From Polyangiaceae bacterium (GTDB lineage: Bacteria; Myxococcota_A; Polyangia; Polyangiales; Polyangiaceae), in NCBI GenBank assembly GCA_965222375.1, contig CBDCTZ010000013.1, positions 1 through 64,000 on the forward strand: DNA of 64,000 bases, in the 5' to 3' direction. The position numbers and the translations under genes were made by a program. The notes beneath the pieces were generated by a model. That model did not search any database, was not told the DNA's origin, and was given only the letters and a program-made list of their open reading frames with translations. Of the stretch, positions 1 through 64,000 are shown piece by piece. Positions within the stretch are counted from its first letter, which is position 1, and each line of letters starts with the position of its first letter.

Positions 1-22
1 GTCCCCGTAGTGCTCACCCCCA

Positions 23-245
23 GCCCCGCGGCGGACGCTCATGAGTCCGGCGCGGGGCGAGCCGTGGATCGCGCAAGCGCACCCTGGCGTCGACAGATTG
101 AGTCTGGCTAATGCTTCGCTGGCCTGCGGCGCAGCGCCAAACAGCGACGGGGTCGGCCGCTCACCCCGAACTCCATCCGGGCATGGACGCCTTCGGCGCC
201 GTCTGGCCCAGCGCTCGCATTAGCCAGCCAGTGACGTGGATGGTG
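23..245. other. Conserved structured non-coding segment, copy 1 (ncRNA or ssDNA structure)
   Basis: Hairpin GCCCCGCG/CGCGGGGC and long-range stem CTGGCTAATGC (104-114)/GCATTAGCCAG (217-227); repeated at 9698, 19541 and 37411. Confidence 0.6.
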
Positions 246-605
246 TCAGCCGCTCACGAGGCGTTGAAGCTTCTTCTTGGTGAGGAAGGCATCGATGAGT
301 TTTTTGATCACGTCCTTGTCCTCGTCGGGAAGTAGCTCGACCTCTTGGAACTGGCGAAGCAATTCCCTGTCCTTGAAGTCCGCTCGAGCGGCATCCTTGG
401 TGCAGCCCTCGAGCAAGTAGTCGGCGGAGACGTCGAGGGCGTCGGCAAGCCTTGCGAGGGTATCGGCCGAGGGGCGCGAAGCCTCGCGCTCATAGCGACC
501 GATGTGGTTGTAGTGAACGTCAACCAGCTCAGCGAGCTCGGCTTGGGACAGACCTCGTTGTTTGCGCAGCTGCCTGAGGCGTTTGGCGAATCCATCGTTG
601 GCCAT
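246..605 (-). CDS. XRE-family helix-turn-helix transcriptional regulator
   Basis: FAKRLRQLRKQRGLSQAELAELVDVHYNHIGRYER..PS..LARLADALDVSADYLL is a typical XRE HTH; start at ATG 605 is a choice (ORF track extends to 665). Confidence 0.9.
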   Translation of the reverse strand: MANDGFAKRLRQLRKQRGLSQAELAELVDVHYNHIGRYEREASRPSADTLARLADALDVSADYLLEGCTKDAARADFKDRELLRQFQEVELLPDEDKDVIKKLIDAFLTKKKLQRLVSG

Positions 606-770
606 GTAGCTGTCATGCGAGAGGAATGGATCCATAGCAAGCGTTGGTGGTGTAAATACAACCAAGTTTGAGGCTCAACTCGACTCTTTGCGTCAATTTT
701 CCCACTACAAGTGATGTATTTGCTCTTCTTGGCTACGAACGGCACGGCCCTGTCCTCGCAGCAGCTCTAG

Positions 771-2456
771 AGACCCGATCAAATTCTAGCGGCGGCGTCG
801 AAATACAAAGCAAGTTCGATCGCTTAGAAGCCAGGATCGACGCGCCGGGCGTGTAGTGATCAAACGGGGTCAGGAGGACCCCATGGAGATCTGGAAGGCG
901 CCGGTCGAGCTGTCGCGTGGTGAGAAGTTCATCGCAAAGCGATGTGCGAAACGCAGAGTATTCGTATTCCTGCGCGAGCTGCGACATAGGATTTTTGACG
1001 AAGAGATGCAGGCGAAGCTGACGGAGGCATATTCGCCCGTGGAGCGGGGGCGTGGTCGCGTCCCGCCTGCTCAACTCGGCCTTGCGATGTTGCTGCAGGC
1101 CGCGCTGCGTGTGCCCGACCACGAGGTGGTTGAGCTTACGTTGATGGATCGCCGCTGGCAAATGGTGCTCAACTGTGCGGGAATCGAAGTGCCGCTCTTC
1201 TCGCAAGGCACGTTTTACAACTTTCGCCAGCGCGTCATTGCGCATGGGCTCGACGAGCTGCTCTTCAACAAGACGGTCGAACTCGCACGCGAGACGGGCG
1301 GATTCAGTGCAACGCACCTGCGTGCTGCATTCGACGCCAGCCCACTATGGGGCGCGGGTCGCGTCGAGGACACCTTCAATCTCATCGGGCGCGCCTCGCT
1401 ACACGTCGTTCGCACGGCAGCGCGGCGGCTCGGTCAACCCGTCGACAAGGTCGCGGCTGCTGCGGGGATCCCAGTACTCAACGCCACCAGCATCAAGACA
1501 GGGCTCGACATCGACTGGGACGACCCTGGGGCGCGCACCAAGGCGCTCGGTCGACTGCTCAAGCAGGTACAGTCACTCGGCCGCTTTCTCGAAAAAGAGC
1601 TGACGAAACCGCTGAAAGAAGCGCCGCTGGCCGGGCAGTGGGCACTGGTGGAAAAAGCTCGTCTCGCAGGGACACCGAGCCCGATCCAGACGGGGACGGA
1701 GGGAGCCGGATCACACGCGGCGTGGCGAAGGACCGACGCATTAGCGTGAGTGACCCCGACATGCGTCATGGCCGCAAGAGCAAGAAGAAACGCATCGACG
1801 GCTACAAGCGACACATCGCGATACAGCTCGATACGCCCGGCATCATCTGCGCCGTCGCGATCACCCCCGCGAATCGTCCTGAACGTGTCGCTTCGGCAGA
1901 ATTACTCGAACAGTGCGGCTCCGTTTCAGAACTCTACATCGATCGAGGCTACCTTGGCGACGATGCGATCGAATCCCGTCGCGCCGAAGGAACAGAGGTT
2001 TTCTGCAAACCGTTTCCGTTGCGCAACGGCGGGCGCTTCACCAAGGCCGATTTCAAGCTCGATCTGGCTGCGGGAATCGCCCGTTGTCCCGAAGGCGTTG
2101 CGGTTAAAGCGAGCGCTGGCTCCGTCGCTCGCTTCCCAGCTGCCCGCTGCGATGTATGTCGCAGCCGCGACGACTGCACGCGCGCCGCCCCGGGGCGTGG
2201 CCGCAGCGTCACGCTACACCCCCATGAGCCCTTCCACATCCAGCTGCGCGAAAACGCCCGCACGCGCGAAGGCCGCGCCCGCCTTCGCAAGCGTACTGCC
2301 GTCGAACACAGCCTCGCGACCCTGCATAACCGCCAAGGCGACCGTGCTCGCTACCGTGGTCAGCGCAACAACCTCTTCGACCTCCGCCGGCACGCTGCTC
2401 TCAGCAACCTGAGCGTTATCGATCAGTTGCGAGTTGCCGCTTAAGTGGTCAGGCCC
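771..2456 (+). mobile_element. Insertion sequence, IS1182/IS5-like DDE type, copy 1
   Basis: Flanked by CTAG at 767-770 and 2457-2460 (likely target duplication); imperfect terminal inverted repeats AGACCCGATCAAATT vs GGGCCTGACCACTTA (right end, reverse complement). Confidence 0.75.
883..2444 (+). pseudogene. Frameshifted DDE transposase (IS1182/IS5-like)
   Basis: Split into ORFs 856..1749 and 1347..2444; has an extra A (~1652-1656) and extra G (~1669-1671) relative to the intact copy at 10557..12116; AGGAGG precedes ATG 883. Confidence 0.8.
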
Positions 2457-2518
2457 CTAGCGGTTGGGCGGAGCGACCACGACGGACGGTCCGATCTGGG
2501 CCGTGACGATCGCAGCCG

Positions 2519-2959
2519 TCAGCCTGCTTTTCGTGCGTACTCGTTGACGAGGGCCCGGACGGTTTCAATGATCTTGCGTTGTTGTTTACGGGGCAGCCGA
2601 CGAACGTCGTCGAAGGTGCGTTGAAGCTCACCAACGGGCCCTGGGCGACTTCTTTGTCTCGAACCGTTGAGGACGAGCAGGTCTTCGACGTGAGTGCCGA
2701 GAGCTTTTGCCATCGCGGGAAGCAGCTCAGAGCGTGGTGGTTTGTCACTCCATTCCCAGAACGCGATATTGGCGTGGGGCACGTCAAGGTGGCGGGCGAG
2801 CTCGATTTGGGTGAGACCGGCCGCTTTTCGAAGTGCGAGTAAGCGAGCTCCTTGCTTGGGCCTTGGCCCTTTTGCTGCTTTGGCTTTGCGCGGCACGGGG
2901 CCAGTGTACGGGGTGATCTCGGGTGACACGGGCTGACTGAGCTCCTGAGGCTTGCACAA
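2519..2959 (-). CDS. XRE-family HTH regulator, divergent from primase
   Basis: GARLLALRKAAGLTQIELARHLDVPHANIAFWE..PP..LPAMAKALG; start uncertain. Confidence 0.85.
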   Translation of the reverse strand: MCKPQELSQPVSPEITPYTGPVPRKAKAAKGPRPKQGARLLALRKAAGLTQIELARHLDVPHANIAFWEWSDKPPRSELLPAMAKALGTHVEDLLVLNGSRQRSRPGPVGELQRTFDDVRRLPRKQQRKIIETVRALVNEYARKAG

Positions 2960-2978
2960 TTCTCAGTTTACTGAGAAT
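2959..2978. promoter_or_regulatory. Putative operator palindrome between XRE and primase genes
   Basis: ATTCTCAGT-TT-ACTGAGAAT, perfect 9-bp inverted repeat in the divergent intergenic region. Confidence 0.55.
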
Positions 2979-3050
2979 CTCGGAGCATATCAACTGAGCG
3001 GAACACAAGTCGCACTTTTCGATTGACAGCCTTTTTCAAGGAGCAGCGCG

Positions 3051-6000
3051 ATGGCCCGAATTCCCGAAGAAGAAATCGAGCGGTTAAAGGCCCAGATTTC
3101 GCTTCAGCGCCTGGCTGAAGCGAAGGGCATCAAGCTCAAGAAACACGGGTCGGACTTGATCGGGCTGTGCCCGTTTCACGACGACCGAGAGCCGAGCCTG
3201 GTGATCACACCCGACAAGAACCTCTGGCACTGCCTGGGAGCGTGTCAGGCGGGTGGCACGGTGATCGACTGGGTGATGAAGGCCGAGGGCCTGAGCTTTC
3301 GACACGCGGTGGAAGTGCTGCGTAAAGACCTTCCATCCTTAGCTGCAGAGTCGCCGAAGCGACGGCCGCCGAAGTACGGCACGGCAAGGAAGCTGCCGGT
3401 GGTGGGAGCACAGAGCGCGGACAACGACGAGCTGCTGCGCGAGGTTGTCGCCTACTACCACCAAGCGCTGTTGGAGAGCCCGGAGGCGTTGGCGTACTTG
3501 GAAAAGCGAGGCATTCGAGACGAGGAGGCCATCGAGCGCTTCCAGCTTGGCTTCTCGAACCGCACGCTAGGCTACCGTTTGCCAGCGAAGAACCGCCACC
3601 GGGGCGGAGAGCTACGGAGGCGGCTGGCGGAGGTCGGTGTGTACCGACAGAGCGGTCACGAGCACCTAAATGGCTCGCTGGTCATTCCGGTCTTCGACGC
3701 CGAGGGTCAGGTGGTGGAGATGTACGGGCGTAAGATCACGCCTCGACTGCGTCCGGGGACACCAATGCACCTGTACTTGCCCGGCCCCCATCGCGGCGTC
3801 TGGAACCTCTCCGGCATTGCAGACGCCCGGGAAGTGATTCTTTGCGAAAGCCTGATCGACGCGCTGACCTTCTGGTGCGCAGGCTATCGGAACGTGACGA
3901 CGGCCTACGGCGTGGAGGGCTTCACCGATGAGTTGCGCACAGCACTGACGACGCAAGATGTCGAGCGCGTGCTGATCGCATACGATCGGGACGACGCCGG
4001 CGAGCGGGCGGCGGACAAGCTGTCACGAGAGCTGGCGGAGCTGGCAGTGGGCAGCGCGCGGGTGCTGTTTCCGAAAGGCATGGACGCGAACGAGTACGCG
4101 CTGAAGGTGGGCCCAGCGGCACAGAGCTTGGGCCTTTCGCTGCGGCAGGCAGAGTGGATCAGCGAGGGCAAACCACGGCCGGCTGCAGCCGAGCCGACTG
4201 AGTCGATCGAGCGACAAGCCACACAGCCTGCCGGCGCCAACGAAGCCGAGGTGGTGATCGTTGCGAAGCAGCCGCCAGCAAGTCCGCCCCCACCCCATCC
4301 TTCCTTAGCCGCCAATCCGAGCGTCGAGCCCGAGGTGACGGGCGATGACCTGGTGTTTCGATTTGGCGATCGACGTTGGCGAGTGCGCGTGGCGTTGAAG
4401 GGTGGCCCGGAACAACTGCGCACGAACCTGCACATCTCGCGAGCGGGCGGGGCGTTTCACGTCGACACGGTGGAGCTGTACTCGGCGAGGCAGCGCGGCG
4501 TCTTCACAAAGGAAGCGGCGGCAGAGCTGGGCCTGGAAGAGCGTGTGGTCAAGCGTGAGCTGGGCGCCGTGCTCCTCAAGCTCGAGGAGCGGCAAGAAGC
4601 CGAGCGCAAGGCGGCTGAGGCTGAGGCGAAGCCAGCTCAGATGGGCGATGTGGCTCGGAAGGCAGCACTGGAGCTGCTGCGAGATCCGAAATTGGTGGAG
4701 CGGATCTTGGAAGACTTCGGGCGTTGCGGAGTGGTTGGCGAGCAAACGAACAAACTCGTCGGCTACTTAGCTGCCACCAGCCGGAAACTGGATGAGCCGC
4801 TGGCGGTGATCATCCAGAGCTCGAGCGCGGCGGGCAAGTCGTCGCTGATGGACGCGGTGCTGTGTCTGATGCCCGAGGAGGAGCGCGTGCAGTACTCAGC
4901 GATGACGGGGCAGAGCTTGTTTTACATGGGCGAGAGCGATCTGGCGCACAAGATCTTGGCCATCGTCGAGGAGGAGGGCGCCGAGCGAGCGAGCTACGCG
5001 CTGAAGCTGCTGCAGAGCGAGGGCGAGCTGACCATCGCGAGCACGGGCAAAGATCCAGCGACGGGACGGCTGGTGACGCAGGAGTACCGGGTGCAGGGGC
5101 CGGTGATGATCTTCTTGACGACGACGGCGATCGAGGTAGACGAAGAGCTGCTCAACCGCTGCATCGTGCTGACGGTGGACGAGGGGCGGGAGCAAACGCG
5201 AGCGATCCACGAGCGTCAGCGACAGCTACGGACGCTGGAGGGAGTGAAGACCCGGCACGAGCGGGCACGCCTGCTGGAACTGCACCAGAACGCTCAGCGC
5301 CTTTTGAGGCCGCTTTCGGTGGTCAATCCGTATGCGGAGCAGCTGACGTTTCCAGATCATCGAACACGGATGCGTCGAGATCACACGAAGTACCTGGGTC
5401 TGATCGAGACGATCGCGCTGCTGCACCAGTACCAGCGGCCGGTGCAGGAGGTGGAGCATCGGGGAGCGAAGCTGAGGTATGTGGAGGTGACGCGAGAGGA
5501 CATCGAACTCGCGAACCGCCTGACCCGCGAGGTGCTGGGCCGGAGCCTGGACGAGCTGCCGCCACAAACACGGCGCTTGCTCGGCCTCGTCGACGCGCTG
5601 GTCGCCCAGGAGACGAAGCGGCTCGGCTTGAACCGATGCGACTATCGATTTAGCCGCCGAGAGCTGCGGGAGCACAGCGGCTGGGGCGACACGCAGCTGA
5701 AGGTGCACCTGGGGCGGCTGGCGGAGCTGGAGTACGTGCTGGTGCATCGTGGGCGTCAGGGTCAAAGCTACGTGTACGAGCTGTGTTGGAGCAGCGAGGA
5801 GGGCGCAGGCACATCGCTTGCGGGTCTCGTCGACGCGGAAGGACTCGATGCGTCGAGTACGACGCACACTTCGCGGGGCTCAGAGGCAACTTCGCGGGGG
5901 GCAGACCCCAACTTCGCGGGGGTCGGTCGGCCCCTGGTCGGCCCCCGGTCGGGGGGTGGTCGGGGTGGTGAAAACCGGGCGGCGCAGGAGCAAAACGGCT

Positions 6001-6104
6001 CGAATGGTGATCGCAACGCCGCGAGCGGCAAAAACGCACGTCGCGGGAACGGTCTGTCACAATCGTCGTACGCAAGTGGCGTCGTACAAGCACGGGGGCG
6101 CTGA
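3051..6104 (+). CDS. CHC2 zinc finger-Toprim DNA primase fused to P-loop NTPase/helicase-like and C-terminal winged-helix-like domains
   Basis: CPFHDDREPS..WHCLGAC zinc finger; CESLIDA, AYDRDDAG and KGMDANE Toprim motifs; SSSAAGKSSL Walker A-like and ILAIVEEEG Walker B-like; AAGGAG RBS. Confidence 0.9.
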   Translation: MARIPEEEIERLKAQISLQRLAEAKGIKLKKHGSDLIGLCPFHDDREPSLVITPDKNLWHCLGACQAGGTVIDWVMKAEGLSFRHAVEVLRKDLPSLAAESPKRRPPKYGTARKLPVVGAQSADNDELLREVVAYYHQALLESPEALAYLEKRGIRDEEAIERFQLGFSNRTLGYRLPAKNRHRGGELRRRLAEVGVYRQSGHEHLNGSLVIPVFDAEGQVVEMYGRKITPRLRPGTPMHLYLPGPHRGVWNLSGIADAREVILCESLIDALTFWCAGYRNVTTAYGVEGFTDELRTALTTQDVERVLIAYDRDDAGERAADKLSRELAELAVGSARVLFPKGMDANEYALKVGPAAQSLGLSLRQAEWISEGKPRPAAAEPTESIERQATQPAGANEAEVVIVAKQPPASPPPPHPSLAANPSVEPEVTGDDLVFRFGDRRWRVRVALKGGPEQLRTNLHISRAGGAFHVDTVELYSARQRGVFTKEAAAELGLEERVVKRELGAVLLKLEERQEAERKAAEAEAKPAQMGDVARKAALELLRDPKLVERILEDFGRCGVVGEQTNKLVGYLAATSRKLDEPLAVIIQSSSAAGKSSLMDAVLCLMPEEERVQYSAMTGQSLFYMGESDLAHKILAIVEEEGAERASYALKLLQSEGELTIASTGKDPATGRLVTQEYRVQGPVMIFLTTTAIEVDEELLNRCIVLTVDEGREQTRAIHERQRQLRTLEGVKTRHERARLLELHQNAQRLLRPLSVVNPYAEQLTFPDHRTRMRRDHTKYLGLIETIALLHQYQRPVQEVEHRGAKLRYVEVTREDIELANRLTREVLGRSLDELPPQTRRLLGLVDALVAQETKRLGLNRCDYRFSRRELREHSGWGDTQLKVHLGRLAELEYVLVHRGRQGQSYVYELCWSSEEGAGTSLAGLVDAEGLDASSTTHTSRGSEATSRGADPNFAGVGRPLVGPRSGGGRGGENRAAQEQNGSNGDRNAASGKNARRGNGLSQSSYASGVVQARGR
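5868..5963 (+). repeat. Iteron-like phased direct repeats in primase 3' end
   Basis: ACTTCGCGGGG at 5868, 5889, 5911 then GGTCGG at 5925, 5936, 5947, 5958. Confidence 0.7.
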
Positions 6105-6107
6105 GCG

Positions 6108-7211
6108 ATGCCGATCAAGCGCGGCAACAAGCAGCCCCCGCGTCCGATTGGTGATCCAAACGAGCCGGACGGGTTTTGGATTTGGTCGCAGCGCTTCTTG
6201 CAGTGGCTGCAGACGCGGAACTACTCGGCGCACACGGTGGAGAGCCGTCAGATCGGGCTGAGGCGCTTCGTGCAGTGGTGCGAGGCCCGCAACCTGTATC
6301 GACCGTCGCAGCTCACGAAGCCGATGCTGGAGCGTTACCAGAGGCACCTGTACCTGCTGCGGCGCCCGGACGGAGGCCCGCAGATGTCGTTTCGGACGCA
6401 GCACGTGATGCTGACGGCGGTGCGGCGCTTCTTTCGGTGGATGGTGAAGCAAAACGCCCTGCCCTCGAACCCTGCGAGCGAGCTGGAGCTTCCACGGCTG
6501 CCGCATCGATTGCCCCGGGACGTGCTGAGCGCAGAAGAAGTCGAGGAAGTGCTGTCCCAGGTGAACACCGCCACGGCGCTCGGGGTGCGAGACCGGGCGA
6601 TTTTGGAGCTGATGTACTCGACGGGGATCCGTCGCAGCGAGGTGACTGGGCTCAGCCTGAGCGATTTGGACGTGGAGCGTGGGACGCTGATGGTGCGTGA
6701 GGGCAAGGGGCAGCGAGATCGGATGTTGCCGGTGGGAGAGCGAGCGCTGGCCTGGGCGAAGCGTTACATCCGCGACGTGCGCCCCGAGCTGATGGTGATG
6801 CCCGATCCCGGCGCCCTCTTCCTAACGAACATGGGCGAGGCGCTGTTGCCCCCCGGGCTGTCGCAGAACATCCGGCGTTACGTGCGCAAAGCTGGCAAGC
6901 GTGGAGCGTGTCACGTGTTTCGGCATGCGATGGCCACGCACATGCTCGAGGGAGGCGCCGACGTGCGCTACGTGCAGGAAATGCTGGGGCACACGTCGCT
7001 GGAATCGACGCAGGTGTACACGCGAGTGAGCATCCGCAAGCTCAAAGCGATCCACGCGGCGACGCACCCGACGGCGCAGCCAGAGCGCCCGCTGGCCAAG
7101 ACGGCGGGACGTCGCGAGCCATCACGGCCACCGAGGGCGTCGCAGACGGCTACGGCAGAGAAATGCTCCTCGCCCTTAGCCGCCACGCAGCGCCGCGAGG
7201 ACGACGAGTAG
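6108..7211 (+). CDS. XerC/XerD-like site-specific tyrosine recombinase
   Basis: Catalytic set R (GIRRSE), K (REGKG), HxxR (CHVFRH), LGH, Y (TQVYT); N-terminal SAM-like region. Confidence 0.93.
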   Translation: MPIKRGNKQPPRPIGDPNEPDGFWIWSQRFLQWLQTRNYSAHTVESRQIGLRRFVQWCEARNLYRPSQLTKPMLERYQRHLYLLRRPDGGPQMSFRTQHVMLTAVRRFFRWMVKQNALPSNPASELELPRLPHRLPRDVLSAEEVEEVLSQVNTATALGVRDRAILELMYSTGIRRSEVTGLSLSDLDVERGTLMVREGKGQRDRMLPVGERALAWAKRYIRDVRPELMVMPDPGALFLTNMGEALLPPGLSQNIRRYVRKAGKRGACHVFRHAMATHMLEGGADVRYVQEMLGHTSLESTQVYTRVSIRKLKAIHAATHPTAQPERPLAKTAGRREPSRPPRASQTATAEKCSSPLAATQRREDDE

Positions 7212-7241
7212 CGGTCGCCGCGTGCACGCAATTGCCGCTCC

Positions 7242-7473
7242 GCCCCCCAGCGCGAGTCGCTCGCTCGGCGGTGCGCATAAGGCAGCCTTATGCGCACCGC
7301 CCGGCGTCATGGGGCTTGCACACCTGCGGTGGGCGGGTCAGGGGCTACGCCCCTACGCCCCCGATGGTCGCTACCCCGAAAGGTTGTAGCTGACGTCTGG
7401 CAAGCCCCACGCCGCCGGGTGCCCTCGCTCGCTAAACATAACAAGAGAATTATGTTTCCTCGCGCTGGGGGGC
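7242..7473. other. Folded region with two dif-like palindromes (candidate recombination site or origin), copy 1
   Basis: 15-bp outer inverted repeat 7242-7256/7459-7473; 35-bp palindrome 7267-7301 containing GGTGCGCATAA arms; AAACATAA-N8-TTATGTTT at 7434-7457. Confidence 0.65.
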
Positions 7474-7655
7474 TGCGCTCCCCGGTGTGCGTCGCGTGCA
7501 CGCCCCACTGCACGCGCTGGTGCCTGCGATGACGTCCCGGTCAGCGCGGCGGCCCCGCCCCGCCGCGCTGACCTCGTGGCGTCGTGGTGCGCCCGCCCGC
7601 CCCCACGCGATGCGACCTTGTTGCAAGCGGCCCCGACAACGGGCGGCTAGGTGCT

Positions 7656-7895
7656 ATGCTCCCTCTCGTGAACGCGCTCAAAGCACATGTGAAGAACGGG
7701 CAGATTGTCCTCGACGAACCGGCGGAACTCACCAATGGCATGCCCGTGACCGTGTATCTGTGCAACTCCGAGGGCGATTCGCTGAGCGACAAGGAGCGCG
7801 CCGAGTTGCATCGCTCAATTGAACGCGGTCTCGGGCAATTGGAGCGCGGCGAAGTCGTCGACGCCGACGAAGTGCTCGCGGAACTCGAGCGCTGA
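7656..7895 (+). CDS. Putative type II antitoxin (AF2212/DUF104-like N-terminus)
   Basis: ALKAHVKNGQIVLDEPAEL..GMPVTV with acidic C-terminus GEVVDADEVLAEL; directly upstream of a RelE/ParE-like gene; start uncertain. Confidence 0.65.
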   Translation: MLPLVNALKAHVKNGQIVLDEPAELTNGMPVTVYLCNSEGDSLSDKERAELHRSIERGLGQLERGEVVDADEVLAELER

Positions 7896-7897
7896 AC

Positions 7898-8206
7898 GTG
7901 ATCGTCCACTTCTCCCGTGAAGCGCGGGAGGCCGCAAAAGACAAACGACAGTGGTGGGAGGCGCACCGGGACAAGGCGCCCGACCTCTTCCGTGAGGAAC
8001 TGCGTGCTGTCGTGGCGAGGTTGCGCACCTCTCCCACGGTCGGGGCGCAGCGCTACGTGCAAGTGCGAGGACAGCTAGTCTGGCGCGTGTTGATGCCGAA
8101 GACGCGGAACTTTGTGTACTTCCATGTTGACGAGGCCCGCAGCGTGGTCGGCGTCATCACGCTTTGGAATGCCATCGGCGAGAAGCAACCCGACTTCTCC
8201 ACTTAG
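7898..8206 (+). CDS. RelE/ParE-family toxin
   Basis: 102 aa, MIVHFSREA start, P.VG motif, RVLMPKTRNFVYF, V.VITLW end; tightly coupled to the antitoxin. Confidence 0.75.
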   Translation: MIVHFSREAREAAKDKRQWWEAHRDKAPDLFREELRAVVARLRTSPTVGAQRYVQVRGQLVWRVLMPKTRNFVYFHVDEARSVVGVITLWNAIGEKQPDFST

Positions 8207-8400
8207 CCGCCAGAATCACGTCTCAAAACGCGTCTGCGCACCCAGTCTCGCGTCGACGAAGAAGCGCGTGTAAGCTCAAACACGCGTCAGGGGATTTTCG
8301 CCGCAGAGCGGGACCTCGCATCAGGTCGTTGAGTTTCTAAGCTGCCGAACGCGCCCGACAAATCGGAGCTGCGCGTACGACGTTTGCGTCAGAGACCACT

Positions 8401-9351
8401 TTCTTTGGAAAGCGCTTCCTCTCGACCCATCTGAACAGGTGGGTGTCGCCTGATCCGCTCACGGTGCACGGGCTTGGGGCGGACCTGAACGTGTACGCGT
8501 ACGTCAGTGGGCAGGTGCTGAAGAACGTGGATCCCCTAGGCCTGGACCCCACGAACGCCAGCTCGGAGCAAGTCAGGCAGAACGCGGACGGCTCTGTCCA
8601 GACAGCGGAAGGTAGCAAGGTGTGGGTTCTCGCGGAAACGGAGATCCGGCCCAGAGACCCCACCAAGACCGCGAGCGGGGAGGATTGGGCACAGGCGTAC
8701 GGCGCTACATTGCGTCAGAACGAAGCCAAGGCCCCGGGGCCAAGTGAGACTGCGCCCAGCGCATCCTGGCTGGACCGACCGGCCGGTGGTGGGCACACGC
8801 CTCGTGAAATCATTGAGATGAACCCCTACATGGGCGGCCTGAGCAGCAAGGGATTTGGCCTGTTGGGCCGGGCTTTCAAGTGGGTGGGAACGAAGTTGGG
8901 CGCAGCCGATGACGTTGTCCAGGTTGCGACGGCAGGCGGGCCCAAGATCAACGTGTGGAGAATGTCTTCGAAGCCGGCGCCGAAGGGAGGAGCGGCGCCG
9001 AGTCCACGAGTTGCATTTGGCAAGAGCCGATGGGAGGCACTAGAGCCTGGGTCGAAGGCGTGCCAAAGCGGGTGTGAGACAGCTGCGCGAACGATTCAGC
9101 GAGCGATAGGGGGCGAGATTAGGACCATCAAGCCGCCCGGACCAGTGGATCGGTTGGTGCTGGGGCGTGTTAAGGATTCCAAGGGCGTTTTTCGGAATCC
9201 TGCAGGAGACAAAGCGAGAGGCTGGTCCACTCACCAGGTGGTGGTAAAGGACGGGCGCGTGTATGACAGGCTCACTGGGCCGAAAGGTCAATCGATCAAG
9301 AGCTACAAGGCACGTTGGGAGGAGGCAGATGCCATCCACTTCGGATTCTGA
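8401..9351 (+). CDS. Orphan Rhs C-terminal module with papain-fold (Tox-PL-like) toxin domain; no canonical start
   Basis: FFGKRFLSTHLNRWVSPDPL..NVYAYVSGQVLKNVDPLG Rhs core end; C-terminal GCETAA..I / HQVVVKDGRVYD suggests a Cys-His-Asp triad. Confidence 0.75.
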   Translation, partial: FFGKRFLSTHLNRWVSPDPLTVHGLGADLNVYAYVSGQVLKNVDPLGLDPTNASSEQVRQNADGSVQTAEGSKVWVLAETEIRPRDPTKTASGEDWAQAYGATLRQNEAKAPGPSETAPSASWLDRPAGGGHTPREIIEMNPYMGGLSSKGFGLLGRAFKWVGTKLGAADDVVQVATAGGPKINVWRMSSKPAPKGGAAPSPRVAFGKSRWEALEPGSKACQSGCETAARTIQRAIGGEIRTIKPPGPVDRLVLGRVKDSKGVFRNPAGDKARGWSTHQVVVKDGRVYDRLTGPKGQSIKSYKARWEEADAIHFGF

Positions 9352-9685
9352 CTTGAGCGATCTGTTCGAGTTGCTTGATGCAGTTCGAGCGCGACCCGGA
9401 ATGTACCTCGGGTGGTCTCCAGAACAGCGCGAAGCACAACTACGAACGCTCCAGGTGCTTGTGATCGGATACACCTTCGCGTTGGACGTACACGACATCA
9501 ACGAATGCGGCAGGGAATTTCTCGAAGCGTTCACCCGATTCGTTCACGAAAGAACCGGGTGGAGCATGTCTCGTGGTGTGGTCGAGGCAATACTGGACCA
9601 GGCGAAGGGAGAAGAAGCCTGGAGTACGTTTTGGCGCCTCTTCGACGAGTTTCGCGGTCCCCGACCCGCGGGTGAGTCCCCGTAG
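9329..9685 (+). CDS. Putative cognate immunity protein
   Basis: GGAGGAGG RBS then ATG overlapping the toxin 3' end; LLDAVRARPGMYLG motif; 118 aa. Confidence 0.7.
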   Translation: MPSTSDSDLSDLFELLDAVRARPGMYLGWSPEQREAQLRTLQVLVIGYTFALDVHDINECGREFLEAFTRFVHERTGWSMSRGVVEAILDQAKGEEAWSTFWRLFDEFRGPRPAGESP

Positions 9686-9697
9686 TGCTCACCCCCA

Positions 9698-9920
9698 GCC
9701 CCGCGGCGGACGCTCATGAGTCCGGCGCGGGGCGAGCCGTGGATCGCGCAAGCGCACCCTGGCGTCGACAGATTGAGTCTGGCTAATGCTTCGCTGGCCT
9801 GCGGCGCAGCGCCAAACAGCGACGGGGTCGGCCGCTCACCCCGAACTCCATCCGGGCATGGACGCCTTCGGCGCCGTCTGGCCCAGCGCTCGCATTAGCC
9901 AGCCAGTGACGTGGATGGTG
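9698..9920. other. Conserved structured non-coding segment, copy 2
   Basis: Identical to 23-245. Confidence 0.6.
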
Positions 9921-10280
9921 TCAGCCGCTCACGAGGCGTTGAAGCTTCTTCTTGGTGAGGAAGGCATCGATGAGTTTTTTGATCACGTCCTTGTCCTCGT
10001 CGGGAAGTAGCTCGACCTCTTGGAACTGGCGAAGCAATTCCCTGTCCTTGAAGTCCGCTCGAGCGGCATCCTTGGTGCAGCCCTCGAGCAAGTAGTCGGC
10101 GGAGACGTCGAGGGCGTCGGCAAGCCTTGCGAGGGTATCGGCCGAGGGGCGCGAAGCCTCGCGCTCATAGCGACCGATGTGGTTGTAGTGAACGTCAACC
10201 AGCTCAGCGAGCTCGGCTTGGGACAGACCTCGTTGTTTGCGCAGCTGCCTGAGGCGTTTGGCGAATCCATCGTTGGCCAT
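9921..10280 (-). CDS. XRE-family HTH regulator
   Basis: Identical to 246..605. Confidence 0.9.
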   Translation of the reverse strand: MANDGFAKRLRQLRKQRGLSQAELAELVDVHYNHIGRYEREASRPSADTLARLADALDVSADYLLEGCTKDAARADFKDRELLRQFQEVELLPDEDKDVIKKLIDAFLTKKKLQRLVSG

Positions 10281-10444
10281 GTAGCTGTCATGCGAGAGGA
10301 ATGGATCCATAGCAAGCGTTGGTGGTGTAAATACAACCAAGTTTGAGGCTCAACTCGACTCTTTGCGTCAATTTTCCCACTACAAGTGATGTATTTGCTC
10401 TTCTTGGCTACGAACGGCACGGCCTGTCCTCGCAGCAGCTCTAG

Positions 10445-12128
10445 AGACCCGATCAAATTCTAGCGGCGGCGTCGAAATACAAAGCAAGTTCGATCGCTTA
10501 GAAGCCAGGATCGACGCGCCGGGCGTGTAGTGATCAAACGGGGTCAGGAGGACCCCATGGAGATCTGGAAGGCGCCGGTCGAGCTGTCGCGTGGTGAGAA
10601 GTTCATCGCAAAGCGATGTGCGAAACGCAGAGTATTCGTATTCCTGCGCGAGCTGCGACATAGGATTTTTGACGAAGAGATGCAGGCGAAGCTGACGGAG
10701 GCATATTCGCCCGTGGAGCGGGGGCGTGGTCGCGTCCCGCCTGCTCAACTCGGCCTTGCGATGTTGCTGCAGGCCGCGCTGCGTGTGCCCGACCACGAGG
10801 TGGTTGAGCTTACGTTGATGGATCGCCGCTGGCAAATGGTGCTCAACTGTGCGGGAATCGAAGTGCCGCTCTTCTCGCAAGGCACGTTTTACAACTTTCG
10901 CCAGCGCGTCATTGCGCATGGGCTCGACGAGCTGCTCTTCAACAAGACGGTCGAACTCGCACGCGAGACGGGCGGATTCAGTGCAACGCACCTGCGTGCT
11001 GCATTCGACGCCAGCCCACTATGGGGCGCGGGTCGCGTCGAGGACACCTTCAATCTCATCGGGCGCGCCTCGCTACACGTCGTTCGCACGGCAGCGCGGC
11101 GGCTCGGTCAACCCGTCGACAAGGTCGCGGCTGCTGCGGGGATCCCAGTACTCAACGCCACCAGCATCAAGACAGGGCTCGACATCGACTGGGACGACCC
11201 TGGGGCGCGCACCAAGGCGCTCGGTCGACTGCTCAAGCAGGTACAGTCACTCGGCCGCTTTCTCGAAAAAGAGCTGACGAAACCGCTGAAAGAAGCGCCG
11301 CTGGCCGGGCAGTGGGCACTGGTGGAAAAGCTCGTCTCGCAGGACACCGAGCCCGATCCAGACGGGGACGGAGGGAGCCGGATCACACGCGGCGTGGCGA
11401 AGGACCGACGCATTAGCGTGAGTGACCCCGACATGCGTCATGGCCGCAAGAGCAAGAAGAAACGCATCGACGGCTACAAGCGACACATCGCGATACAGCT
11501 CGATACGCCCGGCATCATCTGCGCCGTCGCGATCACCCCCGCGAATCGTCCTGAACGTGTCGCTTCGGCAGAATTACTCGAACAGTGCGGCTCCGTTTCA
11601 GAACTCTACATCGATCGAGGCTACCTTGGCGACGATGCGATCGAATCCCGTCGCGCCGAAGGAACAGAGGTTTTCTGCAAACCGTTTCCGTTGCGCAACG
11701 GCGGGCGCTTCACCAAGGCCGATTTCAAGCTCGATCTGGCTGCGGGAATCGCCCGTTGTCCCGAAGGCGTTGCGGTTAAAGCGAGCGCTGGCTCCGTCGC
11801 TCGCTTCCCAGCTGCCCGCTGCGATGTATGTCGCAGCCGCGACGACTGCACGCGCGCCGCCCCGGGGCGTGGCCGCAGCGTCACGCTACACCCCCATGAG
11901 CCCTTCCACATCCAGCTGCGCGAAAACGCCCGCACGCGCGAAGGCCGCGCCCGCCTTCGCAAGCGTACTGCCGTCGAACACAGCCTCGCGACCCTGCATA
12001 ACCGCCAAGGCGACCGTGCTCGCTACCGTGGTCAGCGCAACAACCTCTTCGACCTCCGCCGGCACGCTGCTCTCAGCAACCTGAGCGTTATCGATCAGTT
12101 GCGAGTTGCCGCTTAAGTGGTCAGGCCC
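10445..12128 (+). mobile_element. Insertion sequence, IS1182/IS5-like, copy 2
   Basis: CTAG at 10441-10444 and 12129-12132; same ends as copy 1. Confidence 0.75.
10557..12116 (+). CDS. Intact DDE transposase (IS1182/IS5-like)
   Basis: Continuous ORF; AFDASP, SDPDMRHGRKS..GYKRHI, YIDRGY, RTAVEHSL motifs and Cys cluster CPEG..CDVCRSRDDCT. Confidence 0.88.
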   Translation: MEIWKAPVELSRGEKFIAKRCAKRRVFVFLRELRHRIFDEEMQAKLTEAYSPVERGRGRVPPAQLGLAMLLQAALRVPDHEVVELTLMDRRWQMVLNCAGIEVPLFSQGTFYNFRQRVIAHGLDELLFNKTVELARETGGFSATHLRAAFDASPLWGAGRVEDTFNLIGRASLHVVRTAARRLGQPVDKVAAAAGIPVLNATSIKTGLDIDWDDPGARTKALGRLLKQVQSLGRFLEKELTKPLKEAPLAGQWALVEKLVSQDTEPDPDGDGGSRITRGVAKDRRISVSDPDMRHGRKSKKKRIDGYKRHIAIQLDTPGIICAVAITPANRPERVASAELLEQCGSVSELYIDRGYLGDDAIESRRAEGTEVFCKPFPLRNGGRFTKADFKLDLAAGIARCPEGVAVKASAGSVARFPAARCDVCRSRDDCTRAAPGRGRSVTLHPHEPFHIQLRENARTREGRARLRKRTAVEHSLATLHNRQGDRARYRGQRNNLFDLRRHAALSNLSVIDQLRVAA

Positions 12129-12190
12129 CTAGCGGTTGGGCGGAGCGACCACGACGGACGGTCCGATCTGGGCCGTGACGATCGCAGCCG

Positions 12191-12631
12191 TCAGCCTGCT
12201 TTTCGTGCGTACTCGTTGACGAGGGCCCGGACGGTTTCAATGATCTTGCGTTGTTGTTTACGGGGCAGCCGACGAACGTCGTCGAAGGTGCGTTGAAGCT
12301 CACCAACGGGCCCTGGGCGACTTCTTTGTCTCGAACCGTTGAGGACGAGCAGGTCTTCGACGTGAGTGCCGAGAGCTTTTGCCATCGCGGGAAGCAGCTC
12401 AGAGCGTGGTGGTTTGTCACTCCATTCCCAGAACGCGATATTGGCGTGGGGCACGTCAAGGTGGCGGGCGAGCTCGATTTGGGTGAGACCGGCCGCTTTT
12501 CGAAGTGCGAGTAAGCGAGCTCCTTGCTTGGGCCTTGGCCCTTTTGCTGCTTTGGCTTTGCGCGGCACGGGGCCAGTGTACGGGGTGATCTCGGGTGACA
12601 CGGGCTGACTGAGCTCCTGAGGCTTGCACAA
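12191..12631 (-). CDS. XRE-family HTH regulator
   Basis: Identical to 2519..2959. Confidence 0.85.
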   Translation of the reverse strand: MCKPQELSQPVSPEITPYTGPVPRKAKAAKGPRPKQGARLLALRKAAGLTQIELARHLDVPHANIAFWEWSDKPPRSELLPAMAKALGTHVEDLLVLNGSRQRSRPGPVGELQRTFDDVRRLPRKQQRKIIETVRALVNEYARKAG

Positions 12632-12722
12632 TTCTCAGTTTACTGAGAATCTCGGAGCATATCAACTGAGCGGAACACAAGTCGCACTTTTCGATTGACA
12701 GCCTTTTTCAAGGAGCAGCGCG

Positions 12723-15700
12723 ATGGCCCGAATTCCCGAAGAAGAAATCGAGCGGTTAAAGGCCCAGATTTCGCTTCAGCGCCTGGCTGAAGCGAAGGGC
12801 ATCAAGCTCAAGAAACACGGGTCGGACTTGATCGGGCTGTGCCCGTTTCACGACGACCGAGAGCCGAGCCTGGTGATCACACCCGACAAGAACCTCTGGC
12901 ACTGCCTGGGAGCGTGTCAGGCGGGTGGCACGGTGATCGACTGGGTGATGAAGGCCGAGGGCCTGAGCTTTCGACACGCGGTGGAAGTGCTGCGTAAAGA
13001 CCTTCCATCCTTAGCTGCAGAGTCGCCGAAGCGACGGCCGCCGAAGTACGGCACGGCAAGGAAGCTGCCGGTGGTGGGAGCACAGAGCGCGGACAACGAC
13101 GAGCTGCTGCGCGAGGTTGTCGCCTACTACCACCAAGCGCTGTTGGAGAGCCCGGAGGCGTTGGCGTACTTGGAAAAGCGAGGCATTCGAGACGAGGAGG
13201 CCATCGAGCGCTTCCAGCTTGGCTTCTCGAACCGCACGCTAGGCTACCGTTTGCCAGCGAAGAACCGCCACCGGGGCGGAGAGCTACGGAGGCGGCTGGC
13301 GGAGGTCGGTGTGTACCGACAGAGCGGTCACGAGCACCTAAATGGCTCGCTGGTCATTCCGGTCTTCGACGCCGAGGGTCAGGTGGTGGAGATGTACGGG
13401 CGTAAGATCACGCCTCGACTGCGTCCGGGGACACCAATGCACCTGTACTTGCCCGGCCCCCATCGCGGCGTCTGGAACCTCTCCGGCATTGCAGACGCCC
13501 GGGAAGTGATTCTTTGCGAAAGCCTGATCGACGCGCTGACCTTCTGGTGCGCAGGCTATCGGAACGTGACGACGGCCTACGGCGTGGAGGGCTTCACCGA
13601 TGAGTTGCGCACAGCACTGACGACGCAAGATGTCGAGCGCGTGCTGATCGCATACGATCGGGACGACGCCGGCGAGCGGGCGGCGGACAAGCTGTCACGA
13701 GAGCTGGCGGAGCTGGCAGTGGGCAGCGCGCGGGTGCTGTTTCCGAAAGGCATGGACGCGAACGAGTACGCGCTGAAGGTGGGCCCAGCGGCACAGAGCT
13801 TGGGCCTTTCGCTGCGGCAGGCAGAGTGGATCAGCGAGGGCAAACCACGGCCGGCTGCAGCCGAGCCGACTGAGTCGATCGAGCGACAAGCCACACAGCC
13901 TGCCGGCGCCAACGAAGCCGAGGTGGTGATCGTTGCGAAGCAGCCGCCAGCAAGTCCGCCCCCACCCCATCCTTCCTTAGCCGCCAATCCGAGCGTCGAG
14001 CCCGAGGTGACGGGCGATGACCTGGTGTTTCGATTTGGCGATCGACGTTGGCGAGTGCGCGTGGCGTTGAAGGGTGGCCCGGAACAACTGCGCACGAACC
14101 TGCACATCTCGCGAGCGGGCGGGGCGTTTCACGTCGACACGGTGGAGCTGTACTCGGCGAGGCAGCGCGGCGTCTTCACAAAGGAAGCGGCGGCAGAGCT
14201 GGGCCTGGAAGAGCGTGTGGTCAAGCGTGAGCTGGGCGCCGTGCTCCTCAAGCTCGAGGAGCGGCAAGAAGCCGAGCGCAAGGCGGCTGAGGCTGAGGCG
14301 AAGCCAGCTCAGATGGGCGATGTGGCTCGGAAGGCAGCACTGGAGCTGCTGCGAGATCCGAAATTGGTGGAGCGGATCTTGGAAGACTTCGGGCGTTGCG
14401 GAGTGGTTGGCGAGCAAACGAACAAACTCGTCGGCTACTTAGCTGCCACCAGCCGGAAACTGGATGAGCCGCTGGCGGTGATCATCCAGAGCTCGAGCGC
14501 GGCGGGCAAGTCGTCGCTGATGGACGCGGTGCTGTGTCTGATGCCCGAGGAGGAGCGCGTGCAGTACTCAGCGATGACGGGGCAGAGCTTGTTTTACATG
14601 GGCGAGAGCGATCTGGCGCACAAGATCTTGGCCATCGTCGAGGAGGAGGGCGCCGAGCGAGCGAGCTACGCGCTGAAGCTGCTGCAGAGCGAGGGCGAGC
14701 TGACCATCGCGAGCACGGGCAAAGATCCAGCGACGGGACGGCTGGTGACGCAGGAGTACCGGGTGCAGGGGCCGGTGATGATCTTCTTGACGACGACGGC
14801 GATCGAGGTAGACGAAGAGCTGCTCAACCGCTGCATCGTGCTGACGGTGGACGAGGGGCGGGAGCAAACGCGAGCGATCCACGAGCGTCAGCGACAGCTA
14901 CGGACGCTGGAGGGAGTGAAGACCCGGCACGAGCGGGCACGCCTGCTGGAACTGCACCAGAACGCTCAGCGCCTTTTGAGGCCGCTTTCGGTGGTCAATC
15001 CGTATGCGGAGCAGCTGACGTTTCCAGATCATCGAACACGGATGCGTCGAGATCACACGAAGTACCTGGGTCTGATCGAGACGATCGCGCTGCTGCACCA
15101 GTACCAGCGGCCGGTGCAGGAGGTGGAGCATCGGGGAGCGAAGCTGAGGTATGTGGAGGTGACGCGAGAGGACATCGAACTCGCGAACCGCCTGACCCGC
15201 GAGGTGCTGGGCCGGAGCCTGGACGAGCTGCCGCCACAAACACGGCGCTTGCTCGGCCTCGTCGACGCGCTGGTCGCCCAGGAGACGAAGCGGCTCGGCT
15301 TGAACCGATGCGACTATCGATTTAGCCGCCGAGAGCTGCGGGAGCACAGCGGCTGGGGCGACACGCAGCTGAAGGTGCACCTGGGGCGGCTGGCGGAGCT
15401 GGAGTACGTGCTGGTGCATCGTGGGCGTCAGGGTCAAAGCTACGTGTACGAGCTGTGTTGGAGCAGCGAGGAGGGCGCAGGCACATCGCTTGCGGGTCTC
15501 GTCGACGCGGAAGGACTCGATGCGTCGAGTACGACGCACACTTCGCGGGGCTCAGAGGCAACTTCGCGGGGGGCAGACCCCAACTTCGCGGGGGTCGGTC
15601 GGCCCCTGGTCGGCCCCCGGTCGGGGGGTGGTCGGGGTGGTGAAAACCGGGCGGCGCAGGAGCAAAACGGCTCGAATGGTGATCGCAACGCCGCGAGCGG

Positions 15701-15776
15701 CAAAAACGCACGTCGCGGGAACGGTCTGTCACAATCGTCGTACGCAAGTGGCGTCGTACAAGCACGGGGGCGCTGA
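12723..15776 (+). CDS. CHC2-Toprim primase / P-loop NTPase fusion
   Basis: Identical protein to 3051..6104. Confidence 0.9.
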   Translation: MARIPEEEIERLKAQISLQRLAEAKGIKLKKHGSDLIGLCPFHDDREPSLVITPDKNLWHCLGACQAGGTVIDWVMKAEGLSFRHAVEVLRKDLPSLAAESPKRRPPKYGTARKLPVVGAQSADNDELLREVVAYYHQALLESPEALAYLEKRGIRDEEAIERFQLGFSNRTLGYRLPAKNRHRGGELRRRLAEVGVYRQSGHEHLNGSLVIPVFDAEGQVVEMYGRKITPRLRPGTPMHLYLPGPHRGVWNLSGIADAREVILCESLIDALTFWCAGYRNVTTAYGVEGFTDELRTALTTQDVERVLIAYDRDDAGERAADKLSRELAELAVGSARVLFPKGMDANEYALKVGPAAQSLGLSLRQAEWISEGKPRPAAAEPTESIERQATQPAGANEAEVVIVAKQPPASPPPPHPSLAANPSVEPEVTGDDLVFRFGDRRWRVRVALKGGPEQLRTNLHISRAGGAFHVDTVELYSARQRGVFTKEAAAELGLEERVVKRELGAVLLKLEERQEAERKAAEAEAKPAQMGDVARKAALELLRDPKLVERILEDFGRCGVVGEQTNKLVGYLAATSRKLDEPLAVIIQSSSAAGKSSLMDAVLCLMPEEERVQYSAMTGQSLFYMGESDLAHKILAIVEEEGAERASYALKLLQSEGELTIASTGKDPATGRLVTQEYRVQGPVMIFLTTTAIEVDEELLNRCIVLTVDEGREQTRAIHERQRQLRTLEGVKTRHERARLLELHQNAQRLLRPLSVVNPYAEQLTFPDHRTRMRRDHTKYLGLIETIALLHQYQRPVQEVEHRGAKLRYVEVTREDIELANRLTREVLGRSLDELPPQTRRLLGLVDALVAQETKRLGLNRCDYRFSRRELREHSGWGDTQLKVHLGRLAELEYVLVHRGRQGQSYVYELCWSSEEGAGTSLAGLVDAEGLDASSTTHTSRGSEATSRGADPNFAGVGRPLVGPRSGGGRGGENRAAQEQNGSNGDRNAASGKNARRGNGLSQSSYASGVVQARGR

Positions 15777-15779
15777 GCG

Positions 15780-16883
15780 ATGCCGATCAAGCGCGGCAAC
15801 AAGCAGCCCCCGCGTCCGATTGGTGATCCAAACGAGCCGGACGGGTTTTGGATTTGGTCGCAGCGCTTCTTGCAGTGGCTGCAGACGCGGAACTACTCGG
15901 CGCACACGGTGGAGAGCCGTCAGATCGGGCTGAGGCGCTTCGTGCAGTGGTGCGAGGCCCGCAACCTGTATCGACCGTCGCAGCTCACGAAGCCGATGCT
16001 GGAGCGTTACCAGAGGCACCTGTACCTGCTGCGGCGCCCGGACGGAGGCCCGCAGATGTCGTTTCGGACGCAGCACGTGATGCTGACGGCGGTGCGGCGC
16101 TTCTTTCGGTGGATGGTGAAGCAAAACGCCCTGCCCTCGAACCCTGCGAGCGAGCTGGAGCTTCCACGGCTGCCGCATCGATTGCCCCGGGACGTGCTGA
16201 GCGCAGAAGAAGTCGAGGAAGTGCTGTCCCAGGTGAACACCGCCACGGCGCTCGGGGTGCGAGACCGGGCGATTTTGGAGCTGATGTACTCGACGGGGAT
16301 CCGTCGCAGCGAGGTGACTGGGCTCAGCCTGAGCGATTTGGACGTGGAGCGTGGGACGCTGATGGTGCGTGAGGGCAAGGGGCAGCGAGATCGGATGTTG
16401 CCGGTGGGAGAGCGAGCGCTGGCCTGGGCGAAGCGTTACATCCGCGACGTGCGCCCCGAGCTGATGGTGATGCCCGATCCCGGCGCCCTCTTCCTAACGA
16501 ACATGGGCGAGGCGCTGTTGCCCCCCGGGCTGTCGCAGAACATCCGGCGTTACGTGCGCAAAGCTGGCAAGCGTGGAGCGTGTCACGTGTTTCGGCATGC
16601 GATGGCCACGCACATGCTCGAGGGAGGCGCCGACGTGCGCTACGTGCAGGAAATGCTGGGGCACACGTCGCTGGAATCGACGCAGGTGTACACGCGAGTG
16701 AGCATCCGCAAGCTCAAAGCGATCCACGCGGCGACGCACCCGACGGCGCAGCCAGAGCGCCCGCTGGCCAAGACGGCGGGACGTCGCGAGCCATCACGGC
16801 CACCGAGGGCGTCGCAGACGGCTACGGCAGAGAAATGCTCCTCGCCCTTAGCCGCCACGCAGCGCCGCGAGGACGACGAGTAG
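15780..16883 (+). CDS. XerC/XerD-like tyrosine recombinase
   Basis: Identical protein to 6108..7211. Confidence 0.93.
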   Translation: MPIKRGNKQPPRPIGDPNEPDGFWIWSQRFLQWLQTRNYSAHTVESRQIGLRRFVQWCEARNLYRPSQLTKPMLERYQRHLYLLRRPDGGPQMSFRTQHVMLTAVRRFFRWMVKQNALPSNPASELELPRLPHRLPRDVLSAEEVEEVLSQVNTATALGVRDRAILELMYSTGIRRSEVTGLSLSDLDVERGTLMVREGKGQRDRMLPVGERALAWAKRYIRDVRPELMVMPDPGALFLTNMGEALLPPGLSQNIRRYVRKAGKRGACHVFRHAMATHMLEGGADVRYVQEMLGHTSLESTQVYTRVSIRKLKAIHAATHPTAQPERPLAKTAGRREPSRPPRASQTATAEKCSSPLAATQRREDDE

Positions 16884-16913
16884 CGGTCGCCGCGTGCACG
16901 CAATTGCCGCTCC

Positions 16914-17145
16914 GCCCCCCAGCGCGAGTCGCTCGCTCGGCGGTGCGCATAAGGCAGCCTTATGCGCACCGCCCGGCGTCATGGGGCTTGCACACCTGCG
17001 GTGGGCGGGTCAGGGGCTACGCCCCTACGCCCCCGATGGTCGCTACCCCGAAAGGTTGTAGCTGACGTCTGGCAAGCCCCACGCCGCCGGGTGCCCTCGC
17101 TCGCTAAACATAACAAGAGAATTATGTTTCCTCGCGCTGGGGGGC
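16914..17145. other. Folded region with dif-like palindromes, copy 2
   Basis: Identical to 7242-7473. Confidence 0.65.
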
Positions 17146-17327
17146 TGCGCTCCCCGGTGTGCGTCGCGTGCACGCCCCACTGCACGCGCTGGTGCCTGCG
17201 ATGACGTCCCGGTCAGCGCGGCGGCCCCGCCCCGCCGCGCTGACCTCGTGGCGTCGTGGTGCGCCCGCCCGCCCCCACGCGATGCGACCTTGTTGCAAGC
17301 GGCCCCGACAACGGGCGGCTAGGTGCT

Positions 17328-17567
17328 ATGCTCCCTCTCGTGAACGCGCTCAAAGCACATGTGAAGAACGGGCAGATTGTCCTCGACGAACCGGCGGAAC
17401 TCACCAATGGCATGCCCGTGACCGTGTATCTGTGCAACTCCGAGGGCGATTCGCTGAGCGACAAGGAGCGCGCCGAGTTGCATCGCTCAATTGAACGCGG
17501 TCTCGGGCAATTGGAGCGCGGCGAAGTCGTCGACGCCGACGAAGTGCTCGCGGAACTCGAGCGCTGA
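17328..17567 (+). CDS. Putative type II antitoxin
   Basis: Identical to 7656..7895. Confidence 0.65.
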   Translation: MLPLVNALKAHVKNGQIVLDEPAELTNGMPVTVYLCNSEGDSLSDKERAELHRSIERGLGQLERGEVVDADEVLAELER

Positions 17568-17569
17568 AC

Positions 17570-17878
17570 GTGATCGTCCACTTCTCCCGTGAAGCGCGGG
17601 AGGCCGCAAAAGACAAACGACAGTGGTGGGAGGCGCACCGGGACAAGGCGCCCGACCTCTTCCGTGAGGAACTGCGTGCTGTCGTGGCGAGGTTGCGCAC
17701 CTCTCCCACGGTCGGGGCGCAGCGCTACGTGCAAGTGCGAGGACAGCTAGTCTGGCGCGTGTTGATGCCGAAGACGCGGAACTTTGTGTACTTCCATGTT
17801 GACGAGGCCCGCAGCGTGGTCGGCGTCATCACGCTTTGGAATGCCATCGGCGAGAAGCAACCCGACTTCTCCACTTAG
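17570..17878 (+). CDS. RelE/ParE-family toxin
   Basis: Identical to 7898..8206. Confidence 0.75.
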   Translation: MIVHFSREAREAAKDKRQWWEAHRDKAPDLFREELRAVVARLRTSPTVGAQRYVQVRGQLVWRVLMPKTRNFVYFHVDEARSVVGVITLWNAIGEKQPDFST

Positions 17879-18072
17879 CCGCCAGAATCACGTCTCAAAA
17901 CGCGTCTGCGCACCCAGTCTCGCGTCGACGAAGAAGCGCGTGTAAGCTCAAACACGCGTCAGGGGATTTTCGCCGCAGAGCGGGACCTCGCATCAGGTCG
18001 TTGAGTTTCTAAGCTGCCGAACGCGCCCGACAAATCGGAGCTGCGCGTACGACGTTTGCGTCAGAGACCACT

Positions 18073-19068
18073 TTCTTTGGCAAGCGTTTCCTCTCCACGC
18101 ATCTGAATCGGTGGGTGAGTGCGGATCCGCTCGCGATTCATTCGCCGGGGGAAGCGGATTTAAACGTGTATGCCTACGTGCGGGGTCAGGCGCTTAAGGC
18201 CGTCGATCCACTTGGGTTGCAGGAAACTCCTCAGGACAAGGCGGGACAGGCGCTGTCGGAGCAGGCGAACCAGGTTCCCGGGGGTGGCGCCTGCGGCAAG
18301 AACATGAGCTGCGGTCCGTCGCCGTGGCAAGTAAGCGTTGCGAGTACGTCAAACCTGCTGAACCGACCCAGCCCTTCCGCAGGCCGAACTGCGTCCGGCA
18401 GTGCACCCACGGGGGGAGGAGGAAGTTCCGTGCCCGGTGGAGGCGGCACAGGGTCGCGTGCGCAGGTACAGGCAGCGCTGGAGCCGCATCTCACGACTGA
18501 CACCAGCACGTCTAGCGACCCATCCGGAGCTGTCACCGACGTGGGCACAGGCTTCGCCGCAACGGGCTTCTCCACAGCCGGTGGTCGAACTCTTTACGAT
18601 CGAGTCACACGTTCCATGTTTAGCCGCCTACCGAGCAGTCCAAAGGGAGCGGAAAGGATGGTGTGGGCTCGTGGCGTGGAACGACTCGGCGTACGCGCGT
18701 TCAGCGTTGGCGCATCTGCCTATTTCTCGTACCAATTGGCCAAGCCTCACCTGGAACGGGGCGACTACGGTGGTGCAGCTGTGCGAGCAACACCATTTGT
18801 TGTGACGCTGGGGACCAATGCAGCCTTCTTCTACCGTGACGCCAGGAAATACGGCAGCATGTGGGGGGTGATCGGCAACACTGCAGAGCGTGGGAGCAAG
18901 ATCGGGGACGTGTTCGTGGGAACTGGGTCGGCTGCAAGGACAAGCGCCGAATTGGGTGGCAAACTACGTGTCGCCGGGAAGGCGCTGGGGTACGTTGGTT
19001 TTGTCATGGACCTCTCGCAAACGCAGTCGGACGCGCCACGACCAGGCTGCATAGGCTGCCCACGCTAG
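18073..19068 (+). CDS. Orphan Rhs C-terminal module, unassigned Gly/Ala-rich toxin domain
   Basis: FFGKRFLSTHLNRWVSADPL..NVYAYVRGQALKAVDPLG then a unique tip with hydrophobic/amphipathic stretches; no canonical start. Confidence 0.7.
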   Translation, partial: FFGKRFLSTHLNRWVSADPLAIHSPGEADLNVYAYVRGQALKAVDPLGLQETPQDKAGQALSEQANQVPGGGACGKNMSCGPSPWQVSVASTSNLLNRPSPSAGRTASGSAPTGGGGSSVPGGGGTGSRAQVQAALEPHLTTDTSTSSDPSGAVTDVGTGFAATGFSTAGGRTLYDRVTRSMFSRLPSSPKGAERMVWARGVERLGVRAFSVGASAYFSYQLAKPHLERGDYGGAAVRATPFVVTLGTNAAFFYRDARKYGSMWGVIGNTAERGSKIGDVFVGTGSAARTSAELGGKLRVAGKALGYVGFVMDLSQTQSDAPRPGCIGCPR

Positions 19069-19082
19069 CGAGTTCGGACGGA

Positions 19083-19457
19083 ATGCCCGAGCCCTATCGT
19101 TCACCGTTTGGTGAGGAGGTGAAGATCTCAGACCAGAGTCTGTTGCAAGCGGTGCAGGCGGGGAGCTTTGAACTCGCCGAGTTCATATTTGAGCGCTTGC
19201 CAAGGGAATTGCGGAAAATTCCGAGCCTGCGGCGTGATCTGCCAACACACTTGCTCGGTCGCGTGGTCGTTGCGTGGCGACCGACGATGGGGGATCGCCT
19301 CATGTCGCTATTTGCGGGTGAGGGTGCAAAAGGGCCGTGGCGGCTTGAACTGGATGGGAAAGCGGTCGTGGTGGGCTTCGACCACTTCGTAGTTGTCAGT
19401 CCGCTCGTGACCGACAAGGAAGTCGCACTCCTACGAGGAGCACGACTGATTGACTGA
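19083..19457 (+). CDS. Putative immunity protein, family not recognised
   Basis: 124-aa ORF (MPEPYRSPFGEEVKI..) 14 nt after the toxin stop; positional inference. Confidence 0.55.
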   Translation: MPEPYRSPFGEEVKISDQSLLQAVQAGSFELAEFIFERLPRELRKIPSLRRDLPTHLLGRVVVAWRPTMGDRLMSLFAGEGAKGPWRLELDGKAVVVGFDHFVVVSPLVTDKEVALLRGARLID

Positions 19458-19540
19458 TCTGATGCTGCAGGCAACCTGGCGACAGTCGGATGGGCTGGTG
19501 CTGCTGATTCGTCGAGCTTCTTTTGCCTCGCCGTCCCCAA

Positions 19541-19763
19541 GTCCCGCGGCGGACGCTCATGAGTCCGGCGCGGGGCGAGCCGTGGAGCGCGCAAGCGCAG
19601 TCTCGCGTTGACAGATTGAGTCTGGCTAATGCTTCGTTGGCCTGCGGCGCAGCGCCAAACGGCGACGCGATCGGCTGCTCACGTTGAACTCCATCCGGGC
19701 ATGGACGCGCCAGGCGCCGTCTGGCCCAACGCCCGCATTAGCCAGCCAGTGACGTGGATGGTG
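19541..19763. other. Conserved structured non-coding segment, copy 3 (diverged)
   Basis: Homologous to 23-245 with a compensatory pair change (T19637-A19729 vs C119-G211). Confidence 0.6.
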
Positions 19764-19769
19764 GCGCGG

Positions 19770-20144
19770 TCAGCTGGCTTTTCTGGCTGCTAGGAAGGCG
19801 TCTATGGTGCGCAGCAGCGCGTCCTGATCTCGCTTCGGCAGTTGGTCCATCATTTGGATCCGGCGCAGGAAACGTCGGTTTCCGATCGTCCCATTCTTCT
19901 TGGCGGCCTTCACGCCGAGCAGCTCATCGGTGGAGACGCCCAGGGCGCTTGCGAGACGTGCGACCACGTCGGCATACGGGCGAAGCTTGTCCCTCTCGTA
20001 GTCCGAAATCACGGCCTGGATCATTCCCACCTTGGCCGCTAGCTCGACCTGCGTGAAGCCACGCTCTTTGCGAACGCGAGCCAGCCTAGAGCCGAAGGAC
20101 TCAGTGGAACGAGAGGGTTTTCCGGAACGAGAGGTCCGCACCAT
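19770..20144 (-). CDS. XRE-family HTH regulator
   Basis: FGSRLARVRKERGFTQVELAAKVGMIQAVISDYERDKLRP..LASALGVSTDELLG. Confidence 0.9.
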   Translation of the reverse strand: MVRTSRSGKPSRSTESFGSRLARVRKERGFTQVELAAKVGMIQAVISDYERDKLRPYADVVARLASALGVSTDELLGVKAAKKNGTIGNRRFLRRIQMMDQLPKRDQDALLRTIDAFLAARKAS

Positions 20145-20179
20145 GAGCCAAGAGTCTAAGTGCAGAACAAGAAACCTCC

Positions 20180-20208
20180 TTGACGAATACAGTGGAGCAC
20201 TGTATTCG
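20180..20208 (+). promoter_or_regulatory. Putative promoter overlapped by operator palindrome
   Basis: CGAATACAGTG-GAG-CACTGTATTCG (20184-20208) overlapping TTGACG-N17-TATTCG; identical at 38050-38078. Confidence 0.55.
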
Positions 20209-20266
20209 AAGAACAGTTGAAGTCAAGCAGTTTGCGCTTGACAGCCTTTTCGTCCTGGAGCGTGAG

Positions 20267-23200
20267 ATGGCGAGAGTAAGCGAGGAAGAAATCCGGGCTT
20301 TGAAGCGGGAGATTTCGGTGGAGCGGCTCGCAGAGGCACGCGGGGTGAAGCTCAAGAAGCACGGCTCGGATCTGATCGGGCTGTGCCCGTTTCACGATGA
20401 CCGAGAGCCGAGCCTGGTGGTGACACCCGAGAAAAACCTGTGGCACTGCCTGGGTGCGTGCCAGGCGGGCGGGACAGTGATCGATTGGGTGATGAAAGCC
20501 GAGGGGCTGAGCTTTCGCCACGCCGTGGAAGTGTTGCGCAAGGACCATCTCTCCTTAGCCGCCGAGCCGCCGAAGGGACGGCCGCCGAAGATCGGAACCG
20601 CAAGGAAGCTGCCGGTGGTGGGCGCACAGAGCAGAGACAACGACGAGCTGCTGCGCGAGGTGGTGGACTACTACCACCAGGCGCTGTTGGAGAGCCCCGA
20701 GGCGCTTGAGTATCTGGAAAAGCGCGGGCTGGACAGCGACGAAGCCATCGCCCACTTCCGGCTGGGCTTCGCGAACCGCACGCTCGGCTACCGATTGCCC
20801 GCGAAGAACCGCCACAGCGGGGCAGATCTGCGTGGCCGACTGGTGGAAGTGGGTGTGTATCGCGAAAGTGGGCACGAGCACCTCAATGGCTCGCTGGTCA
20901 TTCCGGTCTTCGACGCCGAGGGCCGGGTGGTGGAGATGTACGGGCGCAAGATCACGCCTCGTCTGCGCAAGGGCACGCCGCTGCATCTGTACTTGCCCGG
21001 TCCGCACCGCGGCGTCTGGAACCTCTCCGGCATCGAAGGGGCCCGAGAGCTCATCTTGTGCGAGAGCCTGATCGATGCACTGACCTTCTGGTGCGCCGGC
21101 TTCCGGAACGTGACCACGGCGTACGGCGTGGAGGGGTTTACGGAGGAGCTACGCGAAGCGCTGGTGACTCAAGGCGTCCAGCGCGTGCTGATCGCCTACG
21201 ATCGGGACGACGCTGGAGATCGGGCAGCGGAGAAGATCTCGCGCGAGCTGGCGGAGTCCGGAGTGGGCAGTGCGCGGGTCTTGTTTCCGAAGGGCATGGA
21301 CGCGAACGAATACGCGCTGAAGGTGGCGCCGGCGTCGCAGAGCCTGGACCTGGCGCTGCGGCAAGCGCAGTGGATGCAGAAGGGCAAAGCGCGGAGCGTC
21401 GCTGTCAGTGATGCGCGTACCGACATCGAGCAAGCGGCATCGACCGCTGACGCACTGGAAGAGACGCCCATCGCGGATGCAGCGTCGCAACCAGACGCCG
21501 AGCCTCATCCCTCCTTAGCCGCAGAGCTGATTGCTGAGCCGGCGCAGTACGAGTCGGCACCTGCGAGCGCATCCACGTTGCCGACGGAGCATGATGCGTG
21601 GGCGGCTCCCGAAGCGGAGAGTGAGGGCGACGATCTGGTTTTCCGATTTGGAGATCGACGCTGGCGAGTGCGGGGCCTGGACAAGAACGCCGGTCCCGAG
21701 CAGCTGCGGGTGAATCTGCTGGTGGCCCGTGACGGCGGTGGATTTCACGTGGACACGCTGGAGCTGTACGCCGCGCGGCAGCGCGCGGTGTACGTGAAGC
21801 TGGCAGCGGAAGAGCTGGGGCTCGAAGAGCGTGTGGTGAAGCACGAGCTCGGCCAGGTGCTCTTGGCGCTGGAAGAGCGGCAGGAGGCCGAAAAGGTTGC
21901 AGCGCAGCAGAAGCAAGAGCGCGCGAAGCTGAGCGATGCCGACCGAGCCGCGGCGCTGAGGCTGCTGCGCTCGCCGGGGCTGTGCGAACAGATCTTGGAA
22001 GACTTCCGCCGGATGGGCGTGGTGGGCGAGGAAACGAACAAACTCGTCGGCTACTTGGCGGCAACGAGCCGCAAGCTGGACGAGCCGCTCGCCGTGATCA
22101 TCCAAAGCTCGAGCGCGGCCGGGAAGTCATCGCTGATGGACGCGGTGCTCGCTCTGATGCCGCTGGAAGAGCGGGTGCAGTACTCGGCGATGACGGGGCA
22201 GAGCTTGTTCTACATGGGCGAGAGCGACCTCTCGCACAAGATTTTGGCCATCGTCGAGGAGGAGGGGGCGGAGCGAGCGAGCTACGCGCTGAAGCTGCTG
22301 CAGAGCGAGGGGGAGCTCACGATCGCGAGCACGGGCAAAGATCCAGCGACGGGGCGGCTGGTGACGCAGGAGTATCGGGTGGCCGGCCCGGTGATGATCT
22401 TTTTGACGACGACGGCGATCGAAGTGGACGAAGAGCTTCTAAACCGCTGCATCGTGCTGACAGTGGACGAGGGGCGAGAGCAGACGCGAGCGATCCACGA
22501 GCGCCAGCGTCAGGCCCGGACTCTGGGCGGCGTGGTGAGCCGTCAGGAGCGTCGTCGCTTGACGTTGCTGCACCAGAACGCCCAACGCTTGCTCCGTCCG
22601 CTTTCGGTGGTGAATCCCTTTGCGGAGCAGCTGACGTTTCCCGATCACCGCACGCGAATGCGGCGAGATCACACGAAGTACCTGGGTCTGATCGACGCAA
22701 TCGCGCTGCTGCACCAGTACCAGCGTCCGGTCCACGAGGTGGAGCACCGGGGAAACAAGCTTCGGTACGTGGAGGTGACGAAGGAAGACATCGTCTTGGC
22801 GAACCGCCTCACTCGCGAGGTGCTGGGCCGAAGCCTCGACGAGCTGCCACCGCAAACCCGGCGCCTCTTGGGCCTAGTGGACGCGCTGGTGACGGCAGAG
22901 ACGAAGCGTCTGGGGCTAGATCGGTGCGACTATCGATTTAGCCGCCGAGAGCTGCGGGAGCACAGCGGCTGGGGCGACACGCAGCTGAAGGTGCACCTGG
23001 GGCGACTGGCGGAGCTGGAGTACGTGCTGGTGCACCGCGGTCGCCAGGGCCAAAGCTACGTGTACGAGCTGTGCTGGAGCAGAGAGGACGGTGCAGGCAC
23101 ATCTCTGGCGGGTTTGGCGGACGCAGAACAGCTCGATGCATTGACTACGATTTCAACTTCGCGGGGGTGCGAGGCAACTTCGCGGGGGTCAGACCCCAAC

Positions 23201-23401
23201 TTCGCGGGGGGTGGTCGGCCCTCGGTCGGGGGGCAGTCGGGGGGTGGTCGGGGCCATGAAATGGCCGCGTCGCAGCAGGAAAGCTCCTCGAATCGTGATC
23301 GAAAGCACGGCAGCGACGAAAACACGCGTCGCGGGAACGGAATTTCTTCGCCGTCGTACGTGAGAGGTGTCGTAGCGGCTCGTCGAGTGGACGTGAGCTG
23401 A
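20267..23401 (+). CDS. CHC2-Toprim primase / P-loop NTPase fusion
   Basis: Same motifs as copy 1; start set at ATG 20267 (GGAG RBS, aligns with copy 1); TGATG overlap with the integrase gene. Confidence 0.9.
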   Translation: MARVSEEEIRALKREISVERLAEARGVKLKKHGSDLIGLCPFHDDREPSLVVTPEKNLWHCLGACQAGGTVIDWVMKAEGLSFRHAVEVLRKDHLSLAAEPPKGRPPKIGTARKLPVVGAQSRDNDELLREVVDYYHQALLESPEALEYLEKRGLDSDEAIAHFRLGFANRTLGYRLPAKNRHSGADLRGRLVEVGVYRESGHEHLNGSLVIPVFDAEGRVVEMYGRKITPRLRKGTPLHLYLPGPHRGVWNLSGIEGARELILCESLIDALTFWCAGFRNVTTAYGVEGFTEELREALVTQGVQRVLIAYDRDDAGDRAAEKISRELAESGVGSARVLFPKGMDANEYALKVAPASQSLDLALRQAQWMQKGKARSVAVSDARTDIEQAASTADALEETPIADAASQPDAEPHPSLAAELIAEPAQYESAPASASTLPTEHDAWAAPEAESEGDDLVFRFGDRRWRVRGLDKNAGPEQLRVNLLVARDGGGFHVDTLELYAARQRAVYVKLAAEELGLEERVVKHELGQVLLALEERQEAEKVAAQQKQERAKLSDADRAAALRLLRSPGLCEQILEDFRRMGVVGEETNKLVGYLAATSRKLDEPLAVIIQSSSAAGKSSLMDAVLALMPLEERVQYSAMTGQSLFYMGESDLSHKILAIVEEEGAERASYALKLLQSEGELTIASTGKDPATGRLVTQEYRVAGPVMIFLTTTAIEVDEELLNRCIVLTVDEGREQTRAIHERQRQARTLGGVVSRQERRRLTLLHQNAQRLLRPLSVVNPFAEQLTFPDHRTRMRRDHTKYLGLIDAIALLHQYQRPVHEVEHRGNKLRYVEVTKEDIVLANRLTREVLGRSLDELPPQTRRLLGLVDALVTAETKRLGLDRCDYRFSRRELREHSGWGDTQLKVHLGRLAELEYVLVHRGRQGQSYVYELCWSREDGAGTSLAGLADAEQLDALTTISTSRGCEATSRGSDPNFAGGGRPSVGGQSGGGRGHEMAASQQESSSNRDRKHGSDENTRRGNGISSPSYVRGVVAARRVDVS

Positions 23402-24555
23402 TGCCGCCCAAGCAGCGCAAGGGACCGAAGCCGCCGCGAGTCATCGGCAACCTCGACGATCCCGATGGTTTTGGCGTCTGGGTGCGGCGTTACCTGGAGT
23501 GGCTCGCGGTGCGCAACTACTCGCCACGCACCGTGACGAACGCGGAATCGAGCCTGTCGCTCTTCGTGGTGTGGTGCAGCGCACGGAGCCTGACCAGGCC
23601 GTCAGAGCTGACGAAGCCGATCCTGGAGCGCTACCAGCGGCATCTGTACCACCTGCGGCGGCCTGACGGTCGGCCGCAGCTGTCGTTTCGGTCGCAGCAT
23701 GTGCGGCTAAGTGCAGTGCGGGGCTTCTTCCGCTGGCTGGTGAAACAGAACGCTCTGTCTGCCAACCCCGCCAGCGAGCTCGAGCTACCGCGATTGCCGA
23801 TGCGTTTACCCCGGGACGTGCTGACCGTCTCGGAGGTCGAGCGCGTCATGGCGCAGCCGGACACGCGGACGGCAGTGGGCGTGCGTGACCGGGCCATCCT
23901 GGAGGTCCTGTACTCAACCGGAGTGCGTCGCAGCGAAGTGGTGAGCTTGCGGCTGAGCGACGTCGACGTGGAGCGCGGCACGATCATGGTGCGGGAGGGC
24001 AAGGGTCGAAAAGACCGGATGGTGCCGGTGGGCGAGCGAGCGCTGGCCTGGGCGGCGCGTTACGTGCGGGACGTGCGCCCCGAACTCATGATGCCGCCCG
24101 ATCCCGGAGCGCTCTTTTTGACGACGCTGGGCGAGCAGATCACCCCGGACTGGCTCACGCAGGCCGTGCGCCGGTACGTGAAGGACGCGGACATTGGCAA
24201 GAGCGGGGCATGTCACATTTTTCGGCACACGATGGCGACGCTGATGCTCGAGGGGGGCGCCGACGTGCGTTACATCCAGGAAATGCTGGGCCACGTGCAC
24301 CTGGACTCGACCCAGGTGTACACGCGAGTGAGCATCCGCAAACTCAAAGCGATCCACGAAGCGACGCATCCGGGAGCGAAGCTGGAGCGCCTGGCAAAGA
24401 CGACGGGCGAGCGTGAGCAAGACGCGAAGCACTCGCTGGAGACGGCCATCGGCGAGTCGGGCGCATCACGGTCACCAAAGGCGCCGCTGACGGCGACGGC
24501 AGAGAAACGCTCCTCACCCTTAGCCGCTGATTTGCGACGCGAGGACAGCGAGTAG
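23401..24555 (+). CDS. XerC/XerD-like tyrosine recombinase
   Basis: GVRRSE, REGKG, CHIFRH, LGH, TQVYT. Confidence 0.93.
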   Translation: MPPKQRKGPKPPRVIGNLDDPDGFGVWVRRYLEWLAVRNYSPRTVTNAESSLSLFVVWCSARSLTRPSELTKPILERYQRHLYHLRRPDGRPQLSFRSQHVRLSAVRGFFRWLVKQNALSANPASELELPRLPMRLPRDVLTVSEVERVMAQPDTRTAVGVRDRAILEVLYSTGVRRSEVVSLRLSDVDVERGTIMVREGKGRKDRMVPVGERALAWAARYVRDVRPELMMPPDPGALFLTTLGEQITPDWLTQAVRRYVKDADIGKSGACHIFRHTMATLMLEGGADVRYIQEMLGHVHLDSTQVYTRVSIRKLKAIHEATHPGAKLERLAKTTGEREQDAKHSLETAIGESGASRSPKAPLTATAEKRSSPLAADLRREDSE

Positions 24556-24585
24556 CGGTCGGCGCTGGGACACAATTGCCGCTCC

Positions 24586-24766
24586 GCCCCCCGGCGCGAG
24601 TCGCTCGCTCGGCGGTGCGCATAATGCTGCATTATGCGCACCGCCCGGCGTCATGGGGCTTGCAACGCTGAGCTCGACGCGGCGGCTCGCTAGCAAGCCC
24701 CTCGCCGCCGGGTGCCCTCGCTCGCTAAACATAACAAGGGAATTATGTTTCCTCGCGCCGGGGGGC
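24586..24766. other. Folded region with dif-like palindromes, copy 3
   Basis: Outer inverted repeat 24586-24600/24752-24766; palindrome 24611-24645; AAACATAA-N8-TTATGTTT 24727-24750; compensatory changes relative to copy 1. Confidence 0.65.
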
Positions 24767-24974
24767 TGCGCTCCACAGTTGGCGGCGTGGTGCGAGTCAC
24801 GATGTACGACGCCGGCGCATCGCGTGCACCGTCCCGGCGAACGCGGCGGCCCCGCCCCGCCGCGCTCGCCTCATGGCGTCGTGGAACGGACCCACCCGCC
24901 CCTCGCGGTGCGGTCCGGCCTGCGTGGGTCCCTCCCACGCAGGCCTCAGTGCGTCCATTACCCCTCGCTGCGCG

Positions 24975-25817
24975 CTACTCGGCGAACAGCTCGTCGGTGG
25001 TCTTCACGGTGACGGCTTTGCGCGTCCAGGCTCGGAGTGTTTCGGCGTCATTGCATTCGAGGATGCGTTGCCGCTGCTCGTCGGAAACGGCCAGCTCGCG
25101 CGACTCGAGCACGTCGAGCAAGGCTTGAGCCCGCCCATCGCTGAACGACCGCTTCAGTGACTTGTCCTGGTACTCGTGTGTTTGCGGGAGCATCTCGAAA
25201 GCCTTCCTGGCAGCTTCGCTGAGCGCCGAGATAATGAGATCATAGTACACCGCGAAGCGTTGTGCACCGAGCTGAGAACTCGCTCGTGCTGCAATGTCAG
25301 CCAAGCGCACCGCGTCGTCGATAGCTGTGTGGCCGTGGGCAATGGCGCTGAGGACAGCGAGCTCGGGTGCCCGCTTGGCCTGGTCCAGGTCGTCGACCAA
25401 TGGGACGCCCTCCGGACCGATGACGAAGGGCAACAGGCTGGCCCGCTCACCCAGCCGAATGGGTCGAGCCGCCCAGGTGGCCACCTTGGCGTCCGGAGCG
25501 ACCACGAGCAACTCAACGGGACAGCGAATGCGAGCACGCAGATTGGCCACGTAGACCGGCCATGTGAACGGCTTGTCGTCGTCGGGGGCGAGCTGGACCT
25601 CGACGACGATCCCCATCACGGCAATGCCGTCGACGAGCAGCACGACCAAGTCCGCGTAGCGAGCCGCGGGAGCCACATCGGTCAGCTCAGCGCTCTCGAG
25701 GCGTGCTTCGGTGTACGCCGGCAACTCGACGCCGAGAGCATCACGCAAAAGCTCTGCAGCCAACTCTGGACGATTGCGGAACAACAAGAACAGGGCCTCG
25801 TGCAGGAACGACGGCAT
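24975..25817 (-). CDS. Rpn-like PD-(D/E)XK nuclease-fold protein
   Basis: RYADLVVLL..GIVVEVQL motif; C-terminus GRAQALLDVL..RILEC.D.ETL..W.RKAVT resembles Rpn/DUF4351 tails. Confidence 0.65.
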   Translation of the reverse strand: MPSFLHEALFLLFRNRPELAAELLRDALGVELPAYTEARLESAELTDVAPAARYADLVVLLVDGIAVMGIVVEVQLAPDDDKPFTWPVYVANLRARIRCPVELLVVAPDAKVATWAARPIRLGERASLLPFVIGPEGVPLVDDLDQAKRAPELAVLSAIAHGHTAIDDAVRLADIAARASSQLGAQRFAVYYDLIISALSEAARKAFEMLPQTHEYQDKSLKRSFSDGRAQALLDVLESRELAVSDEQRQRILECNDAETLRAWTRKAVTVKTTDELFAE

Positions 25818-26041
25818 GCCCCGAACCTAGACCCTTCTCTTTTTAGCCGCCAGAAATCACGCCTCGAAACGCATGTGCGCATGCAGTCTCGCGTCGACCA
25901 AAAAGCGCGTGTAGCCTCAAACACGCGTCAGGGGATTTTCGCTGCCACGCGGCTCCCCGCATCAGGTCGTTGAGTTTCTAAGTAGCGATACGCGCCCGAG
26001 AAATCGAGGCTGCGCGTACGACGTTTGCGTCCGACTCATGT

Positions 26042-27025
26042 TTCACGGGGAAGGAGAGCGATGTCGAGGTTGGGCTGACGTACTTCGGGAAGCGGTTCTT
26101 GAGTACGCACTTGCAGAGGTGGGTGAGTGCGGATCCGTTGGGCGTTCACACGCTGGGCGCAGACTCAAATGTATATGCGTACGTGAGTGGCATGGCGTTG
26201 AAGGAAATTGACCCAATGGGGCTGCAACCGCGAACGGCGCACGACGTGAAAGCAGAACAAGCCGGTGCGGCGGCGGACAAGCAAAGGCTTGAATCCGGGG
26301 AAATAGTGGCGGTAGATCCTCGAGCCGCCGCCTGGAAGAACGCTTCCGTTGCCGCCGCCGTTTATTCGGAAACGGAGGCGCTTGACAATTGGCACAAGCG
26401 AAACGGCGTGGCGAAAGGGGAACTGTACTGGGCTGAGCGAGGTGCAATTCTCGAGCAGGGCGAAGCGCTTCTTGATCACAGGGCGGCCGGGAAGATCTAC
26501 GACGCCGAGTTCAAGGTGGCGGCCGCTACCTATGCGTATCGGATGGCGGCCAGCGGGTACTCGTACGAGCTGGGAACCTCAGGAAGCACCCCAACCGTGG
26601 CGCACAAGCCAGCGGTGAAACCGGCTTCAGGCGGACGGAAGGCGGTGGTTCCACTCACGCCGAGGACGCAAACCAGAGGAATGGGTGAGTATGGTCGTGT
26701 TGGCGGGCATCACGTGCATGCGAAGGCAGCGTTTCGGGGGCACGCAACCTACGACGCGAGGAAGGGGTTCAGCGTATCGCAGGAGTACATGGCCAAGCGC
26801 GGCTGGTCGCACGAAGAAATGACGGCCAGTCAGCAACGTGGATTCAGGGATCTGAGGAAGAGCGGGAGGCCAAACACAATGGCGGAGCACAGCAGGATTG
26901 CACGTGAGGCCCTGGTTGCGGGGGGTGCAACACGTGCTGAGGCTGCTTCGCTTGTCAGGAAGTCCCTCGCCAATTTGCGTAGACAGAAGGTGAAGGGGCC
27001 GTCCAGAATCCCATGGGAAAAGTGA
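26042..27025 (+). CDS. Orphan Rhs C-terminal module with His-rich putative nuclease tip
   Basis: FTGKESDVEVGLTYFGKRFLSTHLQRWVSADPL..DPMG; tip has GGHHVH and further His residues; in-frame TAA at 25979-25981 and no ATG before the core. Confidence 0.7.
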   Translation, partial: FTGKESDVEVGLTYFGKRFLSTHLQRWVSADPLGVHTLGADSNVYAYVSGMALKEIDPMGLQPRTAHDVKAEQAGAAADKQRLESGEIVAVDPRAAAWKNASVAAAVYSETEALDNWHKRNGVAKGELYWAERGAILEQGEALLDHRAAGKIYDAEFKVAAATYAYRMAASGYSYELGTSGSTPTVAHKPAVKPASGGRKAVVPLTPRTQTRGMGEYGRVGGHHVHAKAAFRGHATYDARKGFSVSQEYMAKRGWSHEEMTASQQRGFRDLRKSGRPNTMAEHSRIAREALVAGGATRAEAASLVRKSLANLRRQKVKGPSRIPWEK

Positions 27026-27035
27026 TGGTGGCGAT

Positions 27036-27407
27036 ATGAGCAAGGAACTAGATGCAATTGGCAAGCTGATCATGGAGCGCTTGCGCGACTCGGGATTCAG
27101 CTTTGCTGACGGGCTTGTTAGCGGTCATTGGAAAGCACCGAGGCTTGGTGGTCTTCAATCCGACTTGGCCGCCGCTGACGACGAGTGCAGAGAGCTAGCC
27201 GTTCGCTGTACACGAGTCGCGATCGACCATGCCGTGCACGACTTCTTGTTCGCGTTGCACGAAGCTTGTGAGGCCGGAGAGATTTCCGTGTCGATGGGTG
27301 GCAAGGATGTGGAGGAATTGTCGGACGGTCTGCAAGGAGAACTGTTCACCGAGGACGGGTGGCAGGCCCGTTTCAGCAGGTATGGCGAACGACCGGACGA
27401 AGCATAG
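27036..27407 (+). CDS. Putative cognate immunity protein
   Basis: Acidic 123-aa ORF 10 nt after the toxin stop; SDGLQGELFTEDGW motif. Confidence 0.7.
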   Translation: MSKELDAIGKLIMERLRDSGFSFADGLVSGHWKAPRLGGLQSDLAAADDECRELAVRCTRVAIDHAVHDFLFALHEACEAGEISVSMGGKDVEELSDGLQGELFTEDGWQARFSRYGERPDEA

Positions 27408-27653
27408 GTCGGAGGCTCGCATGCGAAGGTCGAAACTGTGCGGTGTATTGCGCCAGCGACTTGTTCACCCAGAAAACCGCGCAATTGTGAGCACAACGTG
27501 ACTGGAATTTCGGACTCTGATCGCGCTCCACGCTGCAGCAGGCATTCGTGGAAGGACGCGTTCGAGCGTGGCAGTACGCGTCCAGACGCAAGATCCCAAA
27601 TCGCAAACGCACGAGTGCCTCGATGCATGGCGAAACAAAACGCATTGCGCGAT

Positions 27654-29009
27654 TCAAGCGGCGTCGCGGAGCGAGACGATAGGCAAGTGGTTGCGGCCTT
27701 GGACGCGCCCGGTCACGAGCTGCAAGCCCGCAACGCGCTGGGCGGGGTCGCCTCGCGGGAGCGGAACGCCCGCGCGAGGCTGCCAGCGCGGCAAGTCACG
27801 CGCAGGCGTGCGCCCATCACGAAACTCCGCAGGGGTAGCGCCACCGAGAGCCATGTGCGGCCGATGCTCATGATACCACTGTACGTAGGCAGCGAGCTCG
27901 GCGCGCATCTTCGGCAAGGAGAGGATCAAGACCGGAAGTCTCCAGAGCATTTCGTCTTTGAGAGAGCGAAAGAAGCGCTCGATGATGGCGATGCTACCGC
28001 TCTGGCCGATGGCGCCGAAGCGCGGTTTGACGCCACGGCGCTTGCACCAAGCCTTGTACTTCTTGGCAAACTGCGGTCCCCGATCGGTGACGATGTGTTT
28101 GGGCGCGGCGCCGGCATTGCGGCGAGCCTTTTCGAGCAAGGAGCACACTTGGTTGGCGGAGGGCTGAGACAGGTACAGTCGCCAAGCCACGACGGAGCGA
28201 GAGAAGTGATCGAGCACGACGCCGATCCAGAAACAAAAGGGCCAGGCTTGTTTCAGCGAATGCGGGACCCAGGAAACCCACCAACCCGAGACTCTTGGCA
28301 GGAGAGACAGGTCGACGTGCCAGAGGTGATGAGGATAGCGAGCAGTCACAACGCGAGGGGTGGTCGCGTCGGTCTCGGTTTCGCCAACACCCGGGTCGCC
28401 AGTAGGCCGGCCTGGCTCGCCCGGAGTCGGTTGCGATGGAGACTTTTCCTTCGAGATCCGGCCTACAGTCGACGCAGCCAGATGCAGGCCAGCGCGAGCG
28501 AGGATGTTTGCGATGCGTTTGACACCCAGGCAAGGAAAGGTGACGCGCAGCGCGCGGACGGTCTCCCGGACGAAGTCCGGGAAGCGATTGACGGGCTCGC
28601 GCATTGCCAACAGCGCATCCGGTCCGTCCTCGTCGAGGCGCTTCATCCAACGAGCAACGGTCTGCGGAGTGACCAGGAACACGCTGGCCGTCCGTGCGAG
28701 AGTCCAGCCCACGGAGCAGCGCAACAAGACGATGGCAAGACGCTCGGCAGGCGGATACTGCGGCCTGCGACTGGGCTCGATGAGCGCGAGGCGGACAGAA
28801 AGGATGCGTATGATCTCCTGGAGCTGAGCAACCTTGGAGACGGCAATGTCGCGCTCGGCGGCGAGACAGACGCGGTTGATGCGACTGTTGAGGCACCAGG
28901 TGCGCACGTGGGTCAAGACGAAGTGAGCCTGTGCGATGGCGTGTTGCACGGCGGTCTTGGTGTGCTCAGGCCAGCAATCCGGCACGGGCACGTTGAAGGG
29001 ATTGGGCAT
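27654..29009 (-). CDS. Integrase-core (rve) DDE transposase with N-terminal HTH; element ~27444-29050, ends uncertain
   Basis: LWHVDLS, VVLDHFSR, IVTDRGPQF, IERFFRSLKDE, WYHEHRPH motifs. Confidence 0.85.
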   Translation of the reverse strand: MPNPFNVPVPDCWPEHTKTAVQHAIAQAHFVLTHVRTWCLNSRINRVCLAAERDIAVSKVAQLQEIIRILSVRLALIEPSRRPQYPPAERLAIVLLRCSVGWTLARTASVFLVTPQTVARWMKRLDEDGPDALLAMREPVNRFPDFVRETVRALRVTFPCLGVKRIANILARAGLHLAASTVGRISKEKSPSQPTPGEPGRPTGDPGVGETETDATTPRVVTARYPHHLWHVDLSLLPRVSGWWVSWVPHSLKQAWPFCFWIGVVLDHFSRSVVAWRLYLSQPSANQVCSLLEKARRNAGAAPKHIVTDRGPQFAKKYKAWCKRRGVKPRFGAIGQSGSIAIIERFFRSLKDEMLWRLPVLILSLPKMRAELAAYVQWYHEHRPHMALGGATPAEFRDGRTPARDLPRWQPRAGVPLPRGDPAQRVAGLQLVTGRVQGRNHLPIVSLRDAA

Positions 29010-29233
29010 GCATCAAAGTATCGCCAGGTCGTGTCTGGCGCAGTCATTGTTTGTGCCAACGGGCGTTCGAGTTTCTGCGCGTCCGCGCAAGATCAAAAGA
29101 CCTGCGGACCCAACGGTTTGATACAATCATCGGCATCGAGCACTCGACACCGCTCACGCAAACGCGGTTGCTCTGTGACAACTCAATAAGGCAGTCCCTG
29201 CGGCACGGTAGTGCCGCAGGGAAGCGGCTGCCA

Positions 29234-29584
29234 TCACGCAAGCGCTTCGCGCACCAAGGCGACAGCCGCGTCGATGTCGCGAACGACCAGCTCGGCGTCG
29301 ACACGCAGGACGCGCCACCCGGCGCGCTGCAGCGCCCGTTCCCGGCGGGCATCCCTAGCAGCAAAGCGAGCATGATAAAGGCCATCAACTTCCACGATGA
29401 GGCGCTGAGAGGGAGCGCACACGTCGACAATGAACCGACCAACGACAAACTCACGACGGAAGCCAACTCCAAGTTGCTTGCCCTTCAAGCGGGACCAGAG
29501 CTTGGCCTCCGAAAACGTCGGATGACGACGGCGCTCGTGAGCGAAGCGAGCGATGCGGGGACAGAAGCGAGACGTGCGATGCAT
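29234..29584 (-). CDS. DUF559 / Vsr-like endonuclease-domain protein
   Basis: PTFSEAKLWSRL..QLGVGFRRE..FIVD..LIVEVDG..H..RD..R..GWRVLR; GGGAGG before ATG 29584. Confidence 0.85.
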   Translation of the reverse strand: MHRTSRFCPRIARFAHERRRHPTFSEAKLWSRLKGKQLGVGFRREFVVGRFIVDVCAPSQRLIVEVDGLYHARFAARDARRERALQRAGWRVLRVDAELVVRDIDAAVALVREALA

Positions 29585-29876
29585 GGTTACCTCCCGGCCC
29601 GCCACAGCGGCTGGGCCTTGCCCACCCACCGCGCAGGCCGCATGACACACGCCAGATCGCAACGCGGCCGAAACCACAGCGTACAATTGCACGCCCGCAC
29701 GCAAACTCAGAGAAGCGTGGCGGGCGGCGTGCGCGCTTTCGGCGAGGCCCGGCCGCTGGGGCGGGCAGGACGACAAGCATCGCCGTCGAGCTGCTGTCGG
29801 AGCACGACGAGAGCACGTGACAGTGGTCGGTGGAACGTCTGCGCGCAAAGGCCGCCATGGGGTGTAGAGTGCTGCC

Positions 29877-30851
29877 ATGAAGACGCCGCACGACGACTTC
29901 TTTCACTTGGTGTTTTCGGAACCAGAAAACGCCGTCGGTGAGCTGAAACACTTGCTGCCACCAGAGGTCACCAAGCGCATCGACTGGTCAACGCTGCAAA
30001 AGCTATCGGTAGACTTCATCGACGAGGAGTTTTCGAAGCGGCGAGCCGACGTGGCCTTTTCGGTCAAGCTCGACGGGCGACAGGTCGTGCTCTACCTGCT
30101 TTTGGAACACCAGAGCACGTCAGACAACCTGATGGGCTTTCGCCTGCTGTCGTACATGGTCCGGCTCTGGGACGAGTATCTTGAGGCGCAGCGCAAAGCG
30201 AAGCGCAAGACGGAGCGCTTGCCCGCCATCATCCCGATGGTGGTCCACCACAGCAAGGGCGGTTGGAAAGCTCCACGGCAGTTTCACGAGCTGCTGGACT
30301 TGGAGCCCGAGACCTTGAAGCTGCTCCGGCCGCTGGTGCCGCGCTTCGAGTACTTGCTGGACGACCTGTCGGCAGCTCGCTCCGAGGAGCTCAAGTCGCG
30401 GGTGATGACGGCGCTAGGCCGGCTGACGCTGCTGAGCTTCAGCCAAGCGCGCAAACAAGTGGATCTAATGCCGAAGTTGCTGGCCTGGCAGGAGCTGTTG
30501 CTGGAGGCCAGCACGGCCCCCAACGGGGTAGCGGCATTGGCGGCGCTGGTGCGCTATATTCTGCAGACCAGCGAAACGAAACCCGAAGACACCCGGCAGC
30601 TGTTTCGGCAACTTGGCCCAAGGCTGGAGGAAGCATTCATGACTGGAGCACAGATTCTCACGCAGGAAGCACGAGCCGAAGGCAAAGCCGAAGGCAAAGC
30701 CGAAATCGTGCTCAAACAGCTCATTCTGAAGTTTGGGACTCTCTCTGCGGAGCAGACTTCGCGAGTGCAGAGCAGCTCCATCGAAGAGCTGGAACGTTAC
30801 GCGGAGCGCGTGATCACCGTCGACTCTCTGGACGACGTCTTCGCTGGCTAG
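29877..30851 (+). CDS. Rpn-family recombination-promoting nuclease / putative transposase
   Basis: PHDDFF, RRADVAFSV, YLLLEHQS, RLLSYM..W, LPAIIPMVVHH and AEGKAEGKAE repeat. Confidence 0.9.
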   Translation: MKTPHDDFFHLVFSEPENAVGELKHLLPPEVTKRIDWSTLQKLSVDFIDEEFSKRRADVAFSVKLDGRQVVLYLLLEHQSTSDNLMGFRLLSYMVRLWDEYLEAQRKAKRKTERLPAIIPMVVHHSKGGWKAPRQFHELLDLEPETLKLLRPLVPRFEYLLDDLSAARSEELKSRVMTALGRLTLLSFSQARKQVDLMPKLLAWQELLLEASTAPNGVAALAALVRYILQTSETKPEDTRQLFRQLGPRLEEAFMTGAQILTQEARAEGKAEGKAEIVLKQLILKFGTLSAEQTSRVQSSSIEELERYAERVITVDSLDDVFAG

Positions 30852-31161
30852 ACGCCAGCAGTCTAGACAAGCTGCAGCGTAGACCGGTCGTCGAAGCTTC
30901 GCACCGACGACCAAGCGCCGCTCAAAGCATCGCGGTTGAAAATCAATGACGTAACCCGACGCCAACCGTCCCGCCCTGCCACGCGCAGCGGCGACTGCCG
31001 CGCGGCTTAGAGAGTCTTCAAGTAGCACTCGCGCGCGCAGGCGCCGCGAGCATGGCTTTGGGTGGGGACCGGCGAGGCGGCGCCAAGATTGTGCACGCGA
31101 CGAAGTTCTTCCGCCCGCGACGAGCGCCGCCGAGACGAGGGGGGGCAACTCCTCCCAAGTC

Positions 31162-34100
31162 ATGGACGTCAACTTCGACGGCCTAGTGGACGTCGTGGTG
31201 ACGACGGGGACGGAGGTGCAGACATTCTTCGCACTGGGGCGCTATCCGGGTGGGGATGGGCAATTCGGGAGCGCGGTGCGCACCGGGCCAACGACGGCCA
31301 CCATATCGAACGAGCCTGTTCGGACGTGTGTTCCGTGGAGTGCCACGCCGGTGCGCTTCAGTGATCCGGACATCAAGCTCGCCGACATGAATGGCGATGG
31401 GATCCAGGACATCGTCAGAATAAGGAAAGGGGACATTCGCTACTGGCCCGGGCGCGGCAATGGCTTCTGGGGCATGGGTAAGCGAGATGATTGTCCTGGT
31501 GGGACGTTCGGCTCGGGGCGGCACATCATCATGGGCACGAGTCCCCAGTACTCGGACATTCAAGGCGAGTCGCTGCGGCTCGACGACGTCAACGGCGACG
31601 GCCTGTCGGACTTGGTGCAGGTGCGATTCACGGATGTGGACGTCTGGCTCAACATCGACGGCGAAGGCTGGACCGGGCGGCACGTGATCGCAGGCACGCC
31701 GGCGAGTCCGAGCTATGCGAATCGGGTCAGGCTGGTCGACATCAACGGCAGCGGGACCCGGGACATCCTGTGGGGCAACGGGGGCAAGTATCAGTATCTC
31801 GACTTGCAGGGCGGCGAGCGCCCGCATGTGCTGACCCGAGTCGACAACGGCCTCGGCAAGAGCACGCACCTGGAATACTCGACTTCGACCGCGGAGATGC
31901 TCGCAGCGGAAGCAGCCGGGGACGCTTGGTCGTCCAAGATGCCCACGGTGGCGCACGTCGTGAAGCGCGTGACCGAGACGGACAACCACGCGGTCGCCGG
32001 CAAGCCCGCTGGGACCTATGTGACGGAGTACACGTATCGCGACCCCGTCTTCGAAGGGCGGCAAAGGGAATTCCGCGGCTTTGCCCGCGCGAGCGCAAAG
32101 CGCATTGGTGACGACAACAGTCCGACGGACATCACGGAAACGCAGTTCCTGCTCGGAGAGTGCGTCGATGAGACGGCTCCCGGTGCCGGGACGGACAATG
32201 GCATCGCAGATTGCAGCGTACCCGAGCGCTGGCGCGACAATCCGCGAGAGGCGCTCAAGGGCTTGCCCTTCGTGACGGAGAAGCGCGACGAGAGCGGGCG
32301 CGTGCTGTCCACGGAGACGATGGCGTATCGGCTTCGCAAGCTGTACACGGGCCTCGATGGCCGCGAGGTGCGCCACGCCTTCGAGACGAGCAAGACGTCG
32401 TATCTGTACGACACCGACAACTTCGTCCCCGCCACCGAGACCGTCACCCTGCCGCGAGTACAAGTCGAGCGCGCGCCCGCGCCAAACGGCGACGCCACGG
32501 TGCCACCTGCGAGCAACGCGGATTGGACGATCGAAAACGGCAGCGTGACGCTCAAGTCGGCGGCGGGCCGCGCGCGGATTCAGAGCACCAGCCAAGTGGA
32601 CGTCTTTGGCAATCGGCGCAAGGCGATCGCGCTCGGCTGCACCCAAGGCTGCCCCGGCGGCACCGACGAGGAGATCACGACGGTCACGGAGCCCGCTCGA
32701 CCCGCAGGCGATCCGACCGGCTGGCTGTGGCGCACAGTACGGACCTATGTTGACGGCAACGTCTACTTCAATGGGATCTTGAAAGAGACGCTCACGGCGT
32801 ATTCCCCCGAAGGCGTTCCGCTGACGAGCACGCAGAAGCTCAGTGGCTTCGAGGCACTCGATCGCTTCCATGCAACCGGGGGCACCGTCGCGCCGCCGCC
32901 AGCAGACGCTTCGAGCGGCGCCGACATCGTTTGGACGACTCAGTACGATTCCTTTGGCAATGTAATCAAGGAGTTCGGGCCGAATGGCCGCTGCCGCGAA
33001 GTGGACTACGACACTTCGTATTCGCAGCTGCCCATCGAGGAGCGCATGCGCACCAACGGCTGCATGTCGGCGGCGCTGACCACGAAGGTCGAAGAATATG
33101 ATCGCGGCTTGGCGCTCGCAACGGACGTCCGCGACATGCAAGCGCAGCCCACGGTCGTGACCTACGACGGCTTCGGGCGACTGGTCACGCTCACGAGACC
33201 CCATCCCGATGCACCGGGGATCCCTTCGCCGGTGCCCAGCGTGATCATCGAGTACTTCCTGCCGCCCGATCTGGGAGCACCGGGGCAAGTCTTCCACTCG
33301 ATCATGCACACGCAAACGCAAGACGCGGAGACGATCGCCGACGGCTCGGAATATCTCGAAAGCTGGAGCTACGTCGACGGCTTCGGGCGCACGTTGGTGA
33401 CGTTGCAAGAGGCCGACCCAACCGAGGACGGCGCGCCCTGGATCGCCAGCGGGCAAGTCGCCTTCGACAACAAGGGCACCGTCGAGCGCAAGCACTTGGA
33501 GAGCTTCTACAGCGGAACACCGAAGGTGTTTCCGTTTGGAGCGGTGCCGAGCGCTCCGTATGGGTCGCAGCGGTACGACGCGTTTGGGCGGCAGAAGTTC
33601 ACGACGGACTTGGATGGGACGATCACGTTGTATTCGGCCTATCACGCGCTTTCGACGGACATGTGGGATGCGGCAGACCTGGAAGCCGGTCCGCACGCCG
33701 GGACGTTTGCGAGTGAGACGAAGGACGGGCACGGACGCACGGCGTTTACCACCGAGCGGTTCCACGAGGGGTCAACCCTTCGAGAAAGGATCACGCGCAC
33801 CACGTACCTGCCAACAAATGAGCCACAAGTGATCAAGCGCGAGCTGGCGGGCTCGAGCGAAAGCGTGACCCGCTGGATGCGCTACGACTCGCAAGCCCGG
33901 ATGGTGCTCAACGTCGAGCCCAACACGACCAAGGGCTACACCGCAGACCCGACGCAAAACCCAACGACGCTCAAAGCCTGGCGCTACGCCTACAACGACG
34001 CTGGCGATCTCGTTGGCACAAGTGATGCGCGCGGATGCGGCATCAACTTCGATTATGACGGACTCGGGCGCTTGCTCAGTGAGGACTACTCGCCGTGCGA

Positions 34101-36753
34101 GGCGCAGCATCAAGCCTACTCGGCGCCCAACGTCGGCGCGCGCACCGGGCTCGAGGTGCTTTACCACTACGATTCTCTGTCGCCGGATCCACCTCCTGGA
34201 TATGGGCAGGTGGCGCCCTTCGTTGTTGGTCGCTTGGTGGCTGTTTACGATCGCGCATCGCTCTCCGTGACAACCTTCGACGGCCGCGGTCGCAGCATAG
34301 ACAGCGCAGTGCGCGTTGCCAAACCCGGCGTCCCCGACGACGCGCTGGCGCAACGCTACGCGCCGCGTTGGTACCAACAAGAGATGTTCTTCGACTCCGC
34401 CGATCGCGAAGTCGCAATGACCACGGGCACGACCACCACGGAGCTCTCTGGCACGCTCGACACGCTCTCCGGCAAGAACACCGCCGTCACCACCACCTAC
34501 TCCCGCCGCGGCACCGTGCAGAGCGTGCAAGGCAGCTACAACACGCTCGTCAAGAAGGTGGTGCGCGCTGCCGATGGATTGCTCGACTCCGTGCAGTACG
34601 GAGACTTGGCTGAGACGCGCACCGACTACGTATACGACATCCGTCGGCGTGTCAGCACTGTGCAGACCTACCGCGGCCCACCGAACGAGTGGAGTGACAT
34701 TCCACCCGCGTACACGCCGCCGCCCATGTTTGGGCCGGATCACCAACCCAGCTTCCAACTGCTGCTGCAAGACGACGAGATCACTTATGACGTCGTCTCA
34801 AATCCCGTCGAAGTGCATGACTGGCGCATTGCGGACGAGTGGCCCGAAGGGGCGAAGCCAGTCACGAAGAAAGCTCAGTACGACGATCTGTATCGAGTCA
34901 AGCGCGTCGACTACCAGTACGCTGCCGGCGACGATGTTTGGAAGAGCCCCTTCGCCGCCGAGAACTCCGGTGACGGCAATCTCCAGGACTCGCGCCGCGC
35001 CAAACCGTCGCCGCACATTGCCTTCGACAAGCGGGTGCTCTCACAGACGTATTCCTACGACTGGCTCGGGAACACCTCGCAAACCGATGACGACGCCCAC
35101 GGATTCTACGATCGCTCGCTGGGGACCATTGGCAACGGCGCGCTGACGGGCGCCGATCCAAAGCCATACCAACTTGCTTCGGCGGACAACCTAGCTCAGC
35201 CCGGCACGCGCACCGGACGCCTCGCAGCTCGCTATGACGATTGCGGCAACCTGACGCGGCTCGCGGTGGACCGAAACGGGATCTGTCTGCCCGAGGACTC
35301 GAGCTGCAACCAACTCTTCGCGTACGAGTGGGACGAAGTCGGACGACTCACCAGAGCGCGCCGATGGGACATGTCGTCCTCAGCGGTCAGCGGCATCGAC
35401 AACCCCCTGCCCTCGGCAAATGAGGACGTCGACCTGACCAACGCCTACGACGCGGGCGACCAGCGCGTCATCAAGTCCGCCAAGAGCGGCCCCGGCGGCG
35501 GCGCCAATGCCGAGCGGCATACGGTCTACATCTTCGCTTCGCTGGAATTGCGCCGCGCTCGCTTCCAAGGCGGTGACTACGAGCTGAGCGAGACCACGGA
35601 AGTCGGCTACCTGTTTGCCAACGGGGTGCGACTGGCTCGCCTCGTCTACGAGCCCCCGCAGCACAACGTGCCTCGCTTTGGCGCGGGGGATCGGCTGCAT
35701 GTGTTCTTCGAGCTGGGAGACCACCTTGGCTCGAGCAGCGTGGTGCTCGACCAAGCAACAGGCGAGCTCGTGGAGCGCACCACGTACGAGGCGTACGGGA
35801 CGACGGAGAGTGACTACCGGCCTGAGCGGTGGAGTGCTTTCAGGGAGGACTATAAGTTCACGGGGAAGGAAGAGGACGTCACTGTTGGGCTGACTTACTT
35901 TGGCAAGCGGTTTCTCTCCACGCATCTGAACAGGTGGGTGAGTCCGGATCCGTTGGCGGTGCATGTGCCGGGGGAGGCGGACCTCAATCTGTACGCGTAC
36001 GTGAGCGGGCAGGTGCTGAAGAACATCGATCCGCTGGGGCTCGAGAAGAAGGCTGCGGATGCTCGCTCGCAAAGAGAGGCGGACGAGATGGTCGCCGCCT
36101 ACAACAAAGCGCAAGCCCGATTTGAACGCGACGCGGCGAAGCATGCCCACCGAATGGAGGAAGATCGGAAGCTAGATGAATTCTGGACTCGGTACTCTCA
36201 CGGCCAAGCGAAGGACAAGGAGACCCAGGTCGCCAGCAAGCGGAGTGGCGCGGCTGAACGTCAGAAGTGGGAACAGAGGAAGCAAGAGTGGGATGCGTTG
36301 CCTCCTCTGCAAAAGGCCTTAGTCGGCGCAGGTCTTGATCGCAAAGAGGTCGCGGTTGCCAGTGAAACGATTGCCATGGGCGTTGGCGGGCCGGGGGGAC
36401 GCGGCCGCGCGGGCAAGGGCAGAGGTAAAGTAACCACGCTTGGCGAATTCTTGAAAGGCAAGGATGTTGCAGCTGCTCGAAAGAATGCGCAGCGCGTTGG
36501 TACTATTGAGGGGACCATCGATCGATCTGGAGCGGCCGCGAGAAGACGCGGGCGAATGAAGGGCATGGCAACGAAGGCAAAACATGACCGAGATGAGTTT
36601 CCACCGGCGGTAATCAAACCAGATCCAGGAACGCCGCACTCCGTGATGCACATTCCGACCACCGCAAACAGGAAAAGCGGTGGTAAGCTCCGTCACGAGA
36701 TCAGTGGATTGCCGAACAAAACACGTGTTCGAATTGTCGTGCCGAAGAAGTGA
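31162..36753 (+). CDS. Rhs/YD-repeat polymorphic toxin with FG-GAP-like and TcdB-mid-like N-terminal part and NucA/NucB-type DNase tip; possibly 5'-truncated
   Basis: DxNGDG repeats, VDNGLG, FEGRQREFRGF, YD repeats, DHLGS, FTGKE..YFGKRF..DPLG core; tip DRDEFPPA..N..SG. Confidence 0.9.
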   Translation: MDVNFDGLVDVVVTTGTEVQTFFALGRYPGGDGQFGSAVRTGPTTATISNEPVRTCVPWSATPVRFSDPDIKLADMNGDGIQDIVRIRKGDIRYWPGRGNGFWGMGKRDDCPGGTFGSGRHIIMGTSPQYSDIQGESLRLDDVNGDGLSDLVQVRFTDVDVWLNIDGEGWTGRHVIAGTPASPSYANRVRLVDINGSGTRDILWGNGGKYQYLDLQGGERPHVLTRVDNGLGKSTHLEYSTSTAEMLAAEAAGDAWSSKMPTVAHVVKRVTETDNHAVAGKPAGTYVTEYTYRDPVFEGRQREFRGFARASAKRIGDDNSPTDITETQFLLGECVDETAPGAGTDNGIADCSVPERWRDNPREALKGLPFVTEKRDESGRVLSTETMAYRLRKLYTGLDGREVRHAFETSKTSYLYDTDNFVPATETVTLPRVQVERAPAPNGDATVPPASNADWTIENGSVTLKSAAGRARIQSTSQVDVFGNRRKAIALGCTQGCPGGTDEEITTVTEPARPAGDPTGWLWRTVRTYVDGNVYFNGILKETLTAYSPEGVPLTSTQKLSGFEALDRFHATGGTVAPPPADASSGADIVWTTQYDSFGNVIKEFGPNGRCREVDYDTSYSQLPIEERMRTNGCMSAALTTKVEEYDRGLALATDVRDMQAQPTVVTYDGFGRLVTLTRPHPDAPGIPSPVPSVIIEYFLPPDLGAPGQVFHSIMHTQTQDAETIADGSEYLESWSYVDGFGRTLVTLQEADPTEDGAPWIASGQVAFDNKGTVERKHLESFYSGTPKVFPFGAVPSAPYGSQRYDAFGRQKFTTDLDGTITLYSAYHALSTDMWDAADLEAGPHAGTFASETKDGHGRTAFTTERFHEGSTLRERITRTTYLPTNEPQVIKRELAGSSESVTRWMRYDSQARMVLNVEPNTTKGYTADPTQNPTTLKAWRYAYNDAGDLVGTSDARGCGINFDYDGLGRLLSEDYSPCEAQHQAYSAPNVGARTGLEVLYHYDSLSPDPPPGYGQVAPFVVGRLVAVYDRASLSVTTFDGRGRSIDSAVRVAKPGVPDDALAQRYAPRWYQQEMFFDSADREVAMTTGTTTTELSGTLDTLSGKNTAVTTTYSRRGTVQSVQGSYNTLVKKVVRAADGLLDSVQYGDLAETRTDYVYDIRRRVSTVQTYRGPPNEWSDIPPAYTPPPMFGPDHQPSFQLLLQDDEITYDVVSNPVEVHDWRIADEWPEGAKPVTKKAQYDDLYRVKRVDYQYAAGDDVWKSPFAAENSGDGNLQDSRRAKPSPHIAFDKRVLSQTYSYDWLGNTSQTDDDAHGFYDRSLGTIGNGALTGADPKPYQLASADNLAQPGTRTGRLAARYDDCGNLTRLAVDRNGICLPEDSSCNQLFAYEWDEVGRLTRARRWDMSSSAVSGIDNPLPSANEDVDLTNAYDAGDQRVIKSAKSGPGGGANAERHTVYIFASLELRRARFQGGDYELSETTEVGYLFANGVRLARLVYEPPQHNVPRFGAGDRLHVFFELGDHLGSSSVVLDQATGELVERTTYEAYGTTESDYRPERWSAFREDYKFTGKEEDVTVGLTYFGKRFLSTHLNRWVSPDPLAVHVPGEADLNLYAYVSGQVLKNIDPLGLEKKAADARSQREADEMVAAYNKAQARFERDAAKHAHRMEEDRKLDEFWTRYSHGQAKDKETQVASKRSGAAERQKWEQRKQEWDALPPLQKALVGAGLDRKEVAVASETIAMGVGGPGGRGRAGKGRGKVTTLGEFLKGKDVAAARKNAQRVGTIEGTIDRSGAAARRRGRMKGMATKAKHDRDEFPPAVIKPDPGTPHSVMHIPTTANRKSGGKLRHEISGLPNKTRVRIVVPKK

Positions 36754-37400
36754 CCTTGGGGCCGTCGCTTAACAAGTTGATCCGTATCTCCAGCGAGCCA
36801 GAGGTTGCGGAGCTTGACGAGCCGGTGGGTCCGTTGCCTGCGGGGATTGACCTGGATGTTCTCCAGGAACTGCTTGCACTCTTGAGAGAGAAGAATGGAT
36901 TCTACGCTTTGGAGTCGGCACTGGAGCTGTTCCCAGCGAACAGCGCGACAGACGTGGACCTGATCAGCTGGAATTCACCAACGGGATGGCGTCGCAGCTA
37001 TCCGAAGATCCCGGCCGCGATGCTGTTTTTCGGCCAAGACGTGGTGTGTTGCCAATTCGGAGTCGGCGCTTCGGGGGTGTGGAAGTTGGAACCTGAATCC
37101 GGCGAACTAGAGCTTTATGCGGACAGCCTTGAGCAGTGGGCCGCTCGAATACTCGAGGACTACTCATATGAGGTTGCATGGAAGCTTGCGCATGACTGGC
37201 AGCAAACCCACGGCCCAATACCCGCTGGAATGCGGCTACTTCCAAAGCAGCCCTTCGTCCTAGGAGGAGATTTTGTGTGCGAGAACATGATGGCTGTCGA
37301 AAGAGAAATCGCCATGCAGAAGCTGGGTAGCCTCCACGAACAGATCGCGAATCTGCCAGACGGAGAAAAGGTCCAGATACATGGGTGGCTGGTGTCATGA
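36750..37400 (+). CDS. SMI1/KNR4 (SUKH)-like immunity protein
   Basis: GTGA overlap with the toxin; NGFYALESAL, WN..W...Y, FFGQD, SLEQWA, LLPKQPFVLGG motifs. Confidence 0.75.
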   Translation: MTLGPSLNKLIRISSEPEVAELDEPVGPLPAGIDLDVLQELLALLREKNGFYALESALELFPANSATDVDLISWNSPTGWRRSYPKIPAAMLFFGQDVVCCQFGVGASGVWKLEPESGELELYADSLEQWAARILEDYSYEVAWKLAHDWQQTHGPIPAGMRLLPKQPFVLGGDFVCENMMAVEREIAMQKLGSLHEQIANLPDGEKVQIHGWLVS

Positions 37401-37410
37401 TTTGCAGCCA

Positions 37411-37633
37411 GCCCCGCGGCGGACGCTCATGAGTCCGGCGCGGGGCGAGCCGCGCAACGCGCACGCGCACCCTGGCGTCGACAGAATGAGCCTGGCTAAT
37501 GCTTCGCTGGCCTGCGGCGCAGCGCCAAACAGCGACGGGGTCGGCCGCTCACCCCGAACTCCATCCGGGCATGGACGCCTTCGGCGCCGTCTGGCCCAGC
37601 GCTCGCATTAGCCAGCCAGTGACGTGGATGGTG
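37411..37633. other. Conserved structured non-coding segment, copy 4
   Basis: Closer to copies 1/2 than to copy 3 in sequence. Confidence 0.6.
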
Positions 37634-37639
37634 ACGCGG

Positions 37640-38014
37640 TCAGCTGGCTTTTCTGGCTGCTAGGAAGGCGTCTATGGTGCGCAGCAGCGCGTCCTGATCG
37701 CGCTTCGGCAGTTGGTCCATCATTTGGACCCGGCGCAGGAAACGCCGGTTTCCAATCGCCCCATTCTTCTTGGCGACCTTCACGCCGAGCAGCTCATCGG
37801 TGGAGACGCCCAGGGCGGACGCGAGACGTGCGACCACGTCGGCGTAAGGGCGAAGCTTGTTCCGCTCGTAGTCCGAAATCACGGCCTGGATCATTCCGAC
37901 CTTGGTCGCTAGCTCGACCTGCGTGAAGCCACGCTCTTTGCGAACGCGAGCCAGCCTGGAGCCGAAGGACTCACTGGAGCGCGAGGCTTTTCCGGAACGA
38001 GAGGTCCGCACCAT
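37640..38014 (-). CDS. XRE-family HTH regulator
   Basis: Few substitutions relative to 19770..20144. Confidence 0.9.
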   Translation of the reverse strand: MVRTSRSGKASRSSESFGSRLARVRKERGFTQVELATKVGMIQAVISDYERNKLRPYADVVARLASALGVSTDELLGVKVAKKNGAIGNRRFLRRVQMMDQLPKRDQDALLRTIDAFLAARKAS

Positions 38015-38136
38015 GAGCCACGAGTCTAAGTGCAGAACAAGAAACCTCCTTGACGAATACAGTGGAGCACTGTATTCGAAGAACAGTTGAAGTCAAGCAG
38101 TTTGCGCTTGACAGCCTTTTCGTCCTGGAGCGTGAG

Positions 38137-41100
38137 ATGGCGAGAGTAAGCGAGGAAGAAATCCGGGCTTTGAAGCGAGAGATTTCGGTGGAGCGACTCG
38201 CACAGGCCCGGGGCGTGACGCTGAAGAAGCACGGCTCGGACTTGATCGGGCTGTGCCCGTTTCACGACGACCGAGAGCCGAGCTTGGTGATTACGCCCGA
38301 GCGGAACCTCTGGCACTGCCTGGGTGCGTGCCAGGCGGGCGGGACGGTGATCGATTGGGTGATGAAGGCGGAGGGGGTGAGTTTTCGACACGCAGTCGAG
38401 GTGCTGCGCAAAGACCATCCCTCCTTAGCCGCAGAGCCGAGCAAGCGGCGGCCGGCGAAAAGGACGCTGCTGCCCAAGCTGCCTGCGGTGGTGGACACGA
38501 CGGCTTCGGACGCGGAGCTGATGGCGGAGGTGGTGGCCTACTACCAGCAGACGCTGCAGGAGAGTCCCGAGGCGCTGGCGTACCTGGAAAAGCGGGGGCT
38601 GCGAAACGACGAGGCCATCGAACACTTCCGTCTCGGCTTCGCGAACCGCACCCTGTCCTACCGGCTGCCGTCCCGCAACCAACGGACGGGAGCGGAGCTG
38701 CGAGCGGCGCTGGAGCGGATCGGGATCTTCCGACAGAGCGGGCACGAGCATTTGAACGGCTCCCTGGTGATCCCGATCTTCGATGCGTCGGACCGAGCGG
38801 TGGGCATGTACGGGCGGAAGATCACCTCGAGCCTGCGCAAAGGGACTCCCCGGCACCTGTATTTGCCTGGCCCCCATCGCGGCGTCTGGAACCTTTCTGG
38901 CATCGAAGGCGCCCGGGAAGTGATCTTGTGCGAGAGCCTGATCGATGCGCTGACTTTCTGGTGCGCCGGCTTCCGGAACGTCACGACGGCCTACGGCGTG
39001 GAGGGCTTCACGGAAGAGATCCGAGTTGCATTGGCGGCCCAGGGCGTCGAGCGAGTGTTGATTGCCTACGATCGCGACGACGCCGGCGATCGCGCGGCGG
39101 ATAGGCTCGCCCGCGAGCTGGCGGAGCTGGAAGTGGGCAGCGCGCGGGTCTTGTTTCCGAAAGGCATGGACGCGAACTCCTACGCGCTGAAGGTGACGCC
39201 GGCATCGCAGAGCTTAGGCTTGGCGCTGCGCCAAGCGCAGTGGATGCACAAAGGCAAACCGCGAAGCGTTGCAGGTGTCATCGACACGCGTGCCGAGCCC
39301 GCACCCGACATCGAGCAGGTGGAAGCGACAGAGACACCTGCCCCGAACGTCCCGACGCCGCCGGATGCCGAAGCTCATCCCACCTTAGCCGCAGAGCCGC
39401 TTGCAGAAGCGCTGCAGTCCGAGCCGGCGCCTGCGAGCGCATCCGCGCCACCCATGCCCGAAGCGAAGACGTTGGAGGCCGAGAGCGAGGGTGATGACCT
39501 GGTTTTCCGATTTGGCGATCGACGCTGGCGAGTGCGCGGCCTCGGCAAGAACGCCGGCCCCGAGCAGCTGCGCGTAAACCTCCTCGTGGCCCGTGACGGC
39601 GGGGGATTTCACGTGGACACGCTGGAGCTGTACGCGGCGCGGCAGCGCGCGGTGTACGTGAAGCTGGCAGCGGAAGAGCTGGGGCTCGAAGAGCGTGTGG
39701 TGAAACACGAGCTCGGCCAGGTGCTGTTGGCCTTGGAGGAGCGGCAGGAAGCGGAGAAGCTCGCCGCGCAGCAGAAGCAGCAGCGCGCGAAGCTGAGCGA
39801 CGCGGATCGCAACGCGGCGCTGAAGCTGCTGCGCTCGCCGGGGCTCTGCGATCAGCTGCTGGAGGATTTCCGCCTGATGGGTGTTGTGGGCGAGGAAACG
39901 AACAAACTCGTGGGCTACTTAGCTGCCACGAGCCGCAAGCTGGATGAGCCGCTGGCGGTGATCATCCAAAGCTCGAGTGCGGCGGGAAAGTCGTCACTGA
40001 TGGACGCGGTGCTGAGCCTGATGCCGCTCGAAGAACGCGTGCAGTACTCGGCGATGACGGGGCAGAGCCTGTTTTACATGGGCGAGACGGATCTGGCGCA
40101 CAAGATCTTGGCCATCGTCGAAGAAGAGGGCGCGGAGCGCGCGAGCTACGCGCTCAAGCTCCTGCAAAGCGAGGGTGAGCTCACGATCGCGAGCACGGGC
40201 AAAGATCCAGCGACGGGGCGACTGGTGACGCAGGAGTACCGGGTGGCCGGCCCGGTGATGATCTTTTTGACGACGACGGCGATCGAGGTGGACGAAGAGC
40301 TTTTGAATCGCTGCATCGTCTTGACCGTCGACGAAGGCCGCGAGCAAACGCGAGCGATCCATGAGCGCCAGCGCCAGGCGCGGACGCTCGGTGGCGTAGT
40401 GAGCCGGCAGGAGCGGCGCCGGTTGACGTTGCTGCACCAGAACGCCCAGCGCTTGCTCAGGCCACTTTCGGTGGTGAATCCCTTTGCGGAGCAGCTGACG
40501 TTTCCCGATCACCGCACGCGGATGCGACGAGATCACACGAAGTACCTGGGTCTGATCGACGCGATTGCGCTGCTGCACCAGTACCAGCGTCCGGTCCACG
40601 AGGTGGAGCACCGGGGAAACAAGCTTCGGTACGTGGAGGTGACGAAGGAAGACATCGTCTTGGCGAACCGCCTCACTCGCGAGGTGCTGGGCCGAAGCCT
40701 CGACGAGCTGCCACCGCAAACCCGGCGCCTCTTGGGCCTAGTGGACGCGCTGGTGACGGCAGAGACGAAGCGTCTGGGGCTAGATCGGTGCGACTATCGA
40801 TTTAGCCGCCGAGAGCTGCGGGAGCACAGCGGCTGGGGCGACACGCAGCTGAAGGTGCACCTGGGGCGACTGGCGGAGCTGGAGTACGTGCTGGTGCACC
40901 GCGGTCGCCAGGGCCAAAGCTACGTGTACGAGCTGTGCTGGAGCAGAGAGGACGGTGCAGGCACATCTCTGGCGGGTTTGGCGGACGCAGAACAGCTCGA
41001 TGCATCATCTACGATTTCAACTTCGCGGGGGTGCGAGGCAACTTCGCGGGGGTCAGACCCCAACTTCGCGGGGGGTGGTCGGCCCTCGGTCGGGGGGCAG

Positions 41101-41265
41101 TCGGGGGGTGGTCGGGGCCATGAAATGGCCGCGTCGCAGCAGGAAAGCTCCTCGAATCGTGATCGAAAGCACGGCAGCGACGAAAACACGCGTCGCGGGA
41201 ACGGAATTTCTTCGCCGTCGTACGTGAGAGGTGTCGTAGCGGCTCGTCGAGTGGACGTGAGCTGA
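38137..41265 (+). CDS. CHC2-Toprim primase / P-loop NTPase fusion
   Basis: Same motifs; start at MARVSEEE by alignment with the other copies. Confidence 0.9.
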   Translation: MARVSEEEIRALKREISVERLAQARGVTLKKHGSDLIGLCPFHDDREPSLVITPERNLWHCLGACQAGGTVIDWVMKAEGVSFRHAVEVLRKDHPSLAAEPSKRRPAKRTLLPKLPAVVDTTASDAELMAEVVAYYQQTLQESPEALAYLEKRGLRNDEAIEHFRLGFANRTLSYRLPSRNQRTGAELRAALERIGIFRQSGHEHLNGSLVIPIFDASDRAVGMYGRKITSSLRKGTPRHLYLPGPHRGVWNLSGIEGAREVILCESLIDALTFWCAGFRNVTTAYGVEGFTEEIRVALAAQGVERVLIAYDRDDAGDRAADRLARELAELEVGSARVLFPKGMDANSYALKVTPASQSLGLALRQAQWMHKGKPRSVAGVIDTRAEPAPDIEQVEATETPAPNVPTPPDAEAHPTLAAEPLAEALQSEPAPASASAPPMPEAKTLEAESEGDDLVFRFGDRRWRVRGLGKNAGPEQLRVNLLVARDGGGFHVDTLELYAARQRAVYVKLAAEELGLEERVVKHELGQVLLALEERQEAEKLAAQQKQQRAKLSDADRNAALKLLRSPGLCDQLLEDFRLMGVVGEETNKLVGYLAATSRKLDEPLAVIIQSSSAAGKSSLMDAVLSLMPLEERVQYSAMTGQSLFYMGETDLAHKILAIVEEEGAERASYALKLLQSEGELTIASTGKDPATGRLVTQEYRVAGPVMIFLTTTAIEVDEELLNRCIVLTVDEGREQTRAIHERQRQARTLGGVVSRQERRRLTLLHQNAQRLLRPLSVVNPFAEQLTFPDHRTRMRRDHTKYLGLIDAIALLHQYQRPVHEVEHRGNKLRYVEVTKEDIVLANRLTREVLGRSLDELPPQTRRLLGLVDALVTAETKRLGLDRCDYRFSRRELREHSGWGDTQLKVHLGRLAELEYVLVHRGRQGQSYVYELCWSREDGAGTSLAGLADAEQLDASSTISTSRGCEATSRGSDPNFAGGGRPSVGGQSGGGRGHEMAASQQESSSNRDRKHGSDENTRRGNGISSPSYVRGVVAARRVDVS

Positions 41266-42419
41266 TGCCGCCCAAGCAGCGCAAGGGACCGAAGCCGCCG
41301 CGAGTCATCGGCAACCTCGACGATCCCGATGGTTTTGGCGTCTGGGTGCGGCGCTATTTGAATTGGCTGGCGGTGCGCAACTACTCACCGCGCACCGTGA
41401 CGAACGCGGAATCGAGCCTGTCGCTCTTCGTGGTGTGGTGCAGCGCACGGAGCCTGACCAGGCCGTCAGAGCTGACGAAGCCGATCCTGGAGCGCTACCA
41501 GCGGCATCTGTACCACCTGCGGCGGCCTGACGGTCGGCCGCAGCTGTCGTTTCGGTCGCAGCATGTGCGGCTAAGTGCAGTGCGGGGCTTCTTCCGCTGG
41601 CTGGTGAAACAGAACGCTCTGTCTGCCAACCCCGCCAGCGAGCTCGAGCTACCGCGATTGCCGATGCGTTTACCCCGGGACGTGCTGACCGTCTCGGAGG
41701 TCGAGCGCGTCATGGCGCAGCCGGACACGCGGACGGCAGTGGGCGTGCGTGACCGGGCCATCCTGGAGGTCCTGTACTCAACCGGAGTGCGTCGCAGCGA
41801 AGTGGTGAGCTTGCGGCTGAGCGACGTCGACGTGGAGCGCGGCACGATCATGGTGCGGGAGGGCAAGGGTCGAAAAGACCGGATGGTGCCGGTGGGCGAG
41901 CGAGCGCTGGCCTGGGCGGCGCGTTACGTGCGGGACGTGCGCCCCGAACTCATGATGCCGCCCGATCCCGGAGCGCTCTTTTTGACGACGCTGGGCGAGC
42001 AGATCACCCCGGACTGGCTGACGCAGGCCGTGCGCCGGTACGTGAAGGACGCGGACATTGGCAAGAGCGGGGCATGTCACATTTTTCGGCACACGATGGC
42101 GACGCTGATGCTCGAGGGGGGCGCCGACGTGCGTTACATCCAGGAAATGCTGGGCCACGTGCACCTGGACTCGACGCAGGTGTACACGCGAGTGAGCATC
42201 CGCAAACTCAAAGCGATCCACGAAGCGACGCATCCGGGAGCGAAGCTGGAGCGGCTCGCAAAGACGACGGGCGAGCGTGAGCAAGACGCGAAGCACTCGC
42301 TGGAGACGGCCATCGGCGAGTCGGGCGCATCACGGTCACCAAAGGCGCCGCTGACGGCGACGGCAGAGAAACGCTCCTCGCCCTTAGCCGCTGATTTGCG
42401 ACGCGAGGACAGCGAGTAG
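41265..42419 (+). CDS. XerC/XerD-like tyrosine recombinase
   Basis: One visible amino-acid difference (E/N) from 23401..24555. Confidence 0.93.
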   Translation: MPPKQRKGPKPPRVIGNLDDPDGFGVWVRRYLNWLAVRNYSPRTVTNAESSLSLFVVWCSARSLTRPSELTKPILERYQRHLYHLRRPDGRPQLSFRSQHVRLSAVRGFFRWLVKQNALSANPASELELPRLPMRLPRDVLTVSEVERVMAQPDTRTAVGVRDRAILEVLYSTGVRRSEVVSLRLSDVDVERGTIMVREGKGRKDRMVPVGERALAWAARYVRDVRPELMMPPDPGALFLTTLGEQITPDWLTQAVRRYVKDADIGKSGACHIFRHTMATLMLEGGADVRYIQEMLGHVHLDSTQVYTRVSIRKLKAIHEATHPGAKLERLAKTTGEREQDAKHSLETAIGESGASRSPKAPLTATAEKRSSPLAADLRREDSE

Positions 42420-42449
42420 CGGTCGGCGCTGGGACACAATTGCCGCTCC

Positions 42450-42630
42450 GCCCCCCGGCGCGAGTCGCTCGCTCGGCGGTGCGCATAATGCTGCATTATG
42501 CGCACCGCCCGGCGTCATGGGGCTTGCAACGCTGAGCTCGACGCGGCGGCTCGCTAGCAAGCCCCTCGCCGCCGGGTGCCCTCGCTCGCTAAACATAACA
42601 AGGGAATTATGTTTCCTCGCGCCGGGGGGC
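42450..42630. other. Folded region with dif-like palindromes, copy 4
   Basis: Identical to 24586-24766. Confidence 0.65.
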
Positions 42631-42838
42631 TGCGCTCCACAGTTGGCGGCGTGGTGCGAGTCACGATGTACGACGCCGGCGCATCGCGTGCACCGTCCCG
42701 GCGAACGCGGCGGCCCCGCCCCGCCGCGCTCGCCTCATGGCGTCGTGGAACGGACCCACCCGCCCCTCGCGGTGCGGTCCGGCCTGCGTGGGTCCCTCCC
42801 ACGCAGGCCTCAGTGCGTCCATTACCCCTCGCTGCGCG

Positions 42839-43681
42839 CTACTCGGCGAACAGCTCGTCGGTGGTCTTCACGGTGACGGCTTTGCGCGTCCAGGCTCGGA
42901 GTGTTTCGGCGTCATTGCATTCGAGGATGCGTTGCCGCTGCTCGTCGGAAACGGCCAGCTCGCGCGACTCGAGCACGTCGAGCAAGGCTTGAGCCCGCCC
43001 ATCGCTGAACGACCGCTTCAGTGACTTGTCCTGGTACTCGTGTGTTTGCGGGAGCATCTCGAAAGCCTTCCTGGCAGCTTCGCTGAGCGCCGAGATAATG
43101 AGATCATAGTACACCGCGAAGCGTTGTGCACCGAGCTGAGAACTCGCTCGTGCTGCAATGTCAGCCAAGCGCACCGCGTCGTCGATAGCTGTGTGGCCGT
43201 GGGCAATGGCGCTGAGGACAGCGAGCTCGGGTGCCCGCTTGGCCTGGTCCAGGTCGTCGACCAATGGGACGCCCTCCGGACCGATGACGAAGGGCAACAG
43301 GCTGGCCCGCTCACCCAGCCGAATGGGTCGAGCCGCCCAGGTGGCCACCTTGGCGTCCGGAGCGACCACGAGCAACTCAACGGGACAGCGAATGCGAGCA
43401 CGCAGATTGGCCACGTAGACCGGCCATGTGAACGGCTTGTCGTCGTCGGGGGCGAGCTGGACCTCGACGACGATCCCCATCACGGCAATGCCGTCGACGA
43501 GCAGCACGACCAAGTCCGCGTAGCGAGCCGCGGGAGCCACATCGGTCAGCTCAGCGCTCTCGAGGCGTGCTTCGGTGTACGCCGGCAACTCGACGCCGAG
43601 AGCATCACGCAAAAGCTCTGCAGCCAACTCTGGACGATTGCGGAACAACAAGAGCAGGGCCTCGTGCAGGAACGACGGCAT
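42839..43681 (-). CDS. Rpn-like PD-(D/E)XK nuclease-fold protein
   Basis: One visible amino-acid difference from 24975..25817. Confidence 0.65.
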   Translation of the reverse strand: MPSFLHEALLLLFRNRPELAAELLRDALGVELPAYTEARLESAELTDVAPAARYADLVVLLVDGIAVMGIVVEVQLAPDDDKPFTWPVYVANLRARIRCPVELLVVAPDAKVATWAARPIRLGERASLLPFVIGPEGVPLVDDLDQAKRAPELAVLSAIAHGHTAIDDAVRLADIAARASSQLGAQRFAVYYDLIISALSEAARKAFEMLPQTHEYQDKSLKRSFSDGRAQALLDVLESRELAVSDEQRQRILECNDAETLRAWTRKAVTVKTTDELFAE

Positions 43682-43905
43682 GCCCCGAACCTAGACCCTT
43701 CTCTTTTTAGCCGCCAGAAATCACGCCTCGAAACGCATGTGCGCATGCAGTCTCGCGTCGACCAAAAAGCGCGTGTAGCCTCAAACACGCGTCAGGGGAT
43801 TTTCGCTGCCACGCGGCTCCCCGCATCAGGTCGTTGAGTTTCTAAGTAGCGATACGCGCCCGAGAAATCGAGGCTGCGCGTACGACGTTTGCGTCCGACT
43901 CATGT

Positions 43906-44874
43906 TTCACGGGGAAGGAGAGCGATGTCGAGGTTGGGCTGACGTACTTCGGGAAGCGGTTTCTCAGTACGCATCTGAATCGGTGGGTGTCGCCTGATCC
44001 TCTTGAGGTGCACGTTGGGGGCAGTGGCGACCTGAACGTCTATGCGTATGTCTCCGGACGGACGCTGAAGAATGTGGATCCACTTGGACTGCAGTCCAAC
44101 GAAGGGGGAACTGGTCAGGGCAACGCTGCGCCCGAGGATCTGAACAAGGGTACTCCGACCCGTGCCAAACCTCCTCGGCCTGCGCCAGCAGGACCTGACA
44201 CTGGGTCACGTGGTGCTGGCGGTGGCGGTGCGGGCACGTATCAGCAGCCGGTGAACGCGAGCATGCCGGAGGCAGACCTGCGACCTGGTGCAGGAGGGGT
44301 CTCGAGCACGTTGTACGGTGGCACACGAGGAGCGGGTGGAACATCGCATGGTGGACCGGCCATTCCGAAGGCCAGTCAGATGCCAACGGCGACAGACGTT
44401 GCACTGATGACTCCGTATGGCCCGAACCTCGTCGTGGCCGGTGCCGCGCGAGGCGTGGTTGCGGCGAGCCGTTTGGGAGCACGAGCGTTCAAGGCGGCGA
44501 ACGAGGCGAAGCTCATGGAGCGAATCGCCGTTGCCGAGCGACGCATTATGCAACAGCTTCGAGAGTTGCATGCGGACGAACGTGGCTCGTTGGGTCGCGG
44601 GGGAAGACAGCAGCGTTTACGGGAGCTCGCAAATGATCCGAATGTGTCGAAGGCAGACCGCGGTTGGATAAGACAGGAACTTAACCAGATCGAGCGAGGC
44701 AGACGCATCAACATTCGCAACCCACCCGGCAAGGATTTGGCGCACAGTCGTGGCAGAGAAGCGGCGAAAGGCTTCGACCATGTGCAGTCGCCATCGAATC
44801 TCCAGGATAGAGTCTTGCATCGAACCCAGCACAAATTCGACAATTTCGGAAAGAAAAATAAGCTGCGACGATAG
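43906..44874 (+). CDS. Orphan Rhs C-terminal module with HNH-like tip (resembles polymorphic toxin type 8)
   Basis: FTGKE..FGKRFLSTHLNRWVSPDPL..DPLG; tip RGWIRQE..IRNPPGKDLAH.RGREAAKGF..LQ...LHRTQHKFD. Confidence 0.75.
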   Translation, partial: FTGKESDVEVGLTYFGKRFLSTHLNRWVSPDPLEVHVGGSGDLNVYAYVSGRTLKNVDPLGLQSNEGGTGQGNAAPEDLNKGTPTRAKPPRPAPAGPDTGSRGAGGGGAGTYQQPVNASMPEADLRPGAGGVSSTLYGGTRGAGGTSHGGPAIPKASQMPTATDVALMTPYGPNLVVAGAARGVVAASRLGARAFKAANEAKLMERIAVAERRIMQQLRELHADERGSLGRGGRQQRLRELANDPNVSKADRGWIRQELNQIERGRRINIRNPPGKDLAHSRGREAAKGFDHVQSPSNLQDRVLHRTQHKFDNFGKKNKLRR

Positions 44875-44891
44875 TGTGAGAGGCGAGGGCA

Positions 44892-45275
44892 ATGATTGTC
44901 AGCGACAAAGAACGGGAATCCGTGACTGCGCTTGCCGGCGACAAGCGCTACCGCTACTTCATCAAGCGTGTTGTCGATACCGGAGTAGTTTGGGGCTTGT
45001 GGCAGAATGGTTGGGCGCTGGCGACAACAGAGAGTGGCGAACAGGTGTTTCCACTCTGGCCCGCCAAGGAATTTGCCAGTGCTTGCGCAATGGGTGACTG
45101 GTCATCGTACGCACCGGAAGAGATAGACCTGGAATCACTTATTGATGATTTGGCTCAAAGACTTGCAGACAGTGGGGTCTTGGCGGGGGTGTTTCCAACT
45201 CCGAGCGAGCAGGGCGTGACGCCCGAACTCGACGGATTGGTGGCTGACCTACGGGCGGAGATGGGGAGATACTAA
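44892..45275 (+). CDS. DUF2750-like putative immunity protein
   Basis: KRYRYFIKRVVD...VWGL...GW..FPLWPAKEFA..W..Y.P..I; GAGGCGAGG upstream. Confidence 0.75.
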   Translation: MIVSDKERESVTALAGDKRYRYFIKRVVDTGVVWGLWQNGWALATTESGEQVFPLWPAKEFASACAMGDWSSYAPEEIDLESLIDDLAQRLADSGVLAGVFPTPSEQGVTPELDGLVADLRAEMGRY

Positions 45276-45533
45276 TTTGTTGAAGACGAAGCCGTCCTCC
45301 CACGGCTAGGTGGCTACAACTGGTGTGTTGCGTCAGCGAGTTGTTCACCCAGAAAACCGCGCAATTGTGAGCACAACGTGACTGGAATTTCGGACTCTGA
45401 TCGCGCTCCACGCTGCAGCAGGCATTCGTGGAAGGAAGCGTTCGAGCGTGGCAGTACGCGTCCAGAGGTAAGATCCCAAATCGCAAACGCACGAGTGCCT
45501 CGATGCATGGCGAAACAAAACGCATTGCGCGAT

Positions 45534-46253
45534 TCAAGCGGCGTCGCGGAGCGAGACGATAGGCAAGTGGTTGCGGCCTTGGACGCGCCCGGTCACGAGC
45601 TGCAAGCCCGCAACGCGCTTGGCGGGGTCGCCTCGCGGGAGCGGAACGCTCGCGCGAGGCTCCCAGCGAGGCAGGTCGCGAGCCGGCGTGCGCCCATCAC
45701 GACGCTCCGCAGGGGTGGCGCCACCGAGAGCCATGTGCGGCCGATGCTCGTGATACCACTCGACGTAAGCAGCGATCTCGGCGTGCATCCTCGGCAAGGA
45801 GAGCATCAAGACCGGAAGGCGCCAGAGCATCTCGTCTTTGAGAGAGCGAAAGAAGCGCTCGATGATGGCGATGCTGCCGCTCTTGCCGATGGCGCCGAAG
45901 CGCGGCTTGACACCACGGCGCTTGCACCAGGCCTTGTACTTCCTGCCAAACTGCGGTCCCCGATCGGTCACGATGTGTTTGGGCGCGACGCCGGCATTGC
46001 GGCGAGCCTTTTCGAGCAAGGAGCACACTTGCTTGGCGGAGGGTTGAGACAAGTACAATCGCCAAGCGACGACGGAGCGAGAAAAGTGATCGAGCACGAC
46101 GCCGATCCAGAAACAAAAGGGCCAGGCTTGTTTCAGCGAATGCGGGACCCAGGAAACCCACCAGCCCGCGACTCTGGGAAGCAGCGAGAGATCGACATGC
46201 CAAAGGTGATGGGGGTAGCGAGCAGTCACAACGCGAGGCGTGGTCGCGTCGGT
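45534..46253 (-). pseudogene. 5'-truncated rve transposase, paralogue of 27654..29009
   Basis: Homology to the first copy runs from ~45323 to 46253 and stops at the IS21 left end; the N-terminal half is absent on the far side. Confidence 0.85.
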
Positions 46254-46406
46254 TGTCACGGCTCGGCCTATGAGATCAGGCCTGGCTCGGCCAAGCGAAC
46301 CCACCTGAGTTCGGCCAAACAAACCGCGCCTGGCTCGGCCAAACAAACCGCGGCGGGGGCCGAGAGGCACTGGACAAATGTAGAGCATGGCGATGGTCTG
46401 GCTGCC

Positions 46407-48002
46407 ATGACGGCACAGAGGACGGACATGCACAGACTTGAGGAATTGGTGCGGCTTCACCGCCAGGGCGTGGGCAACCGCAAGGTGGCCCGGCTGTTGA
46501 AGATGGGCCCTGCCACTGAGCGGAAGTACCGCAGGGCATTGATGGAGGCGGGCCTGCTCGGTGGGGCAGTGGACGACATCCCGTCGCTCGATGTGTTGCG
46601 TGCGGCGGTGATGGCGCACGCGCCGCCGAAGCCGGCACCGCAACAAGAGTCGTCACTCGAACGGTGGCACGCCCAAGTCGAAGCGAAGCTGGACGACGGC
46701 TTGGGCGCCACGGCGATCTTCGATCGTCTCCGCACGGAGGAGACCGATTTCCGCGGCAGCCTTTCGGCGGTGAAGCGTCTAGTGGCGAGCATCCTCCGCG
46801 AGCGCGGGCCGACTCCGAACGATGTCGCGATCCCCGTCGACACGGACCCCGGAGAAGTGGCGCAAGTGGACTTTGGCTACGCCGGGTATCGCATCGATCC
46901 CGTCACGCGGAAGCTTCGCAAGAGCTGGGTCTTCGTGATGGTACTGGGCTACAGCCGCCACCAGTACAGCGAAGTGGTATTCGACCAGCGCACGGAGACG
47001 TGGATTGCTCTGCATGAGCGTGCATTTCGAGCGCTCGGCGGCGTAGTGCGAGTGGTAGTGCCTGACAACCTCAAAGCGGCCGTGATTCGCGCCGCCTTTG
47101 GCATCAACGACATGACGAGCGAGCTCAATCGCAGCTACCGGGAGCTGGCACGACACTACGGTTTCATCATCGATCCGACGCCACCGCGCGCGCCCAAGAA
47201 GAAGGGCAGGGTGGAGGCCGGGGTGAAGTACGTCAAGAACAACGCGCTGAAGGGGCGCGATGGCGAAGAGCTCGACGTCACCAATCGCTACCTGGTGACC
47301 TGGGTGCGAGAAGTCGCGGGCAAACGCATACACGGGACCACGGGCAAGCGCCCGCTCGAGGTCTTCGAGACCGAGGAACGCCCAGCGCTGATGCCGCTGC
47401 CCGTCACGCCCTACGAGCCAGTAATTTGGAAACAGGCGACCGTGCATCGAGACAGCCACGTGGTGTTTGCGAAGCGGATGTACTCGGTCCCGTGGCAGAA
47501 CATCGGCCGGCGAGTTTGGCTACGGGTCACAGCGACATCGGTGGCGGTGTACTTCGACGACCAGCGCATTGCGACCCATCCGCGCCGAGGCAAGGGCCTG
47601 CGCAGCACGCTGGAGTCCCACCTGCCCGCAGAGCGCGCCGCATTGCGACACCGCAGCCGCGAGTACTGGGAGCAACGCGGCGACCGACTTGGCGAAGATG
47701 TCGGCCGCCTCGTGCGTGAAGTCTTCGATTCTGACGACGCCTTGTCTCAGCTGCGCCAGGTGCAGGCAATCGTGACCCATCTCGAACGATTCCCCGTCGA
47801 GCGCGCCCGGGCAGCGTGTCGCCGAGCGAGCTTCTACGGAAGCACGCGCTACCAGACGATCAAGAACATCCTGACCCAGGCGCTCGACCTCCAGCCGATG
47901 CCTACGACGCGTCCGGCAGCAGCGGTCTGGGCGGATGGTCCACCGCGTTTCGCACGGACCCACGAGCGGGCCAAAGAGGAGGGCAGCGATGAGCGTCATT
48001 GA
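46407..48002 (+). CDS. istA: IS21 transposase IstA
   Basis: PGEVAQVDFG, LGYSRH, PDNLKAAV, KGRVEAGVKY, HGTTG..P, YSVP. Confidence 0.92.
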   Translation: MTAQRTDMHRLEELVRLHRQGVGNRKVARLLKMGPATERKYRRALMEAGLLGGAVDDIPSLDVLRAAVMAHAPPKPAPQQESSLERWHAQVEAKLDDGLGATAIFDRLRTEETDFRGSLSAVKRLVASILRERGPTPNDVAIPVDTDPGEVAQVDFGYAGYRIDPVTRKLRKSWVFVMVLGYSRHQYSEVVFDQRTETWIALHERAFRALGGVVRVVVPDNLKAAVIRAAFGINDMTSELNRSYRELARHYGFIIDPTPPRAPKKKGRVEAGVKYVKNNALKGRDGEELDVTNRYLVTWVREVAGKRIHGTTGKRPLEVFETEERPALMPLPVTPYEPVIWKQATVHRDSHVVFAKRMYSVPWQNIGRRVWLRVTATSVAVYFDDQRIATHPRRGKGLRSTLESHLPAERAALRHRSREYWEQRGDRLGEDVGRLVREVFDSDDALSQLRQVQAIVTHLERFPVERARAACRRASFYGSTRYQTIKNILTQALDLQPMPTTRPAAAVWADGPPRFARTHERAKEEGSDERH

Positions 48003-48755
48003 CGAACTCGTGCCGCTACTGAAGAAGCTGAAACTCAGCGGCGTGTTGCACTCACTGGAGCTGCGTCTCAGCGAGGCGGTCGAAGACAACTTGGCTTTCG
48101 AGGAGTTTCTGTTTCGACTCTTCAAAGACGAGATCGAACGGCGCGAGTGCAAACAACTGCAGCAGCGGCTGCGCCGGGCGAACTTCGAGCATCGCAAGAC
48201 GCTCGAGGACTTCGACTTCCACTTCAACCCTGACATTCCGAAGTCGAAAGTCTTGGACCTTGCGACCTGCAGTTTCGTCGAGCGCCACCGCAACGTGCTG
48301 CTTCTGGGGCAGACCGGCGTGGGCAAGAGCCACATCGCGCAGGCCATTGGTCACAGAGCCTGCCAGGCTGGACACGGGGTGCTCTACATCGAAGCTCATG
48401 ATCTCTTCAAAGAACTACGTGCAGCTAGGGCAGACGACAGCCATGGGCGCAAGATGGCTCGCTTGACCATGGTGCAGCTGCTGATCATCGACGACCTGGG
48501 TCTACGCCCCCTCGTCGACGAGGGCCCATGGACCTCTACGACCTGATCCGCCTGCGCTACGAACGCGCCGCAACCGTGATCACCTCGAATCGGGACACGG
48601 ACGAGCTCGCCAGGCGCTTCCCGGACGAGCTCCTGGCCAGCGCGGCCATGGACCGCTTGCTACACGACGCACACGTCCTACGTCTGACCGGCGACACCTA
48701 TCGAAACCCGCGCAAGAAGAAACCCAAGAACCAGAAGACGGAGGCAACGACATGA
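47989..48755 (+). pseudogene. istB: IS21 helper ATPase IstB, frameshifted near 48520-48530
   Basis: GQTGVGKSH and LLIIDDLG in one frame; MDLYDLI..RYE..ITSN..AMDRLLH continues in another frame (could be a sequencing error). Confidence 0.85.
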
Positions 48756-48968
48756 ACACCACCAAACGGAATCGCGATCCGTTTGGCCGAGCCAACTTCG
48801 CCAGGGCGTACCTGCTTCAGGCGGTCGCGTTGACACTCGCGATCACCGGATCAGCTTGGCCGAGCTGGGCGCGATCAGGTAGGGCGAGCGTTGACACCCC
48901 CCGCGACAGTTTGAACATACAAGACCTCGAATCCGCCCCGGAGTGCCGGTCAGCCCCCGGGGTGCCGG

Positions 48969-50492
48969 TCAGCCCCCTGCCCCCTGCGACCACCGCGAAT
49001 CCGCCGCTAGCCGCCTCACCATGCACCCGAAGATGACGCCGCAGGGCGAAGCGGTGGCCGCCTCGGACGGCTTGCTCTTCGTCAGCGCTTCGAGGGCGCG
49101 CCGCTTTTCGGCGCTGAGCTTCAGCGTACGGGAGAGCTTCCTCAGGAGCTGCCGCGCTTCTTGCTCGCGGCCGAGGGCGAGTTCGAGGCCGAGCGCTCGC
49201 TCGCCCGCGGCGTGGCTTGCCGTGCCGCCTAGGGTGAAGACCTTGGTGTAGGCCCGAGCTGATTGGTCGTAGATTGCCAGCCTGAAGTAGCCATCGCCGA
49301 GCAGTAGCTGGGTCTCTTCTGCGAAGGGCTCGATGCCGGTCAGGCCGTGGGCCCCGCGGTCGAGCATGCGCGCCGTGGCGATGGCCTTGCTGAGCTTGCC
49401 TTCGGAACGAAGGGCCTGGGCGGCATCGAGCAATCCGCGCGCGACAAAGTCGCAGGCCGCCTTGGGCCCGGCGCATGGGGTCATTTCCCGGAACGCGGTG
49501 AAGACCGCGCCGGCTGCGCCAACTCGGGCATCGCCCTTTGCGCTGCCTAGCGCTGCCACGGCGGCACAGAACTTCTGGCTCTCTTTGGCCTTCTCGGCCT
49601 TGGCGGAGCAGCGCACGGGCTTCGGGGGCGCATTTGCGATCGGGCCAGTGCCGAAACGCAGCCCAACCCTGGGCGCCGCGACGTAGTGCAGCTTCTCAGA
49701 GCGCTCGGCGCCGCCGAGGGAGCGCAGAATGCCGGCGTCGTCGGGGCTCGAGGCACGGGCTGCGAGGTAGTGCTTCTTCGCGGCATCAAAATCGCCGACC
49801 ACGCGACCTGCGTCACCGAGCCCGTGGTGGGCGACCGCCAGCTTTGGGTCCATGTCCAGTGCGGCGCGGAACGCGCCGCGCGCGGCTGCGGCGTCACCTC
49901 GCTCGAGGGCCAGCTGGCCCGCCAGGGCATGGTGGGCCGCACCGATCACGCCGCCGGCCGCTACGCCCGTGGCCGCTCGACTCTCGAGCAGCTCGAGCAT
50001 CAGAGCGCGCTGTCCCAAGTTCTGGGGCGGACGCTGCTGAAACATGCGCATCAGACTCAAGCTCAGCACGAGCTGTGCCGCCGGGTTGTCGGGAGCGACC
50101 GCGACTGCGCGCATGGCGTTGCGCCGCCCTCGCGACGCGTCGTCTCCGCCATCGCGATGCTTGGTCGCCTCGTCACGCGCCAGAAGCACCCGTGCCAGCT
50201 CGATGATGATGCCGACGTCGGCATATCTGGAATCAACCATGGCCTTCTGCAGGCGCTCGACCTCGTCGCTCAGGGCATTGCGTGCCTGGACGGACACGAC
50301 TTCATCACAGGCCGTTCGGGCGTTGTCACCGGCGCAGGCTTCCATCGGAGTCCGCTCTTCGGTTTCCAACACGGTTGCCGAAGGCGGCGGGAGCTGCACG
50401 GCGGCTGAGGGGTTGTTGGCTGGCCGGTCGGTCGGCCCGCAGCCGAGCAGTGCGCAACTCACGAGCGGCCAGAGCTGACGGGCACGTGCCAT
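48969..50492 (-). CDS. TPR-like repeat putative lipoprotein
   Basis: ALLGC lipobox-like; helical repeats such as AFRAALDMDPKLAVAHHGLG. Confidence 0.65.
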   Translation of the reverse strand: MARARQLWPLVSCALLGCGPTDRPANNPSAAVQLPPPSATVLETEERTPMEACAGDNARTACDEVVSVQARNALSDEVERLQKAMVDSRYADVGIIIELARVLLARDEATKHRDGGDDASRGRRNAMRAVAVAPDNPAAQLVLSLSLMRMFQQRPPQNLGQRALMLELLESRAATGVAAGGVIGAAHHALAGQLALERGDAAAARGAFRAALDMDPKLAVAHHGLGDAGRVVGDFDAAKKHYLAARASSPDDAGILRSLGGAERSEKLHYVAAPRVGLRFGTGPIANAPPKPVRCSAKAEKAKESQKFCAAVAALGSAKGDARVGAAGAVFTAFREMTPCAGPKAACDFVARGLLDAAQALRSEGKLSKAIATARMLDRGAHGLTGIEPFAEETQLLLGDGYFRLAIYDQSARAYTKVFTLGGTASHAAGERALGLELALGREQEARQLLRKLSRTLKLSAEKRRALEALTKSKPSEAATASPCGVIFGCMVRRLAADSRWSQGAGG

Positions 50493-50636
50493 CGGGCCAT
50501 CCTAGCAGAACCAGGCGCCCCATTTTTCGGCGCTAGACGCTTCTGACGCGGCTAGTGGGCGCGCTCCGCAGCCGCCCACCCCGACGCGGCCGGCTCAGGG
50601 TAAACTAGAAGCGATGTTGGAGGCGAGCGCTCACAA

Positions 50637-51386
50637 GTGACCAAGATAGCGGCTATCGACGACGAAGTGACCATGCTGCGCACCCTGCGCCGCGGGCTGC
50701 CCGTGCACGGAGTGTCGGTGGTTTGCTTCATCTCGGTCACCAGCGCCCTCGAGGCTCGCAACGTGCTCGAAGCGCAGGACGCGATTCTGCTCGACTACCA
50801 TCTCCTGGATGGCGACGGACTGAGCCTGGTGCGCGCACTCAGGCGCAGCAGCATCGACGTGCCCATCGTGATCTTTTCGGGCCGCGCCAGCGAACGGGAG
50901 CGCATCGCCGCCCTCGACCTCGATGTGGCCGACGTCGTTCAGAAGCCCTGCGGCATGGCTGAGCTGGCAGCGCGCGTGCGCAAGGCAACCCGCCGGCGCA
51001 CCAGCGCGTCGGTCACACCCCGGGACCGGTCGCTTCGCTTCGACCGCATGCGGCGAGAGTTGACCGATGGCAAGAACGTCGTGGAGCTGTCGGAACCGTC
51101 CGCAACGCTGTTCATGCTGTTCGCTCAGAGCCGCGGCCGCTTCATCGACCGCGCCGACGCGAGCGCGGCGCTCTGGGATGACGCCCGGGACGAATCCAAG
51201 GCCGCGGAGGTCAATGCCCGGCTAGATGAAGCACTGACCCGCCTGCGCACGGAGCTCGGGCCCTGGCGCCACCTGGTGGAGGTCCGGGACAAATGCGTTC
51301 GGGTTCAGATTTCCGTACGGCTCGGAGGCGTGGCACAAAGCGGCGCGCACCCGAGGACTAATCTGGAACGCCGGGACGCCCGCTGA
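50637..51386 (+). CDS. Response regulator (receiver + winged-helix-like output)
   Basis: AIDDE, ILLDYHL.DGDG, PIVIFSG, QKP receiver motifs. Confidence 0.8.
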   Translation: MTKIAAIDDEVTMLRTLRRGLPVHGVSVVCFISVTSALEARNVLEAQDAILLDYHLLDGDGLSLVRALRRSSIDVPIVIFSGRASERERIAALDLDVADVVQKPCGMAELAARVRKATRRRTSASVTPRDRSLRFDRMRRELTDGKNVVELSEPSATLFMLFAQSRGRFIDRADASAALWDDARDESKAAEVNARLDEALTRLRTELGPWRHLVEVRDKCVRVQISVRLGGVAQSGAHPRTNLERRDAR

Positions 51387-51517
51387 GCGGGCGCCAGCGC
51401 GAGACCACGGCCACCCACGACGCCTCAGCGCGACCGCTAAGCGGGGCTAGCGCGAGATTAGGGCACCAGCGACGCCCCATTGCTCGACCCCAAACCCCCA
51501 ACACTGTCCAGGCAGCC

Positions 51518-53680
51518 CTAGACCCGTTCCACTTCGACCACGCCACCGACCTTGGTCAGGGCTTTCATCACGTTCTTGAGCTGGGCCAGATCGTTGACGA
51601 AGAAGGTGAAGATGTTGCACGCACGGCCGTCGTCACTGGCGCGGCAGTTGGCTTCGCTGATGTTGATCTTCTGGGCGCTGAAGGTCTGACTCACCGTCGC
51701 CAGAATGCCCGGCTTGTTGGCGGTCGTGACCTTGAGCTGTACGGGGCGGTTGATCTTGGCTCGGCTGTCCCAGCTGACGTCGATGCGGCGCTCGGGATCG
51801 GAATTGTCAAAGGCCTTGGGGCATTGGCGCCGGTGGATGGTCGCGCCCCGGCCTCGGGTGATGAAGCCGATGATGGCGTCGCCGGGCAGTGGGTTGCAGC
51901 ACTTGGCGTAGCGAACCAAGACGTCATCGATGCCGCTGACCTTGATCCCGCTGTGGTCGCGACCGGTGACCTTGCGGACGATCTGCTCGATGCGGCCCTC
52001 GCGCAAGCTGGGTGGCGCTTCCGCACCCTCGTCATCCTTGGCCCGCGCTGTCTTGACGACTTCATCGGCGTTCAGCTTGCCGTAGCCGACCGCAAGCAGC
52101 AGCTCGTCCCAGGTGCCGAAGCGATGCGCTTCCCAAAGTCGGCGCATCTCGGTTTCGTTCTTGATCAGCTTGGCGTAGCTCATGCCCGCTCGTCGCATGT
52201 CCGATTCGAGCAGCTCCCGCCCCAAGTTCACGCTCTTGATGCGCTGGTCTTGACGCAAAAAGGCACGAATTCGACCACGGGCGCGGCCGGTGACGGCGTA
52301 ATCCAGCCAATCCTTGCTGGGCTGTTGCTGGGGCGAGGTCATGACTTCGACCACGTCGCCGTTGCGCATCTTGTAGCGCAACGGAACGATTTGCCCATTC
52401 GCGCGAGCGCCGGAGCAGTGATTGCCGACGTCGGTGTGAATCGAGTACGCGAAGTCGATGGGCGTGGCGCCCCGAGGGAACACCCGCAGGTCGCCGCGAG
52501 GAGTGAAGATGTAGATCTCGTCGGGGAAGAGATCGATCTTCACGCTCTCCAGGAACTCCGCAGGGTCTTTCACGTTGCGCTGGAAGTCCGCCAGCTCTTT
52601 GAGCCAACCGAACTTGTCGGCTTCTTGCGGGTCGACGCCACCGGAGATGCGCTCTTTGTACTTCCAGTGCGCGGCGACGCCGTGTTCCGCCACGCGATGC
52701 ATGTCGTGGGTGCGGATTTGGATCTCGATGCGTTGCCGGCCCGGGCCAATCACCGTGGTGTGCAGAGACTGGTACATATTGGGCTTCGGTAGCGCCACGT
52801 AGTCTTTGAATCTTCCTGGCACCGGCGTCCAGCGGGAGTGGATCACGCCCAGCACGGCGTAGCAGTCGCTGACGCTCTCCACGCAAATGCGGAATGCGAT
52901 CACGTCGTAGACCTGCTCGAAGTCGCACTGGGCGGCCTTCATCTTTCGGTAGATGGAGTACATGTGCTTCGCGCGCCCGGTCACTTCGGCGGCGAAACCG
53001 GCTTCGGCCAAGCGCGACGTGATGGTGCGGCACACGCCCTCGATGTAGCGCTCGCGTTCCTTCTTGGTCTTGGACAGCTTGCCGGTGATTTCCCGGTAGG
53101 CATCCGCGTCCAGGTGGGTGAAGGAAAGGTCTTCGAGTTCGCTCTTGATGCGCTGAATGCCCAGTCGATTCGCGAGTGGAGCGTAGATTTCCAAGGTTTC
53201 CCGAGCGATCCGCTCCCGGGACTCGGGCTTCATGTGCTCCAGCGTCCTCATGTTGTCGAGGCGGTCGCAGAGCTTGACCAGCAGCACCCGCAGGTCCTTG
53301 GCCATGGCCACGACCATCTTGCGGAAGCTCTCGGCCTGGCGATCTTCTTTGCTCGTGAAGTTGATCTTGCCGAGCTTGGTGACGCCATCGACGATTTCTG
53401 CGATCTCGGTGCCAAAGTCACGCTCGATGTCGACCAGGGTGCTGGGTGTGTCCTCGACCACGTCGTGGAGCAGGCCGGCGCACACACTGGCGGTATCGAG
53501 GCGCAGCTCGGCGATGATCGCAGCCACGCTCACCGGGTGGATGAAGTACGGATCTCCGCTCTTCCGCATCTGCTCCCGGTGCGCCCACTCAGCGTAGTGG
53601 TAGGCGCGCCGAATCAAATCGGCGTCGGATGCGGGCTGATAGGACTGGATGCGGGTGACGAGATCGTCGGCTGCGAGCAT
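51518..53680 (-). CDS. rel: Bifunctional (p)ppGpp synthetase/hydrolase, long RSH
   Basis: RKSGDPY..HP, LLHDVVEDT, GRAKHMYSI..K, YQSLHTTV, EIQIRT, TGS (TPIDFAYSIHT), CCNPLPGD, ACT tail; start at MLAADDL. Confidence 0.95.
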   Translation of the reverse strand: MLAADDLVTRIQSYQPASDADLIRRAYHYAEWAHREQMRKSGDPYFIHPVSVAAIIAELRLDTASVCAGLLHDVVEDTPSTLVDIERDFGTEIAEIVDGVTKLGKINFTSKEDRQAESFRKMVVAMAKDLRVLLVKLCDRLDNMRTLEHMKPESRERIARETLEIYAPLANRLGIQRIKSELEDLSFTHLDADAYREITGKLSKTKKERERYIEGVCRTITSRLAEAGFAAEVTGRAKHMYSIYRKMKAAQCDFEQVYDVIAFRICVESVSDCYAVLGVIHSRWTPVPGRFKDYVALPKPNMYQSLHTTVIGPGRQRIEIQIRTHDMHRVAEHGVAAHWKYKERISGGVDPQEADKFGWLKELADFQRNVKDPAEFLESVKIDLFPDEIYIFTPRGDLRVFPRGATPIDFAYSIHTDVGNHCSGARANGQIVPLRYKMRNGDVVEVMTSPQQQPSKDWLDYAVTGRARGRIRAFLRQDQRIKSVNLGRELLESDMRRAGMSYAKLIKNETEMRRLWEAHRFGTWDELLLAVGYGKLNADEVVKTARAKDDEGAEAPPSLREGRIEQIVRKVTGRDHSGIKVSGIDDVLVRYAKCCNPLPGDAIIGFITRGRGATIHRRQCPKAFDNSDPERRIDVSWDSRAKINRPVQLKVTTANKPGILATVSQTFSAQKINISEANCRASDDGRACNIFTFFVNDLAQLKNVMKALTKVGGVVEVERV

Positions 53681-53813
53681 GGAATTTCGCCGAAATTTCG
53701 GCGGGTAATGGAAAGTAACACCGCGGAAGGTCCTCAGCAAAGCGGGGCCGCTGCCGAACCTGGCAATCCGCCCCGAAAGCCTGGCGTGAAGCCTCGGGCG
53801 CCAACCCCGTACT

Positions 53814-55031
53814 ATGCTCGGCCAGGTGCCTGTGGACGCTCCAACCCCGGGATCCGGCGACATCGGCATCTATGTGCACTTCCCGTGGTGCTTACGGAAG
53901 TGCCCCTACTGCGACTTTCTGAGCGTGGCGCGTGAACCCAGCACACTGCCGCATCATGACTACGCAGCGGCGGTCCTCGCCGAGTTCGAGCGGCGCCACA
54001 CTGCGCTCGACGGGCGCCCGGTGACCACCGTCTTCTTCGGGGGTGGGACTCCTTCGCTGTGGGATCCTGCGGCGCTGGGTTCGGTGCTCCGGGCGATCGA
54101 GGAATGGTCTCCTCGGGCGCCCGTCGAGGTGACCGTCGAGTGCAACCCCTCCAGCCTGAGCTACGACACGGCTCGCCGTTTGCTCGACCAGGGCGTCAAC
54201 CGCTTGAGCGTTGGCGTGCAGAGCCTGGACGCGGATCGGCTCGAGTTCCTGGGGCGGCGGCACACTCCGGACGAAGCGCTCGTCGCCCTGCAGGAGGCGG
54301 TGCGGGCTGGGATCCCGCGGCTGTCGGCTGACCTGATCTTCGGCGTTCAGGGGCAGTCTCCCGACAACGCCGCCGAAGAGGCGACGCGCCTGCTCAGCGA
54401 GGGCCTCAGCCATCTGTCTGCCTACGCCCTGACCATCGAGCCGGGCACCCAATTCGGACAGCTGAAACGCCAAGGTAAACTGCCCCTACTGCGCGAAGAC
54501 GCCGTCGCCGAGAGCTACCTCGCCGTGGAGCAGGTGCTCACTGCAGCCGAGTTCGAGCATTACGAAATCTCGAACTACGCGCGCCCGGGGGAGCAGGCGC
54601 AGCACAATCTGGGCTACTGGCGCGGGCAGGACTACCTGGGGCTCGGCGTCGGCGCCTGGGGCACGGTTTCGATCGGTGAAAGGCGCGAGCGCTACCGCAA
54701 CACGGTCACGGCCGAGGCGTATATGCGACCGGACGCCTGGGTCGACGCCGACCTGTGCGACGCTGGCTCGGACAAGCTGCTTCGCGAGTGGGATCTGATC
54801 TCGCCCGCCACGGCACTATCCGAGCGCATCATGTTGGGGCTTCGATTGAGCGAGGGCGTCGATGTGACCGCTCAGGCAGCGCAACTCGGCGTCGACGCTT
54901 GGCCCGAAGCGCGTCGCCGCGCCCGGGACAAGTGGCTCGGGCGCGGAGACTTGGTGCTCTCCGATGGGCGACTGAGGATCGCGCTGGCGGCTTGGCTTCG
55001 AGCCGATGGCATCATCAGCGAGCTGATCTGA
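53814..55031 (+). CDS. hemW: Radical SAM heme chaperone HemW (HemN-like)
   Basis: YVHFPWCLRKCPYCDF, FFGGGTPS, YEISNYA, HNLGYW. Confidence 0.9.
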   Translation: MLGQVPVDAPTPGSGDIGIYVHFPWCLRKCPYCDFLSVAREPSTLPHHDYAAAVLAEFERRHTALDGRPVTTVFFGGGTPSLWDPAALGSVLRAIEEWSPRAPVEVTVECNPSSLSYDTARRLLDQGVNRLSVGVQSLDADRLEFLGRRHTPDEALVALQEAVRAGIPRLSADLIFGVQGQSPDNAAEEATRLLSEGLSHLSAYALTIEPGTQFGQLKRQGKLPLLREDAVAESYLAVEQVLTAAEFEHYEISNYARPGEQAQHNLGYWRGQDYLGLGVGAWGTVSIGERRERYRNTVTAEAYMRPDAWVDADLCDAGSDKLLREWDLISPATALSERIMLGLRLSEGVDVTAQAAQLGVDAWPEARRRARDKWLGRGDLVLSDGRLRIALAAWLRADGIISELI

Positions 55032-55168
55032 GCGCTGCGCCGAAGCATCGGGCGGCCTCGCTTTGCGGCGAGAGCCCGGCCGAAGCACTGGGCGGCCTCG
55101 CTTTGCGGTGAACGCCGCGCGCCAGTTCCTTGACCAAGGCTCCGGCCTGCCCAAGTCCGCGTGGCCCG

Positions 55169-56506
<1,338 letters not shown>

Positions 56507-58975
56507 TCAGGTCGTGGCGGGCGCCGGGGCGTCCGTGGTGCTCGCCTGGGGCCGAGCGCTTTCGCTGCGCTCCTCTTTGGCTGCCGCCTGGGGGCTGGGC
56601 TCGTCGACGCCGCGGGTGTAGCCGCACTCTTTGCCGCGGGCGCATACGATCTTCGGCGTCTTCTTGGTGCCACCGAAGACGAGGAATGGGTGCTTGCACA
56701 GCGGGCAGGGCTCGGGGATCGGCTTCTGCCACAGTTTGAAGTCGCACTTCGGGTAGTTCATGCAGCCGTAGAAGGTTCTACCGCCGCGCTTCTTGGCGCG
56801 AACTTCCACGATGTCTCCTGCGCACTTCGGGCACGGCACGCCTAGCGGCACGGGACGACTGTTCTTGCACTCGGGGTAGCCGCTGCAGGCGAGGAACTCA
56901 CCGTAACGCCCGGTCTTCTTGACCATCTGGCGTTCACACTTGTCGCACACGATGTCCGTGAGCACCGGCTTGGCGGGGGAGCCGTCTTCGGCCATGTCGC
57001 AAGTGAACTTGCACTTGGGGTAGTTCTCGCAGCCGAGGAACCAACCGTTCTTGCTCCAGCGCTTGAGCATGACCGCGCCGCAATCGTCGCATTTGTACTT
57101 GGTGGGTTCTGGCGGGGGAGCCCAGCGCTCGGCCTTCTTGGCGGTATCGAGGACTTCCCGAAAACGCTTGTAGAAGCGGGTCAAGAGCGCCACGCGCTCG
57201 AGCTTGCCCGCCTCCACTTCGTCCAGATCTTCCTCCATCTTTGCCGTGAAGCTCGGGTCCATGAAGTCGAGATGGGTGGACACCAAGCCATCCACGACGA
57301 TCTTGCCGAGCTCCGTGGCCTGCATCTGACCCCCGGGGAGCTTTTCGACGTAGTCCCGAGCCTGCACCTTGCTGATGATCTCCGCGTAGGTGCTGGGTCG
57401 TCCGATGCCGCGCTTTTCCAACTCCCGCACCAGGGAACCTTCGTTGTAACGCGGCGGGGGCTGCGTGAACTTCTGCTCGGTGACGACGCCGGGCGGCGTG
57501 ACCAGAACGAGCTCTTCCTTTTCGTTCATCTCCGGCAGCAAGCCGTCTTCGGAGTCGAAGCTGAAGGCCACCTCGGCGCCGTTCTTGCCACCCGGCGGGG
57601 GTGGCGGAACGCTGCCCTCTTCCCGCGGCGTGGTCTCGTCTTCGCCGGCCAGGGTCTGGCCGCCGCCGGCGTCGAAGGTCTCGCCCTTGCCGTACTGAGT
57701 CAGCCAGCCGCCGAACTTCAGCACCTTGCCGCTAACCCGTAGGCGGTAGCTGTCGTGGCGCTTGTCCTTGCGGCCCGGGGTGGCGTCGATGTCGATGGCG
57801 GTTTGGTCGTAGACCGCCGGGGCCATCTGGGATGCGACGAAGCGGTCCCAGATCAGCTTGTAGAGCTTGAATTGCTCCTCGGTGAGGTGCTTCTTAACGA
57901 CCTCCGGCGTGAACTCCACGCTGGTCGGGCGGATCGCCTCGTGAGCCTCTTGAGCATTCTTCTTGCTCTTGAAGGTGTTGGGCTTGGCCGGCAAGAGCTC
58001 GTTGCCGTAGCGCTCCGAAATGTGCTCGCGCACCTCGTTGATGGCGTCCGGGCTCACCCGCACGCTATCGGTACGCATGTAAGTGATGAGACCGACCGGG
58101 CCGCCGTCTTTCTTGAGGTCCACACCTTCATACAGCTTCTGCGCGACGGTCATGGTGCGCTTGGCCGTGAATCGAAGGTAGCTGGTGGCGTCTTGCTGCA
58201 GCTTGCTGGTGGAGTAGGGCGCCGGGGCGTTGCGCTTCTGAACGCGCTTGGTGACCTGCGCGACCATGAACTTCGCGGTGTTCAAGTCGTCGCGAATGCC
58301 GTGGGCGTGGTCGGCACTCTCGACGGTCACCTTCTCGCCGTCGATGCGCGACAGCCGAGCGCTCACGGGGCGCTTGGCCTTGCCCATCAGGGCCGCGCCG
58401 ATGTTCCAGTACTCGTCGGGAACGAAGGCCTCGATCTCACGTTCGCGCTCGACGATCAAGCGCAGCGCAACGGACTGGACCCGTCCGGCGGAAAGCCCGA
58501 ACGCCAACTTGCTCCAGACCAGCGCCGACACGTCGTAGCCGACGATGCGGTCCAGCACCCGGCGAGCGCGCTGGGCGGCGTATAGATTGTTGTCGAGGTC
58601 GCGGGGGGTCGCGAGTCCCTTGGCGACACCTTTCTTAGTGATCTCGTGAAACTCGACCCGCTCGACGGCCAGCTTGGGGCGCTCGAGCTCTTGGGCGATG
58701 TGGTAGGCGATCGCCTCACCTTCTCTATCGGGGTCGGTTGCGAGCAGGAGGCGGTCGGCCTTCTTGGCATGAGTCTTGAGTTCAGTCAGGACCTTCGCCT
58801 TGGTCTCGATGATCTCGTAGGTCTCTTCAAATCCGCGCTCGACGTCCACGCCCATTTTCTTGGGCAGATCTTTCACGTGACCCTTGCTTGCGAGGACCTC
58901 GAAGCCCTTGCCCAGGTACTTCTTGATCGTCTTGGCTTTGGCCGGTGATTCGACGACGACGAGCGTTTTGCTCAT
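56507..58975 (-). CDS. topA: Type I DNA topoisomerase
   Basis: VVVESPAKAKTI, ATDPDREGEAI, SAGRVQS, LITYMRTDS, GIGRPSTY, C-terminal C4 zinc ribbons. Confidence 0.97.
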   Translation of the reverse strand: MSKTLVVVESPAKAKTIKKYLGKGFEVLASKGHVKDLPKKMGVDVERGFEETYEIIETKAKVLTELKTHAKKADRLLLATDPDREGEAIAYHIAQELERPKLAVERVEFHEITKKGVAKGLATPRDLDNNLYAAQRARRVLDRIVGYDVSALVWSKLAFGLSAGRVQSVALRLIVEREREIEAFVPDEYWNIGAALMGKAKRPVSARLSRIDGEKVTVESADHAHGIRDDLNTAKFMVAQVTKRVQKRNAPAPYSTSKLQQDATSYLRFTAKRTMTVAQKLYEGVDLKKDGGPVGLITYMRTDSVRVSPDAINEVREHISERYGNELLPAKPNTFKSKKNAQEAHEAIRPTSVEFTPEVVKKHLTEEQFKLYKLIWDRFVASQMAPAVYDQTAIDIDATPGRKDKRHDSYRLRVSGKVLKFGGWLTQYGKGETFDAGGGQTLAGEDETTPREEGSVPPPPPGGKNGAEVAFSFDSEDGLLPEMNEKEELVLVTPPGVVTEQKFTQPPPRYNEGSLVRELEKRGIGRPSTYAEIISKVQARDYVEKLPGGQMQATELGKIVVDGLVSTHLDFMDPSFTAKMEEDLDEVEAGKLERVALLTRFYKRFREVLDTAKKAERWAPPPEPTKYKCDDCGAVMLKRWSKNGWFLGCENYPKCKFTCDMAEDGSPAKPVLTDIVCDKCERQMVKKTGRYGEFLACSGYPECKNSRPVPLGVPCPKCAGDIVEVRAKKRGGRTFYGCMNYPKCDFKLWQKPIPEPCPLCKHPFLVFGGTKKTPKIVCARGKECGYTRGVDEPSPQAAAKEERSESARPQASTTDAPAPATT

Positions 58976-59060
58976 GACCCCTACAGTTTCCTTCCTACCA
59001 ACTGATGTGCCGGCAAGCGGGCCCGCGCAAGTCCGGGATCACCCGGCACGGACTCAAAAT

Positions 59061-60020
59061 TCAACGATATTGACGGCTTACGAATTTTAGACCGCCGCTA
59101 GGGTCGGGAGCTAAGACCCCATCTAGCGTCAGTGTCAAGATCAGCTCCTGTACTTCTGCGGCCGTCAGGCCGGTTTCTTGAACGATTGCGTCAGCATGCG
59201 TCGCCCCAGCATCCAGCGCGGCGATGACCCTCTGGCGAGGACTTGTCGGAGTCGCCGCTACGGCCGGCCCGCGGGCCGACAGATCGAGGCTGCCCTGGAC
59301 CGACGGGCGGCTGGGCGCCGTCGGATGCGCGCGTACGTTGCGCAGCTCCTGCATCACATCCCTTTCGTTGGCCAGCAGCTTCGCCCCGCGCTTCAGCTCC
59401 ACAAGGCAGCCCGCGCCTTCGGGAGTCCAGGGCGTCGACGGCACGACAAGTAGCGAGCGACCCAGCCGGCGCGCCCACTTGGCAGCATTCAGCGCTCCGC
59501 TGCGGTACCCGGCCTCAACGACCACCACGACTTGAGCCAAGGCGATCAAGATCGCGTTTCGAGGGAAGAAGGAAGCTTGGGTTGCGGGCTGATCACAGGG
59601 CAGCGCCGAGAGGTAGGCGCCCCCCGCGTCGAGGACGCGTTCGAACAGGCGACGATTGGTGTCTGGAAATGGCCGCTCCCATCCCGCAGGTGCGACGACG
59701 ACGGTCGTGCCCCCAACGTCGAGGGCGCCTTCGTGCGCCGCCGTATCGATCCCCTCGGCGCCACCGCTCCAAATGCACACGCCCTGTCGTGCGAGCGTAC
59801 GGGCGAGCTCGCGTGCGTAGCGTCGCGCGGGCTCGGTCGGATGTCGCGTGCCGACAATGGCAACGCCCGCGCCTCGCGGCAGTTGGCCACGCAAGTAGAG
59901 CGTCTTCGGCGGCTCCTCCAAGTCAGCAAGACGCGGAGGCAGCAGCGGACCCGTGAGCAGTCGGGCGGTCACGCCAGCCCCATCGGCCCGAGTCGCCACC
60001 GGTTGCGTGGCTTGTGCCAC
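59061..60020 (-). CDS. dprA: DNA-processing protein DprA
   Basis: AIVGTR, SGGAEGID.AAH, FFPRN.I, VVEAG..SGAL; usual dprA-topA-trmFO order. Confidence 0.92.
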   Translation of the reverse strand: MAQATQPVATRADGAGVTARLLTGPLLPPRLADLEEPPKTLYLRGQLPRGAGVAIVGTRHPTEPARRYARELARTLARQGVCIWSGGAEGIDTAAHEGALDVGGTTVVVAPAGWERPFPDTNRRLFERVLDAGGAYLSALPCDQPATQASFFPRNAILIALAQVVVVVEAGYRSGALNAAKWARRLGRSLLVVPSTPWTPEGAGCLVELKRGAKLLANERDVMQELRNVRAHPTAPSRPSVQGSLDLSARGPAVAATPTSPRQRVIAALDAGATHADAIVQETGLTAAEVQELILTLTLDGVLAPDPSGGLKFVSRQYR

Positions 60021-60071
60021 TTCTCACCCGTGGCAAGCGCGGCGCTACTTCACGTAGTGGGTCGTGCTGCG

Positions 60072-60683
60072 CTACTTCACGTACAGCTGCGCGCCGATGG
60101 CGCCTGTGCCGCGCCGGGCCTTCAACACCACCGAAGCCGGGAACCCGGCGGGGAAGACGTTCTTCCAGCAGGGTTTGATCTTGGCTTCGCGACCACCGGA
60201 GTTGTCGACGGCGATGGTTGCGCTGGGCAAACCGGGGATCGGCGCTTTCGCCTGGATCTCGAGATCGACCTCTTCGACCCCGGCTCCACCGACGGCGATG
60301 ACCGTGTAGCACTTGCCCGGGTTGAGCATGATGGTGTGCTCGAACTGGCTGCCCTCGGTCAGAGAGGCGCCGAAGATCGTGCCCTCCTTCTTCATGAAGC
60401 GCGCGTCCTTCTTGGCCTTGCGGTTGATGACCTCTTCCAGAATCGCCTTCGTGGGTTCATCGAATGCAACGGGCCCGCCATCCCCAGGCAGTGGCGACGT
60501 CGCCGTGGGCGGAGGCGGCGGAGTGGTTGCGGTCGGCGGGGGCCCCGCTTCCGGCTGGGTCGGAGGTGGGTACTGAATCGGTTCGTCCTTCTTCTTGCAC
60601 GCCTGGGCAACGGCTACGCCGCCAACGAGCAGTCCAGAGGACAGGATCCACATGCGAATTCGAGGAGTGATCTTCATGGTCAT
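60072..60683 (-). CDS. Hypothetical lipoprotein with Pro-rich linker
   Basis: Hydrophobic signal then ACKKK; C-terminal domain PGKCYTVIAVG..AQLYVK. Confidence 0.65.
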   Translation of the reverse strand: MTMKITPRIRMWILSSGLLVGGVAVAQACKKKDEPIQYPPPTQPEAGPPPTATTPPPPPTATSPLPGDGGPVAFDEPTKAILEEVINRKAKKDARFMKKEGTIFGASLTEGSQFEHTIMLNPGKCYTVIAVGGAGVEEVDLEIQAKAPIPGLPSATIAVDNSGGREAKIKPCWKNVFPAGFPASVVLKARRGTGAIGAQLYVK

Positions 60684-61360
60684 TTCTTGTACGCCTGAGC
60701 GGCAACGCTACCCTGCCCCTGCACCACGTGCATGTCTACGGTCACGACCATGGGCGTGGGGTACGGGTTGCGAATGCACTTCTCGTTGGGCCCCACGGTG
60801 GGCGCCGGGCTGTCCGCGGCGCTCTGAGCCAGCACCTGGGGCGGTGCCGGAGGAGCCGTGATTAGGTTGATTTGGAAGCGGAACACGCCGAAACCGGCGA
60901 AACCGACGACGGAGTAGCAAGCGTTGGGTTGAAGTGTGAGGGTGGCCTGGGCGTGACCATCCTGCTGCAGCTTGGCGCTCATCAAGGGGCCATCGGGCTG
61001 CATGCCTTTGGCATCCGTGCCGGCCTTCATCTTGATGCCGGCCGCAACTTGTTGGTCGGCGCTCACGCCACCCAGGGTGGCCGCGCCGCCGGCGAGGGCG
61101 CCCGAGAGGATGTTCTGCAGCGTGGCTGGGTCGCCGACGATGGTCCCCAGAGGCGCCACTCCGCCCCCAGCGGGGGCCGCAGCGCCACCCTCGGGCGAGC
61201 CGGCCATGGGTCCGCCACCGGTGCCGGCCGGTCCCGGGTTCGTGCCCGGCCCGCTCTGCCCCTGCTGGAATCCTTGGGCGTCCTGAGGGGGCTGATCCTT
61301 CTTTTTGCAGCTAACAGCCGCGAGGGCTCCGGCGACTAAAACCAATGATATCTTATACAT
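60680..61360 (-). CDS. Hypothetical lipoprotein, paralogous C-terminal domain
   Basis: LAAVSCKKK lipobox-like; PNACYSVVGF..AAQAYKK resembles the neighbour. Confidence 0.65.
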   Translation of the reverse strand: MYKISLVLVAGALAAVSCKKKDQPPQDAQGFQQGQSGPGTNPGPAGTGGGPMAGSPEGGAAAPAGGGVAPLGTIVGDPATLQNILSGALAGGAATLGGVSADQQVAAGIKMKAGTDAKGMQPDGPLMSAKLQQDGHAQATLTLQPNACYSVVGFAGFGVFRFQINLITAPPAPPQVLAQSAADSPAPTVGPNEKCIRNPYPTPMVVTVDMHVVQGQGSVAAQAYKK

Positions 61361-61440
61361 AGGAACTTTTCCCCAACTTATCACGGACCCACATCGGATT
61401 CCATATACCTACATTATCGCACCGCGCTGGCCCTGTGCTA

Positions 61441-62409
61441 ATGAGACGTAACGTGAGCGTCGTCGTTGCAACTCATGGCCACTGTTTTGACGGCCTGTCC
61501 AGTGCTGTGTTGTTCACGCACCTTTTTCGCACGCTCAAAGGGCCGGCAACTTTCCGCTATCGGGCCTGTGGATATGGCACGGCTCAATCGACTCCGGACG
61601 AGCGGCTGCTCGACGGCGACGACAACGCCATCCTCGACTTCCGCTTCAGCCCATCCGAGCGGCTGAGTTGGTACTTCGATCACCATCGCACGGCGTTCGC
61701 GACCGACGCCGACGCCGGAGTGTTCGAGCAACGCAGCGAAGAGCGGCCCTTCTTCTTCGACGCGGACTACTCGTCCTGTACCAAGCTCGTGCGGGACGTT
61801 GCCAAGGCGCGCTACGGTGTCGAAGCGCCAGAGCTGCAAGAGCTGGTCGAGTGGGCGGACATCGTCGACTCCGCGCGTTTCAGCAGCGCGGAACAGGCCA
61901 TCAACCGAAACGATCCGGTGAAGCGCTTGGTCAGCGTCGTCGAACACTACGGCGACGACAAGTTCCTTTCCCGCCTCGTCCCAGAGCTGCTGGAGCGCCC
62001 ATTGATGGAAGTCGCAACCAGTCGCTACGTGGAAGAGCGCTACTCTCCGCTGGGCAAGAAGCATGAGGGCTTCATTCAGAAGGTGCGAGACCGTGGCGAG
62101 AAGCTGGGTCGAGTGGTCTACGTCGATCTGACCGGCGGCGTGTTGGACTTGGTCAGCAAGTTCGTCACCTACGCGCTCTATCCCGACTCCATGTACTCGG
62201 TTATCGTCGGCCTGCTCAGAAACGGCGCGAAGATCAGCGTGGGCTACAACCCATGGTGCGGCGAGCCCCTGGATACCGACATCAGCGCGATTTGCGCTCG
62301 CCACGGCGGCGGAGGTCACCCCGTCGTGGGCGGGATTTCCTTCAAAGCCTCGGAGCTGGATCGGGCGCGAACCGTCGCGAAGGAAATCGCGCGGGAGCTC
62401 GCGAGCTAA
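61441..62409 (+). CDS. DHH-family phosphoesterase
   Basis: HCFDG, ILDF, FDHH, GGGGH motifs. Confidence 0.85.
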   Translation: MRRNVSVVVATHGHCFDGLSSAVLFTHLFRTLKGPATFRYRACGYGTAQSTPDERLLDGDDNAILDFRFSPSERLSWYFDHHRTAFATDADAGVFEQRSEERPFFFDADYSSCTKLVRDVAKARYGVEAPELQELVEWADIVDSARFSSAEQAINRNDPVKRLVSVVEHYGDDKFLSRLVPELLERPLMEVATSRYVEERYSPLGKKHEGFIQKVRDRGEKLGRVVYVDLTGGVLDLVSKFVTYALYPDSMYSVIVGLLRNGAKISVGYNPWCGEPLDTDISAICARHGGGGHPVVGGISFKASELDRARTVAKEIARELAS

Positions 62410-62437
62410 GCGTCCCTCCCCCGCCGCGGGCAGCACG

Positions 62438-63202
62438 ATGCAGCCTTATGGAGTGCAATCCTGGCGGCGAGGCCCATCCGACAGGCCCCTCTTGCTCGGC
62501 CACCGCGGCGTGCGTCGACCCGGCGTGACGGAAAACACGCTCGCAGCGTTCGAGCTGGCGCGAGAAGAGGGCGCCGTCGGCGTCGAGCTCGACGTTCGCC
62601 TAGACTCGGACGGCGGGCTCATCGTCCTGCACGATCTCGATCTGCTCCGGGTCACCGGCAAGCGCGACCGGCGGCAAGTCGAGACGGTTCCCACGGGCGA
62701 ACTCCGCCGGCTGCAGCTGGAGCACGGCGAGCTGATCCCGAGCCTTGCGGACGCCTTGGAGTGGAGCCGTCGCCACGACCAGCGGCTCAACATCGAGCTC
62801 AAGCACGACGTCTCGGACCGGCGTCGCTTGATGCAGGGGGTCGCGGCGGCCATCGCCCGCGTCAGTGACGCTCCCGAACGCTTCGTACTGTCATCCTTCG
62901 ATCCGCGCCTGGTGCTCGGGTTGAGCCTGAGGCTGCCCGAGGTGGCGTGCGCTTGGCTCGTGCACGACAAACAGCGGGTCTTGCGCTTCGCACCCGGACT
63001 GAGACTGACCGGCGCCGCGGGCGTGCACCCCCAAGCTTCGCTGTTGAACCAAAGCAGCTTGGGTCGCTATCGGCGGCGAGCCAGCTTCGTGGGCACCTGG
63101 ACGGTGAACGACCCAGCGCGCGCGCGCCAGCTGGCCGACTGGGGCATCGACACGATCATCTCCGACTCGCCAGCGCTCATTGCCAGCGCGCTGGCTGACT
63201 GA
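62438..63202 (+). CDS. Glycerophosphodiester phosphodiesterase
   Basis: GHRG, ENTLAAF, VELDVRL, HD, NIELK, SSFD, WTVND, IISD. Confidence 0.92.
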   Translation: MQPYGVQSWRRGPSDRPLLLGHRGVRRPGVTENTLAAFELAREEGAVGVELDVRLDSDGGLIVLHDLDLLRVTGKRDRRQVETVPTGELRRLQLEHGELIPSLADALEWSRRHDQRLNIELKHDVSDRRRLMQGVAAAIARVSDAPERFVLSSFDPRLVLGLSLRLPEVACAWLVHDKQRVLRFAPGLRLTGAAGVHPQASLLNQSSLGRYRRRASFVGTWTVNDPARARQLADWGIDTIISDSPALIASALAD

Positions 63203-63423
63203 GTGCTCAGCGGCGCTTGCATCACGCGGGACTGCGCTCGGCTTGACGGAGCCTTTCCTCGAGGCGCTTCTGCGCGTCGCCAATGAGCGAGGGAGTGCAC
63301 CCGACCCCAAACCCAATCAAGAGGGAAAGCAGTGTTACGCCGAGCGCGGTGTGCTCGCGAGACCCAACCGCTGACGCGCACGCCGTATGGGTTTTGGGTC
63401 GGGTGCTATTTCTCGCTCCCTGC

Positions 63424-64000
63424 TCACGCAGAGATGCGACCGCCGCGGCGTGCGCTTTCCTTCGTGGACGGCGCGGGGCGCGCGCTGCGACGGGTGTCGG
63501 CGATGGCGCTCAAGATCTCCTGGATAACGGTCACGCCAATCAGCGCAGTGAGGTTGTGGTGGTCGTAGGGCGGGCAGATCTCCACGACATCAAAGCCGAT
63601 GATTTCCGCACCCACCAGCGCGCGCAGCATTTGCTGCAGCTCCCAGGTATTCATGCCACCGGGCAAGGGGATCCCGGTACCGGGGGCGAAGGCGGGGTCC
63701 AGGGCCGCAACGTCCACGCTGACGTAGAGGGGCCCGTGCCGGACGAGCTTCCGGACCTGGCTCACCGCGGCGTGCAGGTCCCACTTCACCTCATCCACGT
63801 TCACGATCTCGAATCCGTGCGACAGAGAGAACGCGAGGTCGCCCGAACTCGAAAACGGACCTCGCACGCCCAACTGCAACGTCCAGTCCGGCCGGATCAA
63901 GCCTTCCTCGGTTGCGAGCCGCACGACGCTGCCGTGATGGGCGTCCTGCCCCCACGCCGCAGGCGCGGTGTTCGGGTGCGCGTCGATGTGCAGAAACGAC
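63424..64000 (-). CDS. Ureohydrolase (agmatinase/arginase family), 5' part outside window
   Basis: Reading frame continues to the window edge: LHIDAHPN..HHGS..QLGVRG..SVDVAALDPAFAPGTG..GG..GFDVVEICP. Confidence 0.85.
   Translation of the reverse strand, partial: SFLHIDAHPNTAPAAWGQDAHHGSVVRLATEEGLIRPDWTLQLGVRGPFSSSGDLAFSLSHGFEIVNVDEVKWDLHAAVSQVRKLVRHGPLYVSVDVAALDPAFAPGTGIPLPGGMNTWELQQMLRALVGAEIIGFDVVEICPPYDHHNLTALIGVTVIQEILSAIADTRRSARPAPSTKESARRGGRISA

Follow-up and report, generated by a model that had tools for sequence, protein, structure and literature searches.

What does a repeated unit that codes for a primase and a recombinase do at the ends of Rhs toxin genes? We examined this in the window, a 64,000-nucleotide stretch at the start of contig C13 of a Polyangiaceae bacterium, whose genome is a metagenome assembly in which the element array reaches the contig end. 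Using self-BLAST, repeat finding and junction alignment, we located four copies of a 6.5-kb element (Table 1), with ends at most 3 nt from those given for four copies in a preliminary description of the sequence. Five further copies lie on other contigs, so that the genome holds nine copies in at least three places and eight intact copies of the XerC-like recombinase.

Anatomy of the element and its cassettes

Copies 1 and 2 are 99.96% identical and exceed the other window copies by 1.7 kb solely because both contain the same insertion sequence (IS), found as identical 1.69-kb copies on contigs C5, C8, C14, C15 and C16. Copies 3 and 4 form a mosaic pair whose overall identity of 92.6% combines 100% over ~40600–43800 with 60–90% elsewhere; the identity of copies 1/2 to copies 3/4 is 76–82%. 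Some copies have decayed, the primase having two in-frame stops in the C5 copy and one in a cut C9 copy.

Three genes of the element were assigned by Pfam, PHROG and NCBIfam: a divergently transcribed HTH repressor, a DnaG-type primase and a XerC-like tyrosine recombinase. The primase is fused to an MCM-like AAA+ helicase. The two HTH genes of copy 2 matched PHROG transcriptional-regulator families with E values of 3e-21 and 1e-8, and the repressor of copy 4 has gene-like codon-position GC. The copy 4 primase, which likely starts at the ATG at 38137, comprises a zinc ribbon, a catalytic core and a Toprim domain followed by the MCM-like AAA+ domain. Its C-terminal half carries a Walker A-like AAGKS and an EEE motif and is 54–87% identical among 20 sequences from many phyla. 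The predicted model (pLDDT 76) gave MCM subunits as best Foldseek matches (E 5e-10), and the Atlas connects the protein with PF27228 clusters. In copy 4, the recombinase start overlaps the primase stop codon. In the recombinase alignment, TG.RR.E R, K201, H272-x-x-R275, H298 and Y307 are invariant.

Downstream of the recombinase, the paired ORFs of copy 2 possibly form a ParDE-like toxin-antitoxin pair, judging from similarity: the second (17570–17878) has a weak ParE match below cut-off (E 0.016), and locus L018 encodes a clear ParE at the matching position. The 119-aa and 280-aa ORFs of copy 4 matched no family in Pfam, PHROG and NCBIfam scans; the frame opposite the 280-aa ORF is merely 30% identical. 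No capsid, relaxase or conjugation family was matched among the element ORFs scanned, as the preliminary description had stated.

The element is bounded by conserved blocks. The left-end block of copy 4 folds as DNA at −74.5 kcal/mol (z −3.4) and has no match in Rfam. The left end is nucleotide-sharp and adjoins seven different, unrelated upstream cassettes; the start of the right-end block is also sharp, and junction comparisons revealed no repeat common to the left end and the right junction.

Table 1. Coordinates of the element copies, their genes and the adjoining cassettes in the window.
Feature	Coordinates	Strand	Basis
Tail of cassette upstream of copy 1, at contig start	1..21	+	Same as 9676-9696, end of 9263-9685 ORF
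Element copy 1, type 1, with IS	22..8397	+	Ends from junction alignment
IS in copy 1, DDE_Tnp_1 / DUF772 transposase split into two ORFs	767..2460	+	Pfam
Start-less Rhs core end + tip 1	8398..9351	+	tblastn 80% identity to Rhs residues 1578-1632
Putative immunity gene 1	9263..9685	+	ORF list; assigned from position after tip
Element copy 2, type 1, with same IS at 10441-12132	9697..18069	+	
Left-end block, copy 2, opening with GC-rich hairpin	9697..9920	.	86-100% identical in all copies, neighbouring sequence ~50%
HTH repressor (cI/RstR-like), copy 2	9921..10340	-	PHROG transcriptional-regulator family
Second HTH gene, copy 2	12191-12631	-	PHROG transcriptional-regulator family
Primase-helicase, copy 2	12723..15776	+	Zn_ribbon_DnaG, DNAG_N, Toprim as in copy 1 (Pfam); 78% identical to copy 4
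Tyrosine recombinase, copy 2	15780..16883	+	Pfam Phage_integrase E 1e-38 on identical copy-1 protein; 71% identical to copy 4
Two ~100-aa ORFs, copy 2 (17256-17567, 17570-17878)	17256..17878	+	Pair kept in G005, L010, L015, L022, L039
Right-end block, copy 2, terminating in GCGTACGACGTTTGCGTCAGA	17866..18069	.	Conserved
Start-less Rhs core end + tip 2	18070..19068	+	tblastn, junction alignment
Putative immunity gene 2, start uncertain	18861..19457	+	ORF list
Element copy 3, type 2	19540..26041	+	
Start-less Rhs core end + tip 3	26042..27025	+	TIGR03696 partial match, E 8e-5
Putative immunity gene 3	27036..27407	+	ORF list
Rhs protein, 1863 aa, TcdB_toxin_midN + FG-GAP + RHS core domain	31162..36753	+	Pfam
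Putative immunity gene A	36750..37400	+	ORF list
Element copy 4, type 2	37410..43905	+	
Left-end block, copy 4	37410..37633	.	14-bp GC-rich hairpin at first bases, then second long inverted repeat
HTH repressor (RstR/cI-like), copy 4	37640..38014	-	PHROG E 9e-16; NF041951 E 6.5e-19, below cut-off
DnaG-type primase + MCM-like AAA+ helicase, copy 4	38050..41265	+	Pfam; TIGR01391 E 9e-47
XerC-like tyrosine recombinase, copy 4	41265..42419	+	PF00589 E 1e-38; NF002331 436.7 bits, cut-off 371
119-aa ORF, copy 4	42517..42876	+	N-terminal part alone kept in type-1 copies and G005
280-aa ORF, variable region of type-2 elements	42839..43681	-	53% identical in L033 (minus strand), 60% in C5 copy
Right-end block, copy 4	43700..43905	.	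All copies converge past variable region
Start-less Rhs core end + tip 4 (Ntox8)	43906..44874	+	PF15545 E 7e-12
Putative immunity gene 4 (DUF2750)	44892..45275	+	PF11042 E 2e-25

The one full-length Rhs gene in Table 1 matches TIGR03696 (56.3 bits, cut-off 32.5) at residues 1542–1627 and lacks the SpvB N-terminal region present in the C11 paralog. Its core end spans 35857–36039, and tip A begins at ~36040, after DPLGL. Among 300 genomes of the order, 36 contain homologues of immunity gene A, with at most 48% identity. After each of the four copies come 50–73 codons that are 70–80% identical to Rhs residues ~1560–1632 and terminate in DP(L/M)GL, beyond which lie unrelated tips and then small ORFs. 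The start-less core end, distinct tip and putative immunity gene claimed behind every copy are thus all present, and the order Rhs–tip A–immunity A–element–tip–immunity gene at 31162–45275 was correctly read. The start of immunity gene 1 is uncertain because its ORF overlaps tip 1; genes 1 and 3 had no family match in Pfam and NCBIfam, and gene 2 had none in Pfam. A tip/immunity pair also precedes each of copies 2–4, as proposed. The sequence upstream of copy 1 is out of view because the window begins at the contig end, and the 21 nt before that copy correspond to the end of an immunity ORF, again as described.

Distribution of the module and its link to Rhs ends

The preliminary description had suggested searching for homologues beside Rhs cores, and this search revealed a module patchily spread across phyla and tied to Rhs core ends. 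The repressor–primase–recombinase arrangement occurs in 74 public loci with labels from about ten phyla (Myxococcota, Acidobacteriota, Verrucomicrobiota, Gammaproteobacteria, Chloroflexia, Dormibacteraeota, Actinomycetes, Planctomycetota, Bacteroidia and Alphaproteobacteria), whose recombinases are 44–77% identical to the present one; full-length-type homologues were found in just 6 of 40 relatives. The primase lies immediately 5' of 78 of the 79 evaluable recombinase genes, and HTH repressor homologues occur upstream of the primase on the minus strand in 48 sources. With a custom HMM, 28 of 49 evaluable cases showed an Rhs core end on the plus strand at most 3 kb downstream, the other 21 giving no such match, and 28 of 41 showed one in the 5 kb upstream of the primase. 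Both matches on viral contigs have an Rhs core end upstream. Locus L040 has TPR and transporter genes alone downstream. The module is typically located between Rhs core ends, with other toxin-like genes in their place in some lineages.

In the related genome G005, an island of an Rhs gene plus three elements is absent at the syntenic site of the present genome. Rhs paralogs free of elements (C11, C14) are flanked downstream by the same sequences as the arrays, which indicates that the arrays entered between an Rhs body and the flank that formerly adjoined it.

Junctions and competing explanations

We assembled sets of attL, attP-like and attR junctions in three lineages, and in each the only sequence shared is a short core within conserved toxin codons: CTTTGG in the present genome, 11 bp in a MAG labelled Dormibacteraeota and 17 bp in one labelled Verrucomicrobiae. 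In all five type-1 copies, GACCACTTTCTTTGG is common after the right end and divergence begins at the very next base; the switch from element-linked to tip-linked sequence falls inside one window of at most 8 nt. On C9, the Rhs|tip X, right-end|tip X' and right-end|tip Y junctions have CTTTGG alone in common. Likewise, three junction types share exactly 11 bp in L066/L065, and an Rhs junction and three right-end junctions share the 17-bp core in L072/L070. Full-length paralog pairs lose identity at the core in ten of ten cases, the extreme pair matching at 222 of 242 positions upstream versus 74 of 136 between the core and DPLGL. Two unrelated lineages, C9 here and the L066-type MAG, contain tandem units of the form core–tip–immunity gene–element–core; in L066, two 100%-identical tandem units begin at the 11-bp core and include the tip and the ORFs after it. 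In the sole near-duplicate pair readable in full, on C9, the upstream tip and immunity gene are shared and the downstream ones differ; copies 1 and 2 likewise have different downstream sequences, the upstream cassette of copy 1 being visible for 21 nt alone. Together, these short-core junction sets and tandem units favour site-specific insertion of a tip-carrying circle.

We accordingly consider it probable that the unit is an integrative, and probably self-replicating, mobile element that specialises in the 3' ends of polymorphic toxin genes and delivers tips by way of a circle. Its backbone runs from the left-end block through the divergent repressor, the primase/MCM-like-helicase fusion, the XerC-like recombinase and a variable region with putative addiction-type genes to a right-end block of ~200 bp. 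In the free circle, the right-end block would be joined through the short core, here CTTTGG encoding the F-G codons of YFGKR ~120 nt before DPLGL, to the rest of the core end and to the cargo, a toxin tip with its immunity gene. The recombinase would exchange strands between this core and the same codons in an Rhs gene already in place. Reading from the resident body would then run on into the newly arrived tip and its immunity gene, with the element next, and the previous tip and immunity gene would be stranded without a start past the right end. The arrays would grow through repeated rounds or through integration at the att sites of residents. A primase with an MCM-like helicase domain fits replication of the circle, which the repressor may control; passage between cells would be a further step of this scheme.

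The circular model had been put forward in the preliminary description, and the cross-phylum link to Rhs, the narrow switch window and the tandem units bear it out in part. Assembled contigs from four metagenome runs of one study contained neither a circle nor an excision product nor an empty allele, and their joints reflect paralogous cassettes only. The model also leaves the sharp left end, right-end remnants that stand alone (below) and a pair of backbones in L022 unexplained, gives no account of how a backbone gains new cargo, and needs widening to relatives that sit at non-Rhs toxin-like genes.

Several of these features would suit an integron-like platform. In that reading the mobile units would be cassettes, each made up of a right-end block with a core end, a tip and an immunity gene, and moved by the recombinase acting in trans. 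The right-end block would serve as leader and recombination site of a cassette instead of an element end, and the backbone (left end through variable region) would be a separate element inserting just upstream of it. Right-end blocks of ~165 nt with a fixed 5' limit do stand before core ends without an element body in L044 and L054, the right-end block starts as sharply as the left end, and in L022 two 98%-identical backbones adjoin different upstream cassettes. In the present genome, however, there is no solo right-end block (eight of eight right-end matches belong to elements), and no core is common to the left end and the right-end-block start. Every array unit here has its own recombinase and primase, neither of which an integron needs per unit, and the identical tandem units of L066 contain the backbone. 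The recombinase does give weaker matches to integron-integrase models, but far under their cut-offs (TIGR02249, 120 bits versus 265). We regard this platform as unlikely.

Given the L022 pair and backbones that are mosaics homogenised by gene conversion, backbone near-identity is weak evidence for common descent of whole units. The same gene conversion, active in the mosaic copies, would suit a second alternative in which tips are gained and displaced when the Rhs core undergoes RecA-dependent recombination, a route proposed for enterobacteria, and the element is an ordinary selfish integrative element that uses the conserved core end as a safe landing site and is duplicated with the cassettes through unequal crossing-over. 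The core ends are 150-nt direct repeats of 70–85% identity and the elements 6.5-kb repeats, so that unequal crossing-over and gene conversion must occur, and the relatives L030 and L098 contain orphan arrays free of elements. Yet the breakpoints lie within 8 nt at the homology edge in all five type-1 copies and in the C9 triple, and the L066 unit boundaries share 11 bp alone, a shorter identical stretch than RecA would need. Landing without cargo further predicts an Rhs body right upstream of the left end, which was seen at none of eight readable left ends. We consider this course of events quite improbable.

That the arrays are mis-joined copies of one dispersed repeat is hardly credible: the genome is metagenomic, three element-bearing regions reach contig ends and copies 1 and 2 are nearly identical, but the unique cassettes have exact matches in short-read contigs of four runs, one such contig spans the immunity-4/flank junction, and 74 independent assemblies share the architecture.

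Relation to known systems

Islands that target tRNA genes and P4-like or PICI-like satellites insert at a gene's 3' end, for which they supply a replacement, and they carry an integrase, a repressor and a primase/helicase. The present element resembles them in its tyrosine recombinase, divergent cI-type repressor, primase-helicase and lack of structural genes, and in an att core that lies within a conserved gene, the 3' part of that gene being duplicated at the far junction. In contrast to theirs, the replacement end here is no copy: it is a different toxin domain with an immunity gene, so that integration would alter the host's toxin. In addition, the helicase fused to the DnaG-type primase is MCM-like, and Pfam and PHROG revealed no packaging or helper-exploitation genes in the element. 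With integrons it shares a XerC/D-related recombinase, promoter-less cassette arrays and a hairpin at the cassette boundary; unlike in integrons, the integron-integrase models are not reached, the recombinase is repeated in each unit and the crossover lies in coding sequence, fusing protein domains.

The rAID (recombinase-associated acquired interbacterial defence) of Bacteroidales also ties a tyrosine recombinase to toxin-immunity arrays, in that case co-oriented orphan toxin-immunity genes with a conserved intergenic sequence (bioRxiv 10.1101/2025.05.03.651265). As summarised there, an rAID array has a single recombinase and consists mainly of orphan immunity genes, whereas here each unit has a recombinase and a primase; that summary mentions neither a primase-helicase nor attachment to a toxin body, whereas the full tip here is readable from the Rhs body. 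A role in toxin-gene capture was suggested for integrase-like genes beside Rhs in bee-gut Snodgrassella and Gilliamella (Steele et al, 2017; PMC5727410) and for XerC/D genes beside polyimmunity loci (Zhang et al, 2012; PMC3482391); compared by description only, the present account differs from these outlines in describing an element, its junctions, a primase and a proposed mechanism. We found no published description of a primase-recombinase element for Rhs tips in the literature.

The closest precedent is the C-terminal displacement model, in which incoming tips attach to the Rhs core and push the old tip downstream, with a proposed circular intermediate of core fragment and tip (Jackson et al, 2009; PMC2935791). 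The present locus shows the full-length Rhs gene followed by strings of start-less core-end/tip fragments that this model describes. As outlined by its authors, the model relies on homologous recombination at any point in the core, whereas here both a primase-helicase and a tyrosine recombinase accompany every unit, with breakpoints that fall at one short core ~120 nt before DPxGL. If our reading is true, a tip-swapping element would fill a gap left by the 2009 model as outlined.

A repeated primase and recombinase element

The Polyangiaceae genome (G000), a metagenome assembly of 10.56 Mb in 16 contigs with 64% GC, contains nine copies of an element encoding a repressor, a probable primase-helicase and a XerC-like recombinase. 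The window has four of them, contig C9 has three, one of which is cut by the contig start, and a further two lie close to the end of contig C5. Self-comparison recovered the four window copies announced in the preliminary description, with ends no more than 3 nt from those it gave; in this metagenome-assembled genome the array runs into the contig end. Copies 1 and 2 (type 1) are 99.96% identical and owe their extra length solely to a common insertion sequence (IS) with the ends CTAGAG...CCCCTAG, identical copies of which lie on five other contigs (C5, C8, C14, C15, with two, and C16). The transposase of the copy-1 IS is split into two ORFs, which may reflect a sequencing error. Copies 3 and 4 (type 2) are 92.6% identical overall and mosaic, with 100% identity across about 40600–43800 and 60–90% elsewhere; identity between the two types is 76–82%. 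The recombinase gene is intact in 8/8 copies found in G000, and in-frame stops occur in two primase genes.

Positions of the element copies, the Rhs gene and adjoining features in the window
Feature	Coordinates	Remarks
Element copy 1	22–8397	Type 1; self-comparison
IS in copy 1	767–2460	1.69 kb; DDE_Tnp_1/DUF772 transposase; same insertion site as in copy 2
Element copy 2	9697–18069	Type 1; self-comparison
IS in copy 2	10441–12132	1.69 kb; DDE_Tnp_1/DUF772 transposase; same insertion site as in copy 1
Element copy 3	19540–26041	Type 2; self-comparison
Shared flank	27442–28373	
rve ORF	27654–29009	Minus strand; overlaps the 27442–28373 flank
YhgA/Rpn-like Transposase_31 gene	29877–30851	Upstream of the Rhs gene
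Full Rhs gene	31162–36753	1863 aa; tip A and downstream ORF, then copy 4
Element copy 4	37410–43905	Type 2; self-comparison
Left-end block of copy 4	37410–37633	
Shared flank	45322–46253	
rve and Mu-transposase-C protein	45378–48002	Transposon-like unit
IstB-like ATPase	47935–48546	Transposon-like unit

The left-end block of about 224 bp opens with a 14-bp GC-rich hairpin and is the most conserved part of the element (86–100% across all copies). Its conservation exceeds that of the adjoining genes, its DNA fold is exceptionally stable (z −3.4 for the block at 37410–37633), and it contains two long inverted repeats; every copy has this block. Candidate roles are a terminator, an origin or a recombination site; an Rfam search of 36700–45400 returned no match at E up to 1. 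All-against-all BLAST of the left ends of distant lineages yielded just the start of the repressor coding sequence. The repressor, an HTH protein of the cI/RstR kind, is encoded on the minus strand within a variable region, and homologues occupy the same position and orientation in 48 sources. Another variable region, between the recombinase gene and the right end, contains two ORFs of about 100 aa in type 1, the second weakly ParE-like, a 280-aa minus-strand ORF in type 2, and ParE, DUF5615/PIN, NYN or HicB genes in relatives. All copies converge on a right-end block of about 200 bp.

The primase-helicase protein comprises 1017–1073 aa. Zinc ribbon, catalytic core and Toprim domains make up a DnaG-type primase in the N-terminal half, and the C-terminal half carries a Walker A-like AAGKS motif and an EEE motif. 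The latter half is similar to PF27228-bearing 'primase' clusters of the ESM Atlas, and a sequence search against PDB chains gave no match. With a structural model of this half (pLDDT 76), the top 50 Foldseek hits were all MCM subunits (E 5e-10 to 5e-7, TM only ~0.4), suggesting an MCM-like helicase domain. Judged from the model, its fusion to a DnaG-type primase would be a compact replication module of interest, conserved at 54–87% identity over 20 sequences from many phyla. The start of the recombinase gene overlaps the primase stop codon. Its product, a XerC-like tyrosine recombinase, matches PF00589 (Phage_integrase, E 1e-38) as well as PF13495 and PF02899, has the N-terminal SAM-like domain and scores 436.7 bits against NF002331 (cut-off 371). 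Residues R176/R177, K201, H272, R275, H298 and Y307 are invariant in five diverse members; we take them to be the catalytic R-K-H-R-H-Y of tyrosine recombinases.

Copy number sets this enzyme apart from housekeeping XerC/XerD, which is encoded by a single-copy chromosomal gene and acts at dif, whereas the element recombinase is present in eight copies in repeated elements; more distant recombinase paralogs elsewhere in G000 are 34–40% identical. It scores well below the cut-offs for integron integrases (IntI), with 120 bits against TIGR02249 (cut-off 265) and 80 against NF011946 (435), and an integron has one platform, with attI and attC-bounded cassettes, whereas here the recombinase is repeated in every unit. 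The combination of integrase, repressor and primase or replication protein is that of integrative replicative satellites and islands (P4-like, PICI-like). Among the scanned element ORFs, Pfam, PHROG and NCBIfam gave no match to capsid, terminase, relaxase or conjugation families, nor did PHROG or Pfam to helper-packaging genes (small terminase, capsid-size and redirecting proteins).

Toxin ends beside the element

ORF, Pfam and NCBIfam data upheld the full Rhs gene described ahead of copy 4. Its product matches TIGR03696 with 56.3 bits (cut-off 32.5) over residues 1542–1627 and a YD repeat with E 9e-5. Every element copy is followed by a start-less stretch 70–80% identical to the last 50–73 residues of the Rhs core and ending in DP(L/M)GL, then by an unrelated tip and a small ORF, together forming a cassette. 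The window has four such fragments and others occur on C5 and C9; no in-frame start codon was found in the G000 fragments behind elements. DP(L/M/V)GL is present in 13/13 core ends reaching that position, with unrelated sequence beyond; we assume the DPxGL-type motif to be the boundary before Rhs tips. Core domain, boundary motif and start-less downstream fragments are all those of an Rhs/YD-repeat toxin locus with orphan tips. Pfam searches of the tips gave no match except, for tip A, one to DNase_NucA_NucB that is weak and falls short of the cut-off (E 0.004), and among the small ORFs after each tip, the putative immunity ORFs, only one had a family match (DUF2750). GC at third codon positions is 0.59–0.70 in tips and immunity ORFs, 0.77 in Rhs and 0.79–0.82 in primase and recombinase; cassette composition thus differs from both the host Rhs gene and the backbone. 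We attempted to trace cassette A in other genomes, but immunity-A homologues, present in 36/300 genomes of the order, were all at most 48% identical and therefore provided no informative second context.

G000 has five full-length Rhs paralogs of this class, three followed by elements (on C13, the contig of the window, and two on C9) and two element-free (C11 and C14). Downstream flanks of the element-free loci are the same as those of the arrays, so the arrays sit between an Rhs body and its old flank. This flank sequence, 86–94% identical after both window arrays and at the C11 locus, starts sharply with GGTGTRTTGCG 34–46 nt past the last immunity stop and belongs to a transposon-like unit. 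Beyond it, window positions 48969–64000 carry ordinary chromosomal genes (a TPR protein, a response regulator, RelA/SpoT, a HemN-like radical SAM enzyme, TrmFO, topoisomerase I, DprA and a GDPD phosphodiesterase). The C11 paralog (2636 aa; L094:10908–18815, minus strand) has the domain set of the Tc-toxin B/C (SpvB-TcB-TcC) type, with SpvB (E 3e-25), TcdB_toxin_midN (E 9e-29) and FG-GAP_3, and a DUF3990 tip. The window Rhs lacks about 730 N-terminal residues of this paralog, SpvB included, with homology beginning at 31155, and may be 5'-truncated. The sequence upstream of it (27442–31160) contains the Transposase_31 gene and IS remnants.

Among 40 relatives, six have full-length-type primase homologues (at least 55% identity), the remaining matches being chromosomal DnaG at about 30%. 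In one of the same genus (G005), one Rhs gene is followed by three elements with a core end after each, and this whole island is absent at the syntenic site of G000. We also scanned public genomes, one per species, and obtained 74 loci from the best 80 of 166 confirmed matches, with recombinases 44–77% identical to that of the window. They are labeled Myxococcota, Acidobacteriota, Verrucomicrobiota, Gammaproteobacteria, Chloroflexia, Dormibacteraeota, Actinomycetes, Planctomycetota, Bacteroidia and Erythrobacter. The primase lies directly upstream of the recombinase for 78/79 evaluable genes in the kept loci. Tabulating the homologues against Rhs core ends, a check proposed in the preliminary description, revealed a plus-strand core end within 3 kb downstream in 28/49 evaluable cases and one within 5 kb upstream of the primase in 28/41, counts that depend on a custom HMM built from G000 core ends and then iterated. 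Of 2.9 million viral contigs, only two carry the helicase, both with Rhs core ends upstream.

We then scanned 96 ORFs of at least 140 aa from 18 loci lacking a downstream and 11 lacking an upstream core-end match. Downstream ORFs had C-termini of Pesticin-type lysozyme, M23 peptidase, DUF2380 or weak Tox-REase-7 type, one upstream protein had RHS repeats, and locus L040 showed only unrelated genes among its scanned ORFs. ORFs of this kind without a detected core end include L018:5327–6700, L036:7063–7833, L062:11639–12991 and L059:10497–12254. The element family may serve several toxin scaffolds. The window sequence was matched in four public metagenome runs, all belonging to a single study and available as Logan contigs, and in no RNA run. 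These contigs confirm the unique cassettes and the junction of immunity gene 4 with the flank; their joints, including 36032>37408 and 43973>45322, are read as paralogous cassettes.

Junctions and short common cores

Alignment of all G000 core ends revealed that in each of the five type-1 copies the right end is followed by GACCACTTTCTTTGG; the copies diverge from the very next base, each then tracking its own tip. On C9, we compared three junctions: Rhs body to tip X, first element right end to a second copy of tip X, and second right end to tip Y. From TTTGG onward the two tip-X junctions do not differ, and up to TTTGG the two right-end junctions are identical; CTTTGG, covering the F-G codons of YFGKR, is the sole sequence common to all three besides the similarity expected of homologous coding sequence. 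A 3.2-kb IS21-family IS (C9:175878–179088), with nine near-identical full-length copies in G000 and an apparent target duplication AGCACG, interrupts the core end between Rhs and tip X a few codons past the proposed crossover.

Two other lineages present the same arrangement. A Dormibacteraeota MAG (loci L064–L066) contains two head-to-tail units of 7644 bp that are 100% identical, the repeat beginning at an 11-bp core and spanning tip, following ORFs and backbone. These 11 bp, and nothing else, are common to the junction before unit one, that between the units and that at another contig end, where the same element meets a different tip. In a Verrucomicrobiae MAG (loci L070/L072), a 17-bp core that encodes WPNRDP is common to one Rhs junction and three right-end junctions, and the sequence differs on each side between junctions. 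Such sets of attL, attP-like and attR sites with a short common core are, as read from sequence, the mark of a site-specific recombinase. RecA needs a longer identical stretch for homologous recombination, for which cores of 6–17 bp seem too short. As independent support, full-length paralog pairs lose identity at the core in 10/10 cases, from 77–92% over 242 nt upstream to 54–71% between core and DPLGL; in the extreme pair (the C14 and C9B paralogs), 222/242 positions match upstream and 74/136 from core to DPLGL. The swapped module therefore starts about 120 nt before the classical DPxGL boundary.

A TACGA-type motif lies 12–22 nt before the junction in many lineages (for example in the right end around 43880–43905 in the window, in G005 and in L070–L072). 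An ATGTTYAC motif is found close to the junction both in type-2 elements of Myxococcota and in those of Verrucomicrobiae, providing an in-frame ATG in the latter and lying one base out of frame in G000. We considered the TACGA motif and the small palindromes over some junctions as a recombinase binding site, but no consistent site could be derived.

Cargo side, unit models and implications

Near-duplicate units share the cassette upstream of the element and differ downstream: on C9 identity is 95.7% over tip X, immunity gene and element, and in L066 the upstream cassette is common at 100%. Copies 1 and 2 are compatible with a shared upstream and different downstream cassette, the visible upstream cassette of copy 1 being 21 nt only. 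Behind an element, the opening bases of the core end follow element type, not tip, and type-2 copies and all three G005 copies have 45 nt more Rhs-like sequence than type 1. Shared upstream cassettes and type-linked first bases fit the circle of tip, immunity gene and element that the preliminary description had proposed to insert into the Rhs core, pushing the old tip downstream. In the circular form, the right end would be joined through the core to the cargo tip; once integrated, the element would have the cargo on its left side and the old tip on its right. In L066 and L065, an ORF start and a signal-peptide-like leader, in frame with the tip, are encoded by the right end, and there the displaced tip would stay expressible. 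The Dormibacteraeota target ORFs (L066:12838–13524, L065:6583–7236 and L066:4885–5880) are small, secreted toxin-like and without an Rhs shell; Pfam gave no match for the tips and small ORFs of the two loci.

Cargo side and junction pattern agree with this circle, but four observations do not. Firstly, seven unrelated upstream sequences each give way to the left end at one exact nucleotide, 9–82 nt past the preceding stop codon; no repeat common to left end and right junction was found, and the model is silent on how a backbone gains new cargo at this exact base. Secondly, terminal cassettes meet the transposon-like flank equally sharply at three loci. Thirdly, L044 and L054 have core ends preceded by right-end blocks that measure about 165 nt, start at a fixed 5' limit and lack any element body; these blocks may be non-autonomous cassettes or precise deletions. 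Fourthly, two 98%-identical backbones in L022 have different cassettes upstream; the mosaic copies indicate active gene conversion, so backbone identity alone says little. Speculatively, an element might sometimes exit with its right-hand cassette, circularizing at the left-end hairpin, and the displaced tip would become new cargo.

Two other units were considered. One has its cargo downstream (element, core end, tip and immunity gene) and would insert behind an immunity gene; it is rejected because no core is common to the left junction and the sequence following terminal immunity genes, and because near-duplicate units share upstream, not downstream, cassettes. A cargo-less circle entering a core end is rejected since the Rhs body lies directly upstream of no left end.

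The element is a real and widespread finding, and the best reading is that it inserts site-specifically, probably replicates and installs toxin tips. Its anatomy, distribution and junction pattern are demonstrated; the circle, the recombinase activity, replication and passage between cells are inferences. We put a little below an even chance on a broader joint reading, a 'toxin-tip shuttle': a self-replicating family, in at least ten phyla, that swaps toxin ends in frame by recombinase. Each element would carry a toxin C-terminal domain with its immunity gene, and its dedicated tyrosine recombinase would act at a short core in the conserved end of polymorphic toxin genes, targeting shells of the Rhs or Tc-BC-like kind in some lineages and small secreted toxin-like proteins in others; in L066/L065, the one lineage of the latter sort analysed, the secretion leader is encoded by the right end itself. 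Leaving elements might take the displaced tip along, bringing old tips to new hosts.

Published accounts touch on parts of this picture. C-terminal displacement via a circular intermediate and homologous recombination was proposed by Jackson et al, 2009 (PMC2935791), whose model, in the available portion, includes neither a circle-forming mechanism nor an integrase. Excerpts of Steele et al, 2017 (PMC5727410) describe Rhs-associated integrase-like genes in bee-gut bacteria, those of Zhang et al, 2012 (PMC3482391) XerC/D genes beside polyimmunity loci, and the accessible part of a Neisseria paper only dif sites near vgrG clusters. The Bacteroidales rAID, as presented in the accessible text (bioRxiv 10.1101/2025.05.03.651265), is a single recombinase upstream of an array of short orphan immunity genes with conserved intergenic motifs, whose formation is left unexplained there; in contrast to that account, each unit here has its own recombinase and primase and whole tips, in hosts from other phyla. 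In a search of the main full text of the literature, no account emerged of a primase-recombinase element alternating with Rhs tips; comparable XerC/D neighborhoods may be listed in Additional File 1 of Zhang et al.

Rhs and other polymorphic toxins determine which neighboring cells a bacterium kills or tolerates. Tip exchange and displacement are known for them, the arrival route of new tips having been open since the 2009 displacement model. If our reading is true, tip exchange would be infectious and driven by a recombinase at a defined DNA site, a process that could be tested given the recombinase, a core-end fragment and a right end of 200 bp. Past invasions would be on record in orphan arrays, and mobile elements would gain a class that, by integrating, edits a host protein in frame. 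Should the broader joint reading hold, it would supply the missing vehicle and enzyme of C-terminal displacement and constitute a general engine of toxin diversification and kin discrimination.

Follow-up and report, generated by a model that had tools for sequence, protein, structure and literature searches.

According to our analysis, a strongly conserved fold-back of about 240 bases lies downstream of an Xer-type recombinase gene in a mobile element of a Polyangiaceae bacterium. We tentatively read it as a folded bottom-strand site of the element's own recombinase, possibly used together with the host XerD, in an extrachromosomal phase, a reading that we prefer while stopping short of calling it probable. 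The observed fold, its covariation, its likeness to dif, its linkage to the recombinase and the CTX-like arrangement of its relatives suggest the binding, the single-stranded state, the strand and the reaction proposed below. The DNA analyzed, hereafter the window, comprises positions 1 to 64,000 of contig CBDCTZ010000013.1 (assembly GCA_965222375.1). In it, the fold-back (7237-7478) forms a four-way junction of a closing stem P1, a palindrome A, a stem-loop P3 and a stem-loop B, and the relevant features are as follows.

2519 to 2959, minus strand: divergent HTH repressor-like open reading frame upstream of the primase, matching PHROG transcriptional repressor families (best 1.2e-8).
3051 to 6104, plus strand: DnaG-type primase of 1017 aa (Pfam Zn_ribbon_DnaG, DNAG_N and Toprim; TIGR01391 domain; PHROG DNA primase families).
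6108 to 7211, plus strand: Xer-type tyrosine recombinase of 367 aa (PF00589, 1.1e-38; NCBIfam NF002331 XerC subfamily, 433 bits with a cut-off of 371).
7237 to 7256, plus strand: P1, 5' strand of the closing (outer) stem, core 7242-7256 GCCCCCCAGCGCGAG.
7257 to 7265, plus strand: linker repeat 1, TCGCTCGCT, unpaired and directly 5' of hairpin A.
7267 to 7301, plus strand: hairpin (site) A, a 35-nt perfect palindrome with two XerC-type arms, GGTGCGCATAA / TTATGCGCACC.
7300 to 7419, plus strand: stem-loop P3, 7300-7319 pairing with 7400-7419 (GTCATGGGGCTTGC ... GCAAGCCCCACGCC).
7425 to 7433, plus strand: linker repeat 2, TCGCTCGCT, directly 5' of hairpin B.
7434 to 7457, plus strand: hairpin (site) B, AAACATAA-CAAGAGAA-TTATGTTT, AT-rich, with two XerD-type arms and a non-palindromic loop.
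7459 to 7478, plus strand: P1, 3' strand of the closing stem, core 7459-7473 CTCGCGCTGGGGGGC.
8398 to 9351, plus strand: orphan Rhs core-end fragment and toxin tip, following the element body.
16909 to 17150, plus strand: fold-back copy 2, identical to copy 1.
24581 to 24771, plus strand: fold-back copy 3, with a short P3 loop, the spacer TGCTGCA and a G-C pair replacing A-T in P1.
42445 to 42635, plus strand: fold-back copy 4, identical to copy 3 over the fold-back.

The outer stem pairs 7242-7256 with 7459-7473, and its longer version (7237-7256 with 7459-7478) is 90% complementary. Palindrome A reads GGCGGTGCGCATAAGGC-A-GCCTTATGCGCACCGCC, with 11-nt arms around a 7-nt spacer, which in copy 1 is the palindromic GGCAGCC centered on base 7284. 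Site B has 8-nt arms and an 8-nt spacer, and the spacer length is 6-8 nt across 27 versions. P3 includes the inner stem (7311-7319 with 7400-7408), carries conserved T.C and A.C mismatches at its base and encloses a variable loop (7320-7399). Linkers of 0-2 nt separate P2 from P3 and P4 from P1, where stacking could occur, and linker repeat 1 is kept as TCGCT(N)CGCT in the A3 alignment. All the elements listed in the preliminary description were found in place, including the TGCTGCA spacer and the paired outer-stem change from A..T to G..C that it had claimed for copies 3 and 4.

The fold-back is the most conserved non-coding part of the module, whose gene order is HTH repressor, primase, Xer-type recombinase, fold-back and orphan Rhs tip. 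The recombinase aligns to E. coli XerD (1a0p, residues 32-316) without a large insertion, while IntI4 (2a3v) matches it only at residues 245-311, and the IntI-type extra helix is absent. The primase has a long C-terminal part with a Walker-A-like GKS motif (read by eye), a probable helicase judging from its sequence. The genome contains eight fold-back copies, on C13, C9 and C5, all intact and at the same place within the same element; since copies 1 and 2 are identical over this stretch, as are copies 3 and 4, the window alone provides just two independent versions. When Logan contigs of four public runs were compared with 6000-9700, all differences and joints matched paralogous copies, including A>T at 7284. 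When seven of the eight copies were compared for mosaicism from -5.2 to +2.5 kb, identity jumped along the entire element, with no breakpoint singling out the fold-back. A MITE or REP-type palindromic repeat was rejected, as no dispersed copies occur at unrelated loci; furthermore, the terminal stems vary freely yet remain complementary, rather than being conserved terminal inverted repeats.

Relatives of the module are present in Rhs and CDI loci of many phyla. Beyond this 10.6-Mb genome, they occur in Ralstonia, Janthinobacterium, Salmonella plasmids and E. coli, where 60 of 5426 complete genomes carry them, and an HTH gene is found in the corresponding position in those of E. coli, Salmonella and Janthinobacterium. 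Of 14 loci from other phyla, 10 contain the primase-recombinase pair. By tblastn, the recombinase was located upstream of the fold-back, in the same orientation, in 5 of 11 loci from relatives and 10 of 80 from metagenomes, the latter with flanks of only 450 nt; none was found within 1.1-1.5 kb upstream in G012, G033 and G049b. An 11,289-bp plasmid recorded as circular bears the same primase, recombinase and fold-back; the module is therefore a replicon, for which an origin is required. A blastn search of the fold-back against 72,556 plasmid records returned no match, and phage records yielded distant recombinases only (identity of 33% or less). The metagenome element L084 is missing hairpin A and P3; its short form was considered as a product of recombination between A and B, which we rejected, since it corresponds to a deletion between the two linker repeats.

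Folding of the plus strand as single-stranded DNA gave -84.1 kcal/mol, compared with -56.8 +/- 3.8 for shuffled sequences (z of -7.2; none of 200 shuffles as good), with a z of -6.6 for copy 3, and folding of the minus strand gave -93.1 kcal/mol (z of -9.1). Covariation across homologues, proposed earlier as a check, was analyzed in 32 distinct versions from this genome, relatives and metagenomes, and it indicates that the structure is real and covarying. Paired cells amount to 90.0%, versus 70.4 +/- 0.7 after shuffling and 37.5-44.0% with slid partners, 36 of 54 pairs have changed on both sides, and the covariation score of 0.427 (0.118 when shuffled) was reached in none of 500 shuffles. In P1, whose strands are about 200 nt apart, 14 of 15 pairs show double changes and 94.9% of cells are paired, and complementarity to a strand's own partner is 11.4 of 12 positions, versus 4.7 of 12 in crosses. 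Double changes also affect 11 of 16 pairs in P3 and 8 of 14 in the arms of hairpin A, and the arms of hairpin B are nearly invariant across the 32 sequences. RNAalifold, run on 12 sequences, detected compensatory change in 27 of 55 pairs.

The minus strand is more stable than the plus strand in 32 of 34 sequences, although its lower energy may partly reflect G-richness. Within P1 and hairpin A, eight single non-Watson-Crick positions read A.C on the plus strand (G.T on the minus), and none reads G.T on the plus strand. Single mismatches flanked by Watson-Crick pairs comprise 10 G.T and 38 A.C on the plus strand (the latter G.T on the minus), versus 1594 Watson-Crick positions of the same kind, 23 of the 38 belonging to the class formed by P3 and the variable loops, where most represent one conserved position, the P3 base. 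These positions favor a single folding strand, the bottom one, over a symmetric cruciform, as far as can be judged from sequence, although the bias comprises few events and could be mutational. The folded minus strand is also the G-rich strand of the surrounding chromosome at two of three loci (C13 and C9, not C5), which is uninformative.

The arms of site A include GGTGCGCATAA, which we take to be the XerC arm of E. coli dif. The chromosomal dif of the host, AGTTCGCATAA-GATACA-TTATGTTAACT, lies at C8:59718, the cumulative GC-skew maximum of contig C8, and comparison with it supported the dif-like character that had been assigned to the arms: those of site A match the XerC arm at 9 of 11 positions, the site B arm matches the first 7 of 8 bases of the XerD arm, and the G019 version of the site B arm reads TTATGTTAACT, identical to the host XerD arm at 11 of 11. 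The 10.56-Mb genome contains 17 CATAA-N6-8-TTATG sites, of which 16 belong to the eight fold-backs and the remaining one to the chromosomal dif. No fold-back copy is located at the host dif, and the host encodes XerD (334.7 bits) and a second Xer protein (278 bits). In distant versions the arms of hairpin A diverge, for instance to CACTTCGCCGAAG, and two elements in the single genome G049 carry CTTTCGCAGAAT and CACTTCGCCGAAG, which argues against simple copying of the host dif. Both sites have the layout of an Xer/dif-type core, two inverted arms around a 6-8-bp central region, but in the class found in this genome neither combines one XerC-type with one XerD-type arm, A being C/C and B being D/D. 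Thus, the idea of a single-stranded or cruciform recombinase substrate, put forward in the preliminary description, gains from the structure, the covariation, the likeness to dif and the one-strand bias, whereas these arm combinations fit no known Xer substrate. We know of no Xer reaction on C/C and D/D sites, and the hybrid C/D sites expected from recombination between A and B are absent from the genome. The host dif arms also match Neisseria dif arms, as printed in PMC10210955.

Closer counterparts of known sites are found in distant relatives. In L041, L045, L046, L049, the Lonsdalea and Janthinobacterium plasmids and two E. coli units, the hairpin in the same region consists of two inverted dif-like sites. 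Its 3' half is a full site of C arm, 6 nt and D arm, such as GGTTCGCATAA-CACCTG-TTATGTCT, and its 5' half is an imperfect inverse. Compensatory change is seen in 12 of 28 pairs (8 sequences), and the central regions of the two halves pair with each other; the GCTTGC...GCAAGC hairpin of P3 is likewise present in distant relatives. Two inverted sites that pair within one strand are therefore seen in these relatives; in the window each palindrome pairs with itself. In CTX, attP1 and attP2 are inversely oriented dif-like sites which pair in single-stranded DNA, according to PMC4246890. The analogy with CTX attP drawn in the preliminary description gains weight because these relatives carry full, inverted and mutually pairing dif-like sites in the same region. 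The likeness to CTX attP(+) extends to dif-like XerC- and XerD-type arms, to intrastrand pairing over about 150-240 nt in both and, for the relatives, to a central region that is only partly paired. The centers of 7-9 nt in the relatives' 5' half and 6 nt in their 3' half recall those of attP1 (12 bp) and attP2 (5-7 bp). Unlike CTX, the element has genes for an Xer-type recombinase of its own and for a primase, and is therefore not an IMEX; moreover, it has no copy at the host dif, its site is intact and internal after chromosomal insertion, and the C and D arms are split over two hairpins of a four-way junction instead of being stacked in one.

Integron attC sites resemble the fold-back in that conservation is greater for structure than for sequence, folding of a single strand is implied, the terminal loop is variable, and mismatched bases are conserved (here, T.C and A.C at the P3 base). 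In addition, one site follows each unit of a tandem cassette array, and the enzyme is a close relative of XerC/D. They differ in that the recombinase described here does not have the inserted helix of IntI, each unit bears its own recombinase and primase, the arms are dif-like rather than R and L boxes, and unit indels end in the Rhs core end and not in the fold-back. In single-recombinase Xer systems (XerS/difSL and XerH/difH) the site lies beside the gene, as PMC5357621 describes. These systems share with the element a site adjoining an Xer-family gene and arms more symmetric than those of dif; however, they serve chromosomal dimer resolution at one double-stranded site at the terminus, whereas here two sites lie inside covarying stems of a mobile replicon in eight copies.

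The chromosomal insertions themselves involve other sequences. Element-chromosome junctions fall within the Rhs core end, and no dif-like sequence was detected in them. Between E. coli E2 and EC77, a 13.3-kb indel of two units has its ends in a 67-nt repeat within the Rhs core end, and therefore the fold-back is not used for the insertions seen, in agreement with the earlier remark that the site is internal and not at the Rhs junction. The displaced tips are separated by the conserved module of repressor, primase and Xer-type recombinase, and window positions 8398-8546 are 79.6% identical to 35893-36044 of the full-length Rhs gene.

In the mechanism that we propose, the element would be a plasmid-like shuttle bearing an orphan Rhs tip and its immunity gene, which may enter Rhs or CdiA genes via recombination inside the conserved pre-toxin sequence; with such an entry the fold-back would not be the chromosomal attachment junction. 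The fold-back would be used as a folded single strand, presumably the bottom one, the complement of the recombinase coding strand, in the manner of phage CTX attP(+) and integron attC. P1 and P3 would hold hairpins A and B in the four-way junction. Hairpin A would present a duplex XerC-type arm that varies among elements and is therefore probably read by the element's own recombinase, and hairpin B a nearly constant duplex XerD-type arm, readable by the same enzyme or by the host XerD. The reaction would take place in the extrachromosomal or replicating phase, monomerizing, resolving or re-closing circle copies; alternatively, a single-stranded copy might recombine with a resident double-stranded site. 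Several observations sit uneasily with this reading: all eight copies are intact and internal with no hybrid C/D site, the observed insertions do not use the site, the two arms of each hairpin are of one type, the recombinase is devoid of an IntI-like extra helix, hairpin A is complementary through its very center, L084 has neither hairpin A nor P3, the fold-backs of G012, G033 and G049b have no recombinase in the upstream stretch given above, and intact primase-recombinase pairs were encountered with no fold-back found for them, namely in 20.9 kb searched of Ralstonia Po82, in a Salmonella plasmid and in the CDI locus of E. coli C11.

The last of these observations also weighs against an unlikely but serious alternative, in which the primase of the element, probably a primase-helicase, would use the fold-back as its single-strand initiation site or as a replication origin. 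Phage G4 oriC, RSF1010 ssiA/ssiB and plasmid sso are strand-specific hairpin clusters for primer synthesis or helicase loading, and the fold-back shares with them strand-specific hairpins, conserved motifs that stay unpaired and the vicinity of a primase gene. The hairpins would expose unpaired motifs for priming or helicase loading, TCGCTCGCT on the plus strand and AGCGAGCGA 3' of each hairpin on the minus strand; palindrome A could be a double-hexamer binding site and hairpin B, the sole AT-rich stretch of the region, the melting region. This would agree with the Walker-A-like motif of the DnaG-type primase encoded in the same operon, with the need of the circular plasmid for an origin, with the strand bias, and with the contrast between variable stems and unpaired linkers and loops of conserved sequence. 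Furthermore, the fold-back of E. coli and Lonsdalea lies within a non-coding stretch of about 1 kb rich in hairpins, with 59-74% G+C over most of its length in Lonsdalea and G+C-rich, by eye only, in E. coli. However, the match to dif arms in sequence, 6-8-nt spacing and inverted layout is far above chance and needless for priming, and none of the initiation sites named above is known to have dif-like arm pairs at such spacing. The position of the site in relatives tracks the recombinase or toxin cassettes rather than the primase, and the linker motif is present in two copies only, with no iterons.

Somewhat more doubtful is the view that A and B are double-stranded lox- or dif-like core sites, serving dimer resolution or P3 inversion, and that the fold is a by-product of their symmetry. 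The layout is the canonical one for tyrosine recombinases, with inverted 8-11-bp arms around a 6-8-bp spacer, and plasmids commonly pair a recombinase with a resolution site (Cre/loxP, ResD/rfsF). Of 27 unique versions of hairpin A, 25 are palindromic through the center, and both even and odd centers occur; this is a property of the duplex, since the central bases cannot pair and their palindromy is beyond the reach of selection by folding; the loops of hairpin B, read by eye, are self-complementary in only 1 of 22. Where odd spacers sit between otherwise identical arms, the center base is flipped to its complement in both comparable pairs (A/T within this genome, C/G in L133 versus L123). Duplex sites would nevertheless leave unexplained P1 and P3, with strands 80-200 nt apart and the double changes reported above, as well as the asymmetry between A.C and G.T and the pairing between the central regions of the relatives' halves. 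In addition, symmetric spacers give no directionality, which resolution needs.

It is improbable that the fold-back acts as a structured RNA that regulates the operon or primes replication, whether as 3' UTR of the recombinase mRNA or in an antisense small RNA. Its start 26 nt past the recombinase stop codon on the operon strand and its RNA-like kind of covariation would suit such a role, and the better fold of the minus strand would fit an antisense transcript. However, a search of Rfam on both strands of window positions 6000-9000 gave no match at E values up to 1, and in the E. coli relative it returned JUMPstart alone, below threshold (18.4 bits, with a gathering score of 35). We deem the fold-back to be read as DNA because wobble pairs are far rarer than in structured RNAs and no Rfam family matches; moreover, the arms are conserved to the base, resembling protein-binding DNA, and palindromy through a hairpin center is not an RNA feature. 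A scan of both strands at 6900-7900 detected neither promoter-like nor terminator-like sites, and the transcribed terminator or RNA offered as an alternative in the preliminary description thus finds no support. Protelomerases acting at telRL produce covalently closed hairpin ends by fold-back joining, and it is most improbable that palindrome A is a comparable resolution site, cut with a stagger at the arm-spacer borders and regenerated by replication: the central palindromy at even and odd centers, the flipped centers and the combination, also present in N15-type linear plasmid prophages, of a primase and an enzyme of the tyrosine-recombinase fold next to a palindrome would suit it, but two flips are weak evidence, the enzyme is a plain 367-aa Xer-type recombinase without protelomerase-like extra domains, the related plasmid is recorded as circular, and at the equivalent place relatives have an imperfect looped hairpin and not a perfect palindrome.

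Returning to the recombination reading, a more specific version of it, which we consider speculative and rather unlikely, is a "split dif": a new single-stranded substrate in which an XerC paralogue encoded by the element would act on A and the host XerD or the same enzyme on B, the two joined by the four-way junction. By cutting and rejoining single strands, the self-replicating toxin-tip shuttle would then either leave Rhs/CDI arrays as a circular copy or capture a single-stranded copy, with the chromosomal junction unopened throughout.

Rhs C-terminal displacement and orphan toxin arrays were reportedly described by Jackson in 2009 and by Koskiniemi in 2014. The element resembles them in the addition of a new tip and immunity gene at the core end, the old tip being orphaned with a short core-end fragment. 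The words integrase, primase, recombinase and transposase are all absent from PMC3150448, and the accessible part of Zhang 2012 (PMC3482391) notes just XerC/D genes beside polyimmunity loci. In the accessible literature, we found no description of the module, of the fold-back or of a primase-recombinase vehicle between orphans. C-terminal displacement of Rhs and CdiA tips is known as a pattern, and our search of that literature revealed no vehicle for it. If the fold-back is a recombination substrate, it would extend folded single-stranded DNA recombination beyond CTX-type phages and integrons to a new architecture with an element-borne recombinase; if it is an origin, it would define the replicon. 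Either way, it would provide an experimental handle on toxin-tip exchange in a tractable host. Were the split arrangement to hold true, which could be addressed in E. coli given the relatives in 60 of 5426 complete genomes, the element would be an autonomous, replicating counterpart of the integron cassette for polymorphic toxins.

The fold-back occupies positions 7237 to 7478 of the window, 3' of the Xer-type recombinase gene, and all of the features attributed to this region by the preliminary description are present there at their coordinates.

Parts of the fold-back in the window
7237 to 7256 with 7459 to 7478: outer closing stem P1, 20 nt, 90% complementary, halves 202 nt apart
7257 to 7265 and 7425 to 7433: linker repeats, both reading TCGCTCGCT
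7267 to 7301: site A, a 35-nt perfect palindrome with arms GGTGCGCATAA / TTATGCGCACC, spacer GGCAGCC, and centre base 7284
7300 to 7319 with 7400 to 7419: stem P3, enclosing a variable loop
7434 to 7457: site B, AAACATAA-CAAGAGAA-TTATGTTT

The window carries four copies, and over the fold-back copy 1 is identical to copy 2 and copy 3 to copy 4. The changes claimed for copies 3 and 4, a TGCTGCA spacer in site A and an A-T pair of P1 replaced by a G-C pair, were recovered, and the P3 loop is about 50 nt shorter in these two copies. The predicted shape is a four-way junction, in which hairpin A adjoins P3 and hairpin B adjoins P1 with gaps of 0 to 2 nt, while the two longer single-stranded linkers of the predicted fold bear the TCGCTCGCT repeats. 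The segment of about 50 nt by which the long P3 loop exceeds the short one (GGGGCTACGCCCCTACGCCCCCGATGG..., 7340 to 7390) is a dispersed repeat in the related genome G008, with at least 12 matches, is also present in the P3 loop of two metagenome elements (L091 and L118) whose hairpin A arms differ, and may be a small mobile insert preferring this loop. A perfect 14-bp hairpin, GGTCAGCGCGGCGG-N7-CCGCCGCGCTGACC at 7539 to 7573, lies 60 nt 3' of the fold-back; copies 3 and 4 preserve its inner part, and it is not followed by a T run.

Across the whole genome (10.56 Mb in 16 contigs, 63.7% G+C), the pattern CATAA-N6-8-TTATG occurs 17 times, and 16 of these are the A and B sites of eight fold-back copies, four on the contig of the window (C13), two on C9, and two on C5. 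The seventeenth, AGTTCGCATAA-GATACA-TTATGTTAACT at C8:59718, lies at the cumulative GC-skew maximum of contig C8 (55 to 60 kb), and its arms are those of Neisseria dif as printed in PMC10210955; we regard this site as the chromosomal dif. Apart from the Xer genes of the eight element copies, the host encodes a XerD (334.7 bits, which exceeds the cut-off) and another Xer (278 bits). Comparison with this putative host dif bears out the dif-like character proposed for the arms, since site A matches 9 of 11 positions of the XerC arm and site B 7 of 8 of the XerD arm; GGTGCGCATAA is presumably the XerC arm of E. coli dif. The D arm extends as TTATGTTAC and TTATGTTAACT in the versions of two related genomes, G005 and G019. 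Hairpin A arms vary among elements (e.g., CTTCCGATAAC, CACGGCTGATAA, and CTTTCGCAGAAT), two different versions being found in the G049 genome alone, and hairpin B arms are constant, (A/G)ACATAA / TTATGT(C/T). The putative chromosomal dif is directly followed by a G+C-rich hairpin, and this by the XerD arm in inverted copy (TTATGTTAACTTTC ... GAAAGTTAGACATAA; C8:59718 to 59830); the arrangement may be the scar of a dif-using element.

The eight copies represent four distinct versions, and the block from P1 to P1 is near-invariant among them, whereas the neighbouring genes are only 60 to 90% identical. By blastn, the fold-back was found in 11 of 61 related genomes, the present one counted, and in 9 of 36 genomes of the same family. 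A pattern of 17 bases across linker 2 and hairpin B matched 4 of 401 genomes in a phylum-wide sample, every one in that family, and at least 123 metagenome stretches; the closing stem was also present, by our own filter, in 25 of the 80 metagenome loci fetched, the other 55 being chance matches, truncated, or variant. One metagenome locus, L084, has a short form consisting of P1, one fused linker (TCGCTCC joined to CCTCGCTCCGCT), hairpin B, and P1, which is without hairpin A and P3 and yet lies directly 3' of a recombinase gene.

RNAalifold, applied to 12 sequences, gave compensatory change in 27 of 55 pairs. In a further test on 32 distinct sequences, with the structure written by hand from the window copy, 90.0% of cells were paired, against 70.4 ± 0.7 with shuffled and 37.5 to 44.0 with slid partners. 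Both sides had changed in 36 of 54 pairs (P1, 14/15; hairpin A arms, 8/14; P3, 11/16; hairpin B, 3/9), and the covariation score was 0.427 versus 0.118 in shuffles, none of 500 of which attained the observed score. This count leaves out L098, without hairpin A, and G033, with a mis-parsed P1, and keeps the L073 row, whose register is shifted in P1, to the disadvantage of the structure. Complementarity was 11.4/12 for P1 with its own partner versus 4.7/12 with those of other elements, and 15.6/17 versus 10.7/17 for hairpin A. From this covariation and own-partner complementarity, it follows that selection acts on the fold as such.

A different but related fold-back lies in non-coding DNA 3' of the recombinase or of the tips in the fetched loci L041, L045, L046, and L049, in part in L043, and as variants in L042 and L044, as well as in Lonsdalea and Janthinobacterium plasmids and in both units of E. 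coli E2. Searches of 20.9 kb of Ralstonia Po82, of the Salmonella plasmid, and of E. coli C11 found no fold-back, and none was seen by eye in L048, L050 to L052, and L054. The order of the related fold-back is GGGGTAAAT, a small variable hairpin, and a long hairpin, of which the 3' half is a full dif-like site (e.g., GGTTCGCATAA-CACCTG-TTATGTCT, or AGTTCGCACAA-TCCGCA-TTATGTCT in E. coli) and the 5' half an imperfect inverse of it, with a central region of 7 to 9 nt. Pairing joins the D arms and also the D-side of the central region, where changes such as CAGG/CCTG, CCGA/TCGG, and GCGG/CCGC are compensatory, and the C-side is bulged, the C arms pairing beyond it; among eight sequences of this hairpin, compensatory change affects 12 of 28 pairs. 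The layout is the same as that of CTX attP1 and attP2, which, according to PMC4246890, are inversely oriented, have central regions of 12 and 5 to 7 bp, lie 90 nt apart, and are functional only when folded. In the class of the window, the D arms still close against P1, whereas the C arms form a separate perfect palindrome; a P3-like hairpin (GTCACGGSGCTTGC...GCAAGCCSCGCGCC) is common to both classes.

Genes of the unit around the fold-back
2519 to 2959, minus strand: HTH repressor-like ORF, divergent, upstream of the fold-back
Upstream of the fold-back: DnaG-type primase, 1,017 aa, with a GKS Walker A-like motif (by eye) in its long C-terminal part
6108 to 7211, plus strand: canonical Xer-type recombinase, upstream of the fold-back (NF002331, 433 bits)
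8398 to 9351: Rhs core-end fragment and toxin tip

The C-terminal part of the primase is a putative helicase, and the recombinase, aligned to XerD 1a0p, is without an IntI-like insertion. On the 3' side, the fold-back is followed by the conserved 14-bp hairpin, variable small ORFs, a conserved stretch of 200 bp, the Rhs core-end fragment, and the toxin tip, and the gene order of the unit occurs four times in the window; a full-length Rhs gene (31162 to 36753) and a downstream ORF precede unit 4 and an orphan tip with an Ntox8 domain. Only copies 1 and 2 have an IS5-like DDE transposase inserted between the HTH gene and the left end (856 to 2444, as two ORFs, in copy 1; 10530 to 12116, intact with 528 aa, in copy 2). 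Mu-like transposase genes stand 3' of two orphan tips (27438 to 29189 and 45378 to 48002; 94 to 98% identity, about 930 nt), the 874-aa copy having rve and Mu-transposase C-terminal domains, and a YhgA-like transposase gene is located at 29877 to 30851.

The primase was detected by tblastn in 10 of 14 loci of other phyla fetched via the recombinase, with identities of 54 to 61% for the primase and 42 to 56% for the recombinase, and a primase relative occurs in 243 plasmid records, covering at least 80% of the primase length in 31. The context of module relatives is a polymorphic-toxin locus in every case. Ralstonia Po82 has Rhs, the module, and an orphan core-end fragment; Janthinobacterium has FG-GAP/Rhs, HTH, the module, and tips with immunity genes; in the Salmonella plasmid the module is beside a two-partner secretion gene; and in E. 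coli it occurs with VENN-motif orphans in a cdiBA locus and between ansP and ydcC in the rhs locus, relatives being present in 60 of 5,426 complete E. coli genomes. In Lonsdalea populi, the module is found on an 11,289-bp plasmid, recorded as circular, together with two tip-immunity pairs and a motif of the Rhs core end. The HTH-primase-Xer module was also seen between successive orphan tips in Rhs/CdiA loci of many phyla (window 1 to 44874; L182, L183, L185, and L186 of E. coli; L184, L055, L056, L181, and L180), and it looks like a vehicle for C-terminal displacement. A passage of Zhang 2012 places XerC/D genes adjacent to polyimmunity loci (PMC3482391); in the main text of openly accessible papers, we found no description of the primase-recombinase module in Rhs/CDI loci or of either fold-back class.

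The element ends in the window have no dif-like sequence, and the right end adjoins Rhs core-end fragments that begin at differing codons. In E. coli, E2 and EC77 differ by 13.3 kb, corresponding to two whole units, and this indel ends in a 67-nt repeat within Rhs core-end coding sequence (E2 11263 to 11329 aligns to EC77 4000 to 4066 and also to 17374 to 17440). Units are thus gained or lost through recombination in conserved pre-toxin sequence, the old tip being left as an orphan; the fold-back remains intact and internal afterwards. The earlier statement that the site is internal and not at the Rhs junction thus agrees with both the element ends and the E. coli indel. On the strand opposite the LNLYAYAPNP codons, two core-end fragments of E. 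coli locus L182 (19140 to 19180 and 12120 to 12150) read GGCGCATAA-GCATAT-AAGTTTAA, a XerC-type arm plus a 6-nt spacer in the very sequence that bounds the unit indels, which may be chance; no counterpart was seen in the core-end fragments of the window.

Folded as single-stranded DNA, the plus strand reaches -84.1 kcal/mol (shuffles, -56.8 ± 3.8; z -7.2; 0 of 200 as good; z -6.6 for copy 3) and the minus strand -93.1 kcal/mol (z -9.1). Of 34 sequences, 32 fold more stably as the minus strand under DNA parameters and 33 under RNA parameters, which may be partly due to the G-richness of that strand. Mismatches were counted as single non-Watson-Crick positions with Watson-Crick pairs on either side. 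Over all helices, A.C on the plus strand (G.T on the minus strand) occurs 38 times, versus 10 for G.T on the plus strand; on a rough assignment to helices, the category that includes P3 and the variable loops accounts for 23 of the 38, and most of these share a single conserved position at the P3 base (GTCAYGG / CCRCGCC). P1 and hairpin A proper have 8 A.C versus 0 G.T on the plus strand; P1 accounts for five of the eight and hairpin A for three, of which two come from related sequences. The other 6 A.C events and the 4 G.T events to which the script gave the label P2 fall outside hairpin A by eye. This asymmetry, small in count, favours folding of the bottom strand.

Our favoured, though tentative, reading is that the fold-back is a recombinase site used as a folded single strand. 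Since the arms of hairpin A differ from element to element, this hairpin would be read by the Xer paralogue that the element itself encodes. Hairpin B, given its constant arms, would be read either by this enzyme or by host XerD, with P1 and P3 as a scaffold. As the chromosomal junctions lie elsewhere, the reaction would take place in a circular, replicating phase, as resolution or re-closure of copies or between a single-stranded copy and a resident site. A priming site or origin serving the primase is the main rival and seems unlikely to us; in its favour, the module, being a replicon, needs an origin, and sites of this kind typically appear as strand-specific clusters of hairpins in which unpaired motifs are conserved. 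A dual role in recombination and priming or origin function is possible.

Complementarity of hairpin A runs right through the middle in 25 of 27 unique versions (an odd, unpaired base stands at the centre in 13 of these); among hairpin B loops, 1 of 22 is self-complementary, as read by eye. Folding does not account for the central complementarity of hairpin A. Versions with identical arms have their centre base swapped by complement in two cases, A versus T in this genome and C versus G in L133 versus L123, which is suggestive only. Purely double-stranded symmetric sites are a rather improbable explanation, an RNA is quite improbable, and a hairpin-end resolution site highly so, each of the three explaining part of the evidence but failing on another part. 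Wobble pairs are rare in the fold-back, Rfam returned no match to it, and no promoter-like or terminator-like site was found there, so that we read it as acting as a DNA structure.

As a candidate function, recombination at a folded single strand would place the fold-back with the folded dif-like or attC-like sites, and its relatives in commensal E. coli make the site directly testable.
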